Assembly: GCA_044892525.1 (NCBI GenBank) | Contig: CM097886.1 | Span: 100,192,001-100,256,000 of the forward strand | Source: Schmidtea polychroa | Lineage: Eukaryota | Reading direction: 5' to 3' | Length of the DNA stretch: 64,000 nucleotides | Part shown: positions 1 to 64,000 of the stretch, one piece after another | Layout of the letters: each line of letters begins with the position of its first letter | Position numbering within the stretch: the stretch's first letter is position 1 | The notes under the pieces: model-generated | The model's database searches: none | Seen by the model: the letters and a program-made list of their open reading frames with translations, nothing else | Told to the model about the DNA's origin: nothing | Program-made: the position numbers and the translations under genes

Positions 1-1692
1 AACAACCAATATCATTCAGTGCTTTCTTGATACACTCTTTCAATTTTAAGAAACATTCAATCATTGGGATAAGAGAATTCCAGCGGGTTTTACAATCTAA
101 CATCAAACTCAAATTTTTGCCTTTATGGTCTCTGACATAATTTTGCAAAATTGAGTTCATTACCGGTGAATTTTTAAATATTTTAATTACGGTTCTGGTT
201 TCTGCTAATGTTTTATTAATATCTGGTCTAAAAGTTGTAATTATTTCTTCAACATCATCAAAATTTATGTTTGCATTTGCATCCAAATTACTGGGATTTT
301 CTTCATTGTTTTCATCACTGTCATAATTATCACCTTCACTTAAAATTATGTTTTCGTTTACAATTTTTTTATAAAAAACATCAATTACTGCTAGGTGAAT
401 AGAATGATTGAAACAAAGTTGGCATATAGCTTCTATTAACCCTCCATACTTTTTCATCACTGCAGCTCCATCGTTTGTGGAAGCAATAATGTCTTCCGCA
501 AATTTCACACCAAAGAAAAGTAAGTTTTCTTCAACCAAATTTTTCAAACTGCATTGCACGAACCTTCAATTGGCATCAAACTTAATACATGCGCTTTATT
601 TTTACTGTGTAAGGTTACGTCCAAATATCGTTTAACATTTCTGCCTGTCTATTCGTCTACGGCAGTGGTGGCCAACCCAAATCAATCGAAGTGCCAAATT
701 TTCGGAAAAATACTATCACGGGCCACAATAAATTCATTTAAATAAATATAACTCGTTTTTACGATTCAAGTAAACTTAGAATCAATTTTTTAAATTAAAA
801 ACATGCTTAATTCGAATATGAATTCTAAAAAAGACAATTATTGATTTGATGTTTAAAATTGTGTCCGGGCCACATCAAAAGACTTCGCGGGCCACTGGTT
901 GGCCACGGCTGGTCTACGGTAATACTAAATTTTTGTACATTATTTTTTGAACTCGAGGTCGATAAGTATTTAGCAAGTTCTGTTTTTTTCTGTACAGCAA
1001 AATCTTTAATGTAATTCATGATGGATGTATCACTTTTTTTCATTTCATAACCACGATATTGAACATATTCCTTTAAAGCTGAAGATTTTTTAATAGCATG
1101 TATGGAAAATCCATCCACAGTAGCACATTTTGCTAAAATTTCCACCAAAGAGTCTCGATTCACGTAATTGAATAAATTACCTTGTTCAGTTCTAGTTTTT
1201 TTGGCGCAATCGGAACCAGTGGATATCATCGGAAGTTCTTCTGAACCATTTCGTTTTTTATTAATAAATATATCTTGTCTTTTTAAGTGGTTGATCAATG
1301 CGGTTGTGGATGATCCTTTACAGAAGATAACATTCCCACACTTCAAACATTTTGCGTCTTCATTATTTTTATTTTTATTAAAAAAATTTCAGACTTTTTA
1401 TTTGAGTTCTTGGTTGATATGGCTATTTTAGAAAATTAAATTGTAATTACCCTACACGTAACCTCATATAATAAACTTACCATCAATTTGTCGAATAAAC
1501 TTATCTTCAAAATTAAATATGAAAAAGGAAAACCAATACTATTTTATTTGCAAAGCCTACTATTTTATTTAAATTTATAATGTTTAAATAATAACCGAGT
1601 ATTAATGGTGAAAAACCGAGTTTCCGAGTAATATATAAAGCAGAGAAGTAACCGAGTAACCGAGTACTCGATAACCGAGTATGGAAACTCTA
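1..1692 (-). mobile_element. Decayed hAT DNA transposon (Ac/hobo-like): transposase pseudogene about 1-1400 plus its terminus at 1692; runs off the window edge
   Basis: Minus-strand frames give FSITVD/E*TGRNVKRYLDVTLH, ASTNDGAAVMKK, CFNHSIHLAV and LDCKTRWNSLIPMIECF, which are hAT catalytic-core motifs with stops and frameshifts. The end reads TAGAGTTTCCATACTCGGT on the minus strand, with clustered ACCGAGT subterminal repeats at 1593-1680. Confidence 0.85.
663..911. mobile_element. Non-autonomous hAT MITE (249 bp) inserted in the hAT transposase
   Basis: TIRs CAGTGGTGGCCAACC / GGTTGGCCACGGCTG match 13/15. Perfect 8-bp TSD GTCTACGG at 655-662 and 912-919. Confidence 0.9.
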
Positions 1693-3280
1693 GTGAAAGA
1701 TGAAGACCCATTTTAGGATCTTATAAACAAAAATTCACCAATTAAGGGTTGGATAGTAAATTTAGACATGAATACGTTGAGGTACACAGAGGAATGTTTT
1801 TAGTAATAAACTTTATAAATATCCTTTAAGTTCTAAGTAAACAATGAATCAAAACAAAATACGTTTGTTCAGTTACAAGCTTATATACTGAATTGTTACG
1901 AATAAGTAATGATAGACAAACCCCGAAAACATTCTGTGAAATTTCAACAGATTTCATTTCTCGTGTTTTTGTCGTTCATCGTTTCTACAAATTCCTTGCG
2001 AATTGTGGAAATCGGCTTACAGAAAGCATTTTGTAATGAATGAAATGATGTTGTTAGTGTACTAATAGAAATGTGCTCTCATTTTACCTTATCATGTGGG
2101 TTTTTTTTTAAATTGTATTATCCTACGGTACATCGGTTTCCAGCATTGTTTTAGAGACTCCAGATTCTGATAGGAAATCGTATCTTTACCAAAAATATAC
2201 CAATATCTAATGGAATCTAAGTTTCAAACATTTTTTGTCTAATCTTAGTATAATATAGTTAAAATTTAATGTGAACATGTGTATTTCAATTTGGACAATT
2301 TCACCTAATGAAAGCATGTTGCATCATTTGTCACCCAAAACTACTGAATTGCATCTGGTATCGTATAAGAATAATTTTAATATACTCAGATTATACGTCC
2401 ACTTATCTTGAATACGGCTATTTAATACTATTAGGAAATTGATTAATAAAAGAATGAGCTAGACCAGATGGCCACGGCACTTAAAAAAATAACATTAAAA
2501 TATGAAAACAATTCAAATTTAATTTGCAAATTATGATAATGACTGAATCATGTTAAAAACGTAAATATTTAAAAAAATAAATTGATATAATAAATTGATA
2601 TAATTAATGATATTTGAATAATAGTATTATTATTTTATACAAATAAAGAAGTTAATGAAAATAGAAAATATAGGTTTAATAATACATAAATACAACATAT
2701 TGAAATTCAGTCACATTTTCTCATTAATATACTTAATATATAGTAGAGTCAGTACTGAGCCTCTCAGGATCATACTACACATAGGTCATTTTAGGGATAA
2801 AAAAAGTCACTCTAAAGCTAAAAGATTGATAGAAAGATCAAATTTAATGCAAGCTCGATTTGGAGTCTTTCAGGGGTTGAAAGGGCCAATTAAGGGTTGA
2901 TTACCCACGAATTTGAATTTGCCCCTGTCACCACAACATAATCAAAATGACTTTTAGAATCTTTGAAACTATGTTTTGCTATATATATATAAACTTTCTA
3001 ATCACACATCCTCTTTTGATAATAACTGATGAAAGCATCAACCACTAAAAATTTCAGGCTAATGACAACAGAGGGGTCTCACAGAATTTGCCAAAATGTG
3101 ATGACGTATACAATTAACTTTATTTGTAACTGTGTACTCAATGATACTGAAAACAAATGTGTCAATCAGCTATTTTGACAGTTATTCATTTCACTGGGGA
3201 CTGAGTCTCTCCTTGAGGACCTTCTTATTAGGGTTTATTGGAAGATGCAGTAGTTCATCTTTTTTTTCAAAAATTCTATT

Positions 3281-3810
3281 TTATTGCTCAACATAGTCTC
3301 CCTCGCGCTCAATACATTTCATCCAATGATTTTCAAGATTTTTAATACTATCAGAAAAATATGATTTGTCGAGATTTCCAAAAATATGCACCTGTTTCCA
3401 AAACGAATTCTTTATTTGATTGAAATCACCTACTTGTAAATATGGAAATAGGAAAAAGTCGCACGGAAACATATCTGGAGAATATGACGGATGGCCATGC
3501 AATTCATAATGTAATTCCACTAACATTTTGTGCGCAAGTGGATTTTCGTGATGAAAAATCACTTTTCTTGTCAAATGTGATCATTTTTTAACGATCAAGT
3601 AGCGCTGACTTTGTTCAGCCTTTTTGACGTTCTTCAATAAATAATAATTCATGTGCATCGCAGGAAACAGTTGCCATTACATTTCTAGCTGATTGTTGCG
3701 TTTGTGATTGTTTCAGAGCGCTTCCACTAGCTTTTACTTACTGTTTTGACTGTTGTGTTGACCCTGAGCTGTAGTTATGACTCCATGTCTCATCAATTGG
3801 TTGGTAATTT
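3281..3810 (-). pseudogene. Mariner (Tc1/mariner) transposase remnant
   Basis: Minus-strand frames give IDETWSHNY, NVMATVSCDAH, HHENP, HPSYSPDMFPCDFFLFP and WMKCIEREGDYVE, all degenerate mariner motifs with stops and frameshifts. Confidence 0.85.
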
Positions 3811-4321
3811 TGATCGTTTGTTTAATAATTTCTTTCAATTTCACAAATGCCTTTGACATTCATTTGTCAAAATTTGCCTTTAACTACTTCTCCAAATAAT
3901 TCGAACCTGATGTATAACGTTTTAATAATTCCTTAAAATAATATCCTTTTATACAATTCGTTCTTTAAAAATATTTTATCGCTTTGATTTTGTTATCAGT
4001 TTTCAAACCATTTTTATTATTAAAAAGTCCCATTTTGAAGAACCAATTGTTGATCCAGATTGTTTTCGATATTCTTATGAATTCCTTTGAATATATTGAA
4101 ATATCCGCTATGTACACAATGGATAATTTTCAATTGATTACCAACATTTATCAACTTTTTAAAGTTTCTAGATCCACAACGTTTTCGGTTTTGATTACTC
4201 CATCCAATTCAACTTGGCTCCCAAATTGATTATACTAAATCTTTTTGATTCTTTCAACGGTATTAAGATTAAGAACATTTTTCATTAGATTCCTAACATA
4301 TACTAATATATGGCTGTAGAG

Positions 4322-4691
4322 CCTTGGTTCTCAAACTTTTTGAAGTCGGGGAACACTGAACTTGAATTTATTTTTAGGCGGAATATCTACAATACAGCAT
4401 AAACTTTAAAACATAAACTTTGAAACCAACAGAGCAATAAAAAAGAATAATGTTCGCAAAAACACTCCATTATTATAGAGCAAAAAAGAAACGAAATCTT
4501 GTCGCAACGTGTGATTGGCAAACCCCTGCTTCCAAATGCTATCTTTAGCAAATAATATGTATATAAATAAAATATTGATATCGATATCGATATTGATTGA
4601 TGCAAATATATTTATTGAAAATACAATTAAAATTACATAACTTTTAATTGTACATTTGATTTTTTCGCGGAACACGCTTTGAGAACCAAGG
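4322..4691. mobile_element. hAT MITE (370 bp)
   Basis: TIR CCTTGGTTCTCAAA / TTTGAGAACCAAGG. TSD CTGTAGAG (4314-4321) vs CTGTAGGG (4692-4699), 7/8. Confidence 0.8.
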
Positions 4692-5147
4692 CTGTAGGGT
4701 ATTATGTATTCCAGTGGTCTCAAAAGGTTATTATTATGGATTGAGGATTTTGAATACTTTCACTCTTATAGTATATAGATATTGTCAATGAAACAATTTC
4801 AGGCCGTTATAAGGGTTACTAAATGATTATGAAGGCCGTTTTAATTATTCTGTTGAAGTTACTGCCTTACTACAGTCAGCATCAGAGATGCCTGTGAGAT
4901 CAATGGTATTGAAATAATAATTACCATAATATCACTAATAATTATTATAATCAAAACCGAGCTCATTAAAACCCAAATGATTCCGATTTATTAAATACGG
5001 ATTGATAGATAATTCCTTGAGAATACCGTGAACTAATTGATGAATTGAACTTAGGTCCAGAATTCGAGTGATTCACATAAATTAAAAAAAATAAAATGTA
5101 TAAAGTTGAGTTGATGTCACATTTTCATTTACAACATCGAATTAGAA

Positions 5148-7962
5148 ATGCTGTCATTTTATGTAATGAAAAAGTTAACCGGGTCAACTTATTTTAAATT
5201 AATATTCGGCAGCAGCTTAGTTTGTTCTTGTATAGTTTTCATAATATTTCTCATTGACAATCGTCCAAGCTTGTCAAATGATTTCGACGTGCCCACTATA
5301 AAGTGGGTATTGAGATTCTATGTATCACCAATGATTGTTATTATTAATTCCCATTCAGATATGAGGTCAAATTTCCTACAAATCTGCCAGAAGTCAAACA
5401 AATTGTCCAAGTATTATCCCAATATAAAAAAGAACATATGAAATATGTTATTATTTTATTCGGAAGTGCGTATGTTTTCAAACAATCTTTTGGAATTCCT
5501 GGCTCATTTCTCTTGGTGCGTTTTTTATTATTAANNNNNNNNNNNNNNNNNNNNNNNNNNNNNNNNNNNNNNNNNNNNNNNNNNNNNNNNNNNNNNNNNN
5601 NNNNNNNNNNNNNNNNNNNNNNNNNNNNNNNNNNNNNNNNNNNNNNNNNNNNNNNNNNNNNNNNNNNNNNNNNNNNNNNNNNNNNNNNNNNNNNNNNNNN
5701 NNNNNNNNNNNNNNNNNNNNNNNNNNNNNNNNNNNNNNNNNNNNNNNNNNNNNNNNNNNNNNNNNNNNNNNNNNNNNNNNNNNNNNNNNNNNNNNNNNNN
5801 NNNNNNNCTTTATTTAATACAAATTAATAAATCAATTTAAACAGTAAAATTTATTCCGTAAAAGTTGACATTTCCTGTAATTAATAGTCCTTGGATGTCT
5901 CTGCCCAGAATCATAATTTCACATCAGCTCCTGCAGCTGTCCAGGTCCCTCCATCATTATTTATAATAAATTAAAATAAAATTACTAATAATATCTATAA
6001 ATATATAAAATGTACACAGGAAGAAATCTTTGTATTAAAAAATACAAAAATCTATCATTCAACATGCAAATGGATCCAAAGTTTGTTATCCCAATATAAA
6101 AATCAGAAACCAATCAAATTTCACCTTTAACAATTAGTAAAATATTAAAAAAAATAGTAAAAAAAGTTTATTAAAAACAAAAAAGATTTCTTAAAGGTCT
6201 TTCGAATTAACTGTCGGTTGTTTGGGTTTGATATGGATTGCCTCTGGGATATTTTTTTTATCATTGTCGTTGGTGATAAACTTGACTGAAATTTTTTATC
6301 TTCTCTTCACCTTTTAGAAATATAATCAATATATTATAAGAACTTTTTTCTTCAAATATCACCACTGATTTCTTTTCCACAAATTTTCAGCGTTAAATAA
6401 AATATTTTCAAAATCATTTATCAATATTTCAATATTTAAAACATTTATTTAAAAATTTTTATTAATAATTTTTTATTCAAAAATTTCAACTTTAAAAATT
6501 CAATTTAAAAATTATTTAAAAGTTATTTTAATAGTCAATTATTTACAATTTAAAATTATTTTGATAAATCATTGAAATATTTAACTCTCAGCTGAAAACA
6601 CTTCACAGACATTGTATTTAATAAAAAGCTTCAAGACTATAAATCAGTAAATAAATCGATGTTTTTGATATATTTACGTATTCATAGCCTTCAAGCTTTC
6701 TAATAGATACAATAATCAATATAGATTGGAATAACCAGGTGATTTCATGACACAACACTACATTTTTTTAAAATCTTATTTAAAATAGTGTCAAAGTTAT
6801 TAAATATGTTTAGAAATAAATCTGAAAAGTCTGATCTAGTGTATAATATTGCATGTGATGTATTCAACGGTTCTCGTCATCTCCACATAGAGGATCAGGA
6901 ACCTAGCCTATTGAAAGGCGACGTGGTCATATTATTGAGCATAGAAATATCAATGTCAATAGAGCGTAAAGGTGCGACTGACTTGTATATTAATTCTCAA
7001 TCCCCACAATTAACAGTCAGTCAGCAATAAATTTATTGATATTATTTAATTAACTCAATAAATCATTAATATTTCATCATTATTGTTTACGTATAAAACT
7101 GCTTATGATGAGGATAATTTCCTCGAGATATTTTTCATTTCTTTGGCGTTTTAATGTTATTATGTTATTATCATTATCGAATTGATTCCCATTCAGAATA
7201 TCACAGCTGGTGCCCTATTTGGTGTACCAATTGCATTTTTCCTAGTGTCACTATTAACTGGTGTCGGTGCCACGTGTTGTTATCTCATGAGTAGATATTT
7301 CGGCCGAGAATTGGTCGAGCGATATTTCCCCAGAAGAATTTCTCAGTTAAGGAAGCTGGTAAAACAATTATGATAATAATTCGGTCTTATCGGGGAGGGG
7401 GTGGTGGCAGACTTTCTTCACCTTTTTACCTGCTTTGTTCTTGATCCTAATATCACTTAACCAATAAGCTCATGATCCACCATGACCTCTTCTCCGATTG
7501 GCTGATTTCTCGATTTACTATTGGCTGTTCATGATATATCATTGTTGCAGATCGAAGCGAATGAATCCGGTTTGTTTTTCTATCTGATGTTTCTGCGGCT
7601 GTTCCCGATGACTCCCAATTGGCTGCTGAATATCGCGAGCCCTCTTATCAATGTTCCTCTGCATTATTTCTTTTTCTCGGTTTTTTTCGGTATTTCATTG
7701 ATTTTATTGATTGATTGACTGATTGATCGGATCTTTAGGGCTGATGCCGTACAATTTCATCTGCGTCCAGACAGGAAGCATTCTCTACGATCTCTCGAGT
7801 CTCGATTCCGTGTTCACTCCAGCGGTGCTGGCCAAGATGGCGTGTGCTGCTACAGTCACCCTGCTGCCAGGCATCCTCATCAGATACTCCAAATACCGAC
7901 AAACAAATATACTGCCCGATGGCAGCATCATTCCAGACAGCCAAGAAATCAAAATCGATTAA
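5148..7962 (+). CDS. TMEM41A: TMEM41A-like VTT/DedA-domain membrane protein; predicted exons 5148-5302, 5359-5515, 7197-7358, 7551-7689, 7739-7962
   Basis: The spliced translation contains SAYVFKQSFGIPGSFLL-NITAGALFG, GVGATCCYLMS, FLRLFPMTPNWLLN and GLMPYNFICVQTGSIL, typical of TMEM41A. All introns are GT-AG and in phase (56, about 1680, 192 and 49 nt). Intron 2 contains an N gap; the start codon is less certain. Confidence 0.9.
5535..5807. other. Assembly gap (N run)
   Basis: Run of N. Confidence 1.
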
Positions 7963-8044
7963 GAAATGTTTTTTATGAGAATTTTTCTGTAAAATATAAT
8001 ATTATTTCCCTTGTTCCGTTTTGATTTATAATAGGCTGATAGGA

Positions 8045-8102
8045 GATATTAATGATAATGATAATGATATTGATGATGATATTGATAATAATATTGATAA
8101 TG
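8045..8102. repeat. Degenerate GATAAT/GATATT microsatellite
   Basis: Direct reading of the sequence. Confidence 0.85.
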
Positions 8103-9239
8103 TAAAACAATAAAATGATAATTTAAGCATTTTGCTGCAAATAATGTATTTAATGAAAAGATTTTCGACTATTAGATATTCCTTGTCAATCTCCTGGAAT
8201 TTAGCAATGTTCTTCCCGAAAATATCTTTCAATCTTTCTTTTATTTCCTTCTCTTAATTCTCATTGGTTCTAAATATAATATATACTTTCGTTTATTTAA
8301 AGAACAATCAAATTTCAATAAAATCCTACACAGAAATGGGTACCAAGGTGAGGACATTGAAAGAATGAATTCTATGTGCTTTAGAAAAAACATCGTCTAT
8401 TGCATCACGTGCAATGTATGCAATGAAATCTACATTGGAAGTACACTCAGGACCTTGCACCAAAGAGTTAAAGAACACCTAGGTTCTGGTGGAACATCCT
8501 CGTTGGGCAGACATCTCCGGCAGTGTCAGAAAAATTATTTCAATCGAAATCATAGCTAATGGAAACATCCAAAAGAAAAATGTCAGAATCGGAGAAGTAA
8601 TTCTCATCATAAACAGACAGCCAAAGATCAACACTAAAGAAGAAATCAATGAAATCATGAATTTGATCTGTTGTCATTGATCTTGAGAATAACTGACAAT
8701 ATATAAAGAAATTAATAAAAAAAATATAATAAATTAAAAAGTAATGATTAAAATAATATAGAAAATTTTAAGAAATATACTTTCAAAAGATAGGATTTAA
8801 AAATCAAAATTGACACATTTATTGAAATATTTAAATAGCGTATATAAGTAGTTATTGGACGCTTTATTTTAAAATATTTTGAAATATTTTATTAGGCTTC
8901 TAGAAGCTAATTATAGAAGCTTTATAAAAAATTTAAAAATTTTAGTTTGTGTCATTTTGAAATTTTAAATGGTATTTATTTTATTTTATTTTTAATTTTA
9001 ATTTTCAATAAAAATTTTAAAATTTTTTAATAAATAAATAAAATTATAAATGAAAGTATATATTATATTTAGAACCAATGAGAATTAAGAGAAGGAAATA
9101 AAAGAAAGATTGAAAGATATTTTCGGGAAGAACATTACTAAATTCCAGGAGATTGACAAGGACTATCTTATAGTCGAAAATCTTTACATTAAATACATTA
9201 TTTGCAGCAAAAGGCTTAAATTATCATTTTATTGTTTTA
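8103..9239 (+). mobile_element. 5'-truncated Penelope-like retroelement remnant with inverted tail copy (arms 8103-8296 and 9046-9239)
   Basis: GIY-YIG domain followed by an AT-rich tail. The last 194 bp of the tail recur inverted at the 5' end, with a few mismatches. Confidence 0.7.
8326..8680 (+). pseudogene. GIY-YIG endonuclease domain of a Penelope-like element, one frameshift near 8530
   Basis: KNIVYCITCNVCNEIYIGSTLRTLHQRVKEH ... RIGEVILIINRQPKINTKEE, preceded by LHRNGYQ. Confidence 0.85.
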
Positions 9240-9275
9240 AATAATAAATGTTGCTACCAAGAAATCATCACTTTA

Positions 9276-9548
9276 TAATATTGATAATGATAATGATATC
9301 GATAATGATATTGATAATGATATTGATAATGATATTGATAATGATATTGATAATGATATTGATAATGATATTGATATTGATAATGATATTGATAATGATA
9401 TTGATAATGATATTGATAATGATATTGATAATGATATTGATAATGATATTGATAATGATATTGATAATGATATTGATAATGATATTGATAATGATATTGA
9501 TAATGATATTGATAATGATATTGATAATGATTATTATAATGATAATGA
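9276..9548. repeat. (GATAATGATATT)n 12-bp tandem repeat, about 22 units
   Basis: Direct reading of the sequence. Confidence 0.97.
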
Positions 9549-9741
9549 TTCAATGTGGTTATAAATCGTCTACTTTTAATGATTGAAAAATAAATTTACC
9601 CGGCGACCATGCCCTTTGAAATCTGAGTATGATGTCATAAATGATGTTCTCTGCATTAATCGTTTAAGTGGCTACTCTGAGCACACAGTTCATATCGTCT
9701 CCTTTCACTGCATAAATCTGGCATTTTGGAGTCATGACATA

Positions 9742-10966
9742 TGTTGGGCTAGAACTGATTTCTAAACCCAAAGTTAGGAATGGGACGAAATGGGTCAGTA
9801 CACAACACGCATACACGCAAATATAAAACACCAAACAATGATAATAGAGAGATAATATACCCAAAAATAAAACATCTGAATTAAAAATAAAATAAAACAC
9901 GAGCAAAAAGTATTACACGAAAACTTACTCAAATATAACCGAAAGACATAAAACAACCAAAAACAAATTCGAATAAAGGCGATTAGTAAAAATTCAAAAA
10001 GAAAATTAAAGAAAATCTCCATATAATCTTACGTAAAGAAAATTATATCGATATTTTGAAAAAAAATCCAGAACAGTTCATAAAAATGGCGAAATCCATC
10101 ATGATCGCCAAACGACCCAATAAAATTTATAAAAAATAAATATTTTAGTTTAAAAAATAAAATTTTTAGAAAAGAAATCATAAAAAACAAGTTAAAAATA
10201 AGAAATAGATTAAATTTAGCATGGAATGTTCTGGAAATGCTGAAATCCATCATGGAGGCAAATTTAATAAAAAAAAATTCCAAAAATAAAACCAAAATTC
10301 TTACTGAAAAATCGCCATCAAAATCGATAAAAATTAAAAATCGAATGTTCAAGATTTAAAATAATCCGAATTTGTTTTACTGCATCAATGCACGCATGTA
10401 TACTTACACGTCAAACAGAGGCTATATAAACTAGCACATTTCGTCACTTTTCAAGGAAAAATGCAAATGCTAATGCTTAGTCTTATGCCAAATTTTTGAT
10501 TTTGATTTTCTGAGATTGTAAGTAAGGACGATTTCATTGTGAATTATAAATTATTATTATTTAAACCTTGTTTTCATGCTTTTTATTTAACTATAGAGGT
10601 GTAGGTTTGAGTGAGATCGTCGGTTATCATCGATTTTGGAGCGAGATCCCAGCCAATCCTGCACCTTCAACTTTATCATTTAAGATCGCAGATCACCACA
10701 TGCACCTATTTGTATTATACGTTGCTGGGTAGTCGGAGGTATTACCGACTCAGTGGTATAGGCCACTGGGTTCGTCGATAAATTACCTCTGGTACGGCGG
10801 ATTTCTTGGAACTCGTTATCGATATTGTAGTACGGTAGTACATTACATTATCACACACACATTAGGGCTTGTCGTAGTGAGCACAGTGCGGCCACGAAAG
10901 CAAGCAACTTTCTTTAAATCGAATTTTCTCATGCATAATATACATATAACACACTAAAAATCAACA
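9742..10966 (+). mobile_element. Possible relic LTR related to the giant element (right end uncertain)
   Basis: Starts TGTTGGGCTAGAAC (giant LTR: TGTTGGGCTAAAAC), followed by an A-rich block and a TATATAAA at about 10423. No TSD found. Confidence 0.4.
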
Positions 10967-11269
10967 CTAATACATTACCCTAGGTATGATAAACGGAGTA
11001 AAGCTCCAGACTCAAACTAATCATAATTCACAATTAATGTAGACGGTTAAATATCATCAAGAACCAACTCTACCTATACGTTTGTCGAATCTAGATTTAT
11101 AAATGTCCTAAATAAATTTTCTAGTAATAGTGTAAAGTAAAGAGTTTTTTAAAATGATTGAATTAACAGTAATAGTATTCATAAAGGTATTCGACATGCG
11201 TATCCGCAAGACTTGGATTTTAAATTGAATAGACTCTTAACTAACTATGAAAAATAAAAATCGTAAACC

Positions 11270-11830
11270 CATAAAAGTATAAATTATAATCTCAATTTCA
11301 TAAAGATATGAATTATACTTATAGATTTAATTTCTTCAAAATATAAATTATGAACTTATATTGATTATAGAATTATAAATTATGACTCTAAGTTAATTAT
11401 AAAAATTTCATAAAAATATAAATTATAATTAGTTATAAAGTATAAATTATAAATTTAATTTTTTAAAAATATAAATTAAAAATTTATATTGACTGTAAAA
11501 TTATAAATTATAACTCTAAGTTAATTATAAAAGTACAAATTATAATCTTAATTTCATAAAAATATAAATTATAAACTTAAAAGTATAAATTATAAAATTA
11601 TATTAGCCTTAAATATGAACTATAAATTTAACTTAACTTCATAAAAATATAAATTATAAACTTAAAAGTATAAATAATAAAATTATATTAGCTTTAAAAA
11701 TATAAACTATAAATTTAATTTCATAAAAATATAAATTATAAACTTATATTAGCTGTAAGAGTATAAATTATAATCTTAATTTGGTCATAAAAGTATAAAA
11801 TATAAACTACGTTAGCGATAAAAAATATAA
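11270..11830. repeat. Degenerate AT-rich minisatellite with core TATAAATTATAA
   Basis: Many imperfect copies of AAAATATAAATTATAAACTTA-like units. Confidence 0.7.
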
Positions 11831-12779
11831 TCTATGACCTCATAATAAAGTTGTAAATATTTTATAAACGACTCCCCCCCCCCAAGTTACGTAATCGTCG
11901 AAACAAATGTTCAGATTCATAATCTAACTTATATATGTATATTTGAAATTCATAAGAGAATAACTTACATTTTTTCATAAGTACCCCCCTCAAACTATAT
12001 ATTAGTCGAGAACAATATATTTAGCAAAAAAAATTTCTTCAGTTTATTAATATAAATAATTATGGAAAATTTTATTAATATTAAAAAATTATATATATGA
12101 TTTTTCTAGGTTAATGACCTAAGGTAATTTAATTGATTATTAATTATATTTTGTATTTTTATTAATATAAAAATCATAAATTAAAATAGAAATTTTAAAA
12201 ATTACAAATTTAAATTATTATTTAAGTAAGTACCAATTAGCAACATTATAATAATTATAAATTTTAAACACCTTGGATCAAAATTTTATTTTTATTATTA
12301 ATTGAAAATTTAATTTTAAAGGGTAACGAAATCTGGATAATTAAACTCAACTTTAGTTTAATCTGGATTCGTCTGAATTGAAATTAAGTAATAATTATCA
12401 GTGTTGAATGGTAAGTTGACTCAACATAAACCTGACTTATGTGTGGTATTTTAATAAATAATTATTAACATTCACTAGAAAGTTGCCAGGAAATGATTGC
12501 GTGTGTGCCTGAATTGATGAAAATGATGTGTGTGGGAGATAAGCGGTATGAATAAGGCATGATATTGGGAAGACAATCTGGTGAAGGGACCAGGAAAAAT
12601 CGGACGCAAGCCTTCTATCGGTAGTCCGTGAACCCAAAGGAGTGCCCGACAATTATAGTGTGGATAACGCGCTCACTTCCCCACTTGATACAGTACCAAC
12701 GTTAATCACTCAACGTGTATCAAGCGGAGAAAAATGTTATTTGTATTCTGGGTTACGCTGGAAACAGCACGAAAGGGTA

Positions 12780-13691
12780 AAATGTATGCTTACCTGTAAC
12801 CCACCACATAGTTGAAATTCATATCATAATTGTAAAGTCAGACGGCATCGTCGCCGGCTCCATGAAGGAGAAAGGCAGGTTGTTCATTAAAATAATATTT
12901 TTATTATAACATATCTACAATTTTAAATATTATCAGCAATTCATGAAAACACAAACAATTTCATAAATAAAATTAACTAATTACTTGGTGATCCAAACAG
13001 TTAATCGCTGATGAACTGAGAAAATTCGGGGTTAATTAGTTTTCCTCCGCTTGATAATTCGGTAAGTAGAACTTCGATAAGGTCTACGAATCCTTGGATG
13101 ATACCCGCTAGTGTTAAAATGTGGAATAATTCTACAAGTTTCGTGTGGCTAAAATTGTCGATCGCAATAGGTTCCTGATAGATTTCCTCTGAAGTAGTTG
13201 ATTGATTTGGAAATAGTTGCTTGATTTGGAAGTAGTTGCTGATTATGGTAGTCGTTGGTACCTTTACAAATTGATTTTGAAGTAGTTATCTAACTAACTT
13301 AGCGGCCGCCTTATATAGTAAATTTTAACCAATTAAAATTGAGTCGGGTTGTTTTTTGGTTATTTTTCTTTATTCTTTATTGTTTTCTTAACTATTATTT
13401 TGTTATATTTTGCTATTTTATTATTTTATTAATTTTCTTGTATTTTTGCGTTATTTCGCCTATTTTTGTTGTCTTTGGGTGTGACGGCCTATTTTTAGTT
13501 TTTCTTTAAATTTTATTTAATTTTTCGTACTTTTATTTACGTTTTTTTTTTGATTGGGTTTTATTTTTCTTATTTCTTAAATTTTATTATTATTGCGTCC
13601 TTAATTTATTTGTTGCTAATTTAATTATTTTTCTTTTTTCTGTTTTTTATTCCTTCACCCAGTTCCCAGCCATTAACCGTTTAGCCCAACA
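12780..13691 (-). mobile_element. Relic LTR 5' part of a family related to the giant element
   Basis: Minus strand starts TGTTGGGCTAAACGG, then an A-rich block, then ATTGG-N11-TATATAAGG. 12841-12890 is homologous to giant LTR 33440-33490. Confidence 0.7.
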
Positions 13692-26352: not shown

Positions 26353-28726
26353 CAGTGGTGTCCAACCGAAATTGGTTACTGGGCCAAAATAAAAAATAAA
26401 AATATAATGTGGGCCGCACGTATTTATTTATTATAAAAAATTTATACAAACTAAATTATGTTTTACATATACATACATATTACTTAATGTGAAACTTGTT
26501 TTTCAATTTTTTCAGATAATTTTTTTATGTCCACAGGTATTTTCAAAGTTGCACATCGTAATTGGTTTTTTTAAATTTTCATCAGTTAATCTATTACGAC
26601 TTTTACATTTAACAATCTTTAATTTTGAAAAAAAAGATTCGCAAAGATACGTGGTCCCCATTGCAGCTGTAACGCTTATCGCTAGTTTTCTTAGATTAGG
26701 AAATTTATCATTGCATATGTATTTTTTATAAAACATATATTTTAATTCAGAAGATGACTGGAGATCTATTAACTCCATTTGCAAATTTGTTGGAGCTGAT
26801 TCCACAACAATGTCAAATGGACATAGGAAAATATTAAATATATTCTCATATTTCTTTAAATATGAAAATCTCTTCTGAAATTCTTCTAGTAAATTGGTAA
26901 TTTCTTGTGCATATTTAGAAAAATCTTTTTTGTCACAATTAAATATATGTAATAATGGAAAGTGGACAGAATTTTTTGATTTTAATTGACTTTCATAAAG
27001 TTTCAGTTTTGTTATGAATGCTTTTATATTTCCATAACAGTCTGTGATCAACTTGTTTTCACCTTGAAGCTGCCTATTCAGTTCGTTTAATTTCATAGTA
27101 ATATCTGTAAGGAAACATAAATCCAAAAGCCACTGCTCATCATATAATTCAGGAACATTTTGGTCATTCATAAAAATTCCAATCTCTTCTCTCAAATTCC
27201 AAAATCTTTCTAAACATTTCCCACGACTTAACCAGCGAATTTTCGCATAAAAAGCAAATCACTACTCAGATTCTAGTTCTTGAAGGTAATCTTGAAACTG
27301 ACGATGTTTCAAGGATTTATTTTTTATTGCGTTAACTGTTTTAATAACGACTGACATCACATGGTCCATATCAAATACTTGCGCACATAAATTCTCAAGG
27401 TGTAAAAAACAGTGACAAATAAAAAGGTCCGGAGATAATGAAGCTTTTTCTATGGCATTTCTATAATCAAGAATTAATTTTACGGCTCCAATATTTTTAC
27501 CGATCTTTGAGGCTGCACCATCTGTGGTGATTCCAATTAGGTTTGCTAAATTCAGACCATGATCATGTGTGCATTTTACGACAGCTTCTTGTATATTTTT
27601 CCGGTAGTTGTGCCTTTCAAACTCATAACATCCAGAAGTTCTTCAGTTACACTCATTTCACTATTAACACCTCGAATAAAAATAGCAAGTTGTGCAGTGT
27701 CTTTAATATCTGTTGTCTCATCCAAAGCCAGTGAGAAATAAACAAACTCTTTAGAAACCATGTCCAGCGTAGAACAAATATCAGTTGAAATGTTATCAAT
27801 TCTTCGTGATACAGTTTGATGTGATAGACTAATTTGACCAAAAATCTTAACTTTTTCTGGAATAATTTCTTCAACTGCAGCAATAAGGCATTCTTTGATG
27901 TATTGACCATCTGAAAAATAATGTGTGATATTCGCATGCTGGCATTAACGATGGCATTAGATTGAATTGTTTGTTTATGAAATATATTTCGTTCTGCATT
28001 CAGATTTGCTTTAAGTGTATCTAATTTCACTTTTCGTTGGTCTTTAGTATATTTTTTATAATCATCATGTTTTTGTTCAAAATGTCGTCTCAAATTATAT
28101 GATTTTAATATTGAGGTAGATTGACGACAAATTAAACATATAGCGTTTTCTTTCACCTGCGTGTAAAAATATAAATTTTCCCATTCAATTTGAAATTGTC
28201 TGTTTTCATCTTCAAATTTTCTTTTTTTATTCTTATCAGACATAATGGATAGAAAGTCCTTAATAAAAGACTAAGATTAAAATAAATTAAAAATGAAATT
28301 AAAAATAATTTACTCAATGATATTTGATTCCGTTTTGATATATACACAATATTTCACATAATATTTTTAATAAATACCAAATATTTTTAAGCTAGCACAA
28401 GAGTTCGATAATTATAAATAAAATAATAATGATTTTTTAATAAATTTTTTACTTGTAATCATAGCAACCATTTTATGCACGATAGTCATAGTCACCATGC
28501 ATAAAATGGTTGCTATGACTATCATGCATAAAATTTTTACACAAGTTGTAACCGTCTTTTGTGTTAAAACTAAAAAAAAATCTTAAAAGTAACCGTTTTT
28601 TTGTATAAAAAATAAAACAATACACATTAAAAAAATTTTTGAACGCACATGTGATATTTTACTACAATAAAAATTTATATTTGATATTTCATTACAATAA
28701 ATATTTATACATATTGGACATAGCTG
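26353..28726 (-). mobile_element. hAT element copy 2, inverted near-identical copy of 21804-24228; transposase pseudogene at 26512-28243
   Basis: The ORF fragments are essentially identical to copy 1, with the same frameshifts and only a few substitutions. About 50 bp of 5' subterminal sequence is missing. Confidence 0.92.
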
Positions 28727-29188
28727 ACCTAGATATTACCCTCTTAAAGTTTTATATCCGACGAGTAAGTCAGGCAGAAATGCTGCTTCTCGTGGTTGGG
28801 TTGTGCAGTTGAGTTTATTAATTTAATAAATAAAATCCAAATAACCTTATGGTTAAGAATTTTATTGAATTTTGCAAACAAGCTTATATAGCTTTTAGTG
28901 TTTCTGATTTTTTTTGTCGAAGCAGAAATGCTTGATCAAAAATTGACTGATTTCTTCCAAAAAATATTTTCCTTAAATACGAAATTTCTCGGTAACAGCT
29001 GCCCTAAATTCTCCAGATTATTTCTTCTTATTTGGTTTAAAATCACCACAGCTGTTGCTTCTTGATCTCTCAAATAATTTTGCTGATTGCTAATAATCGA
29101 TATTGATTTTAGCAGAAAATTTATTTTTTGAATTTTTCTAAAAACTTAATCTTATTTATATAAAATTATATTCTATTATACCTAATTT

Positions 29189-32100
29189 CACACCCGCATT
29201 ATCCCATAGGCACAATAGGCACAGTGCCTAGGGCCTACGAACTGTAAATTGCCTACGAAAATGTATACATATTATTATGTACGAAAAATTGATATAATAA
29301 ATATTCAACTAGTTTATCATTTATTTGTGCAATTATCATTTCCTTCACTGATTTTTTATTCCCATACATTCGTGAAAATAATAAAAACTCGTCAACAAAT
29401 GCATCTTCAACATCTGAAGAATATATTTGCACTAACTGGTTTGCTTTCGAAACTTTTTCATTATTTGTTAAACTTCTGTCCACCAAAAAATTAAACCTTT
29501 CATATAACATTTGATATGCTCCAAGTCGCTTACGCATTTCAATTATAAGTCTATCTACTATTATATAAAAAGATTCTATACGAAATTTGTCACTTGCACT
29601 TAGCCTCAAGCTAGGATCTGTGTTGTCTAAAACTTCATCAAAAAATCTATTTCGTGTTCGTTTACGTTTAAGCTTTTTTGCTATGGTTTCAAATTTATCA
29701 AACTCTAAACGAATATCATGAAAATAAGCTATGAGAGTATCAAATAATTTTACAATAGTGCATAATTCTATGCCAGTCTCCTGCAGAGCTTTATTGACAA
29801 TATTAATATTTTGTCATAAATCATTCCAAATGACACATATCAATGCTGTTTCAAAATTGTTCAGCTTTTTTATTAAAGATTTCGCTTCCTGCACAGCCGC
29901 AGCAGGTTGACGTTCGCTTTCAGTTATTTCAAAATATGCTTGTTGAATTTCTGAATAATTCATAAATAGAGCCTTAGTAGCATCATGTCGAATAGACCAT
30001 CTGGTTTCTGATAAATATTTAACAACACAAGTGTTTTCTTTCATATTGTCTTTAAATTTGGACCATCTTTGTGGTGAAGCACAAAAAAAAGTGTATATTG
30101 CTTGTAAAATTCCAAAAAACTTTACTGCTTCCAAGCAACACTCCACAGCAGTTGAACCTACCAAATTGAGACTATGAGCAGCACATGGAACCCATTCAGC
30201 CAGACTATTTATTTCTCTAAATCTAGCTTGTACACCTGCATATTTGCCGCTCATATTACTGGCGTTATCATATGATTGGGACCTGCAATTTTCAATACTT
30301 ATATTATAATGTTCCAAAGTATGTCGTATAATGTCGAATAAATATTTTCCATCGTGTTGTTCAATTGCAATAAATTTTAAAAGTTGTTCAACCACATTTT
30401 CACATTTAAGTACATACCAAATGATCACGGTAAGCTGGTCCATATGACTAATATCAGGAGTTGAATCAATGCTGATTCCATAATATTTTGCTTCTTTTAT
30501 TTCAGATATTATCTGCGTTGTAACTTTAGATCCTAGTATACCAATAAATTCTTCACATATAGCATTAGATAAAAAGGAAACATTTCCTCTTCCAGCATTT
30601 GCATGTCTTCGAATATGTTCTTTTAAAAAAGGATCAAATTCGGCTATAAGATCGATACAACCAAGATAATTTCCATTATTAGAACAATTATGAATTTCAT
30701 TATCGCCACGAAATGGCAAACCTCGTTCAGAAAGAAATTTTATTACGGCAACTATTCTCTTTAAAACATCAATCCAGTAATTACACAATTTTTCTTTCTC
30801 TTTCTGTAGCTCTACATCAATTCTACTGTTCTTCTGTAATTGAAACATAGATGACACTGCGTCAAGGTGATCTTTTGATTTTTCATGTGATGTAAACCTG
30901 GATATTGCATTTTTCCAATCATCAAATCCATTTATAAGTTGGTTGAGGATTACGTTCACTCTAGGGAAAAGCTTGCAGATATAACAATGTACTGTTCCAG
31001 TTGATGGAGAATATATAAGCCAGTCTCTTTCGATTGCTTTCCCATTTGTTAATTGCCTCATAAAATACTCTTTACGTGGACATCTGATTTTGTCTCCATA
31101 TTTTCTACCCTTCAAGAGAAAATTGAATTCTATATTTTGTGAAGGTTTATTTTCAGAAAAATAATTTATGAGATCTGGAGTAATAACCCAATTAGCTGGA
31201 TCAGTATTATATTTTAAGTTTAAATTAACTTTTGATATTTCATTAGATATTTCTATTATTTTATCCTCTGATGATATAAATATTTCGGCAGAAGTTCGGT
31301 CTTCTTCTACCTCTAACTCACTTGTATATGTATCTTGTTTATTAGTATCTTCCGTACCAGATGATAATTGTTCTGAAGTGTTATTTTGATTTTGGTCTTC
31401 TGGACCAATAAATTCGGTTACATTTGTAGAGCAGCTTTCATTATTTCCTCTTGTTTCTGTTATATATTTGAGTAGTGAACCTTTCATTTTTTTCAATGCT
31501 TCTTCTTTGACTATTTTCTTTTTACGCTTTTCGGAGCCCGATTCATGTTTTCTCTTATATCCGTCAGACATTTTACTTTCTTACTTTCTTATTTTTAATT
31601 TACTTTCTTTTAATAAGTAATTAATATTTATAGTTTTACAGCAATATTTTTTGTTATAACTAGATAACTCTAACAAAGTAGAAACACAATAAAAATTTCT
31701 TAATCTTTTCCTAAAATTACTTGTAAAAAAATCAGTTGCTATGGTTGCACAGCTATAATCACAGAAAATTTAATTTCATTTGTATACATATGTCAGAAAA
31801 TGAATTTTCTTTGCAATTGAAAATAAAACAGCCAATCATATCAAGCAGGTTTAAAATTTTTGTTTTCAAATGCATGGAATTTAAACTTAGAAACAAAAGA
31901 CTTAAAGTATAATAATTGGTACTCATCATCGTCATACATATACGAAATAAGCATTTCTTCATGTATTTCGATCGAGGTAGAAAAACGTTATAAGGCGAAA
32001 TAAAGGCACCAATATAATATTCACAAAATAACATTCATAAAATAAACCAATATGGAATGAAACTAAACTTTGTTATTTAAATAAAGTGTTGTTAAACAAA

Positions 32101-32223
32101 AACACTTTGGAATTAAATTAACGCATTTTAAAAATAAACCACAGCTGGATATTGGCAAAAAACTATTCGATAGGGTTAAAGGTAAAAGTGCCTAGGGCCT
32201 ACGAAGAGGTTAATTCAGGCATG
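29189..32223 (-). mobile_element. hAT element of the ZMYM1-like (TTF zinc finger/DUF4371) group
   Basis: Perfect 8-bp TSD CCTAATTT at 29181-29188 and 32224-32231. Degenerate TIRs; GTGCCTAGGGCCTACGAA occurs near both ends. Confidence 0.88.
29253..31571 (-). pseudogene. ZMYM1-like hAT transposase: 585-aa ORF, then stop/frameshift; C-terminal dimerisation region apparently missing
   Basis: WLIYSPSTGTVHCYICKLF, LPFRGDNE, GNYLGCIDLIAEFDPFL, SIDSTPDISH, QSYDNASNMSG, CAAHSLNL, TRWS. Confidence 0.88.
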
Positions 32224-32380
32224 CCTAATTTTACTAATTATAAATTACTAATTATAAATTACTAATTATATATATATATACTAATTGTATATATTTATTT
32301 ATTTATAAATTACTGTAATAAGTATTTATCTAAATATTGTAAATTTAATATGCTATTTTTATTTATGATTTATTTTTAGT

Positions 32381-32516
32381 NNNNNNNNNNNNNNNNNNNN
32401 NNNNNNNNNNNNNNNNNNNNNNNNNNNNNNNNNNNNNNNNNNNNNNNNNNNNNNNNNNNNNNNNNNNNNNNNNNNNNNNNNNNNNNNNNNNNNNNNNNNN
32501 NNNNNNNNNNNNNNNN
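32381..32516. other. Assembly gap (N run)
   Basis: Run of N. Confidence 1.
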
Positions 32517-33059
32517 TAATCTGCACGAGTCAAACCCCAACAATATGTTAACAATATTGTTGGGCTAAAACGTGGAGTTTCGAAAACTGGAGCGAATAGA
32601 AAAGTAATCCTTGAAAAATAAACGAAATAAAATATAAATATAAAGTACCATCAAATTCGCGCTAATAAAGCAAAAAGGAACAATAAAATATCAATAAGAG
32701 AATAAGAATAAGTAAAACAAACTAAATAAAACCCAATAAACCCCTTGAGATTTAGAAATAAAGCGATTTAGGACCCAGCAGATGAAATAGAATAAAATAA
32801 GTAAAAAAGTGACAACAAATAAACGAGAAATTTAAGAAATAAATAAAAATAAAACTATCTTTAAGTCTAATTAAAACAAAAAATTATATTACAATAAAGT
32901 AGCAATAAATCCACAGGAAAAATAGGAGGAAAATAATAAAAATAAGAAAATAAATAAAATAATAATAAGAAATAAGTTAAGTCATTAAAATCTAATACAT
33001 TATAATAAAAAACATAAAAATAATAATAAATAGTAAAAATACAAACAAGTCGTGTCCTA

Positions 33060-33084
33060 ATTGGACGAAAAATAGTATATAAGG
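33060..33084 (+). promoter_or_regulatory. Candidate LTR promoter: reverse CCAAT box + TATA box (copy at 59697-59721)
   Basis: ATTGG-N11-TATATAAGG, with the same motif and spacing in the relic LTR at 13309-13333 (minus strand). Confidence 0.6.
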
Positions 33085-35501
33085 AACGGAAAATATCTGT
33101 AGAGTACCACTTTTAAAAAATATTCTACAGGTAAACTTTGGTTCGTTATATACTACCACTTTTAAAAAATATTCTACAGACTTGACAGATTTCGGAACCT
33201 TTAATTAGCCTACAGCGAACTAGTTCAGAGATTTCCAAACCAAACCGAGGAAGGAATATATAGAGGCCAAACTACAAATCCATTCGGGAAAAATTTTAAA
33301 TTCAACCGATTTAACTTCAGTTTTCGAAACTCAAGGTATGCCTCGACAGTTGTTTTATTTATGGTTATTAGTTAATTTCGTTAATTATCGTTAATTTCGT
33401 TAATTAAATATAATAAATCAATTTCATATAATAAATTTATTTAAATGAAAAGTTGCCTTTCTTCATGGTACCGGCGACTGTACCATCTGAGAACTCCCAG
33501 TATGATGTGGACGAGTTGGAATTGCACTGCAGTAGAGGACACCACCGTGGAAAGGTTGGTATGCATAAGAAATCACGAACATGCTGAAAAGAGAATGTGA
33601 TATTTGTAGAGAGTGATATTGTCATATTAGATATCCATCAAGGAGACGAGGAGGTTTCGGTTATGTAGGAGGAGCAACATCATACTCGGAGATCCAAATG
33701 ATATGGTCGCCGGGTAAATTTTATTTATGCATTTTCTATCATTCAGTTTGATTATTGTATTGTTGATTTGATTGCATGGAAACGAGTTGATTGGTCCCTC
33801 ATGACGGTGCAAGGAGGCGGCAGCAATGAATGCCTTCTTGGGTGTGTCGTGAGGGGTGAAGAAACTCAGTAGGTGGAACATCCAGTTAATAAATGACAGT
33901 TCCTTCATCAAGCGCGATCGTCTATAGAGCGTATCATCGGTTCATTGAGTTAAATCGAGATTTCCAGTAGTTGTAGAAATGATTTGAATTCCGAATGCAG
34001 ACAGTTCAGAGCGAGATAGGCAGTGACGTTCATTCAGATTCGGTAGTAATCCGCATAGCTAGGAGAAAAATTCCTTTTCGTGATATTCAGCCGGTCGATC
34101 GACGTAGTTAGGAAAGAGCAGTGTTGACCATGGATTGCAAGTAAATCCAACGATTTTTCGGTGACGCACTGCGTTTGCAAGGTTCTGTCTAATTGATGCC
34201 GTCATGACGTTAGCGGTTACATCCATTGTCGATGTACTCTTACGATTTAATTGTCGTCCGTGAGTCGCCAATGCCGGTGATAAAAAATCTCTCGCTGACA
34301 GGGAAGTAAACATCTTGCAGGGAAATTATCAAAATTCTTACTTCGAGCTCGCAGACAGTAGTTGCCAACGATAACGAAATCAGTTGATTTACATTAGCCA
34401 GCGTAGAGTTAGTCGACAGGAGATATCTGATAATGTCCTGGAGAAGGAGATAACATGTTAGTTTTTCTGGGAAAATGTCAAATGAATAAGCTGATAGTCA
34501 TTGATCTGAATTAATATCGTAAAAGGAAATTAGATGATAATGTTGAGCTTACCCAAGAATCTACGAAGTTGTCGCCCACTCAGATTGATTAATCTGATTT
34601 TCCGATTTACCTACGGCTGCTTATTTGAGGAATCGATTACGCAACCACTATTATTCCGACTTGAGCATGCACATACACACGCACCACAGTCAAGTCTACA
34701 TAGGGCAGTGTAAAAGTAAATCCACAATTTTTGGTGATGTAATAGCGGCACGATAATATGACTTTTCTAGAACAGCGAGATAATAGGGTGAAGTAAAGGA
34801 ATGGATTTCCCTTACACAACTCGATATATAATAATTTCTCATAACAACCTAAACCATCATTCGCGGCGATAGCCAACATACAGTTATAGATGCCACCAGG
34901 AGTAATGACACACTTACACATTCAGTCATAATGCACACTCACAAGTAAACGTTTTCCATGACGACGATTTCGACGCGTTATTTGAATTAATTAGATGTCG
35001 ATTTAGAGCAGAATTTTCAACTGATTACGTGATCAATTCCATAATTTTGAACGAGATAAAAACATAAATAATCTATTCCGTCGCCGTGAATTATTTCTCT
35101 GTAATTTTAGGTACGCCTACATCGACGGATTGCCATAATGATATCGGCAAATTTTTAAATAAATTATCCTAAGGGGAACACGGTTGAAGGGGATAAAGTA
35201 AAAGACGAGTTTTACCTGGGGATGGCCCCATCCGAAAGTAAACCCAAAGGGCGAGGTTTGTGTAGAAAGAATTTTTGGTGTACGAATCCCCGTTTCCTTT
35301 TCTTAAATTACACGAATCAGGTGAAGAGATTTGAATGTTTGCGACTGAATGACTGCGAATAGAGATGGATGAGGAAGTGTGTGGGTCATCGTTGGGTGGT
35401 ATGCTTGATAAACTCCAAAGCCACGCTCAAAAATTTGATTATTCTTTTTCTCACTGATAGAGGTTTTTCCGAGTAAATATAAACAATGATTGATTTTCTA
35501 G

Positions 35502-36263
35502 ATGGCTACATCGTCCAACAACGCCAACGAACTTCGCCCGTGTTTTTCTTGTGCGGACAAGAACGCGGATATCGCCCAACTGCATCTATATATCGGGGCT
35601 CTCAAAAAGAGAATTGATCTCTATGAAGGAACGTGGTTCTCCCCGCCACAAATGAAAGAGGAACGCAAGAAAATTCTCCGATTAGAGCATTGCAGGGACA
35701 GCCTGCTAGAGGAAAGCCGTTGCCAGCGGCTCACCATCAAAGCGCAATCAGAAGCCCTCCATAAGGTGTATACGGAGGCAGAATTGGCTAAGCGGGTGCG
35801 AGAATTTCCCGTTCTGGATGGGACGAATGTTTTTCCCCTTCACCACCAGTCTCCTACATCTTCCAGCTCGCACTGCCAGGGGCACGGCTCACAACTGCCG
35901 CCCATTCCAGCCCCAGTGTTGTCAAGTCACCAGCCAAAGACAGGTGGACCTACCGATCCCATCGTAGCTCAAATCTTGGTAGCACCAATCGGTACCACGA
36001 ACACCGAAAAACCCCCGACTAACCGCAAACGGAAACGGCCAACTCGAGCCGAGAAGAACCAAAAACGCCGAGATGCGATGACAGCACTCGAGACGTCCTT
36101 ATCGGCGGCGAAATCAAAAATCCAAGAGATAACGTCCTCCCATTCAATCCCCTCAAAGGAAGTCTTCCGCATTGTTCCAGCGGAGGGCATCAAGTACATT
36201 GTAGATAGCCGATTACCGGTCGACATAGATGAGATACTGGCCGATGGAGATAACTTTGTTTAA
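35502..36263 (+). CDS. LTR-encoded 253-aa protein: CxxC + coiled coil, Pro/Ser-rich linker, basic NLS-like patch
   Basis: Intact ORF with identical translation in both LTRs. Preceded by TTTTCTAG and followed by AATAAA. Confidence 0.7.
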   Translation: MATSSNNANELRPCFSCADKNADIAQLHLYIGALKKRIDLYEGTWFSPPQMKEERKKILRLEHCRDSLLEESRCQRLTIKAQSEALHKVYTEAELAKRVREFPVLDGTNVFPLHHQSPTSSSSHCQGHGSQLPPIPAPVLSSHQPKTGGPTDPIVAQILVAPIGTTNTEKPPTNRKRKRPTRAEKNQKRRDAMTALETSLSAAKSKIQEITSSHSIPSKEVFRIVPAEGIKYIVDSRLPVDIDEILADGDNFV

Positions 36264-36393
36264 TGTGATGTACAATTGAGCTTGATTTCCTCTTCATTGA
36301 GTTGTAAATTATCTTGTGAATGTTGCTAATGTTATATCTTTTTGACTGCTGTTGATCTGTTAGTGGTAATGATATTTTTATCGTTTCAGTGTC

Positions 36394-36399
36394 AATAAA
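36394..36399 (+). terminator. Candidate polyadenylation signal AATAAA in the LTR
   Basis: AATAAA followed by a T/G-rich tract, about 400 bp before the LTR end. Confidence 0.5.
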
Positions 36400-36809
36400 A
36401 TTTTCTGTTTGATTTCAGTTTTGTCGAGTTTTCATATATTTGTTTGTGCAATTTGAGTAGATGAGATAATGCTGCGGAATGAAGCTAATTAAAGTTGAAA
36501 GTCGTTCCTTTGGACCAGGAGCAGACCAAGTGACACGCATGTATGTGGGTAAGTCCTTCTAGGGCACCGTAGGACCCGAACCGAGAAAGGGTTAGGAGTA
36601 GTCCTAAGGCAGGGGCTCACCTGCTAACCTTTTCCGACCCGTGTGAGCAGCACCAACATGGAACATCACCATGGGCTCATATGTGGGAATATGCAATCAA
36701 TCATTTGGAGTATGTGTAGAAAATGTATAGCGGAGCCATGATGCTTGATAGGTGTGATGGAAAGGCATGTATAATTTTCTTTCTTCTCCACATACGCCAA
36801 CATGATTTT

Positions 36810-36827
36810 TGGGGGCTCAGCCGGGAT
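36810..36827 (+). other. Primer-binding site, tRNA-Pro type
   Basis: TGGGGGCTCAGCCGGGAT matches the canonical tRNA-Pro PBS TGGGGGCTCGTCCGGGAT at 16/18, 7 nt downstream of the 5' LTR. Confidence 0.85.
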
Positions 36828-37262
36828 GTATATTGATTTGTTTGATTGTCTAATTTTGTGTTATGATGTGTTAGATTAACAATTTAATTAATTATGATAA
36901 AAACGGAATCGGGGCTGAAACGAATTATAGTGCAATAAAATGATACGAACTGTCTGAGTTTGAAATAGAGCATGTGGTGAATGAAACGAACCTAAATGAG
37001 TTGGAATGAATGTGATGAAGTATGATGAGAAAAGAAAACGGGAATTGGTTATTGTGGTTAATTTTAACTGGTTAAAATAAGAAGGGGGACGAAAGAAAGT
37101 AAGTGATTAAAGCAAAAAGATGAAAGGGGAATTTCAAAGATCGAATAAAATACAAAAGTTAAAACACTAAAGCATAAAAGTCAACGAATATTAAATACAA
37201 ACATAATAATATTAATTTTAATACCAGCAGGAACAAAATAATAACAACCCATTCATTTAGAT

Positions 37263-37742
37263 ATGTCAGAAGCTAGACAACATCTACAACAGCTAAGCCG
37301 GTTCGTCGAAATAGAAAATGATTCAATAAAAACATTAAGGGAAAAACTGAAACAAATAGAACTGCTAGAACGACAAAGCCACAACGCACCGCTGATATCC
37401 AAACAAAACTTTCTAACCGACAGATTAGGATCAACAAATACCGATACCGACTTGTCTATTCATTACCAATGGTTTCAGCAACGTCTCGACGACCCCGCTC
37501 TGAACATCGAATATGTGAGGATACGCGAACAAGTCAAAACTTTGTCTCAGCGGATACGAACATCAATAGTAGAGAAAGCAGCGGCCTTGAGAACTTGTAA
37601 CATTTGCAAGATGCGACCTGTCAAAATTCTGATTCTACCTTGTGGGCACCTTAGCCATTGTGACGAATGCGCCGCCAGTTTAATCCGTTGTTCTATGTGC
37701 ACATGTGTAATAAAAGAGAAGCACACAATCTACTTCAGTTAG
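37263..37742 (+). CDS. 159-aa coiled-coil protein with C-terminal IAP/MDM2-type C3HC4 RING (putative E3 ligase)
   Basis: CNICKMRPVKILILPCGHLSHCDECAASLIRCSMC...IYFS-stop. No BIR domain seen. Confidence 0.85.
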   Translation: MSEARQHLQQLSRFVEIENDSIKTLREKLKQIELLERQSHNAPLISKQNFLTDRLGSTNTDTDLSIHYQWFQQRLDDPALNIEYVRIREQVKTLSQRIRTSIVEKAAALRTCNICKMRPVKILILPCGHLSHCDECAASLIRCSMCTCVIKEKHTIYFS

Positions 37743-38323
37743 GTACGCGATCGTCGCTCGGTGAAGGAAATTGGATGATTGACAATTAGATTAAACATTT
37801 TGATATTTTTGTTCTGATTTAATTCGGTAATGTTTTATAATGATAGCATATATTATCTGTAATGTGGAGTAAATAACTAATAAATCCTTTTTGTGTATTC
37901 ATTTCATTATACGAAGTTATAAATTGATTTGTGTTGTTATAATTTTCACCATGAAGAAAGGGCATTTTAAAAATTTAAATTGATTATTTAAAGTGGAACT
38001 AGTCCCATCATAGTGTTAAAGGGGGAATAAACCGAGCCACCTTCGGGAGGTACGATATTGGAACCATTTGGGAAGGGACAACCGATCACCCCGAGTAAGA
38101 GATGTAAGGCGAGGTACCATCGCGAATATTGAAAAGTTTCTGCGGTATGGCTGATCACCATACCAATGTAGAAATGGATCAATGCGATCGTTTTGCGTTT
38201 TGAGCAAGGGGGGAAAGGGGAAACCTGCCAAAGCGGTACAGATTAAGTCGACAAATAAAAGTAAAAATAGGAAGACGACAGTATAGAATAAAGACAGAGA
38301 AGGAACGGAAGCATGCAGAGTTT

Positions 38324-39005
38324 AGAGATATTAAGGCCGAGCTGTTGAAAAGTCCAGCCGGTCAGGGAAATTGAAACTGAGCTGTGAAAAGTCCAGCCAG
38401 TCGGAGATATTAAGGCCGAGCTGTTGAAAAGTCCAGCCGGTCAGAAAAATTAAAACTGAGCTGTGAAAAGTCCAGCCAGTCAGAGATATTAAGGCCGAGC
38501 TGTTGAAAAGTCCAGCCGGTCAGGGAAATTGAAACTGAGCTGTGAAAAGTCCAGCCAGTCGGAGATATTAAGGCCGAGCTGTTGAAAAGTCCAGCCGGTC
38601 AGGGAAATTGAAACTGAGCTGTGAAAAGTCCAGCCAGTCAGAGATATTAAGGCCGAGCTGTTGAAAAGTCCAGCCGGTCAGGGAAATTGAAACTGAGCTG
38701 TGAAAAGTCCAGCCAGCCGGAGATATTAAGATCGAGTTGTTGAATAGTCCAACCGGTCAGGAGAAGAAGATTGAGCTGTCGAGAAGTCCAGCCGGTCAGG
38801 AAAAATTAAAACTGAGCTGTGAAAAGTCCAGCCAGTTCGGAGATGAAGAAGATTGAGCTGTTGAATAGTGCCAGCCAGTCGTAAGGCCGAGCTGTTGAAA
38901 AGTCCAGCCGGTCAAGAAAAATTAAAACTGAGCTGTGAAAAGTCCAGCCAGTTCGGAGATGAAGAAGATTGAGCTGTTGAAAAGTGCCAGCCAGTCGTAA
39001 AGGCC
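38324..39005. repeat. Tandem array of alternating 40/39-bp subunits (79-bp dimer), about 17 subunits, degenerating at the 3' end
   Basis: Core GAGCTGT(T)GAAAAGTCCAGCC in every subunit. Confidence 0.95.
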
Positions 39006-40229
39006 TAAAGTAATAGTGAGATAGCATTCAAGCTACAAGTTGATAACATTTAAATTACTAGGGAGATGGAATATTAAAGCTAGCTAGAAGCAAATTGAGT
39101 TTGAAATATGGTATTTGAATTTAGAAAGGATTAAACGAGCTCGTGGGAGGTAATAATGAAATTTTTTTTTCAGTGAGAAAGAGAAACTGAAAAGGAAAAT
39201 GAATTAAAGAGATAATGAAAATAAAGAATAAGTGAGAATAAATGATGAGTAAAAGAGGAAGGTGATTAATTAATTAAAAGGGATCCCAGATGAGTAGACA
39301 AAGTTCTACAGAATTTTTTTGGTTTAAACCGGTTAAACGAATTTTGTTTTGGTTACAGAGTAGAACCAAATAAGGGGAAACAGAGATGAAAGATTAAGTA
39401 AAATAGCGGAACCGCGTAAAAGGATTAAGAAAATATGGGAGGTAATAAGCAGTAACTGACAACGACCTATCGATATTATAAATGCTAACTATAGATAATT
39501 TATACGACTATATAGATAATTGTTACTACCCCAAATAGATAATTTAAAATCGACGAAAAATATGGGTTGATGGGTAATTATATTCCGCGAAGAAGCGTAT
39601 GAGGGGAAATGAAGAGAAGTATAACAGAGGCCCTAAAACGGTGTCTGTGCTTGAATGTGGCAAAAAGGAATGATTGATTCGTGTAAGCAAAGGCAACACG
39701 ATATCATATTTTCATTGTAGACATCAATCCAACCAAGTCAATTCAGAACCAGCTCAAGAGGAATCCAGGGAATATACAAACAACCCAGGAAAAGCAATTC
39801 AGAACCCGCACAAAGGAAAACAATATCAGAACCGAACTCGACCAATTCCGCAGACGCTAACCGTAGAAAAACCCACGTGAAAAGACAGAAAAGAGTAAAA
39901 GGAAAATCACGGATAAACCCAACCTTAGATCTTCAAGTAAGCCAGGGGACGTATTATTTTCAGGAGACGAATTAGATCAACTCAAAAGAGGACGATCATT
40001 TAGGCAGCAGAGAGGAATATCACAAGGAGCAAAAAGACCCCACAAAACACCGATATACGATCAAGAAAACCCCACAGCCGGACATACGCCCAGTCGATCT
40101 AGAAGTAGAGAAAGTCTATCCGATATAACAAACAACCTAACCGGGTCAACAGAAGAATTATCCGTCCATAGTTTAGCTACATCACTAGAAAATTTAAAAG
40201 AAATAATAGCATTTCAAGAACCAATCAAG

Positions 40230-42398
40230 ATGAATGTAGCAAAAACCGACGAATATAAAGAAAAATTTAGAGGCGAACCGTTCAACGGGAATGCGAACAA
40301 GTTGGCAACGTTCATAACAAATTTTGAAGTCTATATCGATGTGTGTGGATGGACATCAGAAGCAATTAGCAAACGGATGCCGTTGTTTTTATGTGATAGC
40401 GCACTCGAAGTGTATCTAGAAGCAAAAGAAAGAAATACGAAATTAGACAATTGGGAAAACATCAAAACATTTTTGAGAAAAACATTCGGAGCCAGCAAAC
40501 CGATAAATCAAGCGTTAGGTGAACTGGCAAGTAGAAAACAAAGAGCAAACGAGTCAATTACGTTATACGCAAGTGAATTGCGAAGATTGGCAAAGAAGGC
40601 CATGAACGGAAACTTGCCGGAGGAAAATTTAATTGGTTACTTCATAGAAGGACTGCGCCGAGAAGAGGTAAGGGCCTCGGTGGGATGTCAAATGTGTAAA
40701 ACACTAGAAGAAGCTATAGATTGGGCCACAAGATGCGAACTACACCTCCCGGCACAAATGAATGTCATGCAAGAGGAGGGAAGAATCGCAACAGCAACGG
40801 TGAAAACGGAAAATGGAGATAACAATAATCATGAACCAAAGATGAATCAGTTTATACCAGGTGCGCATCAAATTTTCAAACCACCACAAGGACGATCAAA
40901 CGGGAATAACAGTGAACGCAACAACTCGAACAATGGGAACAACTTTAATAATCGACGAAATATGAACGATAACAAACAATGCCGAACATGCGGTAAACCA
41001 GGACATTGGGATAGAGATTGTTACCGAAACGCAAATTGCAATAGGTGTGGACGACGAGGACACACGGAAAATATATGCCAATCGAGAGGATGTTTTAACT
41101 GCGGGCAACCAGGTCATATCTCAAGAGACTGTCGAGAAAGGAGCCAACAGCAACGACCACCACAGCGAAATAATAACTATGCACCAAATCCGCAACGACA
41201 AAGTAATCCTAGTGAGGGAAAGCAAATGAATGTGATGCAAGAAATTTCACAAATGAAGCAGATGATGCAACAAATGATGAGACCGAGACAAGAGCAAGTA
41301 CCACAACAAACCCAGAATATACGCATGATGAGAAGCACCGAGAATCTTAACAATTATGAAGTGCAACAACATGCACAAGAATGGCAAAGATTACAAGCTG
41401 AAGAAGAGAGGATAAAAAGAGAGCGAATTCAGCAGCGACAAGAACAACCACTACGAATAAATATGATGAGGATGGTAAAGGAGATAAAGGAGCAATATTG
41501 TTACAACTATGGTAAAAATCCAAGAGTTGTACCTACGAGCGAACCAGAGAAACCGAAGGAAACAATTACAGCAGCAAAAAAGGAAAATTCAACAACACCG
41601 CTAAAAGGAAATCAGAGAATTCAGAAAATATTTTGGAAAAAGATAAAAGATAAAATCGAAAGAGAAAATGAGAAAACAAAAACAGAAGCAGAAGCAGAGA
41701 ATAACGAAAATGAAAAACAGATTAATCATCTAAGTCATGATATGATACGAGAATTAGACTCAGAGGAGCTAACGATATTCGAGAACAAAAAGTTAAAGAA
41801 AGTACCAAGAATGAGAAATTTACGAATTAATATGATGAGGACAACAAAGACGGTGTTGTCAACAGATGACGATGAGGATTATGTGAGTAGCCTTGGTGGA
41901 GAAATGTTACAGTTAAATGAAAATATCGACCAACTAAGAGAGAAGATCGGAACAGAGGAAGAAGAGAGTGAAAGCGACGTAACAAGCGAAAGCGAAGACG
42001 AGAATATCGAAATGAAATTGAGAAAAGAAAGAGAAGAATCGATAAAACAAGTAAAGGAAATACTTCCAGTGGTGGTAAGAAACCAGGAATTCATTGACAT
42101 CATACCATACCGACGCTTCATACAAAAGATAATGAAACTAGAAAGAAACGAAAAAGACCTAATACCAAACGAGGAAAAAGTGATAATAAAGAAGTATATG
42201 GAAAAAATGAAACAAGCGGAGACAACACGGTATGTAATAAAAATCGGAACGAGTAAAGGGCTCGAGAGAATATGGATAAAAAGCAGTCACAGACGACCTT
42301 TTCGATTGGATAAGAGAACATTTGGGCAGCTCGAGAAAGAAAGAATACCTGTATCAATATCAAGGAGAACAAATCAAACCAGACATGCACCTAATTGA
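40230..42398 (+). CDS. gag: Gag: capsid-like region, three CCHC zinc knuckles, Q/N-rich and acidic extensions; the frame is open from 39867
   Basis: PFNGNANKLATFITNFE...GW; RKQRANESITLYASELRRLA; CRTCGKPGHWDRDC, CNRCGRRGHTENIC, CFNCGQPGHISRDC. Confidence 0.93.
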   Translation: MNVAKTDEYKEKFRGEPFNGNANKLATFITNFEVYIDVCGWTSEAISKRMPLFLCDSALEVYLEAKERNTKLDNWENIKTFLRKTFGASKPINQALGELASRKQRANESITLYASELRRLAKKAMNGNLPEENLIGYFIEGLRREEVRASVGCQMCKTLEEAIDWATRCELHLPAQMNVMQEEGRIATATVKTENGDNNNHEPKMNQFIPGAHQIFKPPQGRSNGNNSERNNSNNGNNFNNRRNMNDNKQCRTCGKPGHWDRDCYRNANCNRCGRRGHTENICQSRGCFNCGQPGHISRDCRERSQQQRPPQRNNNYAPNPQRQSNPSEGKQMNVMQEISQMKQMMQQMMRPRQEQVPQQTQNIRMMRSTENLNNYEVQQHAQEWQRLQAEEERIKRERIQQRQEQPLRINMMRMVKEIKEQYCYNYGKNPRVVPTSEPEKPKETITAAKKENSTTPLKGNQRIQKIFWKKIKDKIERENEKTKTEAEAENNENEKQINHLSHDMIRELDSEELTIFENKKLKKVPRMRNLRINMMRTTKTVLSTDDDEDYVSSLGGEMLQLNENIDQLREKIGTEEEESESDVTSESEDENIEMKLRKEREESIKQVKEILPVVVRNQEFIDIIPYRRFIQKIMKLERNEKDLIPNEEKVIIKKYMEKMKQAETTRYVIKIGTSKGLERIWIKSSHRRPFRLDKRTFGQLEKERIPVSISRRTNQTRHAPN

Positions 42399-45300
42399 TG
42401 CATTGATCTGGCCAGGAGAAATTCAAATATTGAAATTGTATAAAGAGAAGCAACCAGCAAATATTCACGAATGGGCTAAAGACGCCAAGGCCGAGTATGA
42501 CTTTAACATCAAGCTGAAGCTGGACCAAATAAAACAATGCACCTTGCGACGAAATCTAGATAAATTAATCAAGCAAATCCAAGAACAAGTTGAGGATAAC
42601 TGGGATTTGCTCATAACAAGACGAACTGCAGACATGCATGAGCTAATGAGCCGATTACGAGATACAGAATTGCTCAGGATGAGTGATTGGAGAACCATAA
42701 ATTTGATCCACAAATACGGAAGATTAAAAGAAACGCAACCGCAGAAATTAGAAATAACCATATGGTTACCAAACGAGGAGAAACGACGAATAAAGATGAG
42801 TAATCAGAGTACGGTGGATGACTTAGTAACCAAGATAAACCAAGAGATAACGGAAAAAGTACGAAGCGAGAGTAACGACGGGATGATAGATGATGTAGTC
42901 ATGATGTACGATAAAATAATACTACGGGCCGAAGACGACACCTCGCTAAGCGAAATGGGAATATGGGATAATCATCAAATCATCAGAATATTGCCCATGG
43001 ACGAATTCCGAACAAGAGATATAACATACCAGAAAGAAATACGAGACAGGATGAAAACGCTATATCAAAAATCAGTAGAGATAATTGAAATTCATCAACA
43101 GTGGCTAAAAGAAAAAGAGCTTCAAGGAAAAATAAAGAAACTAAGTGTTAGATCCTGCAGACGAACCCCATGGGAAAGGATGTGGGATGCGGAAAGCAAA
43201 GAATGGGAAATCAGGAAAGGGATTTTCGTGGAAACAGACATTGGCGAGATAGAAAGCGAACCAGAAGAAGAGGAAGATGAACCTCCAAAATACGAAGAGG
43301 ACGAAATAGAATCGACATCGGACGACGAAAGCGAAACGGATGTCACATCAGAAAGTGAAACGGAAACCAGACATATTCATGCGATGAGGAAGAAAGAACG
43401 CGAATACGCCGATATGGACAGCGAAGAAGCGATGGAAGCTCGAGAACGAGAAGAGAAGGAAAGATATAAACAATTAGGTGATATCTTAGCAACGGGAACA
43501 AAAAATCAAAAACGTCAAGTAATAGCATTGGCTAACATCATCCTAAAGACATCAGAGAATATCCACAATCTAAGAGAAATGGCGAAAGCGATTGAGGAAT
43601 ACCGACAATATAACGAATGGTACCCAGAACAGCTAGAACAAATTATTAGGAAATGGAGAAACCAAGAATGGGCACAAGATACCCAGGAAAGGTATCGTAT
43701 CCGAGTCAAATATCCCGACAAAAGCATTGAGGATACAGAAGTACATCCAACAACAAAAATCAGAGAGTTAAAAAAGAAATTAGCATACGAAACTCCATTT
43801 CACCTACAACTATTCGGAAAATCGTTGGATGATAATGTAGATGTCGGAATAACACCCATGAGATTGGGGGAGATCAATGTATTGACAATGGCAGAAACAT
43901 TGGGAAAACCGATTAAAAGGAAGAGCAAATCCAGTAAACCTACGAAAGGTAGCTTGAGTACACCAAGCCCTAACAAAGTGGCAAGTAAATCGAATGAAAC
44001 CGAGGAAATCGAGGAAATTATATTGGAAGACAGCGATGAAGGAGCTGGAGAAAGATCACCAATTCTGGTAAGATGGCCGACAGGAGCCGAAATATGGACA
44101 ACAAGCCAACCGTCAACTAGCCATCAGCAGCCAAATAAGCTAAGTATCGAGGAGATTATCGATAATACAACAGAAACCGAAACCGACGAACAATTCCAAC
44201 GACAGAAAGGACCAACGAAAGCAACACCAGAAGGTCAAACCGACAAAATAATAGACGAATGGAACGAATGGCTGAGAAACAACGATAGCTCATTACCAAG
44301 AACGGATAACGAGAGAAACCCGAATTATGAAAATACAAGGGAAGCCGGAACAATGATGGAGAAACGGGCAAAAGGGAGACCCAAGAAGCAAGGAGAAAAA
44401 CCGGAATTTAAAACCCGAGAACAGTTGAAGCAAGAACAAGGACAAGTCAGATTAGAGAAACTGGATAAAATAGTGTGGGATCTAAAAGAGGCCCTGCCAA
44501 CTATCGAAAGAGGCGAAAAATGGATACGAGAGCTAGTAAAAGATATGTTAATAGTAACAAACCCGCAATTGAGACGGTTATGGCAACGAAAAGTAGCAAG
44601 CGTAGACGCCAGACAACTATGGAATACAATATCCGGAATAATTCCGAAATTAATCAAAGAGAAGACAAAAACCACTAAAACCGATTGGGAAGAGACAAGA
44701 AGAGTAATTGAACAATTAACGTTAAACGCAAACGACGACGAACATCATTTAGTAGTATTAACGTATCTAATGTACAATTTGATGGGATTAGCAGCAAGGA
44801 AAATACCTAACAAACAATTCGCAAATCATGTAGAAATGACCGTTACAATCATTGAAAATACAATCGAACCACATATTATCCGCGCCGGTGGGTGGAAAAG
44901 ACTCATACAAGCGCCACGAAAAAACGAGCAAGAGAGATCAATGCAAATTCGGTTGAAGAAATTACTAAACGAGCTAGAATGGGAATTGCCATTGAAAGAC
45001 CCAGCCAGCAGAAAAGCGTCGATTAATTCACTAATGATGACCATGATGATATGGATGCTCTGCACCAGTGGAGCCGCGGGATTTACTATTTACGACTGTG
45101 ACAATTCGATAATAGGAGAAAGATACTCCCTGAGAGATATAGAGGAATGTAGACAGGCATCTCCGAATAAATTAGATATAGTAAAAAAGAAAGTCTCCTA
45201 TCACGTATACCAAGAATCAGATTTCATTAGAACGCAAGCTAGAGAATGCGTAGTATCGAAGAAAGTGTTGGCATATTACTGTGGACAATATTCATATTCA

Positions 45301-48300
45301 ACCCTCATATTACCTGGATTAGATAAAGAAATAGTACCTATACAACGGGAAGACTGTAAAGAGCTTTTTAGAACCGGAGCGATGAGAATCAGGGATGGAG
45401 TAACAATACACGGACAAAGCGGAATGATCAAGACAGAAAGTATCTATGTCGCCGGACGAGTAAAATCAACTGATGGATCATGTAACGGAGGCACATATAC
45501 GATCAGAGGAGAGGTGATATCAGGAGTAGTAGTAATTGAGTCCTACACAGTGGAGTTGAAGGAATACGAAGCACAATTCGACGCAAACAACTATCAAATG
45601 AAAACCAACCCAGCATGCAGAGCTACGGAAAACGTGTGTAGAACGGGGATTTCGACTATAATATATGAAGCTAACACCCAAAAATGCCGACTCCAATTGT
45701 TAAAAAGTGCTCTATTCAATGAAGTAAAAGGAGAAATTTACGAAAACGAGGATGACGATGAAGAGAATGGAAACGTAAGGATGCGAAATGGGAAACCAGT
45801 TCCGCCATCCCCCAAAGAAAAGAGACTCATAACCCAAAAAACACCAACGGCATTAATTACAGATGACCCAGATATCGGCATGAGATTCATTAGAGAAAAA
45901 GAGACCACCAAATGTGACAGTATAGTATACCGGACGAACTACGCAGGTATCTACATGTCAAGGCAAGTAATAGACCGAGCAGTGGGAAAGGTAGCAACAG
46001 AGGACGTAAAATTGTACCTGTATGCCAATAACAAAATGGACTTTTTATTTCATCGAGGACAAACGACAATGCAAAAAGTGTATTACGATCTTATACAAAA
46101 TGACTGTTCATTGAATAAAGAGATACTAAAAACAAAATTAGCCATCGCAATAACACACCCAGATAACACAATGCCATCACTCCCGCTACCGGATGGACAT
46201 TTTGGTAGAATGGTGGGAGAGGTAATGTATACATATGCATGTACCAAGACATTTGCGCGACTGCCAAGAAAGCCCACAATTCCACCAGGGAAATGTGCAA
46301 ACGAGTTAGAAATTAGCTACAAAGGGCGGAACAGATTCGTTCAACCCGTCACTCGGATAATGAACCCAATTGGATTTTATCCAAACACCTTTAACTGTTC
46401 AAATGCATACGGACCGTTATATGAAAAACCCGATGGGAAATGGATAATGTTACCAGTAAAAACCGAAGTACAAGAGCCTAAAAAGTTTGGATTAATAGAA
46501 CTCGCAACAGAACAAGATTTCAAACCAATTGATGTGTCAAAGGCTGGTATGTACTCACCAGAGGATTTAGAAACGGCACGATTAAACGTATTATTCCCAG
46601 CAAGACGGGAATCCATTCTATCGAATATGGTTACCATAACTGGGGGAACGAATTTCCAGTCAGGCCCCAATTACGAACTATTATTGTCACCTGATCATTT
46701 TCAACAAGCCACGTCAAACATGATGAAAGCCATGTGGGGAAGATTTCTAGTGTTCGGTCAAATGATGACAGGAATATTGGGAATCATTCTTATTATACAG
46801 ATTGTTAGAGTAATATTAACTCAAATGTTAGCGTGTTTTGATATCTATAAGAGAGAAAAGAAGGTAAATTGGAAATTGATAGTGGGCTTTCTACCATTTT
46901 TGGCAAAAACAATGGTGTTGCACGGTCATTCTAAAGACATACATAGAATAAAACGATTGATCAAAATACTGACAAAAATAAAAGGAACTGACGAGGAAGT
47001 CGGTAGACGATTTCGGAAAACAATGTATGATGAAGCAACAAGGACGCAACTGAAAAAGAACAAACCAAAATTCCTAGACAGATTTAGAAATCGATCAAAC
47101 AGCAGCGATAGTGATGATGACGACAACGGGAATGACAAATACCCATATCCAAGTAGAAACCCGAATGAAAAGCCAATAGAAACAGCGCCATACTGGGAGA
47201 AAGAAAAAACAAATACCTGGATAGCCAACGGAAGTTATATACCACCGGATATCGTTGGACAACAAACAGCTTTGACCATGACACAAAATATGTATCCACA
47301 GTTACCAAGTCAACCAGGTATGAACTATATGCCGACCCGAAGAACGAAAAGTGTAGACCAAGCGGACGACGTAAGAACGATAGCAGTGATGAGTTCACCA
47401 GGAGGTGCGGCAGTAACAGTCATGATCCAAATCAACGGGAAAGAGACAAGCGCAATGATAGATACAGGGGCAAACGTATCAGCAATAGCAATAAACCAAA
47501 TACCCAGTAAATGTTGGAAAGATATCGAACAAACAACTATCCATATTATTGCATGCAGTAAAGAAACCGTAGACGTAGTAGGAAGATGGTGGACTACGTT
47601 ACGATATCAGGATAACGAAATTGAAACGTATCTAGCGGTGATACCCAAACTGAGTGAACCATGTATAATCGGAACGGATTTAATGCCGGAATTGTTTAAG
47701 GAAGTAGTAATCGATTTAACAACAATGTGTCTAAAAGACAAAATGGGTAGAATATGCAAGATGAACGCAATAATTAGATGTCCGGAGAAAATAATTGTAC
47801 CCGCAAAATCACAAATGATATGTCAAATAAAAGTGGATGCAGGAATGGAAGGAGAAGTCATTTTTGAGCCAAGCAAATCATTCGAAAAACGACGAGAATT
47901 ACCATTAGCAAGAGAAATAATAACAATAAATGAAGACGGGGAAATACCAATTAACATCACAAATTTCGAGGAAGAAGACAAGATCATATATGAAAATGAA
48001 AGATTGGGTAGATTGACACCCATGATAGACATCGAATTACCAAAAATCACCAACGAAACAACGAAAGCTGACGAATTATGGATAATTGATAGCACCTTAC
48101 TAACGGAAAAAGAAAAGGAAAGACTTCAACAATTATTGATAGAATATAAAGATATATTCGCAATTTCGGATTTAGATTTGGGAGCATGCGATGTTACACT
48201 ACACGCAATACCATTAATAGACGAAACTCCAATCGCACTACGTCCATACAAACTAGCAGAGAAGCAAAAAGAGATAGCCGAAGCAGAAGTACAAAAAATG

Positions 48301-51300
48301 CTAGATGCACAAGTGATCGAACCAAGTTGTTCGCCATGGCAATTTCCAGTAGTCATGGTGAAGAAAAAAGACGGTACTCAGAGATTCTGTATCGATTATC
48401 GGAAATTAAATGCAGTAACAAAAAGAGACACATACCCTTTACCAGACATCAATGAGATGTTACTTATGTTACAGGGGGCCGCATATTTTACATCTTTAGA
48501 TCTGAAAAGTGGATATTGGCAGATCAAAGTCAAGGAGGAAGACAAAGAGAAAACAGCATTCACATTGGGCCGAGATCTATACCAATTCAGGAAAATGCCG
48601 TTCGGACTGACCAATGCCCCAGCATCATTCCAGAGATGTATGAATTTTGTCACACACGGGATCAAGCAGTGTATGGTATATATTGATGATTTATTAATAT
48701 ATTCAGCAACTTTCGAACAACATTTGGAAGACATTAGAAACGTGTTCATCCGATTACGACAATGGAAATTGAAACTCAAACCATCCAAATGTGATTGGGC
48801 AAAAGAAAAAGTTACGTTCTTAGGACACATAGTGTCAGCAAAAGGCAAAGAACCAGATCCAAGAAACATAGAAAAAATAAAAACATGTCCAGCACCAAAA
48901 ACTGTCACCCAAGTTCAAGAATTTCTCGGATTATGCGGATATTATCGAAAATTCATCAAAAACTATGCAGGTATTGCGAAACCAATACAGGAATTAGTGA
49001 AAAAGGATATTTCATTTATTTGGGGTGCAGAACAACAAAAAGCGTTTGAGACATTGCGAGATAAATTAATTGAAGCCCCAATACTAGTACATCCTGATTT
49101 CAAGAAACCGTTCTTATTAGCAACAGATGCAAGTGGATATGCAGCCGGAGCAATATTGGGACAACTCGACGAAGAAGGAAAAGAAAGAGTGATTGGATAC
49201 TACAGTAGAACGTTTAAAAAGCATGAGAAAAACTATTCCGTAACCGAGAGAGAAGCGTTAGCAATCATACAAGCGATTAAACATTTTCGATATTTGTTAT
49301 GGGGACACGAAATATGTATCACCACGGATCACCAACCATTAGTATGGCTTGGTCAACACAAAGAAGCCTCAAGTAGATTGATGCGATGGGCAATGCAGTT
49401 ACAAGAATATTCACCGTTCATAAAATTCAAAGCGGGAAGAGCGAATGCCAATGCGGATTGTATGTCCAGATTTATCTTTCCAGATTTAGTAGATCACGAA
49501 ATGCAACGAATATGTCTGATGGTAGCAGAAGATTTAGATTTTTGCCAATTACGGAAAGACCAACAAGAGGATACAGAGTTGAAGCAAATCATTGAATATG
49601 TGAAAACAGGGAAAGCAGAGGTATATGAGAAAGATCAAAAATTGAAGGAGCATATGGATAAACATCGACATCGATATATTATCGAGAAGGATTGGTTATT
49701 GATAATGGATGGCGAGAAAAGACTGATGTGCATTCCCGAGAATAGACGTAAAGATCTACTAACACAATACCATGACGGAAGACTCGGAGGACATATGTCA
49801 TCTAAAAAGACGTTGGCACGAATGAAACAAAAGTATTTTTGGCCTACATTGACCGAGGATGTAACGGAATGGGTGAAAAATTGCATAACTTGCGCAACCA
49901 GAAAAAACACGGGAACAAAATGGAAGGCACCATTAAAGCCAATGCCAGTACCAGCGGAACCAATGACAATGATATCAATGGACGTAGTCGGTCCATTACC
50001 AGAATCAGATAGAGGGAATATATATATATTGGTGATTACGGATTATTTGACGAAATTCCCCGAAGCATTCGCAATGGCAGATCAGAAAGCAAGAACAATC
50101 GCAAAAATACTAGTAGAGGAGATATGCTGTCGATATGGAACACCGAAACAGATACTAACTGATCAAGGGACAAATTTCATGAGCGAAATAACGAGCGAAG
50201 TCACCAACTACTTCAAGATCGCAAAATTAAGAACATCACCGTACCATCCACAAACTAATGGGATGACAGAAAGATTCAATGGAACACTGATTCATATGTT
50301 ATCAAATTATGTCGATCGTCATCAACGCGACTGGGACGAGTATATAAAATTATGTTTAATGGCTTACAGAATGTCGATTCACGCGTCCACAAAGATGAGT
50401 CCGTTTAAGTTGATGTACGGTAGAGAATGCAATATGCCAATGGATTTAGAATATCAGCCACCAATATCACAATACATGGAAATAGACGATTATGTAACCA
50501 AGTTCAAGGAAAGAATGCAGGAAATCTGGGAAACTGCAGGATTGAATATAAAATTTTATCAAGAAAGTTACAAAGAGTTACATGATAGAAAGAAAAACGT
50601 CAAACAGCATACGTTTCAAACGGGCGATTGGGTGATGATCGAAACACCAGAATTAATTCCAGGAACCACCAAAAAATTACAACGAAACGGCAAAGGTCCG
50701 TATGAGATTCTATTCATCGGAGAAACCAATGTGAGAGTACGATTAGTGAACAACCCTTTTACAAGACCAATATACGTAAATGTTGCACGATGTAAGCCAA
50801 TACCGAAAACAGCCACCAGCCAGCCGGAAGGGCGAACCTTAACCACAAGATCACAAACATATAGAATAAACATGTTACAGCAGATAAACGAACCAACAGG
50901 TAATCGATTAGGGTTACAACCATCAGAAGCCGAGAAAATCATAAAGGAAGTAAAAGTTAAAATGCCCGGATGGGCAAAAGACAGATTAGATTTTGAGATA
51001 TTGGGCGGTCTGCTAACAATGATCGAAAATTATGCAAACCGAGAAAGAACACACCCATTACTTAGGGTAGTAAAAAGTCAATGGCCTATATTATTTACGA
51101 TCACAGACCATTATGGAGATACACCGCTGCACAAACTTTTAAAGGTCGGGAATAATGAACAAATACTGGAAACGATCGAAGCATTTCGCGACTGTAACAT
51201 TTCGACGGATCAAGAAAATAACCAAGGTTACACCCCACTAATGATAGCAGCCAATCGGGATAAAGCTAAAGATATTATCATCGCATTACTCGAAACTGGG

Positions 51301-54099
51301 TCAAAGATAACCACGCAAGACCACAACCAGAAAAATGCACTACATCATGCAATCGAAGGGAAAAGTACGGAAGCCTTCATAATCTTAGTAGATCTATTAG
51401 CATATGAGGATAATAGGGAGATAGGAAACATGTATGACGGGTTACTAACTGCAATCAAAGAGAGATTAATAACAATTGCTGGATTACTAATTGCATGGAG
51501 AAACCCGATAAAAAACGATTATATGGTAGATATAAACGAAACATTTACCAAAGGAGAAAACACCTTGATGAGAGAAGCGATGAGAGGACACCACCTATTC
51601 GAAATTCCAAATCAACTACTACAACGTGGCATAAAGTTCTCAAATCACAAAGACGAACAACTAATCAGAAAACGAATTACCAACTTCGAAAAAGCTATAT
51701 CTCAATTTACCGATAAAGTACAAGTAAAATTTTGGGAAACCGTGAGTGTTTTACATATGATGGAAACTATGAACAACATTCGAGAAAACTACCTAAGTAT
51801 TATTCAAGTTCTAATGGCGGAGGAACGCATTAACAGTTCGAACAAGAAAAAGATAAAAATAAAGAAAGTAAAAGCAAGAGAGTCTGGGGAACAAGTCGAT
51901 CAACCAATAACCGATATAGCAACAACAAATAAACCAAAGACAATAAACTCCGACCAAGAGATAGTAGTACGTAAGGCTAAAGAAGTATTCTTTGAAGAAA
52001 TGCAAGATCTATCCGATGAAGCGATACTAGCAAAAATAACCAAAACAGTACACACCTACGCAAGAGATCAGACCACGAATCTAGACATAGGAAAAATAAA
52101 AACATTTATACCACTAGCATTCACCTTACCAACAAAAGACTCAAGAACACCATTACAACAAGCCATTTTAGCAGCAAAAGAAAACAGAGCAATAACCATC
52201 ATAAGAATCCTCAGAGACTTCGGAGAAGAATCTAATGCAAAAAATGAACAAGGAGAAACAGCAATGATGTATGCAGCCATAACAAATATACACCCGAAAA
52301 CATTACATATACTACATCGATCGGGATCAAGACTGGATGAAATATCAAACGAAGGAAATTCTACCATGGATTGGGCAACGATACAACCAAACTTGGAAAT
52401 GATTAGATTCATTTGTAAAAATGCTACAAGAACCGAGGTAGAAAATATCTGTAAAAACACGTCACAGTTCCAATGGAACACGATACGGATGAACTTAGAA
52501 GCCATGAAGTTATTGGTAACATGGAGAATACCACAAAGCAATAAATATGCAATAAATATAAATGAGTTCTACGAAAACGGAGAAAATGCGATGGTTAAAA
52601 ATACACTAACAAAAGGAGGAACTCCGAAAATCATAATGATCGTATTGAACAGGGAGGACCTCAAATTCACGCAAAATCTAAACGAACAAAAGCGAATCGG
52701 AAAACATCGCCGTATACAATTGAGAGAACTGGTAAAAGAATGGAATAGAAAGAGACATGTAGCAACAGGCAGAAAGGAGTTCGAATTCGAGGCAAAATTA
52801 GCAAGAAACAGAGTGCTAACGGCATACCACAGATTGTTGAATGATATAAATGTCGAGGACGACATTTTAAACGATAGCGGGGGAGATAAAGACGATAAAG
52901 ACGACGATAATAATGAAAAAGGTCGAAACGGGAATAAAGAGAAAGAGAAATCAGAGGGGAATAATCAAGAAAATAACAACGCGAGTAGGAAAAAAGAAGA
53001 AAACAACCCGAGAAACCGAATAAAGCAAGAAGAAAAGACGAATAGTGGAAAACAGAGGGTATGTCTACTTTTTACCAACAAAGAAATGGAGACAAATATG
53101 ATGATAATGATACTCGTATTAACAATGGTGGAAATGATAACAGCCCAGGGAGGAATGAGAACGATAAAAGAAGCCAAAGAAACGGAAAATAAGGACAACA
53201 AAGAGGAAGAACTAAAACAAGAAAAGAAAAAACAAGTACAAGAGCAGCAATGGGATTTAAAAGAAGAATGGGATTTAAAAGAAAGGTGTATATTAGGAAG
53301 ATGTATGTCTAGAGCTTATCAGAGACTAGTGTTAAAAAATGAAGATGCAGAACCAATAACGGAAGTAAGAATACAAGAAGCATATCGAAATCGAGACGGA
53401 AAGAGAATAACGAAAGTCAAAGGGAAGGAGGTACATCTGGGAAAAGGAGGTGAGGTAGTGATAACGCAACTCCAGCCAAGAAAAGAACACAAAGTCTGCA
53501 TTGCAAGATTAAGACCGGGGGAAGACTGTCTACAATATGTAATACAGCAACAACCTCCAAAAGAATACACAATATGCATCTGGAGAAAAGATACAGCGAG
53601 AGAATGTCGACGATACCCTGGGAAAAGAGGGAAGAAAAGAAAAATCGATGATGGAAAAGATGAGCAAGGAAAACGCAAGAAAAACAGTGAGAAACATCAA
53701 GACAATTATGTATCCGAGGAGGAGATGGAGAAAATACAAAAAATGGCAAAGGAAGGTATGAACGAGGAAATAGCAAGAATACGAGGAATGATGAAAGGAA
53801 ATGGCAAAGACGGTAATCTAAAAAGCACAGAAGCAATATCAACACTAACGAGCAAGGAAAAAGCGGAAGTTATAAGCGTAAAACAGATGATGTGGATCAG
53901 CGGCATAATAATAACAGGGGCCTTTTTAATCATAACGGGGGGGACAATAAAAATAATCAAAGATAGACGGCATCGCGGAGAACTAGAAATGGCCAGAATA
54001 AGAAATTTTCAACATCGTGTAAAACGACCAAGTAATATCAAGCAGGAACAGTGGGTGGAGGCCTGGAATGCTCAGCTCCCTCCAAGCTCACGTATATAG
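42322..54099 (+). CDS. pol: 3925-aa polyprotein (+1 frame relative to gag, open from 42280): UBL domains, Bcl-2-like, Env, PR, dUTPase-like, RT, RNase H, IN, ankyrins, C-terminal membrane protein
   Basis: Uninterrupted 11.8-kb ORF with MIDTGANVS, YIDD, ATDASGYA, HX4H...CX2C, MDVVGPLP, TDQGTNF, PQTNGMTERFN and GPY. Confidence 0.95.
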   Translation: MGSSRKKEYLYQYQGEQIKPDMHLIDALIWPGEIQILKLYKEKQPANIHEWAKDAKAEYDFNIKLKLDQIKQCTLRRNLDKLIKQIQEQVEDNWDLLITRRTADMHELMSRLRDTELLRMSDWRTINLIHKYGRLKETQPQKLEITIWLPNEEKRRIKMSNQSTVDDLVTKINQEITEKVRSESNDGMIDDVVMMYDKIILRAEDDTSLSEMGIWDNHQIIRILPMDEFRTRDITYQKEIRDRMKTLYQKSVEIIEIHQQWLKEKELQGKIKKLSVRSCRRTPWERMWDAESKEWEIRKGIFVETDIGEIESEPEEEEDEPPKYEEDEIESTSDDESETDVTSESETETRHIHAMRKKEREYADMDSEEAMEAREREEKERYKQLGDILATGTKNQKRQVIALANIILKTSENIHNLREMAKAIEEYRQYNEWYPEQLEQIIRKWRNQEWAQDTQERYRIRVKYPDKSIEDTEVHPTTKIRELKKKLAYETPFHLQLFGKSLDDNVDVGITPMRLGEINVLTMAETLGKPIKRKSKSSKPTKGSLSTPSPNKVASKSNETEEIEEIILEDSDEGAGERSPILVRWPTGAEIWTTSQPSTSHQQPNKLSIEEIIDNTTETETDEQFQRQKGPTKATPEGQTDKIIDEWNEWLRNNDSSLPRTDNERNPNYENTREAGTMMEKRAKGRPKKQGEKPEFKTREQLKQEQGQVRLEKLDKIVWDLKEALPTIERGEKWIRELVKDMLIVTNPQLRRLWQRKVASVDARQLWNTISGIIPKLIKEKTKTTKTDWEETRRVIEQLTLNANDDEHHLVVLTYLMYNLMGLAARKIPNKQFANHVEMTVTIIENTIEPHIIRAGGWKRLIQAPRKNEQERSMQIRLKKLLNELEWELPLKDPASRKASINSLMMTMMIWMLCTSGAAGFTIYDCDNSIIGERYSLRDIEECRQASPNKLDIVKKKVSYHVYQESDFIRTQARECVVSKKVLAYYCGQYSYSTLILPGLDKEIVPIQREDCKELFRTGAMRIRDGVTIHGQSGMIKTESIYVAGRVKSTDGSCNGGTYTIRGEVISGVVVIESYTVELKEYEAQFDANNYQMKTNPACRATENVCRTGISTIIYEANTQKCRLQLLKSALFNEVKGEIYENEDDDEENGNVRMRNGKPVPPSPKEKRLITQKTPTALITDDPDIGMRFIREKETTKCDSIVYRTNYAGIYMSRQVIDRAVGKVATEDVKLYLYANNKMDFLFHRGQTTMQKVYYDLIQNDCSLNKEILKTKLAIAITHPDNTMPSLPLPDGHFGRMVGEVMYTYACTKTFARLPRKPTIPPGKCANELEISYKGRNRFVQPVTRIMNPIGFYPNTFNCSNAYGPLYEKPDGKWIMLPVKTEVQEPKKFGLIELATEQDFKPIDVSKAGMYSPEDLETARLNVLFPARRESILSNMVTITGGTNFQSGPNYELLLSPDHFQQATSNMMKAMWGRFLVFGQMMTGILGIILIIQIVRVILTQMLACFDIYKREKKVNWKLIVGFLPFLAKTMVLHGHSKDIHRIKRLIKILTKIKGTDEEVGRRFRKTMYDEATRTQLKKNKPKFLDRFRNRSNSSDSDDDDNGNDKYPYPSRNPNEKPIETAPYWEKEKTNTWIANGSYIPPDIVGQQTALTMTQNMYPQLPSQPGMNYMPTRRTKSVDQADDVRTIAVMSSPGGAAVTVMIQINGKETSAMIDTGANVSAIAINQIPSKCWKDIEQTTIHIIACSKETVDVVGRWWTTLRYQDNEIETYLAVIPKLSEPCIIGTDLMPELFKEVVIDLTTMCLKDKMGRICKMNAIIRCPEKIIVPAKSQMICQIKVDAGMEGEVIFEPSKSFEKRRELPLAREIITINEDGEIPINITNFEEEDKIIYENERLGRLTPMIDIELPKITNETTKADELWIIDSTLLTEKEKERLQQLLIEYKDIFAISDLDLGACDVTLHAIPLIDETPIALRPYKLAEKQKEIAEAEVQKMLDAQVIEPSCSPWQFPVVMVKKKDGTQRFCIDYRKLNAVTKRDTYPLPDINEMLLMLQGAAYFTSLDLKSGYWQIKVKEEDKEKTAFTLGRDLYQFRKMPFGLTNAPASFQRCMNFVTHGIKQCMVYIDDLLIYSATFEQHLEDIRNVFIRLRQWKLKLKPSKCDWAKEKVTFLGHIVSAKGKEPDPRNIEKIKTCPAPKTVTQVQEFLGLCGYYRKFIKNYAGIAKPIQELVKKDISFIWGAEQQKAFETLRDKLIEAPILVHPDFKKPFLLATDASGYAAGAILGQLDEEGKERVIGYYSRTFKKHEKNYSVTEREALAIIQAIKHFRYLLWGHEICITTDHQPLVWLGQHKEASSRLMRWAMQLQEYSPFIKFKAGRANANADCMSRFIFPDLVDHEMQRICLMVAEDLDFCQLRKDQQEDTELKQIIEYVKTGKAEVYEKDQKLKEHMDKHRHRYIIEKDWLLIMDGEKRLMCIPENRRKDLLTQYHDGRLGGHMSSKKTLARMKQKYFWPTLTEDVTEWVKNCITCATRKNTGTKWKAPLKPMPVPAEPMTMISMDVVGPLPESDRGNIYILVITDYLTKFPEAFAMADQKARTIAKILVEEICCRYGTPKQILTDQGTNFMSEITSEVTNYFKIAKLRTSPYHPQTNGMTERFNGTLIHMLSNYVDRHQRDWDEYIKLCLMAYRMSIHASTKMSPFKLMYGRECNMPMDLEYQPPISQYMEIDDYVTKFKERMQEIWETAGLNIKFYQESYKELHDRKKNVKQHTFQTGDWVMIETPELIPGTTKKLQRNGKGPYEILFIGETNVRVRLVNNPFTRPIYVNVARCKPIPKTATSQPEGRTLTTRSQTYRINMLQQINEPTGNRLGLQPSEAEKIIKEVKVKMPGWAKDRLDFEILGGLLTMIENYANRERTHPLLRVVKSQWPILFTITDHYGDTPLHKLLKVGNNEQILETIEAFRDCNISTDQENNQGYTPLMIAANRDKAKDIIIALLETGSKITTQDHNQKNALHHAIEGKSTEAFIILVDLLAYEDNREIGNMYDGLLTAIKERLITIAGLLIAWRNPIKNDYMVDINETFTKGENTLMREAMRGHHLFEIPNQLLQRGIKFSNHKDEQLIRKRITNFEKAISQFTDKVQVKFWETVSVLHMMETMNNIRENYLSIIQVLMAEERINSSNKKKIKIKKVKARESGEQVDQPITDIATTNKPKTINSDQEIVVRKAKEVFFEEMQDLSDEAILAKITKTVHTYARDQTTNLDIGKIKTFIPLAFTLPTKDSRTPLQQAILAAKENRAITIIRILRDFGEESNAKNEQGETAMMYAAITNIHPKTLHILHRSGSRLDEISNEGNSTMDWATIQPNLEMIRFICKNATRTEVENICKNTSQFQWNTIRMNLEAMKLLVTWRIPQSNKYAININEFYENGENAMVKNTLTKGGTPKIIMIVLNREDLKFTQNLNEQKRIGKHRRIQLRELVKEWNRKRHVATGRKEFEFEAKLARNRVLTAYHRLLNDINVEDDILNDSGGDKDDKDDDNNEKGRNGNKEKEKSEGNNQENNNASRKKEENNPRNRIKQEEKTNSGKQRVCLLFTNKEMETNMMIMILVLTMVEMITAQGGMRTIKEAKETENKDNKEEELKQEKKKQVQEQQWDLKEEWDLKERCILGRCMSRAYQRLVLKNEDAEPITEVRIQEAYRNRDGKRITKVKGKEVHLGKGGEVVITQLQPRKEHKVCIARLRPGEDCLQYVIQQQPPKEYTICIWRKDTARECRRYPGKRGKKRKIDDGKDEQGKRKKNSEKHQDNYVSEEEMEKIQKMAKEGMNEEIARIRGMMKGNGKDGNLKSTEAISTLTSKEKAEVISVKQMMWISGIIITGAFLIITGGTIKIIKDRRHRGELEMARIRNFQHRVKRPSNIKQEQWVEAWNAQLPPSSRI
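44452..44910 (+). other. Bcl-2-like domain within the polyprotein
   Basis: BH2-like IENTIEPHIIRAGGWKRLI and a hydrophobic BH1-position helix HLVVLTYLMYNL. NWGR is absent. Confidence 0.65.
45031..46920 (+). other. env: Env glycoprotein (chuvirus-G/herpes gB-like class III fusogen): signal peptide 45031-45081, ectodomain, TM about 46750-46830
   Basis: AG/FTIYDC, YSLRDIEEC, ECVVSKKVLAYYCGQYS, DCKEL, DGSCNGG, a Cys-rich ectodomain and FGQMMTGILGIILIIQIVRVIL match the chuvirus glycoprotein-like pattern. Confidence 0.8.
47410..47710 (+). other. Aspartic protease domain
   Basis: INGKETSAMIDTGANVSAI ... CIIGTDL. Confidence 0.93.
48140..49470 (+). other. Reverse transcriptase and RNase H domains
   Basis: SPWQFPVVMVKKKDG, RFCIDYRKLN, LDLKSGYWQI, MPFGLTNAPASFQR, VYIDD; TDASG, EREALAI, TDHQPL. 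Confidence 0.97.
49720..50730 (+). other. Integrase (HHCC, DDE, GPY/F)
   Basis: HDGRLGGH ... CITC; ISMDVVGP; LTDQG; ERFNGTL; KGPYEI. Confidence 0.97.
51100..52620 (+). other. Two ankyrin-repeat modules downstream of integrase
   Basis: YGDTPLHKLL, QGYTPLMIAA, QKNALHHAI; RTPLQQAI, QGETAMMYAA, EGNSTMDWAT. Confidence 0.85.
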
Positions 54100-54267
54100 A
54101 AAGGATTATGACTGTATATAGATTGTAAAAAGTAAGTAGGTAATATTTATTTATATAACAGTATGCTATATTTTTATATAAGCGCGGTATCAATAGTATA
54201 TAATGATGGGGATAATTAATATGAAAATAAAATTAGATAAGGATTGAAAAGTATATATAAATTAAGA

Positions 54268-54627
54268 ATGGAGCGAATAGGCGAGGAAGTAAATCACAGT
54301 ACAACAACCGAGGAGATGTGGAAACAACAATGTGCAATGTTAACTCAAGTGATTTCGAATTTACAGGAACAAGGACTCGCTGTACAAAGAAGCTTAGTCG
54401 AAAGTTTAAATAAAGGCTTCAGTTATGTAAGAATAATCGAAGACCAACGAATAAAAATAGAACAAATGCAGCGAGAGATAGACCGAATATCACGATACAG
54501 CCAGGTGCAAGAAGAGGAGTTAATAAGAATCGCGGAAGAGATGGAGCGAGAGGAGATAGAAGACTGGTCGGAATGGTTAACCAGCAGGGAAGAGGGCGGA
54601 CAAGAGGCCGACTCTTCCAGCCAATAA
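54268..54627 (+). CDS. Small acidic coiled-coil protein (about 119 aa from ATG 54268)
   Basis: Intact ORF with E/Q/R-rich heptad pattern, bounded by AT-rich spacers. Confidence 0.6.
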   Translation: MERIGEEVNHSTTTEEMWKQQCAMLTQVISNLQEQGLAVQRSLVESLNKGFSYVRIIEDQRIKIEQMQREIDRISRYSQVQEEELIRIAEEMEREEIEDWSEWLTSREEGGQEADSSSQ

Positions 54628-54716
54628 ACATAACCTAAAATAACAATGTAAATAACTGTAAATAAAAATACGAAACTGTACCAGTAACGAATATATGTAT
54701 ATATATAATTATAGAA

Positions 54717-56105
54717 ATGGATAAGCGACAACGAGAAGAACTCAAAGAAATTGTTGAACAAGTCAGAAAGTCCACCACAATTCGAATACACAACCATGTA
54801 ACGTGTGGAATATGCAAGAGCTTATTAAGAGAACCTCACCAAACCAGATGTGGATGCAGAATGTGCAGAGAATGTGTAGAGGAGATAATAAAGAAGGGAC
54901 CACAATGGTGCCCGGTATGCAAAGAAACAATGATAACAAGTTTGGGAGATACAAACGAAGATAAAGCAGCTGTAAAAGATATGTTGAATGCAAACCTTGG
55001 ATGCAAAAACACCCCATGTAATTGGCGAGGAGTGATATGGGAAGTGAGGCAACATTTGGAGCAATGTGAATATAAAATCAGTCAATGCAAACGTTGCCAA
55101 GAAGAGATTAAAGTCAATGAAGAAGCAGAACATCAAAGTCGATGCGAAGAAAGACTGGAGAAATGTGAGTATTGCGGAGAAACCGACACCTGGAAAAAAC
55201 TAATCAGTCAACATCACAACATACAAGAGGAGAAAGTGTGCGCAGAATTCAGAGGAGAATGCCCCAACAAATGCGATAAACCCGGAGTAATAAAACTCGC
55301 TCAACATCTGAAAGAATGTGAAAGGAAAAAGATAAGGTGTGTGTTAGGAAAATGGGGAAATCAGAAACAATTACACCGAGGGGAATTACCCCAACACCTA
55401 GCAGAAAACGTATCAACACACGCGGAAATATGGTCAACGGTATTACAAGAAAACGAAAGGAAAACCGAAAACTTAGAAAGAGAAATAGTCTCGCTAAAAG
55501 CGTTGGTAAAAGAACTATTGGAAGAAAAAGAAGCATTTGAAGAGGCGAGAACAAGTACAAAGATACAGACAGATCTAGTAGAAACTAGCAACATTATGGT
55601 AAAAGAACTACATCAAAAAGTAAGCGAATTAAACCTCAACGAATTAATACCTACGGCCCCATACATATGGAAAATAACGGGAGTAAAAGAGAAGATGCAG
55701 AGAGCGAGAAATGGAAAGGATACGACCTTACTAAGTCCAGCATTCTACTCATGGAAAAACGGGTATAAAATGAAAATGAAAGCATACCCCAATGGGGATG
55801 GAAGTGCATACGGAACGCATTTCTCAGTATTCTTCTTGATGTGCAAAGGGCCACACGACGAGTTAATAGAATGGCCATTCAAAGCAAAAATAGACCTCGC
55901 AATGATGAACTATCAAAATATACATGAACAGAGTTTCCATACAGCGGGAAACCTCGTATGTTACCAAAGGCCCTTGGAAGAAGAAGGACCAGCAACTGGA
56001 GCACCGAATTTCATCCTACAGCGGAAAGTAGAAGACATGACGAAAAACGACACTATATACATAAAAATAGCGGTGAGGCGAGACGGGAAGAGTAGGACTG
56101 AGTAG
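54717..56105 (+). CDS. TRAF: Full-length intronless TRAF (RING, TRAF zinc fingers, coiled coil, MATH/TRAF-C domain), 462 aa
   Basis: CGICKSLLREPHQTRCGCRMCREC...CPVC; HLEQC, HQSRC, HLKEC fingers; YIWKI, LSPAFY, GYKMKMKAYPNGDG, THFSVFF, DELIEWPF, NDTIYIKIAV. Confidence 0.95.
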   Translation: MDKRQREELKEIVEQVRKSTTIRIHNHVTCGICKSLLREPHQTRCGCRMCRECVEEIIKKGPQWCPVCKETMITSLGDTNEDKAAVKDMLNANLGCKNTPCNWRGVIWEVRQHLEQCEYKISQCKRCQEEIKVNEEAEHQSRCEERLEKCEYCGETDTWKKLISQHHNIQEEKVCAEFRGECPNKCDKPGVIKLAQHLKECERKKIRCVLGKWGNQKQLHRGELPQHLAENVSTHAEIWSTVLQENERKTENLEREIVSLKALVKELLEEKEAFEEARTSTKIQTDLVETSNIMVKELHQKVSELNLNELIPTAPYIWKITGVKEKMQRARNGKDTTLLSPAFYSWKNGYKMKMKAYPNGDGSAYGTHFSVFFLMCKGPHDELIEWPFKAKIDLAMMNYQNIHEQSFHTAGNLVCYQRPLEEEGPATGAPNFILQRKVEDMTKNDTIYIKIAVRRDGKSRTE

Positions 56106-56324
56106 AGAGACGAATAATTTTGTATATACTAATTGTAGATATCGGCGTATATATCCAGTAAAATATTATATAGTAGTGTAGAAAAATTCCCCCAAATCTA
56201 CTAAAGGTAAACTTAAGCGAAAAACTCCTAAAACAACTCCTATAACGAATTGTAAAAATAAATAAAAAATAAGCCAAATATAAGCGTACAACGTTGAGTT
56301 AATAATATCATTGTTCAGATCAAG

Positions 56325-57362
56325 ATGACACAAGAAGGAACTGAAGCCCCAAACCACGAAACCAAAGTCAATAAAATCCATAAGGGAAAATGGGTCAAAG
56401 TAATGTTACAATTGACGAACCAGACCCGCAACCACCTCGAAGAGGCCAGGGAATACGAGAATAACAAATATCAGTGGTTAGTAAACAATTTAAGAGCCGA
56501 AGCAGAAGCATGCAAAAGAGCCTCTAAGTGGGCATCATTGGAAAACACTCGCCAAGAAGCGCACAGCCACTATTTAAAACAGTTAGTTCAGGAAGCACGG
56601 AAACGATTGACGGACGAAAACACAAAACGAGAAGCAGAAAAACAAAAGGAAGGAAGGAAAATGAATCACCTATTGGCAGAAGCCCGAAACTGGAAGCGGC
56701 AGAACAAAGAGATGAAAAAAGAAATGAAAGAATTGCCTATGAGATTAGAATACGAAAGCGAACAAGGCAAATGGGAGGAAAATCTGGTCATAAGAGAAGA
56801 ACTGAAACGGCTCAGAAAGATTGCGGCCCGAAGCCAAACATGGCAGACCAAAGCCATGGAATTTGAAAGACATCTAGCCATGAAAATCTCCATAAGGGAG
56901 CACGAGAATGCCGCAATGGAAGAACTGATACTTCAACAGTCAGGACGACTCGTGGAACTGGTAAATAAGGTCGCCGAACTAGAACGAGATGTCAACGGAT
57001 ACCAAGGAGCTCTGGAGCAGAGAAATATGGTACTGGCGGGGAAAAACAAAAAGTTAGAAAACGAAAGGAAAATGTATAACGAAAATCTCAAAAATCTGGA
57101 GATAGAGATCAAGAAATGGGAAAACGGCGAAAAAGCGGAAGAGCTAGAAAAACAGATAGAGGTAAGAGACGATGAAACCAGGTATCTAACATACCTGTTG
57201 GACGAGGAACTTAACGTGTCAAGAGCACTAAGAGACGAAGTGCAAGAACTTAGAGCGCAGATTCCCCGGTACTACATACCATTTGATCCCATCGCACTCC
57301 AATTACAAACGTCAGTAGAAAGCGATGAGGGATATGTAGGCCAGGAAGAGACCTTTGTATAA
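56325..57362 (+). CDS. 345-aa coiled-coil protein of unknown function
   Basis: Long intact ORF, E/K/L-rich heptads. Confidence 0.7.
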   Translation: MTQEGTEAPNHETKVNKIHKGKWVKVMLQLTNQTRNHLEEAREYENNKYQWLVNNLRAEAEACKRASKWASLENTRQEAHSHYLKQLVQEARKRLTDENTKREAEKQKEGRKMNHLLAEARNWKRQNKEMKKEMKELPMRLEYESEQGKWEENLVIREELKRLRKIAARSQTWQTKAMEFERHLAMKISIREHENAAMEELILQQSGRLVELVNKVAELERDVNGYQGALEQRNMVLAGKNKKLENERKMYNENLKNLEIEIKKWENGEKAEELEKQIEVRDDETRYLTYLLDEELNVSRALRDEVQELRAQIPRYYIPFDPIALQLQTSVESDEGYVGQEETFV

Positions 57363-57376
57363 AGATAAAGGGGAAG

Positions 57377-57378
<2 letters not shown>

Positions 57379-57422
<44 letters not shown>
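57379..57422. repeat. A30 tract followed by (TA)n
   Basis: Direct reading of the sequence. Confidence 0.95.
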
Positions 57423-57570
57423 AAAATCGGGACCTGTATCCCAACCAAAAAAATTAATGGTACGGTAAAAGTATGAAAGGGACTGTAACCCTGATTATAA
57501 AATAACATATAAATGTATAAGTATAAGCCGCACTGTAGCGCAATTATTAATTATGTATATATTATAGAAA

Positions 57571-58272
57571 ATGAACGCTGAGAACGGACAATCTATCATA
57601 ACACCTATAATCGAATTAGAAGAGGGGGAAATTGAAGTTGATGAAGTGGAGAGGAAGAAAACTATCAAGGAAGAATTACAAGAAGAGAGACAGGAAAACG
57701 AAAGATTAGTAGAAAGGTGGAGAGATAATCGAAAAATGATCAAAGTATTGAAAAGAGAATATAGCTTGTTAGAAGGAGTAAAGAAAGAAGTAGAGGAAGA
57801 AAACGAATGGCTTCACGAGCAAAGAAAGCGAGGGAGAAATTGGGAAAAGATCGCGGAAGAATTATGGCAGGAGATGGCCAGTCGAAAGGCCGACGAAGTG
57901 ATTAGTGACTATTGGAAAACCGAGGCACGGAAACACCAAGAAAGCCTGAAAGAGTTACAACTCCAACTACACCAAAAACAGAAGGAATGCGAGATAATGA
58001 GACGAATGAACAACAAATACCAGGAAATAGACAACGAAGAAGACGGGGAAAGGGAAAATGATTTTCTACAGATAATGAACCATAAAAACCTCGAAAGAGC
58101 AACACAAGAAATAAAAGCACTAAAAGAAAAAATAATAACCCTAAAGCAACAGTTAGACGAAAGAGACAAACAATTAAAAGTACTACCCGAATTGAGAAAA
58201 CGAGTAATAAAAGCAGAAACGAGAGTGATGAGAACATCCGAGAAAACCCGTAAAAAGAAAACCCGGCAATAA
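57571..58272 (+). CDS. 233-aa coiled-coil protein of unknown function
   Basis: Intact ORF, E/K/R-rich heptads, basic C-terminus. Confidence 0.7.
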   Translation: MNAENGQSIITPIIELEEGEIEVDEVERKKTIKEELQEERQENERLVERWRDNRKMIKVLKREYSLLEGVKKEVEEENEWLHEQRKRGRNWEKIAEELWQEMASRKADEVISDYWKTEARKHQESLKELQLQLHQKQKECEIMRRMNNKYQEIDNEEDGERENDFLQIMNHKNLERATQEIKALKEKIITLKQQLDERDKQLKVLPELRKRVIKAETRVMRTSEKTRKKKTRQ

Positions 58273-58327
58273 TTTAAGATGAATGATCAATGTAAATAAT
58301 TGTAAATAAAAATTTTCGTATAGTAGT

Positions 58328-58963
58328 ATGTGGTTCGGAGCAACCCTGGTGACAATAATGATGATAGCGATAAACGGAATACCCATGTGGCAGCCAATCC
58401 CAACACTATGGGAGAATCCCGAGAAACAGCAAAACCCGTTAACCAAACTGAAAAGCGAAAGAAAGCTCTCCAACAACATCCCGAAACAATGCTGGAACAA
58501 AGCCGTCTGGAAAAAACTCCAAATGCAACTCCACCTACAAACCCAAAAAATCGAACAGCTCGAAATTCTCTTACAAGAACAAACTACCCAACAATCCTTG
58601 AAAGAAATCATCATGAAGAAGGAAGTAAAAGAAAGCCAAGTCCTACTCTATACTACCATCAGTGAAACCCTTATCATCTGCGCACTAGTCATCTGGAAAG
58701 CGTATGATATTCATCGAACATGGAGAAGAAACCAGTCACTATCCGAGAAACACGAAAGAAAGAACCCACGACCGAAAAATAAACATAAACGAGCAGTACA
58801 TTTTCAACAACCAAACCCACCTGACCAAATGCAACAAAATCTATCTCCTGACCAAATGCCTGTTACAATCCAGCTCCCCACGATAACAACTTCAACCAGC
58901 CATCCGACCCAGAATTCAACCAACCAAGACAGTAATAACATTCCGAACCTTGAGATCATGTGA
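58328..58963 (+). CDS. 211-aa putative type I membrane protein
   Basis: Signal-like MWFGATLVTIMMIAING, TM-like VLLYTTISETLIICALVIW, then a basic stop-transfer stretch and a P/Q/T-rich tail. Confidence 0.6.
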   Translation: MWFGATLVTIMMIAINGIPMWQPIPTLWENPEKQQNPLTKLKSERKLSNNIPKQCWNKAVWKKLQMQLHLQTQKIEQLEILLQEQTTQQSLKEIIMKKEVKESQVLLYTTISETLIICALVIWKAYDIHRTWRRNQSLSEKHERKNPRPKNKHKRAVHFQQPNPPDQMQQNLSPDQMPVTIQLPTITTSTSHPTQNSTNQDSNNIPNLEIM

Positions 58964-59160
58964 CATCGACCATTCATAAACTTTGTGTGTATAAATCCGG
59001 TCACCTAAAGTGGCCACTGCTTGCTTATATTTGTCCTTTTATCTGTTTAATTAAAGTATTATTTAGTTATTTTAATTTTATGTTTGTGTGAATGATGACC
59101 GTGAAATTAGTTGTTATGCCGAAAAAAGGTATGATTTAAACGTATGATATTATGTGAATT

Positions 59161-59194
59161 GCGGGGCGCAATTTTAACGGGCCCCGGAGTGATT
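59161..59194 (+). other. Atypical polypurine-tract region before the 3' LTR
   Basis: GCGGGGCGCAATTTTAACGGGCCCCGGAGTGATT is G-rich but not purely purine; position only. Confidence 0.3.
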
Positions 59195-62100
59195 TGTTGG
59201 GCTAAAACGTGGAGTTTCGAAAACTGGAGCGAATAGAAAAGTAATCCTTGAAAAATAAACGAAATAAAATATAAATATAAAGTACCATCAAATTCGCGCT
59301 AATAAAGCAAAAAGGAACAATAAAATATCAATAAGAGAATAAGAATAAGTAAAACAAACTAAATAAAACCCAATAAACCCCTTGAGATTTAGAAATAAAG
59401 CGATTTAGGACCCAGCAGATGAAATAGAATAAAATAAGTAAAAAAGTGACAACAAATAAACGAGAAATTTAAGAAATAAATAAAAATAAAACTATCTTTA
59501 AGTCTAATTAAAACAAAAAATTATATTACAATAAAGTAGCAATAAATCCACAGGAAAAATAGGAGGAAAATAATAAAAATAAGAAAATAAATAAAATAAT
59601 AATAAGAAATAAGTTAAGTCATTAAAATCTAATACATTATAATAAAAAACATAAAAATAATAATAAATAGTAAAAATACAAACAAGTCGTGTCCTGATTG
59701 GACGAAAAATAGTATATAAGGAACGGAAAATATCTGTAGAGTACCACTTTTAAAAAATATTCTACAGGTAAACTTTGGTTCGTTATATACTACCACTTTT
59801 AAAAAATATTCTACAGACTTGACAGATTTCGGAACCTTTAATTAGCCTACAGCGAACTAGTTCAGAGATTTCCAAACCAAACCGAGGAAGGAATATATAG
59901 AGGCCAAACTACAAATCCATTCGGGAAAAATTTTAAATTCAACCGATTTAACTTCAGTTTTCGAAACTCAAGGTATGCCTCGACAGTTGTTTTATTTATG
60001 GTTATTAGTTAATTTCGTTAATTATTATAAATATAATAAATCAATTTCATATAATAAATTTATTTAAATGAAAAGTTGCCTTTCTTCATGGTACCGGCGA
60101 CTGTACCATCTGAGAACTCCCAGTATGATGTGGACGAGTTGGAATTGCACTGCAGTAGAGGACACCACCGTGGAAAGGTTGGTATGCATAAGAAATCACG
60201 AACATGCTGAAAAGAGAATGTGATATTTGTAGAGAGTGATATTGTCATATTAGATATCCATCAAGGAGACGAGGAGGTTTCGGTTATGTAGGAGGAGCAA
60301 CATCATACTCGGAGATCCAAATGATATGGTCGCCGGGTAAATTTTATTTATGCATTTTCTATCATTCAGTTTGATTATTGTATTGTTGATTTGATTGCAT
60401 GGAAACGAGTTGATTGGTCCCTCATGACGGTGCAAGGAGGCGGCAGCAATGAATGCCTTCTTGGGTGTGTCGTGAGGGGTGAAGAAACTCAGTAGGTGGA
60501 ACATCCAGTTAATAAATGACAGTTCCTTCATCAAGCGCGATCGTCTATAGAGCGTATCATCGGTTCATTGAGTTAAATCGAGATTTCCAGTAGTTGTAGA
60601 AATGATTTGAATTCCGAATGCAGACAGTTCAGAGCGAGATAGGCAGTGACGTTCATTCAGATTCGGTAGTAATCCGCATAGCTAGGAGAAAAATTCCTTT
60701 TCGTGATATTCAGCCGGTCGATCGACGTAGTTAGGAAAGAGCAGTGTTGACCATGGATTGCAAGTAAATCCAACGATTTTTCGGTGACGCACTGCGTTTG
60801 CAAGGTTCTGTCTAATTGATGCCGTCATGACGTTAGCGGTTACATCCATTGTCGATGTACTCTTACGATTTAATTGTCGTCCGTGAGTCGCCAATGCCGG
60901 TGATAAAAAATCTCTCGCTGACAGGGAAGTAAACATCTTGCAGGGAAATTATCAAAATTCTTACTTCGAGCTCGCAGACAGTAGTTGCCAACGATAACGA
61001 AATCAGTTGATTTACATTAGCCAGCGTAGAGTTAGTCGACAGGAGATATCTGATAATGTCCTGGAGAAGGAGATAACATGTTAGTTTTTCTGGGAAAATG
61101 TCAAATGAATAAGCTGATAGTCATTGATCTGAATTAATATCGTAAAAGGAAATTAGATGATAATGTTGAGCTTACCCAAGAATCTACGAAGTTGTCGCCC
61201 ACTCAGATTGATTAATCTGATTTTCCGATTTACCTACGGCTGCTTATTTGAGGAATCGATTACGCAACCACTATTATTCCGACTTGAGCATGCACATACA
61301 CACGCACCACAGTCAAGTCTACATAGGGCAGTGTAAAAGTAAATCCACAATTTTTGGTGATGTAATAGCGGCACGATAATATGACTTTTCTAGAACAGCG
61401 AGATAATAGGGTGAAGTAAAGGAATGGATTTCCCCTACACAACTCGATATATAATAATTTCTCATAACAACCTAAACCATCATTCGCGGCGATAGCCAAC
61501 ATACAGTTATAGATGCCACCATTCAGTCATAATGCACACTCACAAGTAAACGTTTTCCATGACGACGATTTCGACGCGTTATTTGAATTAATTAGATGTC
61601 GATTTAGAGCAGAATTTTCAACTGATTACGTGATCAATTCCATAATTTTGAACGAGATAAAAACATAAATAATCTATTCCGTCGCCGTGAATTATTTCTC
61701 TGTAATTTTAGGTACGCCTACATCGACGGATTGCCATAATGATATCGGCAAATTTTTAAATAAATTATCCTAAGGGGAACACGGTTGAAGGGGATAAAGT
61801 AAAAGACGAGTTTTACCTGGGGATGGCCCCATCCGAAAGTAAACCCAAAGGGCGAGGTTTGTGTAGAAAGAATTTTTGGTGTACGAATCCCCGTTTCCTT
61901 TTCTTAAATTACACGAATCAGGTGAAGAGATTTGAATGTTTGCGACTGAATGACTGCGAATAGAGATGGATGAGGAAGTGTGTGGGTCATCGTTGGGTGG
62001 TATGCTTGATAAACTCCAAAGCCACGCTCAAAAATTTGATTATTCTTTTTCTCACTGATAGAGGTTTTTCCGAGTAAATATAAACAATGATTGATTTTCT

Positions 62101-63403
62101 AGATGGCTACATCGTCCAACAACGCCAACGAACTTCGCCCGTGTTTTTCTTGCGCGGACAAGAACGCGGATATCGCCCAACTGCATCTATATATCGGGGC
62201 TCTCAAAAAGAGAATTGATCTCTATGAAGGAACGTGGTTCTCCCCGCCACAAATGAAAGAGGAACGCAAGAAAATTCTCCGATTAGAGCATTGCAGGGAC
62301 AGCCTGCTAGAGGAAAGCCGTTGCCAGCGGCTCACCATCAAAGCGCAATCAGAAGCCCTCCATAAGGTGTATACGGAGGCAGAATTGGCTAAGCGGGTGC
62401 GAGAATTTCCCGTTCTGGATGGGACGAATGTTTTTCCCCTTCACCACCAGTCTCCTACATCTTCCAGCTCGCACTGCCAGGGGCACGGCTCACAACTGCC
62501 GCCCATTCCAGCCCCAGTGTTGTCAAGTCACCAGCCAAAGACAGGTGGACCTACCGATCCCATCGTAGCTCAAATCTTGGTAGCACCAATCGGTACCACG
62601 AACACCGAAAAACCCCCGACTAACCGCAAACGGAAACGGCCAACTCGAGCCGAGAAGAACCAAAAACGCCGAGATGCGATGACAGCACTCGAGACGTCCT
62701 TATCGGCGGCGAAATCAAAAATCCAAGAGATAACGTCCTCCCATTCAATCCCCTCAAAGGAAGTCTTCCGCATTGTTCCAGCGGAGGGCATCAAGTACAT
62801 TGTAGATAGCCGATTACCGGTCGACATAGATGAGATACTGGCCGATGGAGATAACTTTGTTTAATGTGATGTACAATTGAGCTTGATTTCCTCTTCATTG
62901 AGTTGTAAATTATCTTGTGAATGTTGCTAATGTTATATCTTTTTGACTGCTGTTGATCTGTTAGTGGTAATGATATTTTTATCGTTTCAGTGTCAATAAA
63001 ATTTTCTGTTTGATTTCAGTTTTGTCGAGTTTTCATATATTTGTTTGTGCAATTTGAGTAGATGAGATAATGCTGCGGAATGAAGCTAATTAAAGTTGAA
63101 AGTCGTTCCTTTGGACCAGGAGCAGACCAAGTGACACGCATGTATGTGGGTAAGTCCTTCTAGGGCACCGTAGGACCCGAACCGAGAAAGGGTTAGGAGT
63201 AGTCCTAAGGCAGGGGCTCACCTGCTAACCTTTTCCGACCCGTGTGAGCAGCACCAACATGGAACATCACCATGGGCTCATATGTGGGAATATGCAATCA
63301 ATCATTTGGAGTATGTGTAGAAAATGTATAGCGGAGCCATGATGCTTGATAGGTGTGATGGAAAGGCATGTATAATTTTCTTTCTTCTCCACATACGCCA
63401 ACA
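59195..63403 (+). repeat. 3' LTR (4209 bp)
   Basis: Near-identical to the 5' LTR; followed by the ATAT TSD. Confidence 0.97.
62103..62864 (+). CDS. 3' LTR copy of the 253-aa LTR-encoded protein
   Basis: Identical translation to 35502-36263. Confidence 0.7.
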   Translation: MATSSNNANELRPCFSCADKNADIAQLHLYIGALKKRIDLYEGTWFSPPQMKEERKKILRLEHCRDSLLEESRCQRLTIKAQSEALHKVYTEAELAKRVREFPVLDGTNVFPLHHQSPTSSSSHCQGHGSQLPPIPAPVLSSHQPKTGGPTDPIVAQILVAPIGTTNTEKPPTNRKRKRPTRAEKNQKRRDAMTALETSLSAAKSKIQEITSSHSIPSKEVFRIVPAEGIKYIVDSRLPVDIDEILADGDNFV

Positions 63404-64000
63404 ATATGTTAATTATTTTTAACTTTCGGAATAAAAAAAGCTATATTAAATTTGCGTGTATTCTATATTATGTGTGCTGTGTTTGTATGTGAAATTATTT
63501 TTCTGTCATTTTCTCAATTCCTATAATAAAACTTTTAACTTTCGGAACATTAAATTTTTGCACACAAGTAAGTTTTTGTGTTCCTATATTATAATTTTAT
63601 CGATTTTTTTAGATTATAGAAACTTTTAAATTTCGGGATTAGGTGTATAAACATTAAAGATGCATGTAAGCAGCAGATAATCCTTAATATAAGTTTTTAA
63701 TATAAAGTTACTCTTCATATAACAATAATTATAGAAATTAAATATTAAATAAAATAAATTTTATTATTAATAATTTTTATTATGTAATTAATTATAATTA
63801 AAAATCTATAAATTTAAAATAAATAATAAAAATGCAATAAATTAGGCTATGTTTTAATATGTCCTCAGCAGCAATGCTAAAACATAGAAAAGTCATATAT
63901 AAGTTAATGTTTTCATCTAATTTCCATTGCATTTTCTTATTTTGCGTTGCGCCTACGGGCCTGAATATCAGGAAAATAATATGAAAGCTTTGTAAATTTG

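What the first reader, a model, noticed from the sequence alone, without database searches (positions are those of the whole stretch)
32558..63403. Complete 30.8-kb giant Gypsy element that looks like a complex enveloped endogenous virus
Seen: 4.2-kb LTRs with inverted TGTTGG/CCAACA ends, ATAT TSD, tRNA-Pro PBS, an unbroken 11.8-kb ORF and seven further intact ORFs. The LTRs differ by only two indels and a few SNPs, so the insertion is recent. Established: typical Gypsy elements are about 5-12 kb; giant ones are known (plant Ogre, planarian Burro). Inference: the gene content (Env before Pol plus many accessory genes) does not match any architecture I can name, so it may be a new lineage of infectious giant retroelements.
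Basis: partly seen in the sequence, partly recalled or inferred. Interest (0 to 1): 0.95.

Follow-up and report, generated by a model that had tools for sequence, protein, structure and literature searches.

The report
Intact giant Burro-type flatworm retroelement
This is a real, young, apparently unbroken 30.8-kb Ty3/gypsy retrovirus-like element with an envelope gene inside its polyprotein and host-derived cell-death and signalling genes, but this design is already published for planarian "Burro" elements, so it is not a new lineage.

Summary
Two LTRs of 4,245 and 4,209 nt differ by 3 substitutions and two indel sites. They have TGTTGG/CCAACA ends and an ATAT target duplication, and a TGG-starting primer site follows the 5' LTR. 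There is a 3,939-codon open frame plus seven other long ORFs.

The gene order is IAP-type RING ORF, gag (3 CCHC knuckles), then the giant ORF: unknown N-terminus, weak Bcl-2-like signal, Env, PR, RT, RNase H, IN, ankyrin repeats. After it come a full TRAF gene and three or four unknown ORFs.

Env is a chuvirus-like class III (gB-like) fusion glycoprotein with its own signal-like segment and membrane anchor (Pfam E 4e-71; model pLDDT 85; Foldseek E 3e-41).

The "new lineage" reading fails. Arkhipova & Yushenova 2019 describe planarian Burro/GYPSM1 elements of over 30 kb, with env in frame between BCL2 and PR, plus TRAF, ankyrin and IAP-related motifs. An eLife 2026 survey reports GAG-ENV-POL, gB-type elements in Platyhelminthes.

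This copy differs in detail from the two Burro versions described in text: TRAF is a separate downstream gene, and gag is in another frame. I file it as a member of a known kind. I could identify neither the host nor the exact subfamily.

The parts
32554..32557 (.). 5' target-site duplication ATAT
32558..36802 (+). 5' LTR, 4,245 nt, TGTTGG...CCAACA. The first ~500 nt are 23% G+C and the rest about 40-50%.
35502..36263 (+). 253-codon ORF inside the LTR. The protein is identical in both LTRs, and the one substitution inside it is synonymous. No family or structure match.
36810..36827 (+). Primer-binding-site-like 18-mer starting TGG. tRNA isotype not verified.
37263..37742 (+). 159-aa ORF with an IAP-type C-terminal RING (cIAP1/XIAP RING, E 1e-9). 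No BIR domain found.
38325..38996 (+). Tandem array, 79-bp unit, about 8.5 copies, in the leader
40230..42398 (+). gag, 722 aa: Retrotrans_gag domain plus three CCHC knuckles. It overlaps the giant ORF in a different frame.
42280..54099 (+). Giant open frame, 3,939 codons (first ATG at 42385), with no stop or frame change inside
44701..44895 (+). Weak Bcl-2-family match (E 0.14), ending 45 residues before Env. Relative P0182 has the same spacing (E 0.055). Inconclusive.
45022..45090 (+). Signal-peptide-like hydrophobic segment preceded by basic residues, at the start of Env
45028..46851 (+). Env: Monjiviricetes_fusion (PF24664, E 4e-71), a class III gB-like fold closest to chuvirus-like glycoproteins. 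All 10 near-invariant Cys/Gly columns are kept.
46762..46845 (+). Transmembrane anchor of Env. A second hydrophobic stretch follows about 10 residues later.
47419..47694 (+). Aspartic protease (RVP), DTGA motif present
48358..48834 (+). Reverse transcriptase (RVT_1), YIDD motif present
49021..49410 (+). RNase H
49732..50301 (+). Integrase: H2C2 zinc domain plus rve core
51169..52314 (+). Ankyrin repeats fused after integrase. About 590 unassigned residues with two hydrophobic segments follow.
54268..54627 (+). 119-aa ORF. Its length is within the chance range, so it is an uncertain gene.
54645..54669 (+). 25-nt junction motif holding poly(A)-signal-like AATAAA, copy 1
54717..56105 (+). Complete TRAF-like gene, 462 aa: RING, TRAF zinc fingers, coiled coil, TRAF-C/MATH (TRAF2/3 E 3e-28; TRAF6 RING-ZnF E 4e-15)
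56325..57362 (+). 345-aa E/K/L-rich ORF, no match
57379..57408 (+). A30 tract 17 nt after the stop of the 345-aa ORF
57571..58272 (+). 233-aa E/K-rich ORF. The only match is a weak coiled-coil hit (PAWR, E 0.0045).
58289..58313 (+). 25-nt junction motif, copy 2
58328..58963 (+). 211-aa ORF with two hydrophobic segments, a small membrane protein candidate
59195..63403 (+). 3' LTR, 4,209 nt. It carries the second copy of the LTR ORF at 62103-62864.
63404..63407 (.). 3' target-site duplication ATAT

Best explanation
The region is one recently integrated, structurally intact copy of a Burro-type giant Ty3/gypsy (Metaviridae) element, most likely in a dugesiid planarian genome. Shown: a complete LTR-PBS-gag-PR-RT-RH-IN-LTR retroelement with a 4-bp target duplication. 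A chuvirus-like class III fusion glycoprotein lies in frame upstream of the protease, bracketed by a signal-like segment and a membrane anchor. There are also ankyrin repeats fused after integrase, a stand-alone IAP-type RING gene in the leader, a complete TRAF gene, and further ORFs downstream of pol. Inferred mechanism: the 5' LTR drives a genomic RNA. Gag is made from its own frame, and the giant ORF is reached by a frame change or by re-initiation at the ATG lying 11 nt before the gag stop. While the polyprotein is translated, the internal signal segment threads the Env ectodomain into the ER and the anchor stops transfer. The N-terminal part and PR-RT-RH-IN-ANK therefore stay cytosolic, and signal peptidase plus the element's protease release the pieces. 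Reverse transcription is primed by a tRNA at the PBS, and integrase makes the ATAT duplication. The RING, Bcl-2-like, TRAF and ankyrin modules, which are intronless and highly diverged from cellular relatives, probably act on host ubiquitin, NF-kB-type and cell-death signalling so that producing cells survive. The 3' genes are probably expressed from processed sub-genomic RNAs at repeated junctions, each a poly(A)-signal-like motif followed by an AG acceptor.
For: Anatomy. Env family, fold and conserved residues. The signal-like segment and anchor are conserved in every polyprotein-embedded relative examined. The nearest relatives, P0001-P0007, share the env-PR-RT-RH-IN layout at 42-46% identity over PR-IN and 52-60% over the RT-RH core. 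Ankyrin repeats move between positions among them. Relatives P0002, P0169, P0180 and P0182 have gag fused to env, with weak ubiquitin and Bcl-2 signals in the order published for Burro. Literature match for size, three CCHC knuckles, BCL2-env-PR order, ankyrin, TRAF, tandem repeats and A+T-rich host: PMC6431247, PMC11410931, PMC13524379. Accessory genes. Junction motif. Uniform A-rich strand bias and roughly 38-40% G+C from 38 to 58 kb against roughly 30% flanks, with no foreign transposon domain inside.
Against: No Burro sequence was available, so family identity rests on architecture alone. The host was not identified: none of the element's proteins is in the protein collection, and the best relatives are only 42-46% identical. 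The Bcl-2 signal is below significance and the single-sequence model was useless (pLDDT 46). BIR, dUTPase-like, SUMO-like and in-polyprotein MATH motifs reported for Burro1 were not found. TRAF is a separate downstream gene and gag is in another frame, unlike Burro1's single 4,873-aa ORF1. No polypurine tract abuts the 3' LTR, and the tRNA isotype is unverified. All expression and topology steps are inference with no RNA or protein data.
Confidence: 0.8

Rival explanations
1. One reading: it is a previously unknown lineage of giant, infectious retroelements with an architecture not seen before.
For: No close relative exists in 5.8 billion clustered proteins; the best is 46% identical. The N-terminal 917 residues of the giant ORF, the LTR ORF and three 3' ORFs match nothing. 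The layout differs in detail from the two Burro versions described in accessible text.
Against: The defining traits are all published for Burro and for flatworm GAG-ENV-POL elements: size over 30 kb, env in frame before PR, TRAF/ankyrin/IAP-related/Bcl-2-like modules, tandem repeats, and three CCHC knuckles. The lack of close database hits is expected if planarian repeat proteins are simply absent from the collection.
Confidence: 0.07
2. It is a Burro-type element that multiplies only inside cells. Env is retained but does not serve transfer between cells; for example it is a recently inactivated or otherwise-used passenger.
For: Nothing here shows particles or transfer. The signal-like segment is less hydrophobic than in the relatives (1.5 against 2.0-2.8). 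Only one N-glycosylation sequon lies in the ectodomain.
Against: Env is uninterrupted over about 610 residues and keeps all near-invariant Cys/Gly positions. It folds confidently as a class III fusogen and keeps its anchor. The same arrangement is conserved across relatives only 30-47% identical, which argues for long-term selection on Env.
Confidence: 0.2
3. The 30.8 kb is an assembly artefact or a composite, such as two elements joined through their LTRs or a nested insertion supplying the 3' accessory block.
For: An N run ends 41 nt upstream of the 5' LTR. Repeats of 30 kb with 4.2-kb near-identical LTRs are hard to assemble. An A30 tract lies inside the 3' block.
Against: Target duplications match on both sides. 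There is one LTR pair only and no N inside. Base composition and strand bias are even across the interior. No second RT, integrase or transposase lies inside, and no internal long repeats apart from the 79-bp array. The downstream ORFs are all on the same strand and are linked by a repeated junction motif.
Confidence: 0.05

Closest known systems
Burro / GYPSM1 giant Ty3/gypsy elements of dugesiid planarians (Jurka 2007; Grohme et al. 2018; Arkhipova & Yushenova 2019, PMC6431247)
   Same: Over 30 kb with multi-kb LTRs; an internal tandem-repeat array; gag with Retrotrans_gag and three CCHC knuckles; env in frame just after a BCL2-like region and before PR; ankyrin repeats after IN; TRAF/MATH and IAP-related modules; accessory functions that can be either separate ORFs or polyprotein domains; an A+T-rich host.
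   Different: Here gag is a separate ORF in another frame, whereas Burro1 has one 4,873-aa ORF1. TRAF is a complete stand-alone gene downstream of pol, whereas it sits inside ORF1 in Burro1 and upstream in the D. tigrina element. Only an IAP-type RING was found, with no BIR. No dUTPase-like or SUMO-like domain was detected. Sequence identity to any Burro consensus could not be measured.
GAG-ENV-POL 'errantiviruses' with HSV/gB-type Env in Platyhelminthes, Nematoda and Bryozoa (PMC13524379)
   Same: Ty3/gypsy pol, a class III gB-like Env, and env placed between gag and pol.
   Different: The accessible text of that survey does not discuss accessory genes or Burro. It searched for separate ENV and POL ORFs, whereas here Env is part of one 3,939-codon frame.
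Unnamed metagenome-assembled relatives P0001-P0007, P0168-P0182 (loci L001-L003, L007)
   Same: Env-PR-RT-RH-IN in one ORF; a signal-like segment and an anchor around Env; ankyrin module; some have gag fused in front with weak ubiquitin and Bcl-2 signals. These are the closest pol (42-46%) and env (29-47%) relatives.
   Different: Much smaller where the ends are visible: L002 is about 15.3 kb with LTRs of about 335 nt. They have no TRAF or RING genes and no similarity to the N-terminal 917 residues or the 3' ORFs. Their primer site differs. Hosts are unknown.
Chuvirus (Jingchuvirales) glycoproteins and their capture by mosquito BEL/Pao elements (Dezordi et al. 2020, PMC7642597)
   Same: The same glycoprotein family. 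Tacheng Tick Virus 4 G and chu-related virus G are the best named sequence and structure matches.
   Different: Only 18-27% identity. The mosquito case is in a different retroelement superfamily.
Drosophila gypsy-type errantiviruses
   Same: Ty3/gypsy elements with an envelope gene.
   Different: Their Env is the baculovirus F / paramyxovirus F type (class I), is encoded after pol, and is made from a spliced mRNA. They are about 7 kb and have no host-derived accessory genes. Basis: PMC13524379 and general knowledge.
Complex retroviruses and foamy-like fish ERVs with accessory ORFs; MMTV sag in the LTR; plant Ogre
   Same: Accessory ORFs 3' of pol; an ORF inside the LTR (analogy to MMTV sag, from general knowledge); very long LTRs (Ogre).
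   Different: Unrelated lineages. Their accessory genes are not TRAF, IAP-RING or ankyrin modules. Ogre lacks env.

Membership tests
Ty3/gypsy (Metaviridae) LTR retroelement | Pol domain order PR-RT-RNase H-IN | tested here: met
   Pfam matches in that order, with DTGA, YIDD and HHCC motifs present
Ty3/gypsy (Metaviridae) LTR retroelement | Gag with capsid-like domain and CCHC knuckles | tested here: met
   Retrotrans_gag E 2e-10; three CCHC knuckles
Ty3/gypsy (Metaviridae) LTR retroelement | LTRs with TG...CA ends and a 4-6 bp target duplication | tested here: met
Ty3/gypsy (Metaviridae) LTR retroelement | tRNA primer-binding site after the 5' LTR and polypurine tract before the 3' LTR | tested here: inconclusive
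   A TGG-starting 18-mer lies 7 nt after the LTR. The tRNA isotype is untested. No purine run abuts the 3' LTR.
Burro (planarian giant gypsy) | Total length over 30 kb with a roughly 25-kb interior | tested here: met
   30,846 bp in total, with a 22,392-bp interior; definition
Burro (planarian giant gypsy) | env in frame in the polyprotein, between a BCL2-like region and PR | tested here: met
   Env is in frame before PR. The Bcl-2 part is only E 0.14, at the expected position.
Burro (planarian giant gypsy) | Apoptosis/ubiquitin-type accessory modules (MATH/TRAF, ankyrin, IAP-related) | tested here: met
   TRAF gene, ankyrin repeats and IAP-type RING. BIR not found.
Burro (planarian giant gypsy) | Host is a dugesiid planarian | not testable with these tools
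   The flanks are about 70% A+T, as reported for Schmidtea. No host gene lies in the window and no database identity was found.
Burro (planarian giant gypsy) | Sequence identity to GYPSM1/Burro-1 to -4 consensus | not testable with these tools
   Repbase/Dfam are not available, and Grohme et al. 2018 is not held
Class III viral fusion glycoprotein (gB / rhabdovirus G / chuvirus G) | Family profile match and fold | tested here: met
   PF24664 E 4e-71. Model pLDDT 85. gB E 4e-14. Chu-related G E 3e-41, TM 0.6.
Class III viral fusion glycoprotein (gB / rhabdovirus G / chuvirus G) | Type I membrane protein: N-terminal signal and C-terminal anchor | tested here: met
   Hydropathy only. Cleavage was not tested.
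Errantivirus in the strict Drosophila sense | F-type (class I) env encoded after pol | tested here: not met
   Env is class III and lies before pol
TRAF family | RING, TRAF zinc fingers, coiled coil and TRAF-C/MATH | tested here: met
IAP family | At least one BIR domain | tested here: not met
   Only the IAP-type RING is present in the 159-aa ORF. No BIR-sized ORF lies in the leader.

The most novel reading that the evidence does not exclude
It is an uncatalogued, currently active Burro subfamily with two unusual traits. First, Env is delivered to the ER from inside a 3,900-residue polyprotein by an internal signal segment, a topology like flavivirus polyproteins and conserved across the whole env-in-pol clade. 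Second, the 3' accessory genes form an operon-like block. Its repeated junctions (poly(A)-signal motif followed by an AG acceptor) would be resolved as flatworm operons are, possibly by spliced-leader trans-splicing. The A30 tract would then be a fossil of a captured processed mRNA.
Probability: 0.15. Interest if true: 0.7.

Novelty: new member of a known kind. Interest (0 to 1): 0.35.

Why it matters
Burro elements make up a large share of planarian genomes, hinder their assembly, and are silenced by PIWI proteins in a model of regeneration. A copy with every frame open and LTRs about 0.07% diverged is a useful reference for three questions: how a retroelement can carry about 22 kb of interior, how an envelope protein embedded in a polyprotein reaches the membrane, and which host pathways (TRAF, IAP-type ubiquitin ligase, Bcl-2-like, ankyrin) such elements target. 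This report adds some detail to the published descriptions. Env is shown by fold to be class III and chuvirus-like, whereas the 2019 review gave gypsy Env as its best match. The signal-plus-anchor bracket is conserved across the clade. The 3' genes share a junction motif. None of this changes the classification.

Tried and rejected
- **Host identification failed.** Exact look-ups of ten window proteins found nothing. The TRAF search gave only unnamed relatives at 23-29% identity. The flanking hAT transposase has a best hit of 63% and named hits in an aphid and Hydra at about 53%, which is not diagnostic. Rfam found nothing.
- **tRNA-Pro claim untested.** A metagenome scan for a tRNA with a matching acceptor/T-arm returned three loci without tRNAs. 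The relatives do not share this primer site.
- **Burro sequences unavailable.** Grohme et al. 2018 is not held. The supplements of two papers are not held.
- **Env by sequence against PDB:** no hit. It was resolved by fold instead.
- **N-terminal 917 residues:** no PDB or Pfam match, and no similarity to relatives.
- **Bcl-2-like region:** the single-sequence model had pLDDT 46, so I did not search with it.
- **IMG/VR scan with the pol region:** nothing.
- **The 79-bp tandem period shared with L003:** no sequence similarity, so I treat it as coincidence.
- **The o233 match to PAWR:** I take it as coiled-coil bias.
- **Nested or second copy in the window:** only a 50-nt match to the LTR elsewhere.


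Full report
**Observation**

The window holds two direct repeats, 32558-36802 and 59195-63403, of 4,245 and 4,209 nt. They differ by three substitutions, a 14-nt length difference inside a 9-bp microsatellite, and one 22-nt indel. They begin TGTTGG and end CCAACA, and ATAT lies immediately outside both ends. An 18-nt site starting with TGG lies 7 nt inside the 5' LTR boundary, at 36810-36827. The unit is 30,846 bp. Its interior is about 38-40% G+C with a strong A excess on the + strand, against about 30% G+C in the flanks.

Three caveats apply. The tRNA-Pro assignment could not be tested. No polypurine tract abuts the 3' LTR. An N run ends 41 nt upstream of the element.

**Gene content**

On the + strand, in order:
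- **LTR ORF:** 253 codons inside each LTR. The two proteins are identical, and the one substitution inside is synonymous. Nothing matches it.
- **RING ORF:** 159 aa. Its C-terminus is an IAP-type RING (cIAP1/XIAP, E 1e-9). No BIR domain is present.
- **Tandem array:** a 79-bp unit repeated in the leader.
- **gag:** 722 aa with a Retrotrans_gag domain and three CCHC knuckles.
- **Giant ORF:** an open frame of 3,939 codons.
- **Possible 119-aa ORF:** its length is within the chance range.
- **TRAF gene:** complete, with RING, zinc fingers, coiled coil and TRAF-C (TRAF2/3 E 3e-28).
- **Two E/K-rich ORFs:** 345 and 233 aa.
- **Membrane-protein candidate:** 211 aa with two hydrophobic segments.

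The four long 3' ORFs are longer than any ORF in 500 composition-matched simulations. I saw no stop or frame change inside any recognised domain. The only irregularity is that gag and the giant ORF stand in different frames and overlap by about 120 nt. From one copy I cannot tell whether this is a programmed arrangement or a single break.

**The giant ORF**

Pfam places the domains as follows, in residues of the open frame:

| Domain | Residues |
|---|---|
| Monjiviricetes_fusion (Env) | about 917-1524 (E 4e-71) |
| Protease | 1714-1805 |
| Reverse transcriptase | 2027-2185 |
| RNase H | 2248-2377 |
| Integrase | 2485-2674 |
| Ankyrin repeats | 2964-3345 |

The catalytic motifs DTGA, YIDD and HHCC are present. 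A sub-threshold Bcl-2 match (E 0.14) ends 45 residues before Env. Relative P0182 shows the same weak match (E 0.055) with the same spacing. The first roughly 800 residues and the last roughly 590 residues match nothing.

**Env**

- **Sequence relatives.** A full HMMER scan of 1.84 billion representatives found 1,025 relatives. The best roughly twenty (29-47% identity) are embedded in polyproteins of 1.2-3.2 thousand residues. After them come hundreds of free-standing proteins of 620-710 residues at 22-27% identity. Among the latter are the glycoprotein of Tacheng Tick Virus 4 (a chuvirus, from general knowledge) and a beetle endogenous copy.
- **Structure.** A model built on a 44-sequence alignment has pLDDT 85. 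It matches post-fusion herpesvirus gB in the PDB (E 4e-14, probability 1.0). In BFVD it matches chu-related virus glycoproteins best (E 3e-41, TM 0.6). Env is therefore a class III fusogen of the chuvirus-like family.
- **Membrane topology.** Env keeps every near-invariant Cys/Gly column. It starts with a basic-then-hydrophobic signal-like segment and ends in a strong membrane anchor. The same bracket, a hydrophobic segment about 20 residues before the ectodomain and an anchor right after it, is present in every polyprotein-embedded relative whose sequence covers those positions.

**Relatives**

The nearest proteins, P0001-P0007, come from metagenome assemblies, and one is mis-filed under a bacterial MAG. 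They are 42-46% identical over PR-IN and 52-60% over the RT-RH core. They share env-PR-RT-RH-IN in one ORF. In a rough neighbour-joining tree the window element is sister to them. A C. elegans pol protein (UniProt Q17329) and the chromodomain-bearing fungal and plant pol proteins lie further out.

Where ends are visible the relatives are small: L002 is about 15.3 kb with LTRs of about 335 nt. Ankyrin repeats occur before PR in P0001, after IN here, and as a separate ORF in L003. Several relatives have gag fused in front of env, with weak ubiquitin-like and Bcl-2 signals between them.

**Comparison with the literature**

- **Arkhipova & Yushenova 2019** (PMC6431247) describe planarian Burro elements (Grohme et al. 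2018; GYPSM1 of Jurka 2007). They are over 30 kb with an interior of up to 25 kb, carry tandem repeats, and have a gag with three CCHC knuckles in S. mediterranea. Their motifs include MATH_TRAF_C, BIR, BCL2-like and ankyrin. Env is in frame between BCL2 and PR and hits mononegavirus fusion glycoproteins. Accessory functions appear either as ORFs or as polyprotein domains. The authors already propose that Burro elements are integrated proviruses.
- **Ivankovic et al. 2024** (PMC11410931) note more than 70% A+T and Burro elements over 30 kb in Schmidtea.
- **The eLife 2026 survey** (PMC13524379) reports that env-bearing Ty3/gypsy elements of Platyhelminthes, Nematoda and Bryozoa carry gB-type Env in the order GAG-ENV-POL.

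This copy is not the Burro1 described in that text, which has a single 4,873-aa ORF1 with MATH inside. Nor is it the D. tigrina element, which has two knuckles and MATH upstream. It may be Burro-2, -3 or -4, or an uncatalogued member; I could not test this.

**Likely mechanism**

Shown: every part needed for LTR-retroelement replication is present and open, and the insertion is very young, with 3 substitutions in 4.2 kb of LTR.

Inferred:
- Gag is translated first. The giant ORF is reached by a frame change, or by re-initiation at an ATG 11 nt before the gag stop.
- The internal signal segment inserts the Env ectodomain into the ER and the anchor stops transfer. The upstream part and PR-RT-RH-IN-ANK therefore stay cytosolic.
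- Signal peptidase and the element's protease separate the products.
- The RING, TRAF, ankyrin and possible Bcl-2 modules resemble the host-derived death and signalling regulators carried by large DNA viruses. They probably keep producing cells alive or blunt signalling.
- A 25-nt motif containing poly(A)-signal-like AATAAA occurs exactly twice, at two junctions between 3' ORFs, with none expected by chance. In each case an AG lies just before the next ATG. An A30 tract follows the 345-aa ORF. Flatworms use spliced-leader trans-splicing and operons (PMC8629364 and PMC12582326). Operon-like processing of the 3' block is therefore a testable idea, held with low confidence.

**Limits**

The host was not identified. 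No Burro sequence could be obtained. I have no expression data.

I also report a slip.

**Verdict**

The feature is real and well described. It is an intact giant Burro-type GAG-ENV-POL Ty3/gypsy element. It is a member of a known kind, not a new lineage, and its interest is moderate to low.

Noticed in passing
window 54645-54669 and 58289-58313: An exact 25-nt motif (one Y position), holding two AATAAA-like cores, sits at two junctions between 3' accessory ORFs. None is expected by chance. Within about 15-50 nt an AG lies just before the next ATG.
   Followed up: partly
window 57379-57420: An A30 tract followed by (TA)n lies 17 nt after the stop of the 345-aa ORF. It may be a fossil poly(A) tail of a captured or processed mRNA.
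   Followed up: no
window 32537-32551 and 63398-63412: The 15 nt formed by the last 6 nt of the 3' LTR plus the first 9 nt of the 3' flank also occur just upstream of the 5' target duplication. This could be a target-site repeat, microhomology or chance.
   Followed up: partly
window 21965-24234 and 26347-28616: A 2,270-nt inverted repeat, 99% complementary and 2.1 kb apart. Each arm carries a BED/Spin-doc zinc-finger ORF and a hAT dimerisation-domain ORF. It is probably a rearranged hAT transposon.
   Followed up: partly
window 29814-31571 (-): A 585-aa ZMYM1-like hAT transposase ORF (DUF4371), shorter than its relatives of about 840 aa. The best relatives are 63% (unnamed), an aphid at 54% and Hydra at 53%, a patchy spread across animal phyla.
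   Followed up: partly
window 14800-20600: Short ORFs on both strands with RVT_1, DUF7047 and CCHC matches: remains of another, decayed retroelement.
   Followed up: no
window 32381-32516 and 5535-5807: Two N runs, one only 41 nt upstream of the 5' LTR. Left as they are.
   Followed up: no
L002 1-6000 and L003 17000-24900: Metagenome contigs carrying the closest relatives also carry bacterial-type genes (ABC transporter, MacB, luciferase-like, Mnh). One end of L002 is 66% G+C. These may be chimeric contigs. P0007 is filed as a Flavobacteriaceae MAG protein, probably through contamination.
   Followed up: no
L003 1559-1938: The relative has a tandem array of period 79 upstream of gag, the same period as the window's array at 38325-38996, but without sequence similarity.
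   Followed up: yes
window 35502-36263 and 62103-62864: The LTR ORF has a TATAAA 24 nt upstream, and an AATAAA follows about 130 nt after its stop. If it lies in R it would sit at both ends of the genomic RNA. The situation recalls the sag ORF in the MMTV LTR (general knowledge).
   Followed up: no
protein P0013: A more distant gypsy polyprotein carries PF24664 and Rhabdo_glycop matches, apparently after pol. This suggests class III glycoproteins joined Ty3/gypsy elements in more than one position.
   Followed up: no

What the first reader, a model, noticed from the sequence alone, without database searches (positions are those of the whole stretch)
37263..56105. Coherent cargo of cell-death / ubiquitin / TRAF-pathway modulators on one retroelement
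Seen: an IAP-type RING ORF, ubiquitin-like domains, a Bcl-2-like domain, ankyrin repeats and a complete TRAF. Established: IAP RING ligases, TRAFs, Bcl-2 proteins and IkB-like ankyrins all act in TNFR/TLR, NF-kB and apoptosis control, and large DNA viruses (poxviruses, baculoviruses, polydnaviruses) carry mimics of several of them. Inference: the element may suppress death or innate signalling of infected cells, a large-DNA-virus strategy in an LTR retroelement.
Basis: inference. Interest (0 to 1): 0.9.

Follow-up and report, generated by a model that had tools for sequence, protein, structure and literature searches.

The report
BIR-less Burro giant retrotransposon with cargo
This is a real, recently inserted 31-kb retrovirus-like jumping gene of a kind already described in planarian flatworms, and its cell-death- and ubiquitin-type cargo genes are conserved across its copies and likely help it persist in host cells, although it lacks the one anti-death gene reported as tested in its best-studied relative.

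Summary
The cargo lies in one 30.8-kb Ty3/gypsy element (32558-63403) with 4.2-kb LTRs differing by 3 substitutions. IAP-type RING, full TRAF and two ankyrin arrays are confirmed by sequence; two ubiquitin-like folds and a Bcl-2 fold by predicted structure only. At least 80 copies carry RING and TRAF in this layout.

It is not new. The same cargo and the same idea were published for planarian Burro elements in 2019, and Burro1's BIR-RING gene is reported (read second-hand) to protect stem cells. The scan noted a Burro element elsewhere in this genome.

What differs: this family has no BIR, so it lacks that tested gene, which a sister family in the same genome carries. Its RING lacks the linchpin arginine, its Bcl-2 fold lacks BH1, and planarians lack clear NF-kB. 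Damping of death or stress signalling is likely but unproven; the IkB/NF-kB part is unsupported.

The parts
32558..36802 (+). 5' LTR, 4,245 bp, TG...CA; preceded by target-site duplication ATAT (32554-32557)
35502..36263 (+). 253-codon ORF inside the LTR (second copy 62103-62864), no Pfam family
36810..36827 (+). probable primer-binding site; likeness to tRNA-Pro is recalled, not tested
   Evidence: sequence
37263..37742 (+). 159-aa ORF: helical N-terminal part plus C-terminal IAP-type RING, no BIR; linchpin Arg position holds Thr
   Evidence: dN/dS 0.145
38325..38996 (+). tandem array, 79-bp unit, 8.5 copies, in the leader
39867..42398 (+). gag (Retrotrans_gag, three CCHC knuckles); separated from pol here by a frameshift seen in this copy and in none of 20 others
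42736..43002 (+). ubiquitin-like (beta-grasp) domain 1, predicted fold
   Evidence: dN/dS 0.045
43687..43905 (+). ubiquitin-like domain 2, predicted fold
   Evidence: dN/dS 0.074
44497..44919 (+). Bcl-2-fold domain; keeps BH2-type GGW, lacks BH1 NWGR
   Evidence: dN/dS 0.034
45028..46914 (+). probable signal peptide and env: Monjiviricetes-type fusion glycoprotein with C-terminal transmembrane helix, in frame between cargo and protease
   Evidence: dN/dS 0.030
47380..50814 (+). protease, reverse transcriptase, RNase H, integrase in Ty3/gypsy order
   Evidence: RT dN/dS 0.014
51070..51654 (+). ankyrin array 1
   Evidence: dN/dS 0.050
52105..52689 (+). ankyrin array 2
   Evidence: dN/dS 0.083
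53080..54099 (+). C-terminal part with two hydrophobic helices, likely a type I membrane protein of unknown family
54241..54627 (+). 128-codon ORF, helical, conserved in sister families
54717..56105 (+). intronless full-length TRAF (RING, zinc fingers, coiled coil, MATH), 462 aa
   Evidence: dN/dS 0.119
56298..58963 (+). three further ORFs (56298-57362, 57568-58272 charged and helical; 58310-58963 with two hydrophobic helices), no family over cut-off
59195..63403 (+). 3' LTR, 4,209 bp; followed by ATAT (63404-63407)

Best explanation
This is a young copy of a Burro-type, env-bearing giant Ty3/gypsy retroelement whose captured RING, ubiquitin-like, Bcl-2-fold, ankyrin and TRAF modules are conserved across copies and likely act as accessory proteins that damp death or stress signalling in the cell that expresses the element. 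Shown: architecture, copy number, folds (two of them by prediction), selection, and absence of BIR. Inferred: gag, cargo, env and pol are made as one polyprotein of about 4,735 residues threaded through the ER membrane at the env signal peptide and transmembrane helix; the element's protease would release the ubiquitin-like, Bcl-2-fold and ankyrin units at a recurring motif; TRAF and the RING protein are made from separate ORFs. Most likely targets (inferred) are the host TRAF/TAK1/MAPK/TBK1 and mitochondrial death pathways rather than NF-kB, and by binding or competition rather than by direct caspase inhibition, since there is no BIR. The benefit would go first to the element, whose productive cells survive long enough to make new copies.
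For: LTRs, TSD and domain order. Match to the published Burro layout feature by feature (PMC6431247 section 7). 4 of 20 fetched copies have one uninterrupted ORF of 4,732-4,736 codons. dN/dS over 21 copies: Bcl-2-like 0.034 (95% bootstrap 0.019-0.057), Ubl1 0.045, Ubl2 0.074, ANK1 0.050, ANK2 0.083, TRAF 0.119, RING ORF 0.145 (0.10-0.20), against 0.47-1.00 in 12 non-coding pseudo-frames; variants shared by several copies are more constrained than private ones in nearly all domains and no shared stop was seen. Cargo is kept in a sister family with 88% RT identity, and a Bcl-2-like domain before env recurs in a third, distant family (Pfam E 1.7e-5). Burro1's BIR-RING gene is reported to protect stem cells from caspase-mediated death (PMC13465017 passages). 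The recurring motif also falls at the protease and integrase borders.
Against: No functional or firm expression data here. The only cargo gene reported as tested (B-IAP) is absent from this family. The RING lacks the linchpin Arg in all 50 family-level alignments that covered it (the 50 include the same loci fetched twice). The Bcl-2 fold lacks BH1 NWGR, which host Bcl-2 genes keep, so BH3 binding is doubtful. Unannotated linkers show dN/dS 0.07-0.20, so constraint is not special to the named domains. The cleavage motif pattern was written after seeing the sequence, so its shuffle test (16 against a mean of 3.5) is circular in part. Copies were found through RING and TRAF hits, which favours intact RING and TRAF.
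Confidence: 0.55

Rival explanations
1. The cargo serves the particle's own life cycle (assembly, membrane trafficking, budding, control of the polyprotein's turnover) and does not act on cell death or immunity.
For: Ubl, Bcl-2-fold and ankyrin units are in frame with Gag, Env and Pol and would be made one to one with them; Bcl-2-like constraint (0.034) equals Env and capsid (0.03); BH1 and the RING linchpin are missing; the Bcl-2 fold is also used by poxviral proteins that are not death inhibitors (A52, B14, K7-type rows; their functions are recalled).
Against: A separate full-length TRAF and an IAP-type RING have no obvious structural role; the sister family adds a true BIR-RING gene beside its TRAF, with a reported anti-apoptotic effect.
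Confidence: 0.2
2. Host-beneficial mutualism as reported for Burro1: the family is tolerated because its cargo improves stem-cell survival and regeneration.
For: Reported for Burro1 (PMC13465017, second-hand); this family shares all other cargo and is young and numerous.
Against: The gene credited with that effect is missing here. Individual insertions decay: 16 of 20 fetched copies and the window copy have a broken polyprotein, as expected of selection on replicating lineages rather than on fixed host loci. RNAi of BURRO1 did not rescue smedwi-2 knockdown (PMC8532177 passage), which is neutral on this point.
Confidence: 0.12
3. The BIR-less RING and the TRAF are competitors or partners of host IAP/TRAF ligases or of the sister family's B-IAP, acting as heterodimer partners or dominant negatives, possibly promoting death or release rather than survival.
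For: RING keeps the zinc ligands and C-terminal aromatic tail of IAP RINGs but lacks BIR and the linchpin Arg; a BIR-RING-bearing sister family with at least 150 scored BIR matches coexists in the genome. That RING-only IAP fragments can degrade IAPs is recalled, not checked.
Against: No binding test was run; XIAP structures matched are active ligases and, from recall, also lack that Arg; the sister family keeps a BIR-less RING ORF of its own in the same position.
Confidence: 0.1
4. The cargo is neutral passenger DNA captured by chance.
For: None found.
Against: dN/dS 0.03-0.15 against 0.47-1.00 for non-coding control; retention across families that differ by 55-75% in these proteins.
Confidence: 0.03

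Closest known systems
Burro / GYPSM1 giant gypsy-like LTR retrotransposons of dugesiid planarians (Jurka 2007 and Grohme et al. 2018 as described in PMC6431247)
   Same: Over 30 kb with multi-kb LTRs; one ORF of about 4,700-5,100 aa at family level; Gag with CCHC knuckles; ubiquitin-like, BCL2-like, env between BCL2 and protease; ankyrins; TRAF/MATH; tandem repeats.
   Different: No BIR; no MATH inside the polyprotein; TRAF is a separate downstream ORF; two ankyrin arrays. Whether it is the orthologue of Burro-2, -3 or -4 could not be checked, as Grohme et al. and the reference sequences are not held.
Burro1 and its B-IAP gene (Lee et al., Dev Cell 2026, known only through PMC13465017)
   Same: A family with the Burro1 layout is in this genome (L128-L130): colinear, RT 88%, env 60%, Bcl-2-like 34%, TRAF 32%, upstream RING ORF 26% identical to the window's.
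   Different: That family has a MATH domain between the two Ubl domains and a 393-aa BIR-RING gene after TRAF; the window's family has neither. The window's RING ORF corresponds by position and full-length similarity to the BIR-less upstream ORF, not to B-IAP.
Accessory genes of large DNA viruses (poxviral Bcl-2-fold proteins, baculoviral IAPs, polydnaviral ankyrins)
   Same: Same folds carried by a mobile element; viral Bcl-2-fold proteins appear among the structural matches (BHRF1 Z 11.0, A179L 11.0, A52 8.1).
   Different: Analogy only. No sequence link to viral proteins was found; the TRAF groups with non-Burro TRAFs of the same genome. The IAP and ankyrin comparisons rest on recall.

Membership tests
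Burro-type giant gypsy elements | Total length above 30 kb with very long LTRs | tested here: met
   30,846 bp; LTRs 4,245 and 4,209 bp
Burro-type giant gypsy elements | Single Gag-to-Pol polyprotein of about 4,800-5,100 aa | tested here: met
   4 of 20 other copies have 4,732-4,736 open codons; the window copy is split by a private frameshift
Burro-type giant gypsy elements | Fusion-glycoprotein env in frame between BCL2-like domain and protease | tested here: met
   PF24664 E 4e-71 between them
Burro-type giant gypsy elements | Ubiquitin/SUMO-like, BCL2-like, ankyrin and MATH/TRAF cargo | tested here: met
Burro-type giant gypsy elements | dUTPase-like region between protease and RT | tested here: inconclusive
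   A conserved 120-aa region is there (68% to the sister family) but has no Pfam hit
Burro-type giant gypsy elements | Sequence identity to reference Burro1-4 | not testable with these tools
   Reference sequences and the primary paper are not held
Burro1 proper | BIR-RING (B-IAP) gene and MATH within ORF1 | tested here: not met
   B-IAP of the sister family matches the window only over the RING part; no BIR or in-ORF MATH
IAP proteins | At least one BIR domain | tested here: not met
IAP proteins | C-terminal IAP-type RING | tested here: met
   Best PDB matches cIAP1/2, XIAP, same ligand spacing; linchpin Arg absent
TRAF proteins | RING, zinc fingers, coiled coil, MATH in order | tested here: met
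   (coiled coil judged from alignment to TRAF2/3 stretches and sequence)
Bcl-2 family | Bcl-2 helical fold | tested here: met
   Predicted model, Z 12.0, 34 Bcl-2-fold rows ahead of any unrelated row
Bcl-2 family | BH1 NWGR motif of BH3-binding members | tested here: not met
   Absent in all 6 aligned element sequences; present in host Bcl-2 genes L161, L164, L168
Bcl-2 family | BH3 binding and death inhibition | not testable with these tools
   Needs binding and cell assays
IkB-like ankyrin proteins | Specific similarity to IkB ankyrin domains and an NF-kB target in the host | tested here: inconclusive
   Generic ankyrins lead; Bcl-3 row 52 of 60 shown for array 1, no IkB among 60 shown of 117 for array 2; no clear planarian NF-kB (PMC13563047)

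The most novel reading that the evidence does not exclude
Burro families in one genome divide or contest control of the death pathway: this BIR-less family survives either through an ER-anchored, BH1-less Bcl-2-fold protein plus TRAF that silence stress signalling without touching caspases, or by using its linchpin-less RING as a heterodimer partner that borrows or disables the sister family's B-IAP and host IAPs.
Probability: 0.15. Interest if true: 0.65.

Novelty: new member of a known kind. Interest (0 to 1): 0.3.

Why it matters
The general claim, a retroelement with a large-DNA-virus style kit of apoptosis and ubiquitin modulators, is already in print for Burro. What this locus adds is quantitative support that each module is under selection, structural support for the Bcl-2 and ubiquitin-like calls that rested on weak profile matches, and a natural contrast: two young, high-copy sister families in one genome, one with and one without the BIR-RING gene. 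That contrast makes it testable whether B-IAP alone explains Burro's success and reported benefit to stem cells, or whether TRAF and the Bcl-2 fold do so independently. It also warns that counts and RNAi studies of planarian TRAF, IAP and Bcl-2 genes may include element-borne copies.

Tried and rejected
Primary papers not held: Lee et al. 2026 and Grohme et al. 2018; their text and supplements may already describe BIR-less families or selection on cargo. Word-seeded search of polyprotein residues 140-900: no hit among 7,384 candidates, limited to proteins of 2,166-6,894 aa. Profile of the Bcl-2-like domain against 1.84 billion representatives: 2 hits, both repeat proteins matching short stretches, rejected. 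PDB sequence searches for Bcl-2-like and Ubl domains: nothing significant (Bcl-xL E 1.9, ubiquitin variants E 0.24). ESM Atlas: no usable hit for the Bcl-2-like domain or the C-terminal membrane part. Expression: no RNA holder listed; runs only guessed to be RNA cover 30, 25 and 13 of 30 bins, not counted as evidence. Rel homology domain search of the genome found nothing, but nothing rang in controls either, so it is not evidence. FN3-like reading of the C-terminal part: no Pfam hit in the window, weak hit (E 0.05-0.14) in a distant family, no significant pairwise match. Programmed gag-pol frameshifting rejected: the split is private to this copy. No complex prediction was sent: a RING-RING pair would tend to pass by likeness to solved structures, and no clear host pro-death BH3 partner was in hand. 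Word search of earlier findings for the full phrase and a sequence search with TRAF found nothing.
Full report
What is there. The finding lies inside one LTR element spanning 32558-63403 (30,846 bp). Its LTRs are 4,245 and 4,209 bp, begin TG and end CA, differ by 3 substitutions and 4 gaps, and are flanked by ATAT on both sides, so the insertion is very recent. Internally, on the + strand: a 159-aa RING ORF, a 79-bp tandem array, gag, a 3,939-codon ORF, a short ORF, a TRAF and three more ORFs. Pfam places protease, RT, RNase H and integrase in Ty3/gypsy order and a Monjiviricetes-type fusion glycoprotein (E 4e-71) in frame ahead of the protease.

Observation check. RING: E 3e-8 in Pfam, and 10 of 11 PDB matches are IAP RINGs. 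TRAF: RING, zinc fingers and MATH match human TRAFs over the length. Ankyrins: two arrays over cut-off. The ubiquitin-like and Bcl-2-like calls are below cut-off by sequence, so I folded them from shallow alignments of natural copies. The Bcl-2-like model (pLDDT 67.6, 5 sequences) has Bcl-2-fold proteins in the first 34 of 50 listed rows, best Z 12.0, first unrelated row 5.7. The tool warns that helical models can reach such Z by chance, but the uniform list and the gap below it argue against that, and a distant family has Pfam Bcl-2 at E 1.7e-5 in the same position before env. The Ubl model is weaker (pLDDT 55); both domains align to beta-grasp proteins at Z about 8.4-8.5.

Copies and selection. 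The own genome gave 92 scored TRAF matches at 91-100% identity and 150 scored RING matches, both lower bounds. 80 of the 92 TRAFs have a RING ORF 16.5-19 kb upstream, judged against 121 of the 150 RING rows (family-level rows). I fetched 20 of these paired loci, chosen to span divergence (90-98% nucleotide identity). Four have one open frame of 4,732-4,736 codons; 16 carry stops or frameshifts; the window's gag/pol split is found in none of the 20. Pairwise dN/dS over the 21 copies: Bcl-2-like 0.034, Ubl1 0.045, ANK1 0.050, Ubl2 0.074, ANK2 0.083, TRAF 0.119, RING ORF 0.145; env 0.030, RT 0.014; three linkers 0.07-0.20; twelve non-coding pseudo-frames 0.47-1.00 (per-domain split). The cargo is therefore neither neutral nor single-copy. 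Limits: copies were found through RING and TRAF, copies are related and appear recombined, and linkers are constrained too, so selection says the proteins matter to the element, not what they do.

Comparison with what is known. PMC6431247 (section 7 read whole) describes planarian Burro elements: over 30 kb, a 4,873-aa ORF1 with Gag, MATH, ubiquitin/SUMO-like, BCL2-like, env between BCL2 and protease, ankyrins, BIR, and concludes that Burro may meddle with host apoptosis and ubiquitination. PMC13465017 (passages) reports from Lee et al. 2026 that Burro1's BIR-RING region protects stem cells from caspase-mediated death. I could not read Lee et al. or Grohme et al.. PMC8532177 (passages) shows BURRO1 de-repression after piwi loss. 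PMC11410931 (one passage) mentions Burro only in passing. The host is thus likely a planarian, inferred from the element. Searches of the library (listings) showed no paper on a BIR-less Burro family or on dN/dS of Burro cargo, but the two primary papers were outside the library.

How this family differs. A genome search for BIR returned 150 scored matches, mostly in 392-393-codon ORFs. One such element (L128-L130) is colinear with the window's, RT 88% identical, and has the published Burro1 layout: MATH inside the polyprotein and a BIR-RING gene after TRAF. That BIR-RING protein matches the window only over its RING end. Of six divergent loci fetched, two were full-length members of a nearer subfamily (RT 98%, TRAF 69%) that also lack BIR, one was the Burro1 type, one joined a fragment of each, and two were fragments. 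The window's RING ORF corresponds to a BIR-less upstream ORF that the Burro1 type also has (26% over the full length). So the one cargo gene reported as tested is missing here. Whether it was gained there or lost here is unresolved; 9.9 kb downstream of a third, distant family showed neither TRAF nor BIR but was interrupted by other elements.

Details that bear on mechanism. The RING keeps IAP ligand spacing and a terminal aromatic tail but has Thr, Val or Ala where cIAP has the linchpin Arg (the role of that residue is recalled). The Bcl-2 fold keeps GGW but not NWGR, which host Bcl-2 genes have. The ankyrins show no IkB preference, and planarians lack clear NF-kB: seven divergent RHD genes, none a confident homologue (PMC13563047 passages; PMC4484250 passages, report loss in flatworms), whereas TAK1, p38, JNK, XIAP and TRAF2 act in infection-driven tissue loss (PMC4993586 passages; review PMC7958881 passages). 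In a MATH tree of 48 rows (29 of 30 non-Burro loci, one dropped for a stop; 11 partial outgroup rows), the 8 Burro rows form one group (95/82) inside a 99/99 group with 8 non-Burro rows, several of them long single-ORF TRAFs, apart from a cluster of short-ORF, probably intron-split TRAFs. The tool flagged long branches and no root test was run, so capture from a host TRAF is likely, not shown. A hydrophobic stretch between the Bcl-2 fold and env could serve as env signal peptide and, before cleavage, as a tail anchor (sequence; inference).

Verdict. Real, selected, and a Burro-type element; not Burro1 and not an IAP carrier. Damping of death or stress signalling for the element's benefit is the most likely function (0.55), with particle biology (0.2), host mutualism (0.12) and RING competition (0.1) as rivals. 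Novelty is that of a new member of a known kind; interest 0.3, chiefly for the natural with-and-without-BIR contrast.

Noticed in passing
window 53080-54099: The polyprotein ends in a likely second type I membrane protein (hydrophobic stretch, cysteine-containing beta-rich part, transmembrane helix, tail), weakly conserved in the Burro1-type family; a distant family has a weak FN3 match at the like place.
   Followed up: partly
window 35502-36263 and 62103-62864: A 253-codon ORF inside each LTR, with 29-38% identical counterparts in sister families and no Pfam family.
   Followed up: partly
L169 and L171 (G000:C1:113809400-113825400): A third, distant gypsy family with a roughly 3,050-codon ORF has the same Bcl-2-like, signal peptide, env order but different 3' cargo, including a 777-codon ORF without Pfam family; dozens of such Bcl-2 matches lie in long ORFs.
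   Followed up: partly
L170 and about 40 similar rows: Multi-copy Bcl-2-like sequence with one in-frame TAG in most copies; a repeat family or processed copies, unexplained.
   Followed up: no
L131-L134, L136, L142: Long single-ORF TRAFs outside recognised Burro copies group with Burro TRAFs; L142 lies beside Burro-like LTR-ORF and RING similarity. Element-borne TRAFs may inflate the reported planarian TRAF expansion (PMC6109357 passages), though a separate host cluster exists.
   Followed up: partly
L161-L167 (G000:C4:89.9-90.8 Mb): Seven near-identical host-type Bcl-2 genes in one region.
   Followed up: no
window 21871-28711: Two 2.36-kb inverted copies, 99.8% identical, of a hAT-type transposase fragment, 2.1 kb apart.
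   Followed up: no
window 14754-20876: A decayed minus-strand LTR element with 91-bp direct repeats and a weak aspartyl protease match.
   Followed up: no
window 29200-32205: A DUF4371 (hAT-related) ORF on the minus strand beside the element's 5' end.
   Followed up: no

Follow-up and report, generated by a model that had tools for sequence, protein, structure and literature searches.

The window, a 64,000-nucleotide stretch of Schmidtea polychroa DNA, harbors a giant gypsy-type LTR retrotransposon of 30.8 kb (32,558–63,403), bounded by 4.2-kb LTRs with TG...CA termini and flanked by a 4-bp target-site duplication, ATAT. The left LTR (32,558–36,802), which begins with TGTTGG and ends with CCAACA, shares 99.08% identity with the right LTR (59,195–63,403). 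Within each LTR lies a 253-aa ORF (35,502–36,263 and 62,103–62,864); both are identical and had no Pfam match. Elsewhere in the window, we noted a 2.36-kb inverted duplication of DNA-transposase-like sequence (21,871–24,229 and 26,352–28,711; 99.8% identical).

The LTRs, the internal repeats, gag, the remaining polyprotein with its domains and the RING and TRAF-like ORFs all lie on the forward strand. An accessory RING-finger ORF (37,245–37,742; PF13920, E 3e-8) comes first, followed by tandem repeats with periods of 79 bp and 116 bp in the 5′ internal region (38,246–39,000) and a gag ORF (39,867–42,398) in which Pfam searches recognized Retrotrans_gag and CCHC knuckles. In the window copy, a frame break near 42,283–42,287 parts gag from the remaining polyprotein—a 3,939-aa ORF (42,280–54,099) that encompasses a ubiquitin-like (Ubl) region, a Bcl-2-like domain, an envelope protein (Env), protease (PR), reverse transcriptase (RT), RNase H, integrase (IN), ankyrin repeats and C-terminal membrane segments. 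The ubiquitin-like match is weak (43,699–43,803; PF00240, E 0.03). It is followed by a basic motif with a GRP core (44,362–44,388), read directly from the sequence, which we take to be AT-hook/NLS-like and which recurs in two of the related families introduced below (B and C). Env (45,082–46,818; PF24664, E 4e-71) corresponds to a Monjiviricetes-type fusion glycoprotein ectodomain, with a furin-like KEKR at 45,814 and a transmembrane helix at 46,762–46,818. Protease, RT, RNase H and integrase follow in gypsy order (47,419–50,250; Pfam), and then the ankyrin repeats (51,169–52,314; Pfam). Toward the C-terminus, we observed a second signal-peptide-like segment (53,098–53,154), a cysteine-containing region and a transmembrane helix (53,878–53,934); judging from this arrangement, the C-terminal part is likely a second membrane protein. 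Downstream of pol, an accessory TRAF-like ORF combines RING, zinc fingers and MATH (54,666–56,105; PF21355, E 3e-25), and further accessory ORFs (54,241–54,627 and 56,298–58,963) are mostly coiled-coil-like, with hydrophobic segments in 58,310–58,963.

The element is one of many. When we searched the 781-Mb genome (four large contigs) for copies of the Bcl-2-like domain, at least 150 were found at 92–100% identity (771 candidates, 150 scored). A stop interrupted the domain in four of the 150 scored copies, and in 67 of the 150 listed copies, counted by hand, the domain lay within an open frame of at least 4,700 aa. Contigs of one presumed-RNA run and of one other run cover the region, which by itself is no proof of transcription; for the related Burro element of Schmidtea mediterranea, excerpts of PMC8532177 report that BURRO1 transcripts increase upon smedwi-2 knockdown.

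The initial annotation had placed a Bcl-2-like domain in this retrotransposon polyprotein, and both the profile of its relatives and the predicted fold bear this out. All quoted motifs lie in frame in the 3,939-aa ORF—WEETRRVIEQL at 44,686, HLVVLTYLMYNLMGLA at 44,746 and IENTIEPHIIRAGGWKRLI at 44,851—and the BH1 and BH2 helices sit where they had been assigned. As to the limits originally drawn (44,452–44,910), the core stood, while the true start lies about 50 nt later: profile search, profile–profile comparison, the AlphaFold model and fold searches together delimit a Bcl-2-fold domain at 44,500–44,925, and 44,440–44,490 forms an additional helix ahead of the fold. The domain comprises helix 1 (~44,512–44,559), a helix 2 devoid of a BH3 motif (~44,602–44,634), helix 4 (at 44,686), a BH1 site reading D-D-E-H (44,734–44,745), helix 5 (from 44,737) and the GGW of BH2 (44,887–44,895). 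NWGR is absent, as noted at the outset; D-D-E-H aligns in its place, at 44,734.

On its own, the window sequence matched PF00452 weakly, with E 0.02–0.07 and 14–16 bits (15.9 bits for the domain), below the curated cut-off of 31.4 bits. PF00452 was the first match for seven of nine retroelement domains (15.7–30.0 bits, best E 8e-7) and gave no match for the other two, both from family B; none of the nine reached the cut-off. A phmmer search of the window domain against the PDB found no Bcl-2. A profile built from retroelement copies only returned 125 PDB rows at E≤1, the best 60 of which were all Bcl-2/Bcl-xL (best E 2.9e-4, over BH1–BH2), and a profile–profile comparison with eight Bcl-2 proteins that the same genome encodes in host genes or Polintons reached 94.9% probability. 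The large protein collections searched, including 1.84 billion representatives, held no relative, which says little given that polyproteins of more than 2,000 aa fall outside the ranges of most of these searches.

Structure prediction pointed the same way. From an input alignment of 18 natural retroelement copies only (the fragment rows L079 and L096 were left out), AlphaFold returned a model with pLDDT 80.2 and pTM 0.74, whose helical bundle is arranged around a central hydrophobic helix 5; prediction from the single sequence gave pLDDT 44 and no meaningful fold match. In a VIA-align comparison with 48,161 chains, ranks 1–35 were Bcl-2 family members, including all 30 chains with Z≥8, and the first unrelated chain scored Z 6.1. 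The best matches were A179L, Trichoplax Bcl-2L2 and Bcl-xL (Z 13.1, 13.0 and 12.9; rmsd ~3 Å over 132–136 residues), values that, by the program's own guidance, helical bundles can still reach. All Foldseek rows from the PDB likewise belonged to the Bcl-2 family (probability 1.00, TM ~0.6), with nothing at E≤0.001 (best 4e-3), whereas the ESM Atlas (best score 0.80) was uninformative. The fold covers model residues 22–163, that is, 44,500–44,925 of the window. AlphaFold and Foldseek, the check that the initial annotation had called for, thus predict a Bcl-2 helical bundle; a chance motif is ruled out by the profile and fold evidence, and we regard the presence of a Bcl-2-fold domain as confirmed at the level of the predicted structure.

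Genome searches with PF00452, the Env family and BIR uncovered four further gypsy families (B–E; the window element represents family A). A related domain occupies the same place in all five, with 23–38% identity between families, and its position between Gag and Env is kept throughout, including in the shorter polyproteins (~3,050 and 3,334 aa). MATH changes place, being in frame in family B and on a separate ORF in the window. Family B (L088–L090) is Burro1-like: it carries MATH in frame, Bcl-2-like, Env, Pol and ankyrin domains together with a 392-aa BIR-RING (IAP-like) ORF. BIR matches numbered at least 150 in the genome, and none occurred in the window ORFs scanned.

The constancy of the Gag–Env position in all five families, while MATH moves, would be expected of a structural part: the Bcl-2 fold would serve as a matrix-like or leader-peptide module, holding Gag at the ER membrane and linking it to Env for budding, with no role in death control. 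The domain would then be produced 1:1 with Gag and Env, the loss of the BH1 Trp and Gly and of the BH3 motif in every family (see below) speaks for this reading, and the foamy virus Env leader peptide, as described in excerpts of PMC3705266, provides a precedent. What a tether would not need is the entire Bcl-2 bundle and the BH2 GGW (in 20 of 20 aligned rows), both of which are retained, and we consider this explanation fairly unlikely, though the most probable of the rivals to the reading proposed below.

The domain is under purifying selection. Pairwise Nei–Gojobori estimates, from one pair per family, gave dN/dS values far below 1 in the four families tested: 0.023 (A), 0.032 (B), 0.104 (C) and 0.365 (D). 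The family A pair differed by 61 synonymous and 15 non-synonymous changes in 139 codons, with dS saturated. Selection in family A does not single out the domain, because the whole polyprotein is equally constrained (dN/dS 0.01–0.05 throughout, acidic linker included). In family C, the corresponding values were 0.17 upstream, 0.34 in the linker and 0.023 in Env, and Env of family D gave 0.091. Two subfamilies of family A (42,280–48,699 of the window compared with L094) showed near-saturated dS of 1–3, yet dN stayed at 0.03–0.07 along the whole length, the acidic low-complexity linker being no exception. The domain could in principle be a functionless leftover from an ancient gene capture, retained merely by being in frame; the family A value, no lower than that of neighboring linkers, and the 0.365 of family D would suit this idea. 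Preservation of the fold, the helix pattern and GGW at 23–38% identity, together with dN/dS far below 1 in four families, largely refutes it, leaving it very improbable.

In an unrooted tree of 20 rows, with long branches and four rows that are single exons, the nine retroelement domains formed one side of a branch with 100/98 support, separated from eight host and three Polinton rows. The tree joined A with B and D with E, and Env identities agree (51% and 70%, respectively). This topology fits a single old capture of the domain. The host genome itself contains a cluster of seven near-identical Bcl-2 gene copies with canonical NWGR (C4:89.9–90.8 Mb; L031–L037), and two adjacent Bax/Bak-like genes (L043, L045, L098:7523–7699) whose BH1 lacks Gly-Arg (WEN, WNA), one with a BH3-like exon upstream. 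Polinton/Maverick-like elements (L067, L068, L069, L075 and L076), labeled by eye from ATPase-, integrase- and PolB-like ORFs, carry Bcl-2-like genes of their own, which have a hydrophobic tail and are in some cases split by an apparent intron.

Across the aligned rows, the GGW of BH2 is invariant in all 20, and the W-x4-GGW motif is recognizable; its first Trp is replaced by His in the window and by Tyr in family B, and is kept in C, D and E. BH1 is another matter. In place of the NWGR of pro-survival BH3-binding proteins, the families read DDEH (A, the window), DQNR (B), NRDK (C), DRDV (D) and DKEV (E), such that the BH1 Trp and Gly are gone in all five, which argues against the usual pro-survival mechanism. 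In addition, the Gly-Asp signature of BH3 (L-x-x-hydrophobic-G-D) was absent by eye from helix 2 of all five families. A Bax/Bak-type effector was dismissed for this reason, as no family has a BH3 motif, and the sequences make such a role unlikely.

These losses bear directly on whether the domain might act as a classical viral Bcl-2, as the initial annotation implied, with a groove that takes up BH3 helices from planarian Bak/Bax or from BH3-only proteins. The whole fold is kept; poxvirus Bcl-2s can bind BH3 despite an altered BH1 and by means of other arginines (excerpts of PMC7719400, in which ORFV125 keeps Gly-Arg); and host planarian Bcl-2 is itself divergent at BH1, with NWGR kept in only two of eight host rows (L031 and L038). 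Against this stand the residues themselves. Across families A–E, the equivalent of W144 is D, Q, R, R and K and that of G145 is E, N, D, D and E, and the window has D, E, H and H at the equivalents of W144, G145, R146 and W188. Human Bcl-2 no longer binds Bax when it carries any one of the substitutions W144A, G145A, G145E, R146A or W188A (excerpts of PMC6825947), and loss of the BH1 Gly has been read as the sign of a non-functional groove (excerpts of PMC8998228). An ER-type anchor, moreover, would not put the domain at mitochondria. A predicted complex between the domain and the host BH3-like exon (L098:7523–7627) scored 0.01; with the alignment unused and the controls not folded, it counts as evidence neither way. 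With the Trp and Gly of BH1 gone and no BH3 motif in any of the five families, BH3-binding, Bax/Bak-blocking activity appears doubtful, and classical capture is an improbable account of the domain.

Poxvirus A52, A46 and B14 are BH3-independent signaling antagonists, and the domain could by analogy block innate-immune or TRAF/NF-kB signaling rather than apoptosis. Such a role would sit well with the loss of the BH1 hallmark and with the TRAF and ankyrin domains encoded by the same element, and the fold comparison itself returned A52, A46 and B14 (Z 8.8, 7.7 and 7.2). The model is nearer to cellular Bcl-2/Bcl-xL and A179L (Z 13), however, and a hydrophobic segment always follows the domain, unlike in the soluble A52-type proteins. 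We therefore rate a signaling antagonist of this kind as improbable, too.

In the window, the segment in question is the Env signal peptide (45,007–45,081), recognized from hydropathy as a basic n-region, a hydrophobic core starting at 45,022 and small residues at –3/–1, with the cleavage site inferred by eye. The initial annotation had located it about 40 aa downstream of the domain and proposed that it could double as a Bcl-2-style tail anchor; it begins 46 residues after the BH2 tryptophan, and a segment of this type does occupy the tail-anchor position of Bcl-2 proteins in all five families. Each of these segments combines a basic n-region, 12–15 hydrophobic residues and small residues at –3/–1, and lies downstream of the BH2 Trp by 46, 43, 51, 23 and 36 residues in A, B, C, D and E, respectively. 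It directly precedes the x-x-x-Y-D-C start of Env, which is also where the PF24664 profile begins in B, C and E. For comparison, Polinton Bcl-2 genes of the same genome have hydrophobic tails at 23 and 15 residues after BH2. The 23 aa of family D thus match the spacing between BH2 and tail in one Polinton Bcl-2, as in an ordinary Bcl-2 layout, and the linkers of families A–C (43–51 aa) are double that length.

Several features indicate on which membrane, and on which side of it, the domain might reside. The Bcl-2 region contains no cysteine as opposed to 14 in the Env ectodomain, which fits a cytosolic domain and a lumenal Env. Past the inferred cut, basic residues are missing from A, D and E, and B and C each have a single Lys. 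The short core of 12–15 aa without a basic C-terminal flank makes an ER signal peptide a better match than a mitochondrial tail; a mitochondrial tail anchor was rejected for want of such a flank, and a mitochondrial tether is accordingly rated unlikely. In the window, the hydrophobic core is weak (Kyte–Doolittle 1.4–1.5, below the threshold of the whole-ORF scan). Since any Env requires a signal peptide, finding one behind the domain calls for no second role, and retroviral signal peptides may be cut again and released (excerpts of PMC3705266 and PMC2649029), in which case no anchor would remain. Weighing these points, we find an ER tether of the Bcl-2 domain through the Env signal peptide plausible and somewhat more likely than not.

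We propose that the domain, with its predicted Bcl-2 fold, is likely anchored at the cytosolic face of the ER by the Env signal peptide and likely helps the cell that produces it to survive, in some way that does not involve classical NWGR-type BH3 capture, a reading to which we assign a probability of roughly 45%. The processing, localization and function that we infer would run as follows. The polyprotein would be made as one chain, and its internal signal peptide would thread Env into the ER lumen, where signal peptidase would cut just before F-T-I-Y-D-C. Cleavage would leave the upstream chain with a cytosolic N-terminus and end it in a hydrophobic tail, as in a tail-anchored Bcl-2; whether or not the domain is also released from Gag would depend on the protease of the element. 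There, the domain could damp ER-stress or apoptotic signaling arising from heavy Env and Gag synthesis, beside the TRAF, RING and ankyrin cargo. Death-control cargo accompanies the domain, with TRAF and RING encoded in the window and BIR-RING in family B, and planarian cytochrome c release employs Bak/Bcl-2 according to excerpts of PMC8998228. Somewhat further reaching, and tentative, is a composite scenario in which Bcl-2 was captured once, a single hydrophobic segment came to serve as both Env signal peptide and tail anchor, and the groove was rewired, yielding either an ER-tethered matrix or leader module or a non-canonical survival factor. Were this true, a Bcl-2 fold would belong to the integral machinery with which a retroviral-type polyprotein assembles particles.

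The existence of a BCL2 domain in Burro polyproteins is already published, as a domain label only: excerpts of a review by Arkhipova and colleagues (PMC6431247) credit Grohme et al. 2018 with noting a BCL2-like motif in Burro-2, -3 and -4. The same excerpts place a Ubi2/SUMO-like domain before BCL-2 and Env between BCL2 and protease, call the role of BCL2 "worthy of experimental confirmation" and leave the apoptosis-related cargo to await experiments. The literature searched, which mostly excluded subscription papers, yielded neither a link to a signal peptide nor a functional study of Burro BCL2. Added here are the domain limits, the predicted fold, the five families, the altered BH1 and the prediction of an ER tether via the Env signal peptide; with these in hand, a small isolated fragment can test the question. 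If the tether and a role in survival or assembly hold, an LTR retroelement would manipulate host cell death as large DNA viruses do, and its host would be an animal that relies on controlled apoptosis to regenerate.

Among known systems, Bcl-2/Bcl-xL, A179L, BHRF1 and KsBcl-2 share with the window domain the helical bundle (as predicted, Z 11–13), the GGW of BH2, the hydrophobic helix 5 and a hydrophobic segment after BH2; unlike them, it has neither NWGR nor a BH3 motif, is embedded in a polyprotein and has the Env signal peptide as its C-terminal hydrophobic segment. The poxvirus proteins M11L, N1, A52, A46 and B14 resemble it in keeping the fold while losing the BH sequence motifs, and in their viral context, but score lower structurally (Z 7–9.4) and are free proteins of DNA viruses. 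Foamy virus gp18LP, MMTV p14/Rem SP and HERV-K SP similarly join a cytosolic domain to an Env signal sequence, yet lack a Bcl-2 fold and a fusion to Gag, and no homology is claimed. The Polinton/adintovirus Bcl-2 proteins—those of the same genome and the lancelet adintovirus Bcl2 in BFVD—are also borne by mobile elements and have a hydrophobic tail; they differ in being stand-alone genes, some of them spliced, in keeping the BH1 Trp and in falling on the opposite side of the tree.

The closest counterpart is Burro (GYPSM1) of Schmidtea mediterranea, which we compared by its published description (excerpts of PMC6431247). Like the window element, a gypsy LTR element above 30 kb with long LTRs, Burro is a gypsy LTR element of >30 kb with tandem repeats and many copies. 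Its ~4,800-aa polyprotein runs Gag, Ubi, BCL2, Env, PR, RT, RNase H, IN, ankyrin, the order found in the window, whose copy is interrupted by a single frame break behind gag. Env is encoded between gag and pol as part of the same frame and is akin to mononegavirus fusion proteins, and MATH/TRAF cargo is present. This cargo differs in placement: it forms a separate downstream ORF in the window and lies in frame in Burro1, and the D. tigrina element has it on an accessory ORF upstream. As family B, with its in-frame MATH and BIR-RING ORF, fits Burro1 better, we take the Burro-type window element to represent a sister family.

What the first reader, a model, noticed from the sequence alone, without database searches (positions are those of the whole stretch)
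45031..46920. Env fusogen embedded between Gag and protease in the same reading frame (gag-env-pol order)
Seen: an internal hydrophobic signal (LMMTMMIWMLCTSGAAG), a roughly 550-aa Cys-rich ectodomain with chuvirus-G-like motifs, a TM segment, then the DTG protease about 200 aa later with no stop. Established: env of retroviruses, errantiviruses and env-bearing BEL/Pao elements normally lies 3' of pol, usually as its own ORF. Inference: the polyprotein would be threaded through the ER like an alphavirus or flavivirus polyprotein, with signal peptidase and PR releasing the products, and Pol made downstream of the Env tail.
Basis: partly seen in the sequence, partly recalled or inferred. Interest (0 to 1): 0.92.

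Follow-up and report, generated by a model that had tools for sequence, protein, structure and literature searches.

The report
Giant planarian-type retroelement with in-frame fusogen
The window holds a young, 30.8-kb Burro-like Ty3/gypsy endogenous retrovirus whose giant reading frame carries a chuvirus-type, herpesvirus-gB-fold (class III) envelope protein upstream of protease and polymerase. This is real and striking, but the arrangement was already described for planarian Burro elements in 2019 and for gag-env-pol elements of nematodes, bryozoans and flatworms since then.

Summary
Window 45031-46920 lies inside one uninterrupted 3925-codon frame (42322-54099). It encodes a signal-like segment, a 555-aa ectodomain with 14 Cys, a strong TM helix, and then DTG protease 208 aa later with no stop. 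It matches Pfam PF24664 (Monjiviricetes_fusion) at E=1.8e-73. An AlphaFold model (pLDDT 89.9) hits chuvirus glycoproteins (E 1e-42) and solved herpesvirus gB (E 1.5e-14), so it has a class III fusogen fold. In 13 diverged relatives that carry env together with gag or pol parts, the order is always gag>env>PR>RT>RH>IN.

Two corrections apply. In this copy the CCHC Gag (40230-42398) is in a different frame from the env-pol frame. About 900 aa of other domains also lie between Gag and Env.

The host element spans 32557-63403, has 4.2-kb LTRs differing by 3 substitutions, and fits the published Burro/GYPSM1 giant elements of dugesiid planarians. Arkhipova & Yushenova 2019 already reported env in frame between gag and pol in Burro. 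Chary & Hayashi (eLife 2026) and Sacco 2022 report gB-type GAG-ENV-POL elements.

The ER-threaded-polyprotein mechanism is plausible: the hydropathy pattern leaves PR/RT/IN on the cytosolic side. It remains untested.

One feature I did not find described in what I read is a second signal+TM module after integrase, present in all 6 members that extend that far.

The parts
32557..63403 (+). Whole LTR retroelement, 30,847 bp; flanked by ATAT on both sides (probable 4-bp target-site duplication)
   Evidence: LTR pair found by self-BLAST; termini TGTTGG...CCAACA and flanks read; element about 39% G+C and A-rich (41% A) on the + strand, against about 30% G+C in the flank
32557..36802 (+). 5' LTR (4246 bp); contains a 253-codon ORF at 35502-36263
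   Evidence: 99.08% identical to the 3' LTR: 3 substitutions and 4 indels totalling 36 nt; ORF, no Pfam match
59194..63403 (+). 3' LTR (4210 bp); the same ORF lies at 62103-62864
37263..37742 (+). Accessory ORF, 159 aa, with a C-terminal RING finger
   Evidence: Pfam zf-C3HC4_3 E=3e-8
38246..39000 (.). Tandem repeats in the leader (79-nt unit in about 6 copies, then a 116-nt pair)
   Evidence: the repeat finder families D2 and D7
40230..42398 (+). gag ORF, 722 aa: Retrotrans_gag domain plus three CCHC knuckles; its frame differs from that of the giant ORF, which it overlaps
   Evidence: Pfam PF03732 E=1.4e-10 and zf-CCHC E=2e-10; three knuckles; frames and overlap
42322..54099 (+). Giant ORF, 3925 codons, no stop: pre-Env region, Env, PR, RT, RNase H, IN, ankyrin repeats, C-terminal membrane module
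44695..44895 (+). Weak Bcl-2-family match (ORF aa 792-858), ending about 45 aa before the Env signal
   Evidence: Pfam PF00452 E=0.034, 15 bits, below the cut-off. A BCL2-like motif in this position is published for Burro. Not confirmed here
45031..45081 (+). Internal signal-peptide-like segment of Env (ORF aa 904-920); predicted cleavage after its last residue is an inference
   Evidence: Hydropathy; charge bias. It occupies the same place as the N-terminal signal peptide of 98 stand-alone viral-type G proteins, which have a median of 26 aa before the first conserved Cys
45082..46746 (+). Env ectodomain (ORF aa 921-1475), class III fusion-glycoprotein fold, 14 conserved Cys
   Evidence: PF24664 E=1.8e-73. 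AF2 pLDDT 89.9. Foldseek to gB E=1.5e-14 and to chuvirus G E=1.3e-42. All 14 Cys invariant or at least 90% conserved in 106 sequences
46747..46839 (+). Env transmembrane helix (ORF aa 1476-1506)
   Evidence: KD maximum 2.4; 2 K/R before and 5 after; conserved in relatives
46864..46920 (+). Conserved juxtamembrane, weakly hydrophobic segment (ORF aa 1515-1533); read as interfacial, not membrane-spanning
   Evidence: KD 1.41. K/R clusters on both sides, 4 and 5. In the model it forms two short helices with a kink. Below threshold in two relatives, which have a Cys pair there
46921..47418 (+). Env cytoplasmic tail / linker to PR (ORF aa 1534-1699), no Cys, no Pfam match
47419..47694 (+). Aspartic protease (DTG at ORF aa 1714)
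   Evidence: Pfam RVP E=8.3e-8
48358..49410 (+). Reverse transcriptase and RNase H
   Evidence: Pfam RVT_1 E=1.3e-36, RT_RNaseH E=1e-39
49732..50301 (+). Integrase (H2C2 zinc domain plus core)
   Evidence: Pfam Integrase_H2C2 E=5.5e-21, rve E=1.2e-12
51190..52425 (+). Two blocks of ankyrin repeats
   Evidence: Pfam Ank_2 E=7.8e-18 and related families
53083..54099 (+). C-terminal membrane module of the giant ORF: second signal-like segment (aa 3592-3610), 246-aa charged segment with 6 Cys, TM (aa 3857-3879), 46-aa basic tail
   Evidence: A similar pair of hydrophobic segments (signal-like plus TM) after IN in 5 of 5 relatives that extend past IN. No sequence similarity in the three pairwise comparisons made (window, P0001, P0003) and no Pfam match
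54717..56105 (+). Accessory ORF, 462 aa, TRAF-like (RING plus MATH)
   Evidence: Pfam TRAF-mep_MATH E=3.5e-25, zf-C3HC4 E=9.5e-5
56325..58963 (+). Three further accessory ORFs: 345 aa and 233 aa, charged and of coiled-coil appearance, and 211 aa
   Evidence: no Pfam family above threshold

Best explanation
The region is the envelope gene of a young, structurally intact giant Ty3/gypsy endogenous retrovirus of the Burro type, known from dugesiid planarians. The Env is a class III fusion glycoprotein of the chuvirus (Jingchuvirales) G family and has the herpesvirus gB fold. It was captured long ago and fixed 5' of protease, so it is translated in the same frame as PR-RT-RH-IN.

The most likely working (inferred, not shown) runs as follows.
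1. Translation of the long frame exposes the retained signal peptide of the captured G gene as an internal signal.
2. The 555-aa ectodomain is translocated into the ER lumen and disulfide-bonded.
3. The single TM helix stops transfer.
4. The tail, PR, RT, RNase H, IN and the ankyrin repeats stay on the cytosolic side.
5. Signal peptidase on the lumenal side and the element's own protease on the cytosolic side would then release Env.
6. A second signal-like/TM pair at the end of the frame would insert a second, small type I membrane protein in the same way.
For: **Shown**
- Uninterrupted frame.
- PF24664 at E=1.8e-73.
- 1021 relatives. The stand-alone ones, about 650-690 aa, include the glycoprotein of Tacheng Tick Virus 4, a virus that one search's BFVD hits place among chu-like viruses.
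- All 14 Cys conserved across 106 sequences.
- AF2 model pLDDT 89.9 with a 48-residue central helix. Foldseek gave gB at E=1.5e-14, probability 1.0, with about 640 aligned columns, and chuvirus Gs at E=1e-42 to 1e-37 with TM 0.6-0.65.
- Order gag>env>PR>RT>RH>IN in 13 of 13 representatives that are at most 50% identical to each other.
- The internal hydrophobic segment sits where 98 stand-alone Gs have their N-terminal signal peptide.
- Charge bias fits an N-in signal and a C-in TM. The second weak hydrophobic segment is positively charged on both sides.
- One relative (L002) has no Met in or near its signal segment, so its Env cannot start there.
- LTRs differ by 3 substitutions in 4.2 kb.
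- The element's anatomy matches the published description of Burro: more than 30 kb, three CCHC knuckles, RING, MATH/TRAF, ankyrin, tandem repeats, and env between a BCL2-like region and PR.
Against: - There is no expression, protein or processing data.
- No dedicated signal or topology predictor was available. Topology rests on Kyte-Doolittle hydropathy and charge counts.
- A signal that emerges only after 900 or more residues, and a 1:1 Env:Pol output, would be unusual for a retroelement.
- The window copy and one relative have a cluster of Met codons exactly at the start of the signal segment. That would also suit separate initiation on a subgenomic RNA.
- Identity with Burro could not be tested by direct sequence comparison, because no Burro sequence or planarian genome is reachable with these tools. 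The published dUTPase-like and BIR motifs were not detected here by Pfam. MATH/TRAF is a downstream ORF rather than part of the polyprotein.
Confidence: 0.85

Rival explanations
1. The gene content is the same, but Env is made from a spliced or otherwise subgenomic mRNA, as in retroviruses and errantiviruses. It would initiate at the Met cluster at the start of the signal segment. In-frame continuity with Pol would then be incidental, or would serve only the genomic-RNA translation product (possibly with env removed as an intron).
For: Retroviruses and Drosophila errantiviruses express env from spliced RNA (established knowledge). The window copy has five Met codons within the first ten residues of the signal segment, and L003 has a similar cluster. 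All stand-alone relatives start with Met about 26 aa before the first conserved Cys.
Against: No stop codon ends the Env tail in the window or in relatives P0001, P0003, P0005, P0008, P0014 and P0018, so such an mRNA would still read into Pol. Relative L002 has no Met in its signal segment. Frame continuity has been kept across lineages only 29-42% identical in Env, which suggests it is selected. No splice prediction or RNA data were available.
Confidence: 0.3
2. The env segment is a decaying relic, a captured G gene no longer used, and the long frame survives only because this copy is young.
For: Many endogenous env genes are inactive. Only one N-glycosylation sequon lies in 550 aa. Fusion activity has not been shown for any member.
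Against: All 14 Cys and many other positions are conserved across relatives that have diverged to 29-42% identity. The fold prediction is confident. The frame is uninterrupted in many independent lineages. This pattern indicates long-term purifying selection on the protein.
Confidence: 0.05
3. The arrangement is an assembly chimera, or a nested insertion of a separate env-bearing element or an endogenous chuvirus fragment into a gypsy element.
For: The window has two N runs, one of them 40 bp upstream of the 5' LTR. Chuvirus-derived insertions are common in invertebrate genomes (PMC7642597 and PMC10084718, listed).
Against: There are no N runs, repeats or frame changes at the env borders. The same junctions (pre-Env/Env and Env/PR) occur in independent contigs from four different assemblies. 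The closest relatives of this Env are all polyprotein-embedded, not viral.
Confidence: 0.02

Closest known systems
Burro / GYPSM1 giant gypsy-like LTR retroelements of the planarian Schmidtea mediterranea and other Dugesiidae (Jurka 2007; Grohme et al. 2018; Arkhipova & Yushenova 2019, PMC6431247)
   Same: More than 30 kb in total with multi-kb LTRs and an internal part of about 22-25 kb. Gag with Retrotrans_gag plus three CCHC knuckles. RING, MATH/TRAF and ankyrin domains and leader tandem repeats. A BCL2-like region followed by env in frame upstream of PR-RT-RH-IN. Env hits to mononegavirus glycoproteins. AT-rich host genome.
   Different: Here Gag is in a separate frame (published Burro1 has one 4873-aa ORF including Gag). 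MATH/TRAF is a downstream accessory ORF rather than part of the polyprotein. The dUTPase-like and BIR motifs were not detected by Pfam. The 2019 paper linked the env first to gypsy/baculovirus F-type Env by HHpred, whereas the fold found here is class III (gB/chuvirus G). Direct sequence identity to Burro could not be tested.
GAG-ENV-POL 'errantiviruses' with HSV/gB-type Env in Nematoda, Bryozoa and Platyhelminthes (Chary & Hayashi, eLife 2026, PMC13524379; Sacco et al. 2022, J Gen Virol, cited there)
   Same: A Ty3/gypsy pol with a class III gB-type env placed between gag and pol. The ectodomain is flanked by a signal/TM and a TM. Cysteine bridges are conserved. The authors infer an ancient origin.
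   Different: Those elements are described as separate GAG, ENV and POL ORFs found with gaps allowed, and are of ordinary size. Here env is fused in one frame with pol inside a 3925-aa polyprotein that also carries host-like domains and a second membrane module.
Glycoproteins of Chuviridae/Jingchuvirales (for example Tacheng Tick Virus 4 G) and their endogenous copies captured by mosquito BEL/Pao elements (Dezordi et al. 2020, PMC7642597)
   Same: Same Pfam family (PF24664), same 14-Cys pattern, same predicted fold (Foldseek E=1e-42 to 1e-37, TM 0.6-0.65). N-terminal signal and C-terminal TM in the same places.
   Different: Only 18-23% identical in the 106-sequence alignment (22-27% over the stretches matched). 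The viral proteins are stand-alone ORFs of about 650-690 aa with a tail of about 88 aa. In the mosquito elements the gene lies next to BEL/Pao pol, as stated in the paper, and the order there was not checked here.
Herpesvirus glycoprotein B (solved structures such as 9mvu, 6esc, 2gum)
   Same: Overall class III fold. Foldseek probability 1.0, E about 1e-14, about 640 aligned columns. The model fits post-fusion forms (TMq about 0.41) better than the pre-fusion form (TMq 0.22).
   Different: About 10% sequence identity. No sequence-level hit to any PDB chain. TM-scores below 0.5, so domain arrangement differs or the monomer model is imperfect.
ER-threaded viral polyproteins (flavivirus and alphavirus structural polyproteins), a comparison from established knowledge
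   Same: The proposed logic is the same: internal signal and stop-transfer sequences set the topology, signal peptidase cuts on the lumenal side, and a viral protease cuts on the cytosolic side.
   Different: This is analogy only, with no homology. No processing data exist for this element. Those viruses do not place a reverse transcriptase downstream.

Membership tests
Class III viral fusion glycoproteins (chuvirus G / gB / rhabdovirus G / gp64) | Sequence membership in a curated family of such proteins | tested here: met
   PF24664 Monjiviricetes_fusion E=1.8e-73, 248 bits against a cut-off of 27. Named relative: Tacheng Tick Virus 4 glycoprotein, E=1.6e-36.
Class III viral fusion glycoproteins (chuvirus G / gB / rhabdovirus G / gp64) | Multi-domain elongated fold with a long central helix, matching solved class III structures | tested here: met
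   AF2 pLDDT 89.9, helix at residues 328-375 of the piece. Foldseek gave 116 PDB matches at E<=1e-3; the 50 listed are all herpesvirus gB, best E=1.5e-14. TM-scores are only 0.41-0.45.
Class III viral fusion glycoproteins (chuvirus G / gB / rhabdovirus G / gp64) | Type I topology: cleavable signal, ectodomain, single C-terminal TM | tested here: inconclusive
   Hydropathy, charge bias and register with stand-alone relatives all fit. No dedicated predictor (SignalP/DeepTMHMM) was available, and the signal is internal here.
Class III viral fusion glycoproteins (chuvirus G / gB / rhabdovirus G / gp64) | Conserved disulfide framework | tested here: met
   All 14 ectodomain Cys are invariant or at least 90% conserved in 106 sequences. 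There is 1 Cys in the 550 aa before the signal and none in the tail. Pairing was not examined.
Class III viral fusion glycoproteins (chuvirus G / gB / rhabdovirus G / gp64) | Bipartite internal fusion loops at the tip of domain I; trimeric assembly | not tested
   Model coordinates could not be inspected, and only a monomer was predicted.
Class III viral fusion glycoproteins (chuvirus G / gB / rhabdovirus G / gp64) | Membrane-fusion activity | not testable with these tools
   No functional data exist. Such an assay is outside what this report may propose.
Ty3/gypsy (Metaviridae) LTR retroelement | LTRs with TG...CA termini and a short target-site duplication | tested here: met
   4.2-kb LTRs, 99.08% identical, TGTTGG...CCAACA termini, ATAT on both flanks.
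Ty3/gypsy (Metaviridae) LTR retroelement | Domain order PR-RT-RNase H-IN, and Gag with CCHC knuckles | tested here: met
   Pfam hits in that order; three CCHC knuckles.
Ty3/gypsy (Metaviridae) LTR retroelement | tRNA primer-binding site next to the 5' LTR and a polypurine tract before the 3' LTR | tested here: inconclusive
   An 18-nt stretch starting with TGG lies 7 nt after the 5' LTR and looks like the complement of a tRNA 3' end. No tRNA gene in the window was available for comparison. The sequence before the 3' LTR is not clearly purine-rich.
Burro / GYPSM1 giant planarian retroelements | Total length above 30 kb with multi-kb LTRs, in an AT-rich genome | tested here: met
   30,847 bp; LTRs of 4.2 kb; flank about 30% G+C.
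Burro / GYPSM1 giant planarian retroelements | Accessory domains: RING, MATH/TRAF, ankyrin, coiled coil, tandem repeats | tested here: met
   MATH/TRAF is a separate downstream ORF here.
Burro / GYPSM1 giant planarian retroelements | Ubiquitin-like and BCL2-like regions upstream of env; dUTPase-like region between PR and RT; BIR | tested here: inconclusive
   Bcl-2 family E=0.034 and a ubiquitin-fold (PI3K_rbd) hit E=0.0026, both below cut-off. No dUTPase or BIR hit. The published assignments used HHpred, which is more sensitive.
Burro / GYPSM1 giant planarian retroelements | Env in frame between the gag-side domains and PR | tested here: met
   published description.
Burro / GYPSM1 giant planarian retroelements | Nucleotide or protein identity to the published Burro-1 to -4 sequences; planarian host | not testable with these tools
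   No Burro sequence or planarian assembly is reachable. The closest proteins found are 37-42% identical in Env and come from unnamed ENA assemblies. An exact look-up of the TRAF-like ORF found nothing.

The most novel reading that the evidence does not exclude
The family may use an obligate, doubly membrane-threaded polyprotein. The first signal/TM cassette would insert the class III fusogen. Its uncleaved or cleaved signal would at the same time leave the upstream Bcl-2-like domain tail-anchored in the ER membrane, as cellular Bcl-2 proteins are. A second, conserved-in-position but fast-evolving signal/TM cassette after integrase would encode a hitherto undescribed second virion or regulatory membrane protein at the canonical env locus, for example a receptor-binding partner of the fusogen. 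In two relatives a PR-like domain lies just upstream of this second cassette, which may point to membrane-proximal processing.
Probability: 0.25. Interest if true: 0.65.

Novelty: already known. Interest (0 to 1): 0.3.

Why it matters
The element shows that a retroelement can carry a complete viral fusogen inside its Gag-Pol reading frame. That raises real questions about how membrane insertion, stoichiometry and proteolytic release are organised, and whether giant planarian retroelements behave as enveloped viruses. The arrangement itself is already in the literature (2019, 2022, 2023/2026), so this window adds a confirmed, young, uninterrupted example rather than a discovery.

This analysis adds four things:
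1. The Burro-type env is class III (gB/chuvirus-G fold) by a confident model, not F-type.
2. The internal hydrophobic segment is the retained signal peptide of the captured gene, in exact register with viral relatives.
3. The hydropathy and charge pattern keeps PR/RT/IN cytosolic.
4. A second signal+TM module after integrase recurs in all six members that extend that far.

Points 2 to 4 make the expression mechanism directly testable with transcript and proteomic data from a tractable model animal.

Tried and rejected
- **PDB sequence search with Env** gave only chance hits. The fold search was needed.
- **Word-indexed homologue search with the 630-aa Env piece alone** found nothing, because close relatives are all embedded in long proteins. 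The whole-ORF search with a region and the exhaustive HMMER search succeeded.
- **Bcl-2-like region.** The PDB sequence search found nothing. The homologue search found nothing. Single-sequence AlphaFold gave pLDDT 43.7, all-helical but unusable, so I ran no fold search on it. The equivalent regions of three relatives show no Bcl-2 signal. The assignment stays a weak lead that agrees with the published annotation.
- **C-terminal membrane modules.** There is no pairwise similarity between window, L001 and L002 and no Pfam family.
- **Source organism.** The exact look-up of the TRAF-like ORF is not on record. The Grohme 2018 and Sacco 2022 papers are not held.
- **Are the related ENA contigs transcripts or DNA?** No poly(A) and no terminal repeats were found, so this is undecided.
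- **Late-domain-like motifs.** There is one YPxL in the Env tail and one PPxY in the pre-Env region. The counts are about what chance would give in 3925 aa, so I do not use them.
- **Nested insertion or assembly artefact:** rejected (see the rival explanations).

Full report
**1. What is in the sequence**

The finding's coordinates lie inside a single + strand reading frame, 42322-54099, of 3925 codons with no stop. Numbering from its first codon:

- Residues 904-920 form a hydrophobic segment ending in small residues.
- Residues 921-1475 hold 14 Cys. The 550 residues before them hold 1 Cys, and the tail holds none.
- Residues 1476-1506 are the most hydrophobic stretch of the whole frame (19-residue Kyte-Doolittle maximum 2.4).
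- The only DTG of the frame is at residue 1714, 208 residues after that helix.

Pfam places PR, RT, RNase H, the integrase zinc domain and the integrase core downstream in that order, followed by two blocks of ankyrin repeats.

**2. Is it an envelope fusogen?**

- The 630-aa piece matches Pfam PF24664 (Monjiviricetes_fusion, 'viral fusion glycoprotein') at E=1.8e-73, 248 bits against a cut-off of 27.
- An exhaustive HMMER search of 1.84 billion representative proteins found 1021 relatives at E<=1e-3, 484 at E<=1e-10 and 47 at E<=1e-30.
- The relatives fall into two tiers. The top tier consists of long proteins, 29-42% identical in Env among those with full-length matches. The second tier consists of stand-alone proteins of about 650-690 aa, 22-27% identical. 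One of these is the glycoprotein of Tacheng Tick Virus 4, and another is an endogenous copy in a beetle genome.
- In a 106-sequence alignment all 14 Cys are invariant or at least 90% conserved.
- AlphaFold2 on that alignment gave mean pLDDT 89.9 and pTM 0.66, with a 48-residue central helix.
- Foldseek against predicted viral structures returned chuvirus-type glycoproteins first (E=1.3e-42 to 1e-37, TM 0.6-0.65).
- Against solved structures it returned herpesvirus gB: 116 matches at E<=1e-3, best E=1.5e-14, probability 1.0, about 640 aligned columns, TM 0.41-0.45. Post-fusion forms fitted better than the pre-fusion form.
- Sequence search alone finds nothing in the PDB.

The protein is thus a member of the chuvirus-G family and has the class III fold. 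Fusion loops, trimer formation and activity were not tested.

**3. The element around it**

- Self-comparison shows two direct repeats, 32557-36802 and 59194-63403. They differ by 3 substitutions and 4 indels, have TGTTGG...CCAACA termini, and are flanked by ATAT on both sides.
- The element is 30,847 bp long, about 39% G+C and A-rich on the coding strand. It sits in a flank of about 30% G+C.
- Besides the giant frame it carries the following:
  - an ORF inside each LTR;
  - a RING-finger ORF;
  - leader tandem repeats;
  - a gag ORF (40230-42398) with Retrotrans_gag and three CCHC knuckles;
  - a TRAF-like RING+MATH ORF;
  - three further ORFs.
- The gag ORF is in a different frame from the giant ORF and overlaps its open stretch.
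- In relatives P0001, P0003, P0011, P0018 and P0019, the Gag-like N-terminal domain lies on the same protein as Env. Published Burro1 has one ORF that includes Gag. The single frame change in this copy may therefore be either a lineage-specific frameshift site or one break. I cannot tell which.

**4. Is the order a family trait?**

- Three long relatives from ENA assemblies (P0001, P0002, P0003; loci L001-L003) and others from the exhaustive search were mapped with Pfam and BLASTP.
- Thirteen representatives, each at most 50% identical to the others, carry Env on the same protein as Gag and/or Pol parts.
- In all thirteen the order is gag > env > PR > RT > RNase H > IN. None has env 3' of integrase.
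- Several have two or three PR-like domains. One relative has its long frame split once elsewhere.
- The env position is therefore ancient and conserved, not a one-off insertion.

**5. Topology and likely mechanism**

*Evidence that the internal segment is a retained signal peptide*
- The 98 stand-alone relatives all begin with Met. They have a median of 26 residues, with a hydrophobic core, before the first conserved Cys. This is an ordinary N-terminal signal peptide.
- The window's internal hydrophobic segment lies within the 22 residues before the same Cys. It is the retained signal peptide of the captured gene.

*Charge distribution*
- The signal has 3 K/R before it and 1 after.
- The TM helix has 2 K/R before it and 5 after.
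- A weakly hydrophobic, conserved juxtamembrane segment (residues 1515-1533) has K/R clusters on both sides. In the model it forms two short kinked helices. It falls below threshold in two relatives, which carry a Cys pair there. I read it as interfacial, not membrane-spanning.

*Resulting topology*
- With one signal and one TM, the tail, PR, RT, RNase H, IN and the ankyrin repeats remain cytosolic.
- The proposed cleavages, by signal peptidase on the lumenal side and by the element's protease on the cytosolic side, are inference.

*The main rival: a spliced or subgenomic env mRNA*
- For it: the Met cluster at the start of the signal in the window and in L003.
- Against it: no stop after the Env tail in any lineage, and no Met in the signal of L002.
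- I put about 0.5 on obligate polyprotein threading as the main route and about 0.3 on a separate mRNA. The two are not mutually exclusive.

**6. Comparison with the literature**

- Arkhipova & Yushenova 2019 (PMC6431247) describe the giant Burro/GYPSM1 elements of Schmidtea mediterranea and other Dugesiidae.
  - Their features are: more than 30 kb; Gag with three CCHC knuckles; RING, MATH/TRAF, BIR, ankyrin, Ubl, BCL2-like and dUTPase-like motifs; and an env region between BCL2 and PR with hits to arthropod and fish mononegavirus glycoproteins.
[quoted passage not shown] They cite Sacco et al. 2022 for the nematode case. They also note that the chuvirus-like glycoprotein is structurally similar to gB.
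- The window's element matches the Burro description in size, LTR length, host composition, Gag knuckles, accessory domains and env position. There are differences:
  - Gag is in another frame.
  - MATH/TRAF is a downstream ORF.
  - There is no Pfam-level dUTPase or BIR.
  - The Bcl-2 hit is only E=0.034.
- Direct identity could not be tested. I file the element as a Burro-type element with about 0.8 confidence, and as a gB-type GAG-ENV-POL Ty3/gypsy element with above 0.95 confidence. The core finding is already known.

**7. What this analysis adds**

- The Burro-type env is class III. The 2019 paper's first HHpred link was to gypsy/F-type Env.
- The internal signal is in register with viral signal peptides.
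- The segment pattern keeps the enzymes cytosolic.
- A second signal-like/TM pair follows integrase in the window (residues 3592-3610 and 3857-3879, with 246 charged residues and 6 Cys between them and a 46-aa basic tail).
  - It also occurs in all five relatives that extend past IN.
  - These modules show no sequence similarity in the three pairwise comparisons made (window, P0001, P0003) and match no Pfam family.
  - In two relatives a PR-like domain lies just before the module.
  - I did not see this module mentioned in the papers I read. Its role is unknown.
- A speculative point: the weak Bcl-2-like region ends about 45 aa before the Env signal. After signal-peptidase cleavage the upstream product would end in a membrane anchor, the arrangement of tail-anchored cellular Bcl-2 proteins. 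The evidence for the Bcl-2 assignment here is weak.

**8. Verdict**

- The feature is real and biologically remarkable but already described, so interest is modest (0.3).
- The open question is the expression and processing route. It can be addressed with descriptive transcript, proteomic and census data.
- A functional fusion or infectivity test is outside what this report may propose.

Noticed in passing
window 53083-54099 (ORF aa 3588-3925); P0001, P0003, P0005, P0008, P0014: A second signal-like segment plus TM helix, 235-400 aa apart, closes the polyprotein after integrase in the window and in all five relatives that reach that far. The modules share no detectable sequence similarity in the three pairwise comparisons made (window, P0001, P0003) and match no Pfam family. 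In two relatives a PR-like domain sits just upstream.
   Followed up: partly
window 44695-44895: There is a sub-threshold Bcl-2-family match (E=0.034) ending about 45 aa before the Env signal. If real, signal-peptidase cleavage would leave it with a C-terminal membrane anchor, like cellular tail-anchored Bcl-2 proteins. It was not confirmed by PDB search, homologue search or single-sequence folding, and it is absent from three relatives.
   Followed up: partly
window 35502-36263 and 62103-62864: Each 4.2-kb LTR contains an identical 253-codon ORF with no Pfam match. An ORF inside an LTR is unusual.
   Followed up: no
window 37263-37742, 54717-56105, 56325-58963: The accessory ORFs are a RING-finger protein, a TRAF-like RING+MATH protein, two charged ORFs of coiled-coil appearance and a 211-aa ORF. 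These host-like apoptosis/ubiquitin-pathway domains match what is published for Burro.
   Followed up: partly
L001, L002, L003; P0002, P0003, P0005, P0017: Relatives carry two or three tandem PR-like domains between Env and RT, and P0001/P0003 carry a further one after IN. One relative has its long frame split once between the PR-like repeats and PR-RT.
   Followed up: partly
window 32517-32556: The 40 bases between the N run (32381-32516) and the 5' LTR end in a CCAACA + ATATGTTAA string. The same string occurs at the 3' LTR end plus its flank. This may be the end of an older related LTR or a repetitive target site. The N run was left as it is.
   Followed up: no
window 36810-36827: An 18-nt stretch starting with TGG lies 7 nt after the 5' LTR and looks like the complement of a tRNA 3' end (candidate primer-binding site). 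No tRNA gene in the window was available to compare with it.
   Followed up: no
window 14829-20597 (- strand) with 17071-19017 (+ strand): An older LTR-retroelement remnant lies on the minus strand (CCHC gag, PR-like, RT with DUF7047 as in BEL/Pao-type elements, RNase H-like and IN-like ORFs). It is in several pieces and appears to be interrupted by ORFs that, by eye, resemble the hAT-like transposase ORFs elsewhere in the window (no Pfam match for the one scanned).
   Followed up: partly
window 22338-24069 (+) and 26512-28243 (-); 29814-31571 (-): Two near-identical copies of a hAT-like transposon fragment (hAT dimerisation domain) lie in inverted orientation about 2.4 kb apart. Next to them is a 585-aa DUF4371 transposase-like ORF. 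The flank is a transposon-rich, AT-rich region.
   Followed up: partly
window 9200-9597: A 12-nt minisatellite forms an array of about 400 bp.
   Followed up: no
P0008: A 2627-aa Env-PR-RT-RH-IN polyprotein of this family is deposited in NCBI as a hypothetical protein of a 'Flavobacteriaceae bacterium' metagenome-assembled genome. It is almost certainly a mis-binned eukaryotic contig.
   Followed up: no

Follow-up and report, generated by a model that had tools for sequence, protein, structure and literature searches.

The 64-kb stretch of the Schmidtea polychroa genome analysed here (the window) holds at 54717-56105 of its forward strand a TRAF gene that lies between the long terminal repeats (LTRs) of a giant retrotransposon, and this locus raises the question of why a mobile element carries such a gene, from where it was taken and whether it has in turn supplied the host with TRAFs. 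An initial annotation had described a complete intronless TRAF of RING, zinc-finger, coiled-coil and MATH architecture inside the element, and this description was borne out by the open reading frame (ORF), a single uninterrupted frame of 462 codons, as well as by Pfam, alignments, an AlphaFold2 model and the flanking LTRs (Table 1).

Pfam recognised both the RING (PF00097, residues 30-68, E 9.5e-5, 22.6 bits with a cut-off of 21) and the MATH domain (PF21355, residues 316-453, E 3.5e-25), and zf-TRAF gave no match to the window protein at E 0.01. The zinc fingers were assigned from the alignment to TRAF6 (5vo0), which was aligned by the RING and first fingers (residues 27-157, E 4e-15), and from conserved Cys/His columns; the zf-TRAF profile does match the homologous TRAF of the Burro1-like elements described below. 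For the coiled coil-MATH part, the best alignment was to TRAF2/TRAF3 (E 2.5e-28), and in the AlphaFold2 model (mean pLDDT 92, pTM 0.51, 46-row alignment) a long helix at residues 232-304, with pLDDT >80, is followed by a beta-rich MATH domain, solved TRAF2 domains being the best Foldseek match (E 1.6e-17). The ORF therefore displays the features of the TRAF family, namely a TRAF-C/MATH domain, a TRAF-N coiled coil before it, a RING and TRAF-type fingers, and the protein may form trimers. In the MATH groove, K355, Y357 and D361 are kept and the serine triad is replaced by L413, V414 and C415, positions which we take to be those of the receptor-peptide groove of the TRAF2/3 type. This triad is replaced in the element TRAFs in general, differing between subfamilies.

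Table 1. Features of the TRAF gene and of the element that carries it, in window coordinates.
Feature	Coordinates	Strand	Basis
Target-site duplication ATAT (partner 63404-63407)	32554..32557	+	Sequence at outer LTR edges
5' LTR, 4245 nt, contains 253-codon ORF	32558..36802	+	LTR comparison
Primer-binding-site-like stretch after 5' LTR	36810..36827	+	Sequence
159-aa ORF with C-terminal IAP-type RING (PF13920, E 3e-8)	37263..37742	+	Pfam
gag frame: Retrotrans_gag, CCHC knuckles, first ATG 40230	39867..42398	+	Pfam
3904-aa ORF: Monjiviricetes-type fusion glycoprotein, protease, RT, RNase H, integrase, ankyrin repeats	42385..54099	+	Pfam
119-aa accessory ORF just upstream of TRAF; likewise in subfamily B and Burro1-like copies	54268..54627	+	ORF comparison
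AT-rich tract ending TAG, 2 nt before TRAF ATG; putatively splice-acceptor-like	54690..54714	+	Sequence
TRAF ORF, 462 aa, intronless	54717..56105	+	ORF listing, Pfam, alignment, AlphaFold2 and Foldseek
RING, residues 30-68, Cys ligands C30, C33, C45, C47, C50, C53, C65, C68	54804..54920	+	Pfam and alignment
Zinc-finger region, with finger-3 insertion common to planarian host TRAFs	54933..55421	+	Alignment; zf-TRAF profile silent on window copy
TRAF-N coiled coil (helix 232-304 in model)	55410..55628	+	AlphaFold2 model
MATH / TRAF-C domain	55662..56075	+	Pfam and alignment
345-aa accessory ORF downstream of TRAF, coiled-coil-like by eye; homologue in Burro1-like copies	56325..57362	+	ORF listing; no Pfam match
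233-aa accessory ORF, coiled-coil-like by eye	57571..58272	+	ORF listing
211-aa accessory ORF, type I membrane protein-like by eye	58328..58963	+	ORF listing
3' LTR, 4209 nt	59195..63403	+	LTR comparison

The carrier spans 32558-63403 (30,846 nt), and its 4.2-kb LTRs, with TG..CA ends, show 5 substitutions between them over 4209 aligned bases and 2 indels; since they are near-identical and flanked by ATAT, the insertion is a young one. The stretch behind the 5' LTR resembles what we take to be tRNA-Pro primer-binding sites. The pol order is protease-RT-RNase H-integrase, as in Gypsy elements, and in the window copy the fusion glycoprotein (PF24664, E 3.8e-71) is in frame with pol and gag in another frame. 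By its coding sequences, the element is a Gypsy element of the planarian Burro type. Its 159-aa ORF matches at 29-37% the RING end of a BIR-RING gene found in Burro1-like copies, a label given here to copies with a 4791-codon frame with MATH and a BIR-RING ORF, in agreement with the published description. No BIR domain was detected by Pfam in the nine ORFs scanned of the window element, the 159-aa ORF included.

Several further features of the window were recorded. Each LTR contains an identical 253-codon ORF (35502-36263 and 62103-62864) without Pfam match, and a 79-base tandem repeat array occupies 38246-39005, between the RING ORF and gag. In the window copy, gag overlaps the long ORF at 42280-42398 and is read in a different frame from it, the two being in one frame in Burro1-like copies. 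The products of 58328-58963 and ~53090-54099 are type I membrane protein-like (signal, outer domain, span and tail), with Burro1-like counterparts and without a convincing Pfam family. Outside the element, two near-identical inverted transposase-like remnants (2270 bases, 99 percent, 2.1 kb apart) lie at 21871-28711, a small minus-strand LTR element with 91-base repeats (99 percent) and a transposase-like insertion at ~17700-19000 lies at 14754-20876, and a 585-codon minus-strand ORF, hAT transposase-like, adjoins the 5' LTR (29814-31571).

The TRAF is a standing, family-wide gene of this element. In a DNA search, the 40 copies scored of 360 candidates were all full length and 97-100 percent identical, and 11 of the 11 other top copies were colinear with the window on both flanks. 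The exact RING pattern of the window subfamily (A) occurred at 113 genome places (control 0). Among 31 loci reached by other RING variants or in genome order, the 30 with a TRAF all held it among element ORFs and one (L108) had no TRAF; further copies lay in element DNA in 20 of 20 cases. Neither a target duplication nor a poly(A) of its own was found beside the TRAF ORF, and a TRAF unique to one copy with its own target-site duplication was thus not encountered, the other copies being in element context in 11/11, 30/30 and 20/20 cases. Decayed element copies were also met (L089/L110 and L178). Contigs of two sequencing runs join 54617/54639 to 58289/58290, so that the TRAF is skipped together with the two ORFs that follow, which corresponds to a minority version without this block.

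The same gene is present in related elements. In a sister subfamily (B), the TRAF is 68 percent identical to that of subfamily A and the RT 96 percent, and in the Burro1-like family the TRAF is 31-32 percent and the RT 86 percent identical to the window, with the TRAF in the same place after pol and a small ORF. The Burro1-like TRAF, whose RING pattern has 260 genome occurrences, is directly followed by the BIR-RING gene, and the polyprotein carries an additional RING-less MATH; in two such elements (L063 and L064, G000 C1), the two TRAF-derived units, polyprotein MATH and full downstream TRAF, were observed together, followed by the BIR-RING gene. The identities of TRAF and RT drop together (97/99.7, 84/97, 68/96 and 32/86 percent), and the neighbours of the TRAF are alike in A, B and Burro1-like copies. 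One clade and the same neighbours suggest that the TRAFs of the three element lineages share a single origin. Beyond this genome, a word-index protein search with the window TRAF returned distant TRAFs only (23-29 percent), and scans of metagenome and viral contigs confirmed 0 of 108 and 0 of 81 candidates, respectively. The best full-length database match to the TRAF was P0023, which in turn has only a distant counterpart in G000 (36 percent).

The initial annotation also proposed that the gene had been kept intact by selection, which the divergence among copies upholds. By pooled pairwise Nei-Gojobori estimates on stop-free copies, dN/dS of the TRAF was 0.12 in subfamily A (codon bootstrap 0.08-0.18; 27 of 31 copies usable, 20 of the 31 being top-scoring matches and so biased towards intact ones) and 0.14 in subfamily B (0.11-0.19; 11 of 18 usable). 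Among subfamily A copies taken in genome order, 12 of 13 were intact. For comparison, dN/dS was 0.02-0.03 in the RT and 0.13-0.17 in the ankyrin region. Between A and B, synonymous sites of the TRAF are saturated and dN is 0.18, and the frames are still open, so that neutral decay among copies is not the pattern seen. The RING region (0.13-0.14) is constrained like the rest of the protein; the first 27 residues of the subfamily A TRAF gave 1.07 (0.21-2.61), and no other region came near 1. Once inserted, copies accumulate stops and frameshifts in the TRAF at 0.22 per kb versus 0.29 in pol (6 vs 31 events, p 0.68, in 20 copies, 13 in genome order and 7 older, a weak test given the few events), and in the same 20 copies this equally weak test gave no sign of host preservation of inserted TRAFs. 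Therefore, since disabling changes strike the TRAF and the pol of inserted copies equally often, the selection appears to act on the transposing lineages.

The RING had been called atypical, and this holds against vertebrate TRAFs and fails against those of the host itself. It reads CGCRMC, with Cys47 (54855-54857) in place of the His of TRAF2/3/5/6-type proteins, so that the His that serves as fourth ligand in the C3HC4 RING of TRAF2/3/5 is absent and 8 of 8 ligands are Cys; spacing and ligands are kept in subfamilies A and B and in Burro1-like copies. However, the first host-side loci fetched gave 37 distinct RINGs, all with Cys, and after removal of one that was an element fossil, Cys stood at the fourth-ligand place in 36 of 36 host RINGs. 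A general all-Cys RING motif had 707 matches in the genome (control 0), and three TRAF4-like host genes keep the His, with the RING in a separate exon. Of the 101 RINGs parsed among the 150 best database matches, 81 had His and 20 Cys, and the named proteins of the Cys type among the 20 looked up were three TRAFs of Dendrocoelum lacteum (TRAF-2 T1DF65, TRAF-4 T1DBK6 and TRAF-5 T1D122) and three echinoderm TRAF3-like proteins. In the latter (P0067, P0084 and P0085), which lie beyond the planarian clade, His has likewise given way to Cys. The all-Cys RING is not element-specific, being present also in the three Dendrocoelum proteins and in host TRAFs from the clade to which the element TRAF belongs; in the RINGs sampled, the change is a mark of the triclad clade and has arisen elsewhere too. 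The window RING has I32, I58, P66 and K69, kept in A and B, which presumably fit the usual E2-facing pattern, and would be a zinc-bound C4C4 RING with E3 potential; the Burro1-like RING is without I32 and K69.

The lack of introns had been read as the trace of an mRNA-derived capture, and this argument did not survive comparison with the host. LTR elements usually capture genes through RNA. However, RING-to-MATH TRAFs in one open frame were found at host loci L033-L036, L038, L040, L069 (two genes) and L070, and because host TRAFs of the same architecture are themselves single-exon, missing introns are no sign of mRNA capture: the candidate parents are single open frames too. In a large clustered host expansion, the genes consist of two coding exons and encode fewer fingers. 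Its clusters lie at G000 C1 ~2.8-14, 68-77 and 258-268 Mb and C2 ~3-5 and 110-124 Mb, and two-exon genes with a strongly diverged MATH exon were noted at L102 and L111-L116.

Phylogenetic analysis placed the element TRAF among planarian host TRAFs. A quick tree of RING and MATH segments (83 rows) was complemented by a mixture-model tree of 49 of these rows, 34 near-duplicates, partial rows and outgroups having been dropped. In both trees the element TRAFs grouped together. In the 49-row tree, their clade (98/87, or 99/93 with the polyprotein MATH) nests among TRAFs of the host and of Dendrocoelum, in a joint clade with 99/93 support, and shares with these the CGC RING and the finger insertion; the two-exon expansion is a clade of its own (100/99), and the Dendrocoelum TRAFs fall in two host subclades. 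With fingers added and the coil removed (29 of 46 rows), the element clade received 100/99. Element TRAFs are rich in K/E/R/Q, a bias able to group them in trees; under Dayhoff-6 recoding the clade was kept at 92/98, its link to the polyprotein MATH dropped to 41/60, and it fell weakly outside nearly all host members. The trees do not fix the order in which the host subclades and the element clade split, so that donor and direction are inferred, and host-to-element transfer is favoured since Dendrocoelum members occur in two host subclades and host loci are free of element traces. The direction was thus very probably from host to element.

The suggestion that a mobile TRAF might feed the host expansions found no backing in these data. 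None of the sampled host TRAFs falls inside the element clade, and blastn detected window element DNA in 0 of 22 host TRAF loci (6-10 kb each); four host loci had weak RT or integrase matches (30-45 percent), read as other retroelements, and a 281-base element piece was present in one of eight further candidate loci. AU tests, on groups named after the tree had been seen, rejected nesting of the two-exon expansion in the A/B TRAFs (p 0.010) or the Burro1-like TRAFs (p 0.013) and did not reject its sister position (p 0.35), so that seeding of the host expansion is unlikely, not excluded. Ten RING-motif matches at G000 C1:152.9-153.5 Mb, considered as a seeded expansion, turned out to be copies, 99 percent identical, of a single dead element fragment without MATH that had spread by segmental duplication. 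Together with a locus at 183.5 Mb (L158-L167 and L170), they are recent segmental duplications of a dead truncated fragment with a RING-only TRAF.

As for its expression, the TRAF is probably expressed through the acceptor-like AG before its ATG. In the window element, a G-poor tract leads into an acceptor-like AG situated 0-6 bases upstream of the start codon at 7 of 7 small ORFs (starting at 35502, 37263, 54268, 54717, 56325, 57571 and 58328) versus 48 of 687 ATGs, the rule having been derived from the same seven ORFs first tested. Among Burro1-like accessory ORFs, the rule holds at the first ATG for four of the five examined there, the background being 74 of 720 ATGs. It also holds for a sixth at an in-frame ATG further upstream, and four additional frames do not conform. 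The subfamily B TRAF conforms as well, as do three other ORFs of this subfamily when the second ATG is taken, and one does not. This pattern points to spliced sub-genomic or trans-spliced RNAs. Contigs over 53500-59300 covered 29 of 30 bins in one run, presumed to be RNA although none of the listed runs is recorded as such, and 10 and 3 bins in two others; these counts speak neither for nor against expression.

The TRAF is a standing accessory gene of a Burro-type element, under purifying selection. On balance we lean, by a little, towards the reading that it was captured once and long ago from a single-exon, all-Cys-RING planarian TRAF, would be made from its own spliced RNA and would damp death or immune signalling of the host, thereby helping the carrier cell to survive. 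The pro-survival role itself is argued by analogy, and its chances appear evenly split. Planarian traf2-1 is reported to inhibit infection-driven tissue loss, in a screen centred on TAK1/MKK/p38 (PMC4993586, in the text available), loss of two planarian TRAFs to cause more cell death (PMC7586133, likewise), and the IAP of Burro1 to protect stem cells (PMC13465017, citing Lee et al.); a survival-promoting damper is favoured because of these reports. Burro1-like copies, moreover, have their BIR-RING gene immediately after the TRAF. On the other hand, the viral TRAF that was tested, ISKNV ORF111L, promotes apoptosis according to the portion of PMC3352826 available, and therefore the sign of the effect of the element TRAF is not to be assumed. 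Receptor binding and E3 activity are not clearly shared functions, because the groove varies and the Burro1-like RING is without I32 and K69, and since the BIR domain is absent, a TRAF-IAP pair is not to be assumed for the window element.

An unlikely, though not far-fetched, alternative is that the protein is a decoy against anti-element immunity, joining host TRAF trimers or taking their partners and thereby blocking the sensing of element RNA or particles, without a general survival benefit. Such a role would agree with the altered and variable groove, with a TRAF that evolves faster than the RT (A-B identity 68 vs 96 percent), with the viral-type fusion protein of the element and with the RING-less MATH in Burro1-like polyproteins; however, a pure decoy would not need a RING as constrained as the rest, and only the first 27 residues in A approach a dN/dS of 1. 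It is improbable that the TRAF instead serves the life cycle of the element itself, as ligase or scaffold for its membrane proteins or particles and not in host signalling. Besides a fusion glycoprotein, the element does encode another RING protein and ORFs resembling membrane proteins, one tail of which has a PxQxS motif, but this motif is absent from the matching subfamily B and Burro1-like proteins, and the contigs joined across the TRAF block indicate that versions without it exist, which may be non-autonomous. For the same reason, the motif being missing in these counterparts, an LMP1-like module in which the membrane protein of 58328-58963 recruits the TRAF via PTQNS was set aside.

Reverse or two-way traffic, with the intronless all-Cys clade or the two-exon expansion descending from a TRAF carried by an ancestral element, is quite improbable. 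In its favour, the basal host members consist of one exon, like retrocopies, the position of the element clade among host subclades and the sister position of the expansion leave room for it, and host duplication does amplify element TRAF DNA. Against it stand the rejected nestings, the host loci free of element DNA, the Dendrocoelum members in two host subclades, the fact that the amplified fragment is dead and lacks MATH, and host genes without the A-rich bias of the element (AT skew 0.00-0.19 vs 0.35-0.41). Accordingly small is the probability we would give to its more specific form, that the TRAF lost its introns and the RING His on an ancestral Burro-type element and then founded either host group; if it were true and the element were the source, a major host immune and survival gene family would descend from retrotransposon cargo circulating in hundreds of copies. 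That the gene is a neutral passenger, or a retrocopy that reached this single element independently, is scarcely credible and is contradicted by the colinear copies and the selection estimates: inserted copies break the TRAF at the rate of pol, as expected of any element gene, but the TRAF is fixed in all copies examined, and its low dN/dS and open frames persist across saturated synonymous divergence. Cross-targeting of host TRAF mRNAs by element piRNAs, an idea prompted by the available part of PMC6824462, is unlikely by sequence, as blastn of the 22 host loci against the element gave no match.

The TRAF is common to at least three Burro lineages and clearly selected, and so offers a second, directly testable handle on how elements manipulate or serve their host. 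It also bears on gene counts, since element-type RING motifs number 113 and 260 (two exact patterns, with subfamily B uncounted) versus the 707 general all-Cys matches, and transcript-based planarian TRAF tallies and TRAF RNAi targets may include transposon cargo. Furthermore, the all-Cys RING is the rule in the expanded planarian TRAFs, and the ligase activity of this variant appears unexamined in the literature found.

Among known systems, vertebrate TRAF2/TRAF3 share the domain order and fold and are the best sequence and structure matches, and differ in their C3HC4 RING and the serine triad in the groove. They are also multi-exon genes. The triclad all-Cys TRAFs (L033-L036, L038, L040 and L069; Dendrocoelum T1DF65, T1DBK6 and T1D122) are closer, with the CGC RING, the finger insertion, CY before QRP in the MATH domain, a single open frame and membership of one clade, whereas the element TRAF is 23-31 percent identical to them, has the base composition of the element and a more altered groove, and is multiplied by transposition. 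A mobile genome carrying a RING-coil-MATH TRAF is also known in the Megalocytivirus ISKNV, whose ORF111L belongs, however, to a fish DNA virus, has 296 aa, binds TRADD and promotes apoptosis (PMC3352826, portion available), and independent capture is assumed. A planarian TRAF expansion has been reported, with no link to Burro elements mentioned in the available text (PMC6109357), and no mention of TRAF was found in the accessible parts of PMC8532177 and PMC11410931.

The nearest relatives are the Burro elements. According to the available text of PMC6431247, a MATH_TRAF_C motif was described in Burro1/GYPSM1 in 2007 (Jurka) and in Burro-2 to -4 in 2018 (Grohme), and in an element of Dugesia tigrina the MATH belongs to an accessory ORF. 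The window element shares with Burro/GYPSM1 as described there a length of more than 30 kb, a Gypsy pol, long LTRs, ankyrins, a MATH/TRAF motif and a fusion-glycoprotein region that precedes the protease. That text places MATH_TRAF_C in the polyprotein or an upstream ORF, whereas the window element has a full RING-finger-coil-MATH gene downstream of pol, no MATH in the polyprotein, no BIR found and, in the window copy, gag in another frame. In the portions of the literature available, no account of a full-length, selected Burro TRAF gene was found, and the figures or supplements of Grohme 2018 and Lee 2026 may show one. The B-IAP of Burro1 (Lee et al., Dev Cell 2026, via the accessible text of PMC13465017) is likewise a host-type survival gene present as a Burro accessory ORF, and in the Burro1-like copies of the S. 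polychroa genome the BIR-RING ORF is the next ORF after the TRAF; its function is reported as tested, whereas no tested function was found for the element TRAF, and the window element has a BIR-less RING ORF only. The element TRAF is thus an extension of a known system, and its two headline oddities have ordinary explanations.
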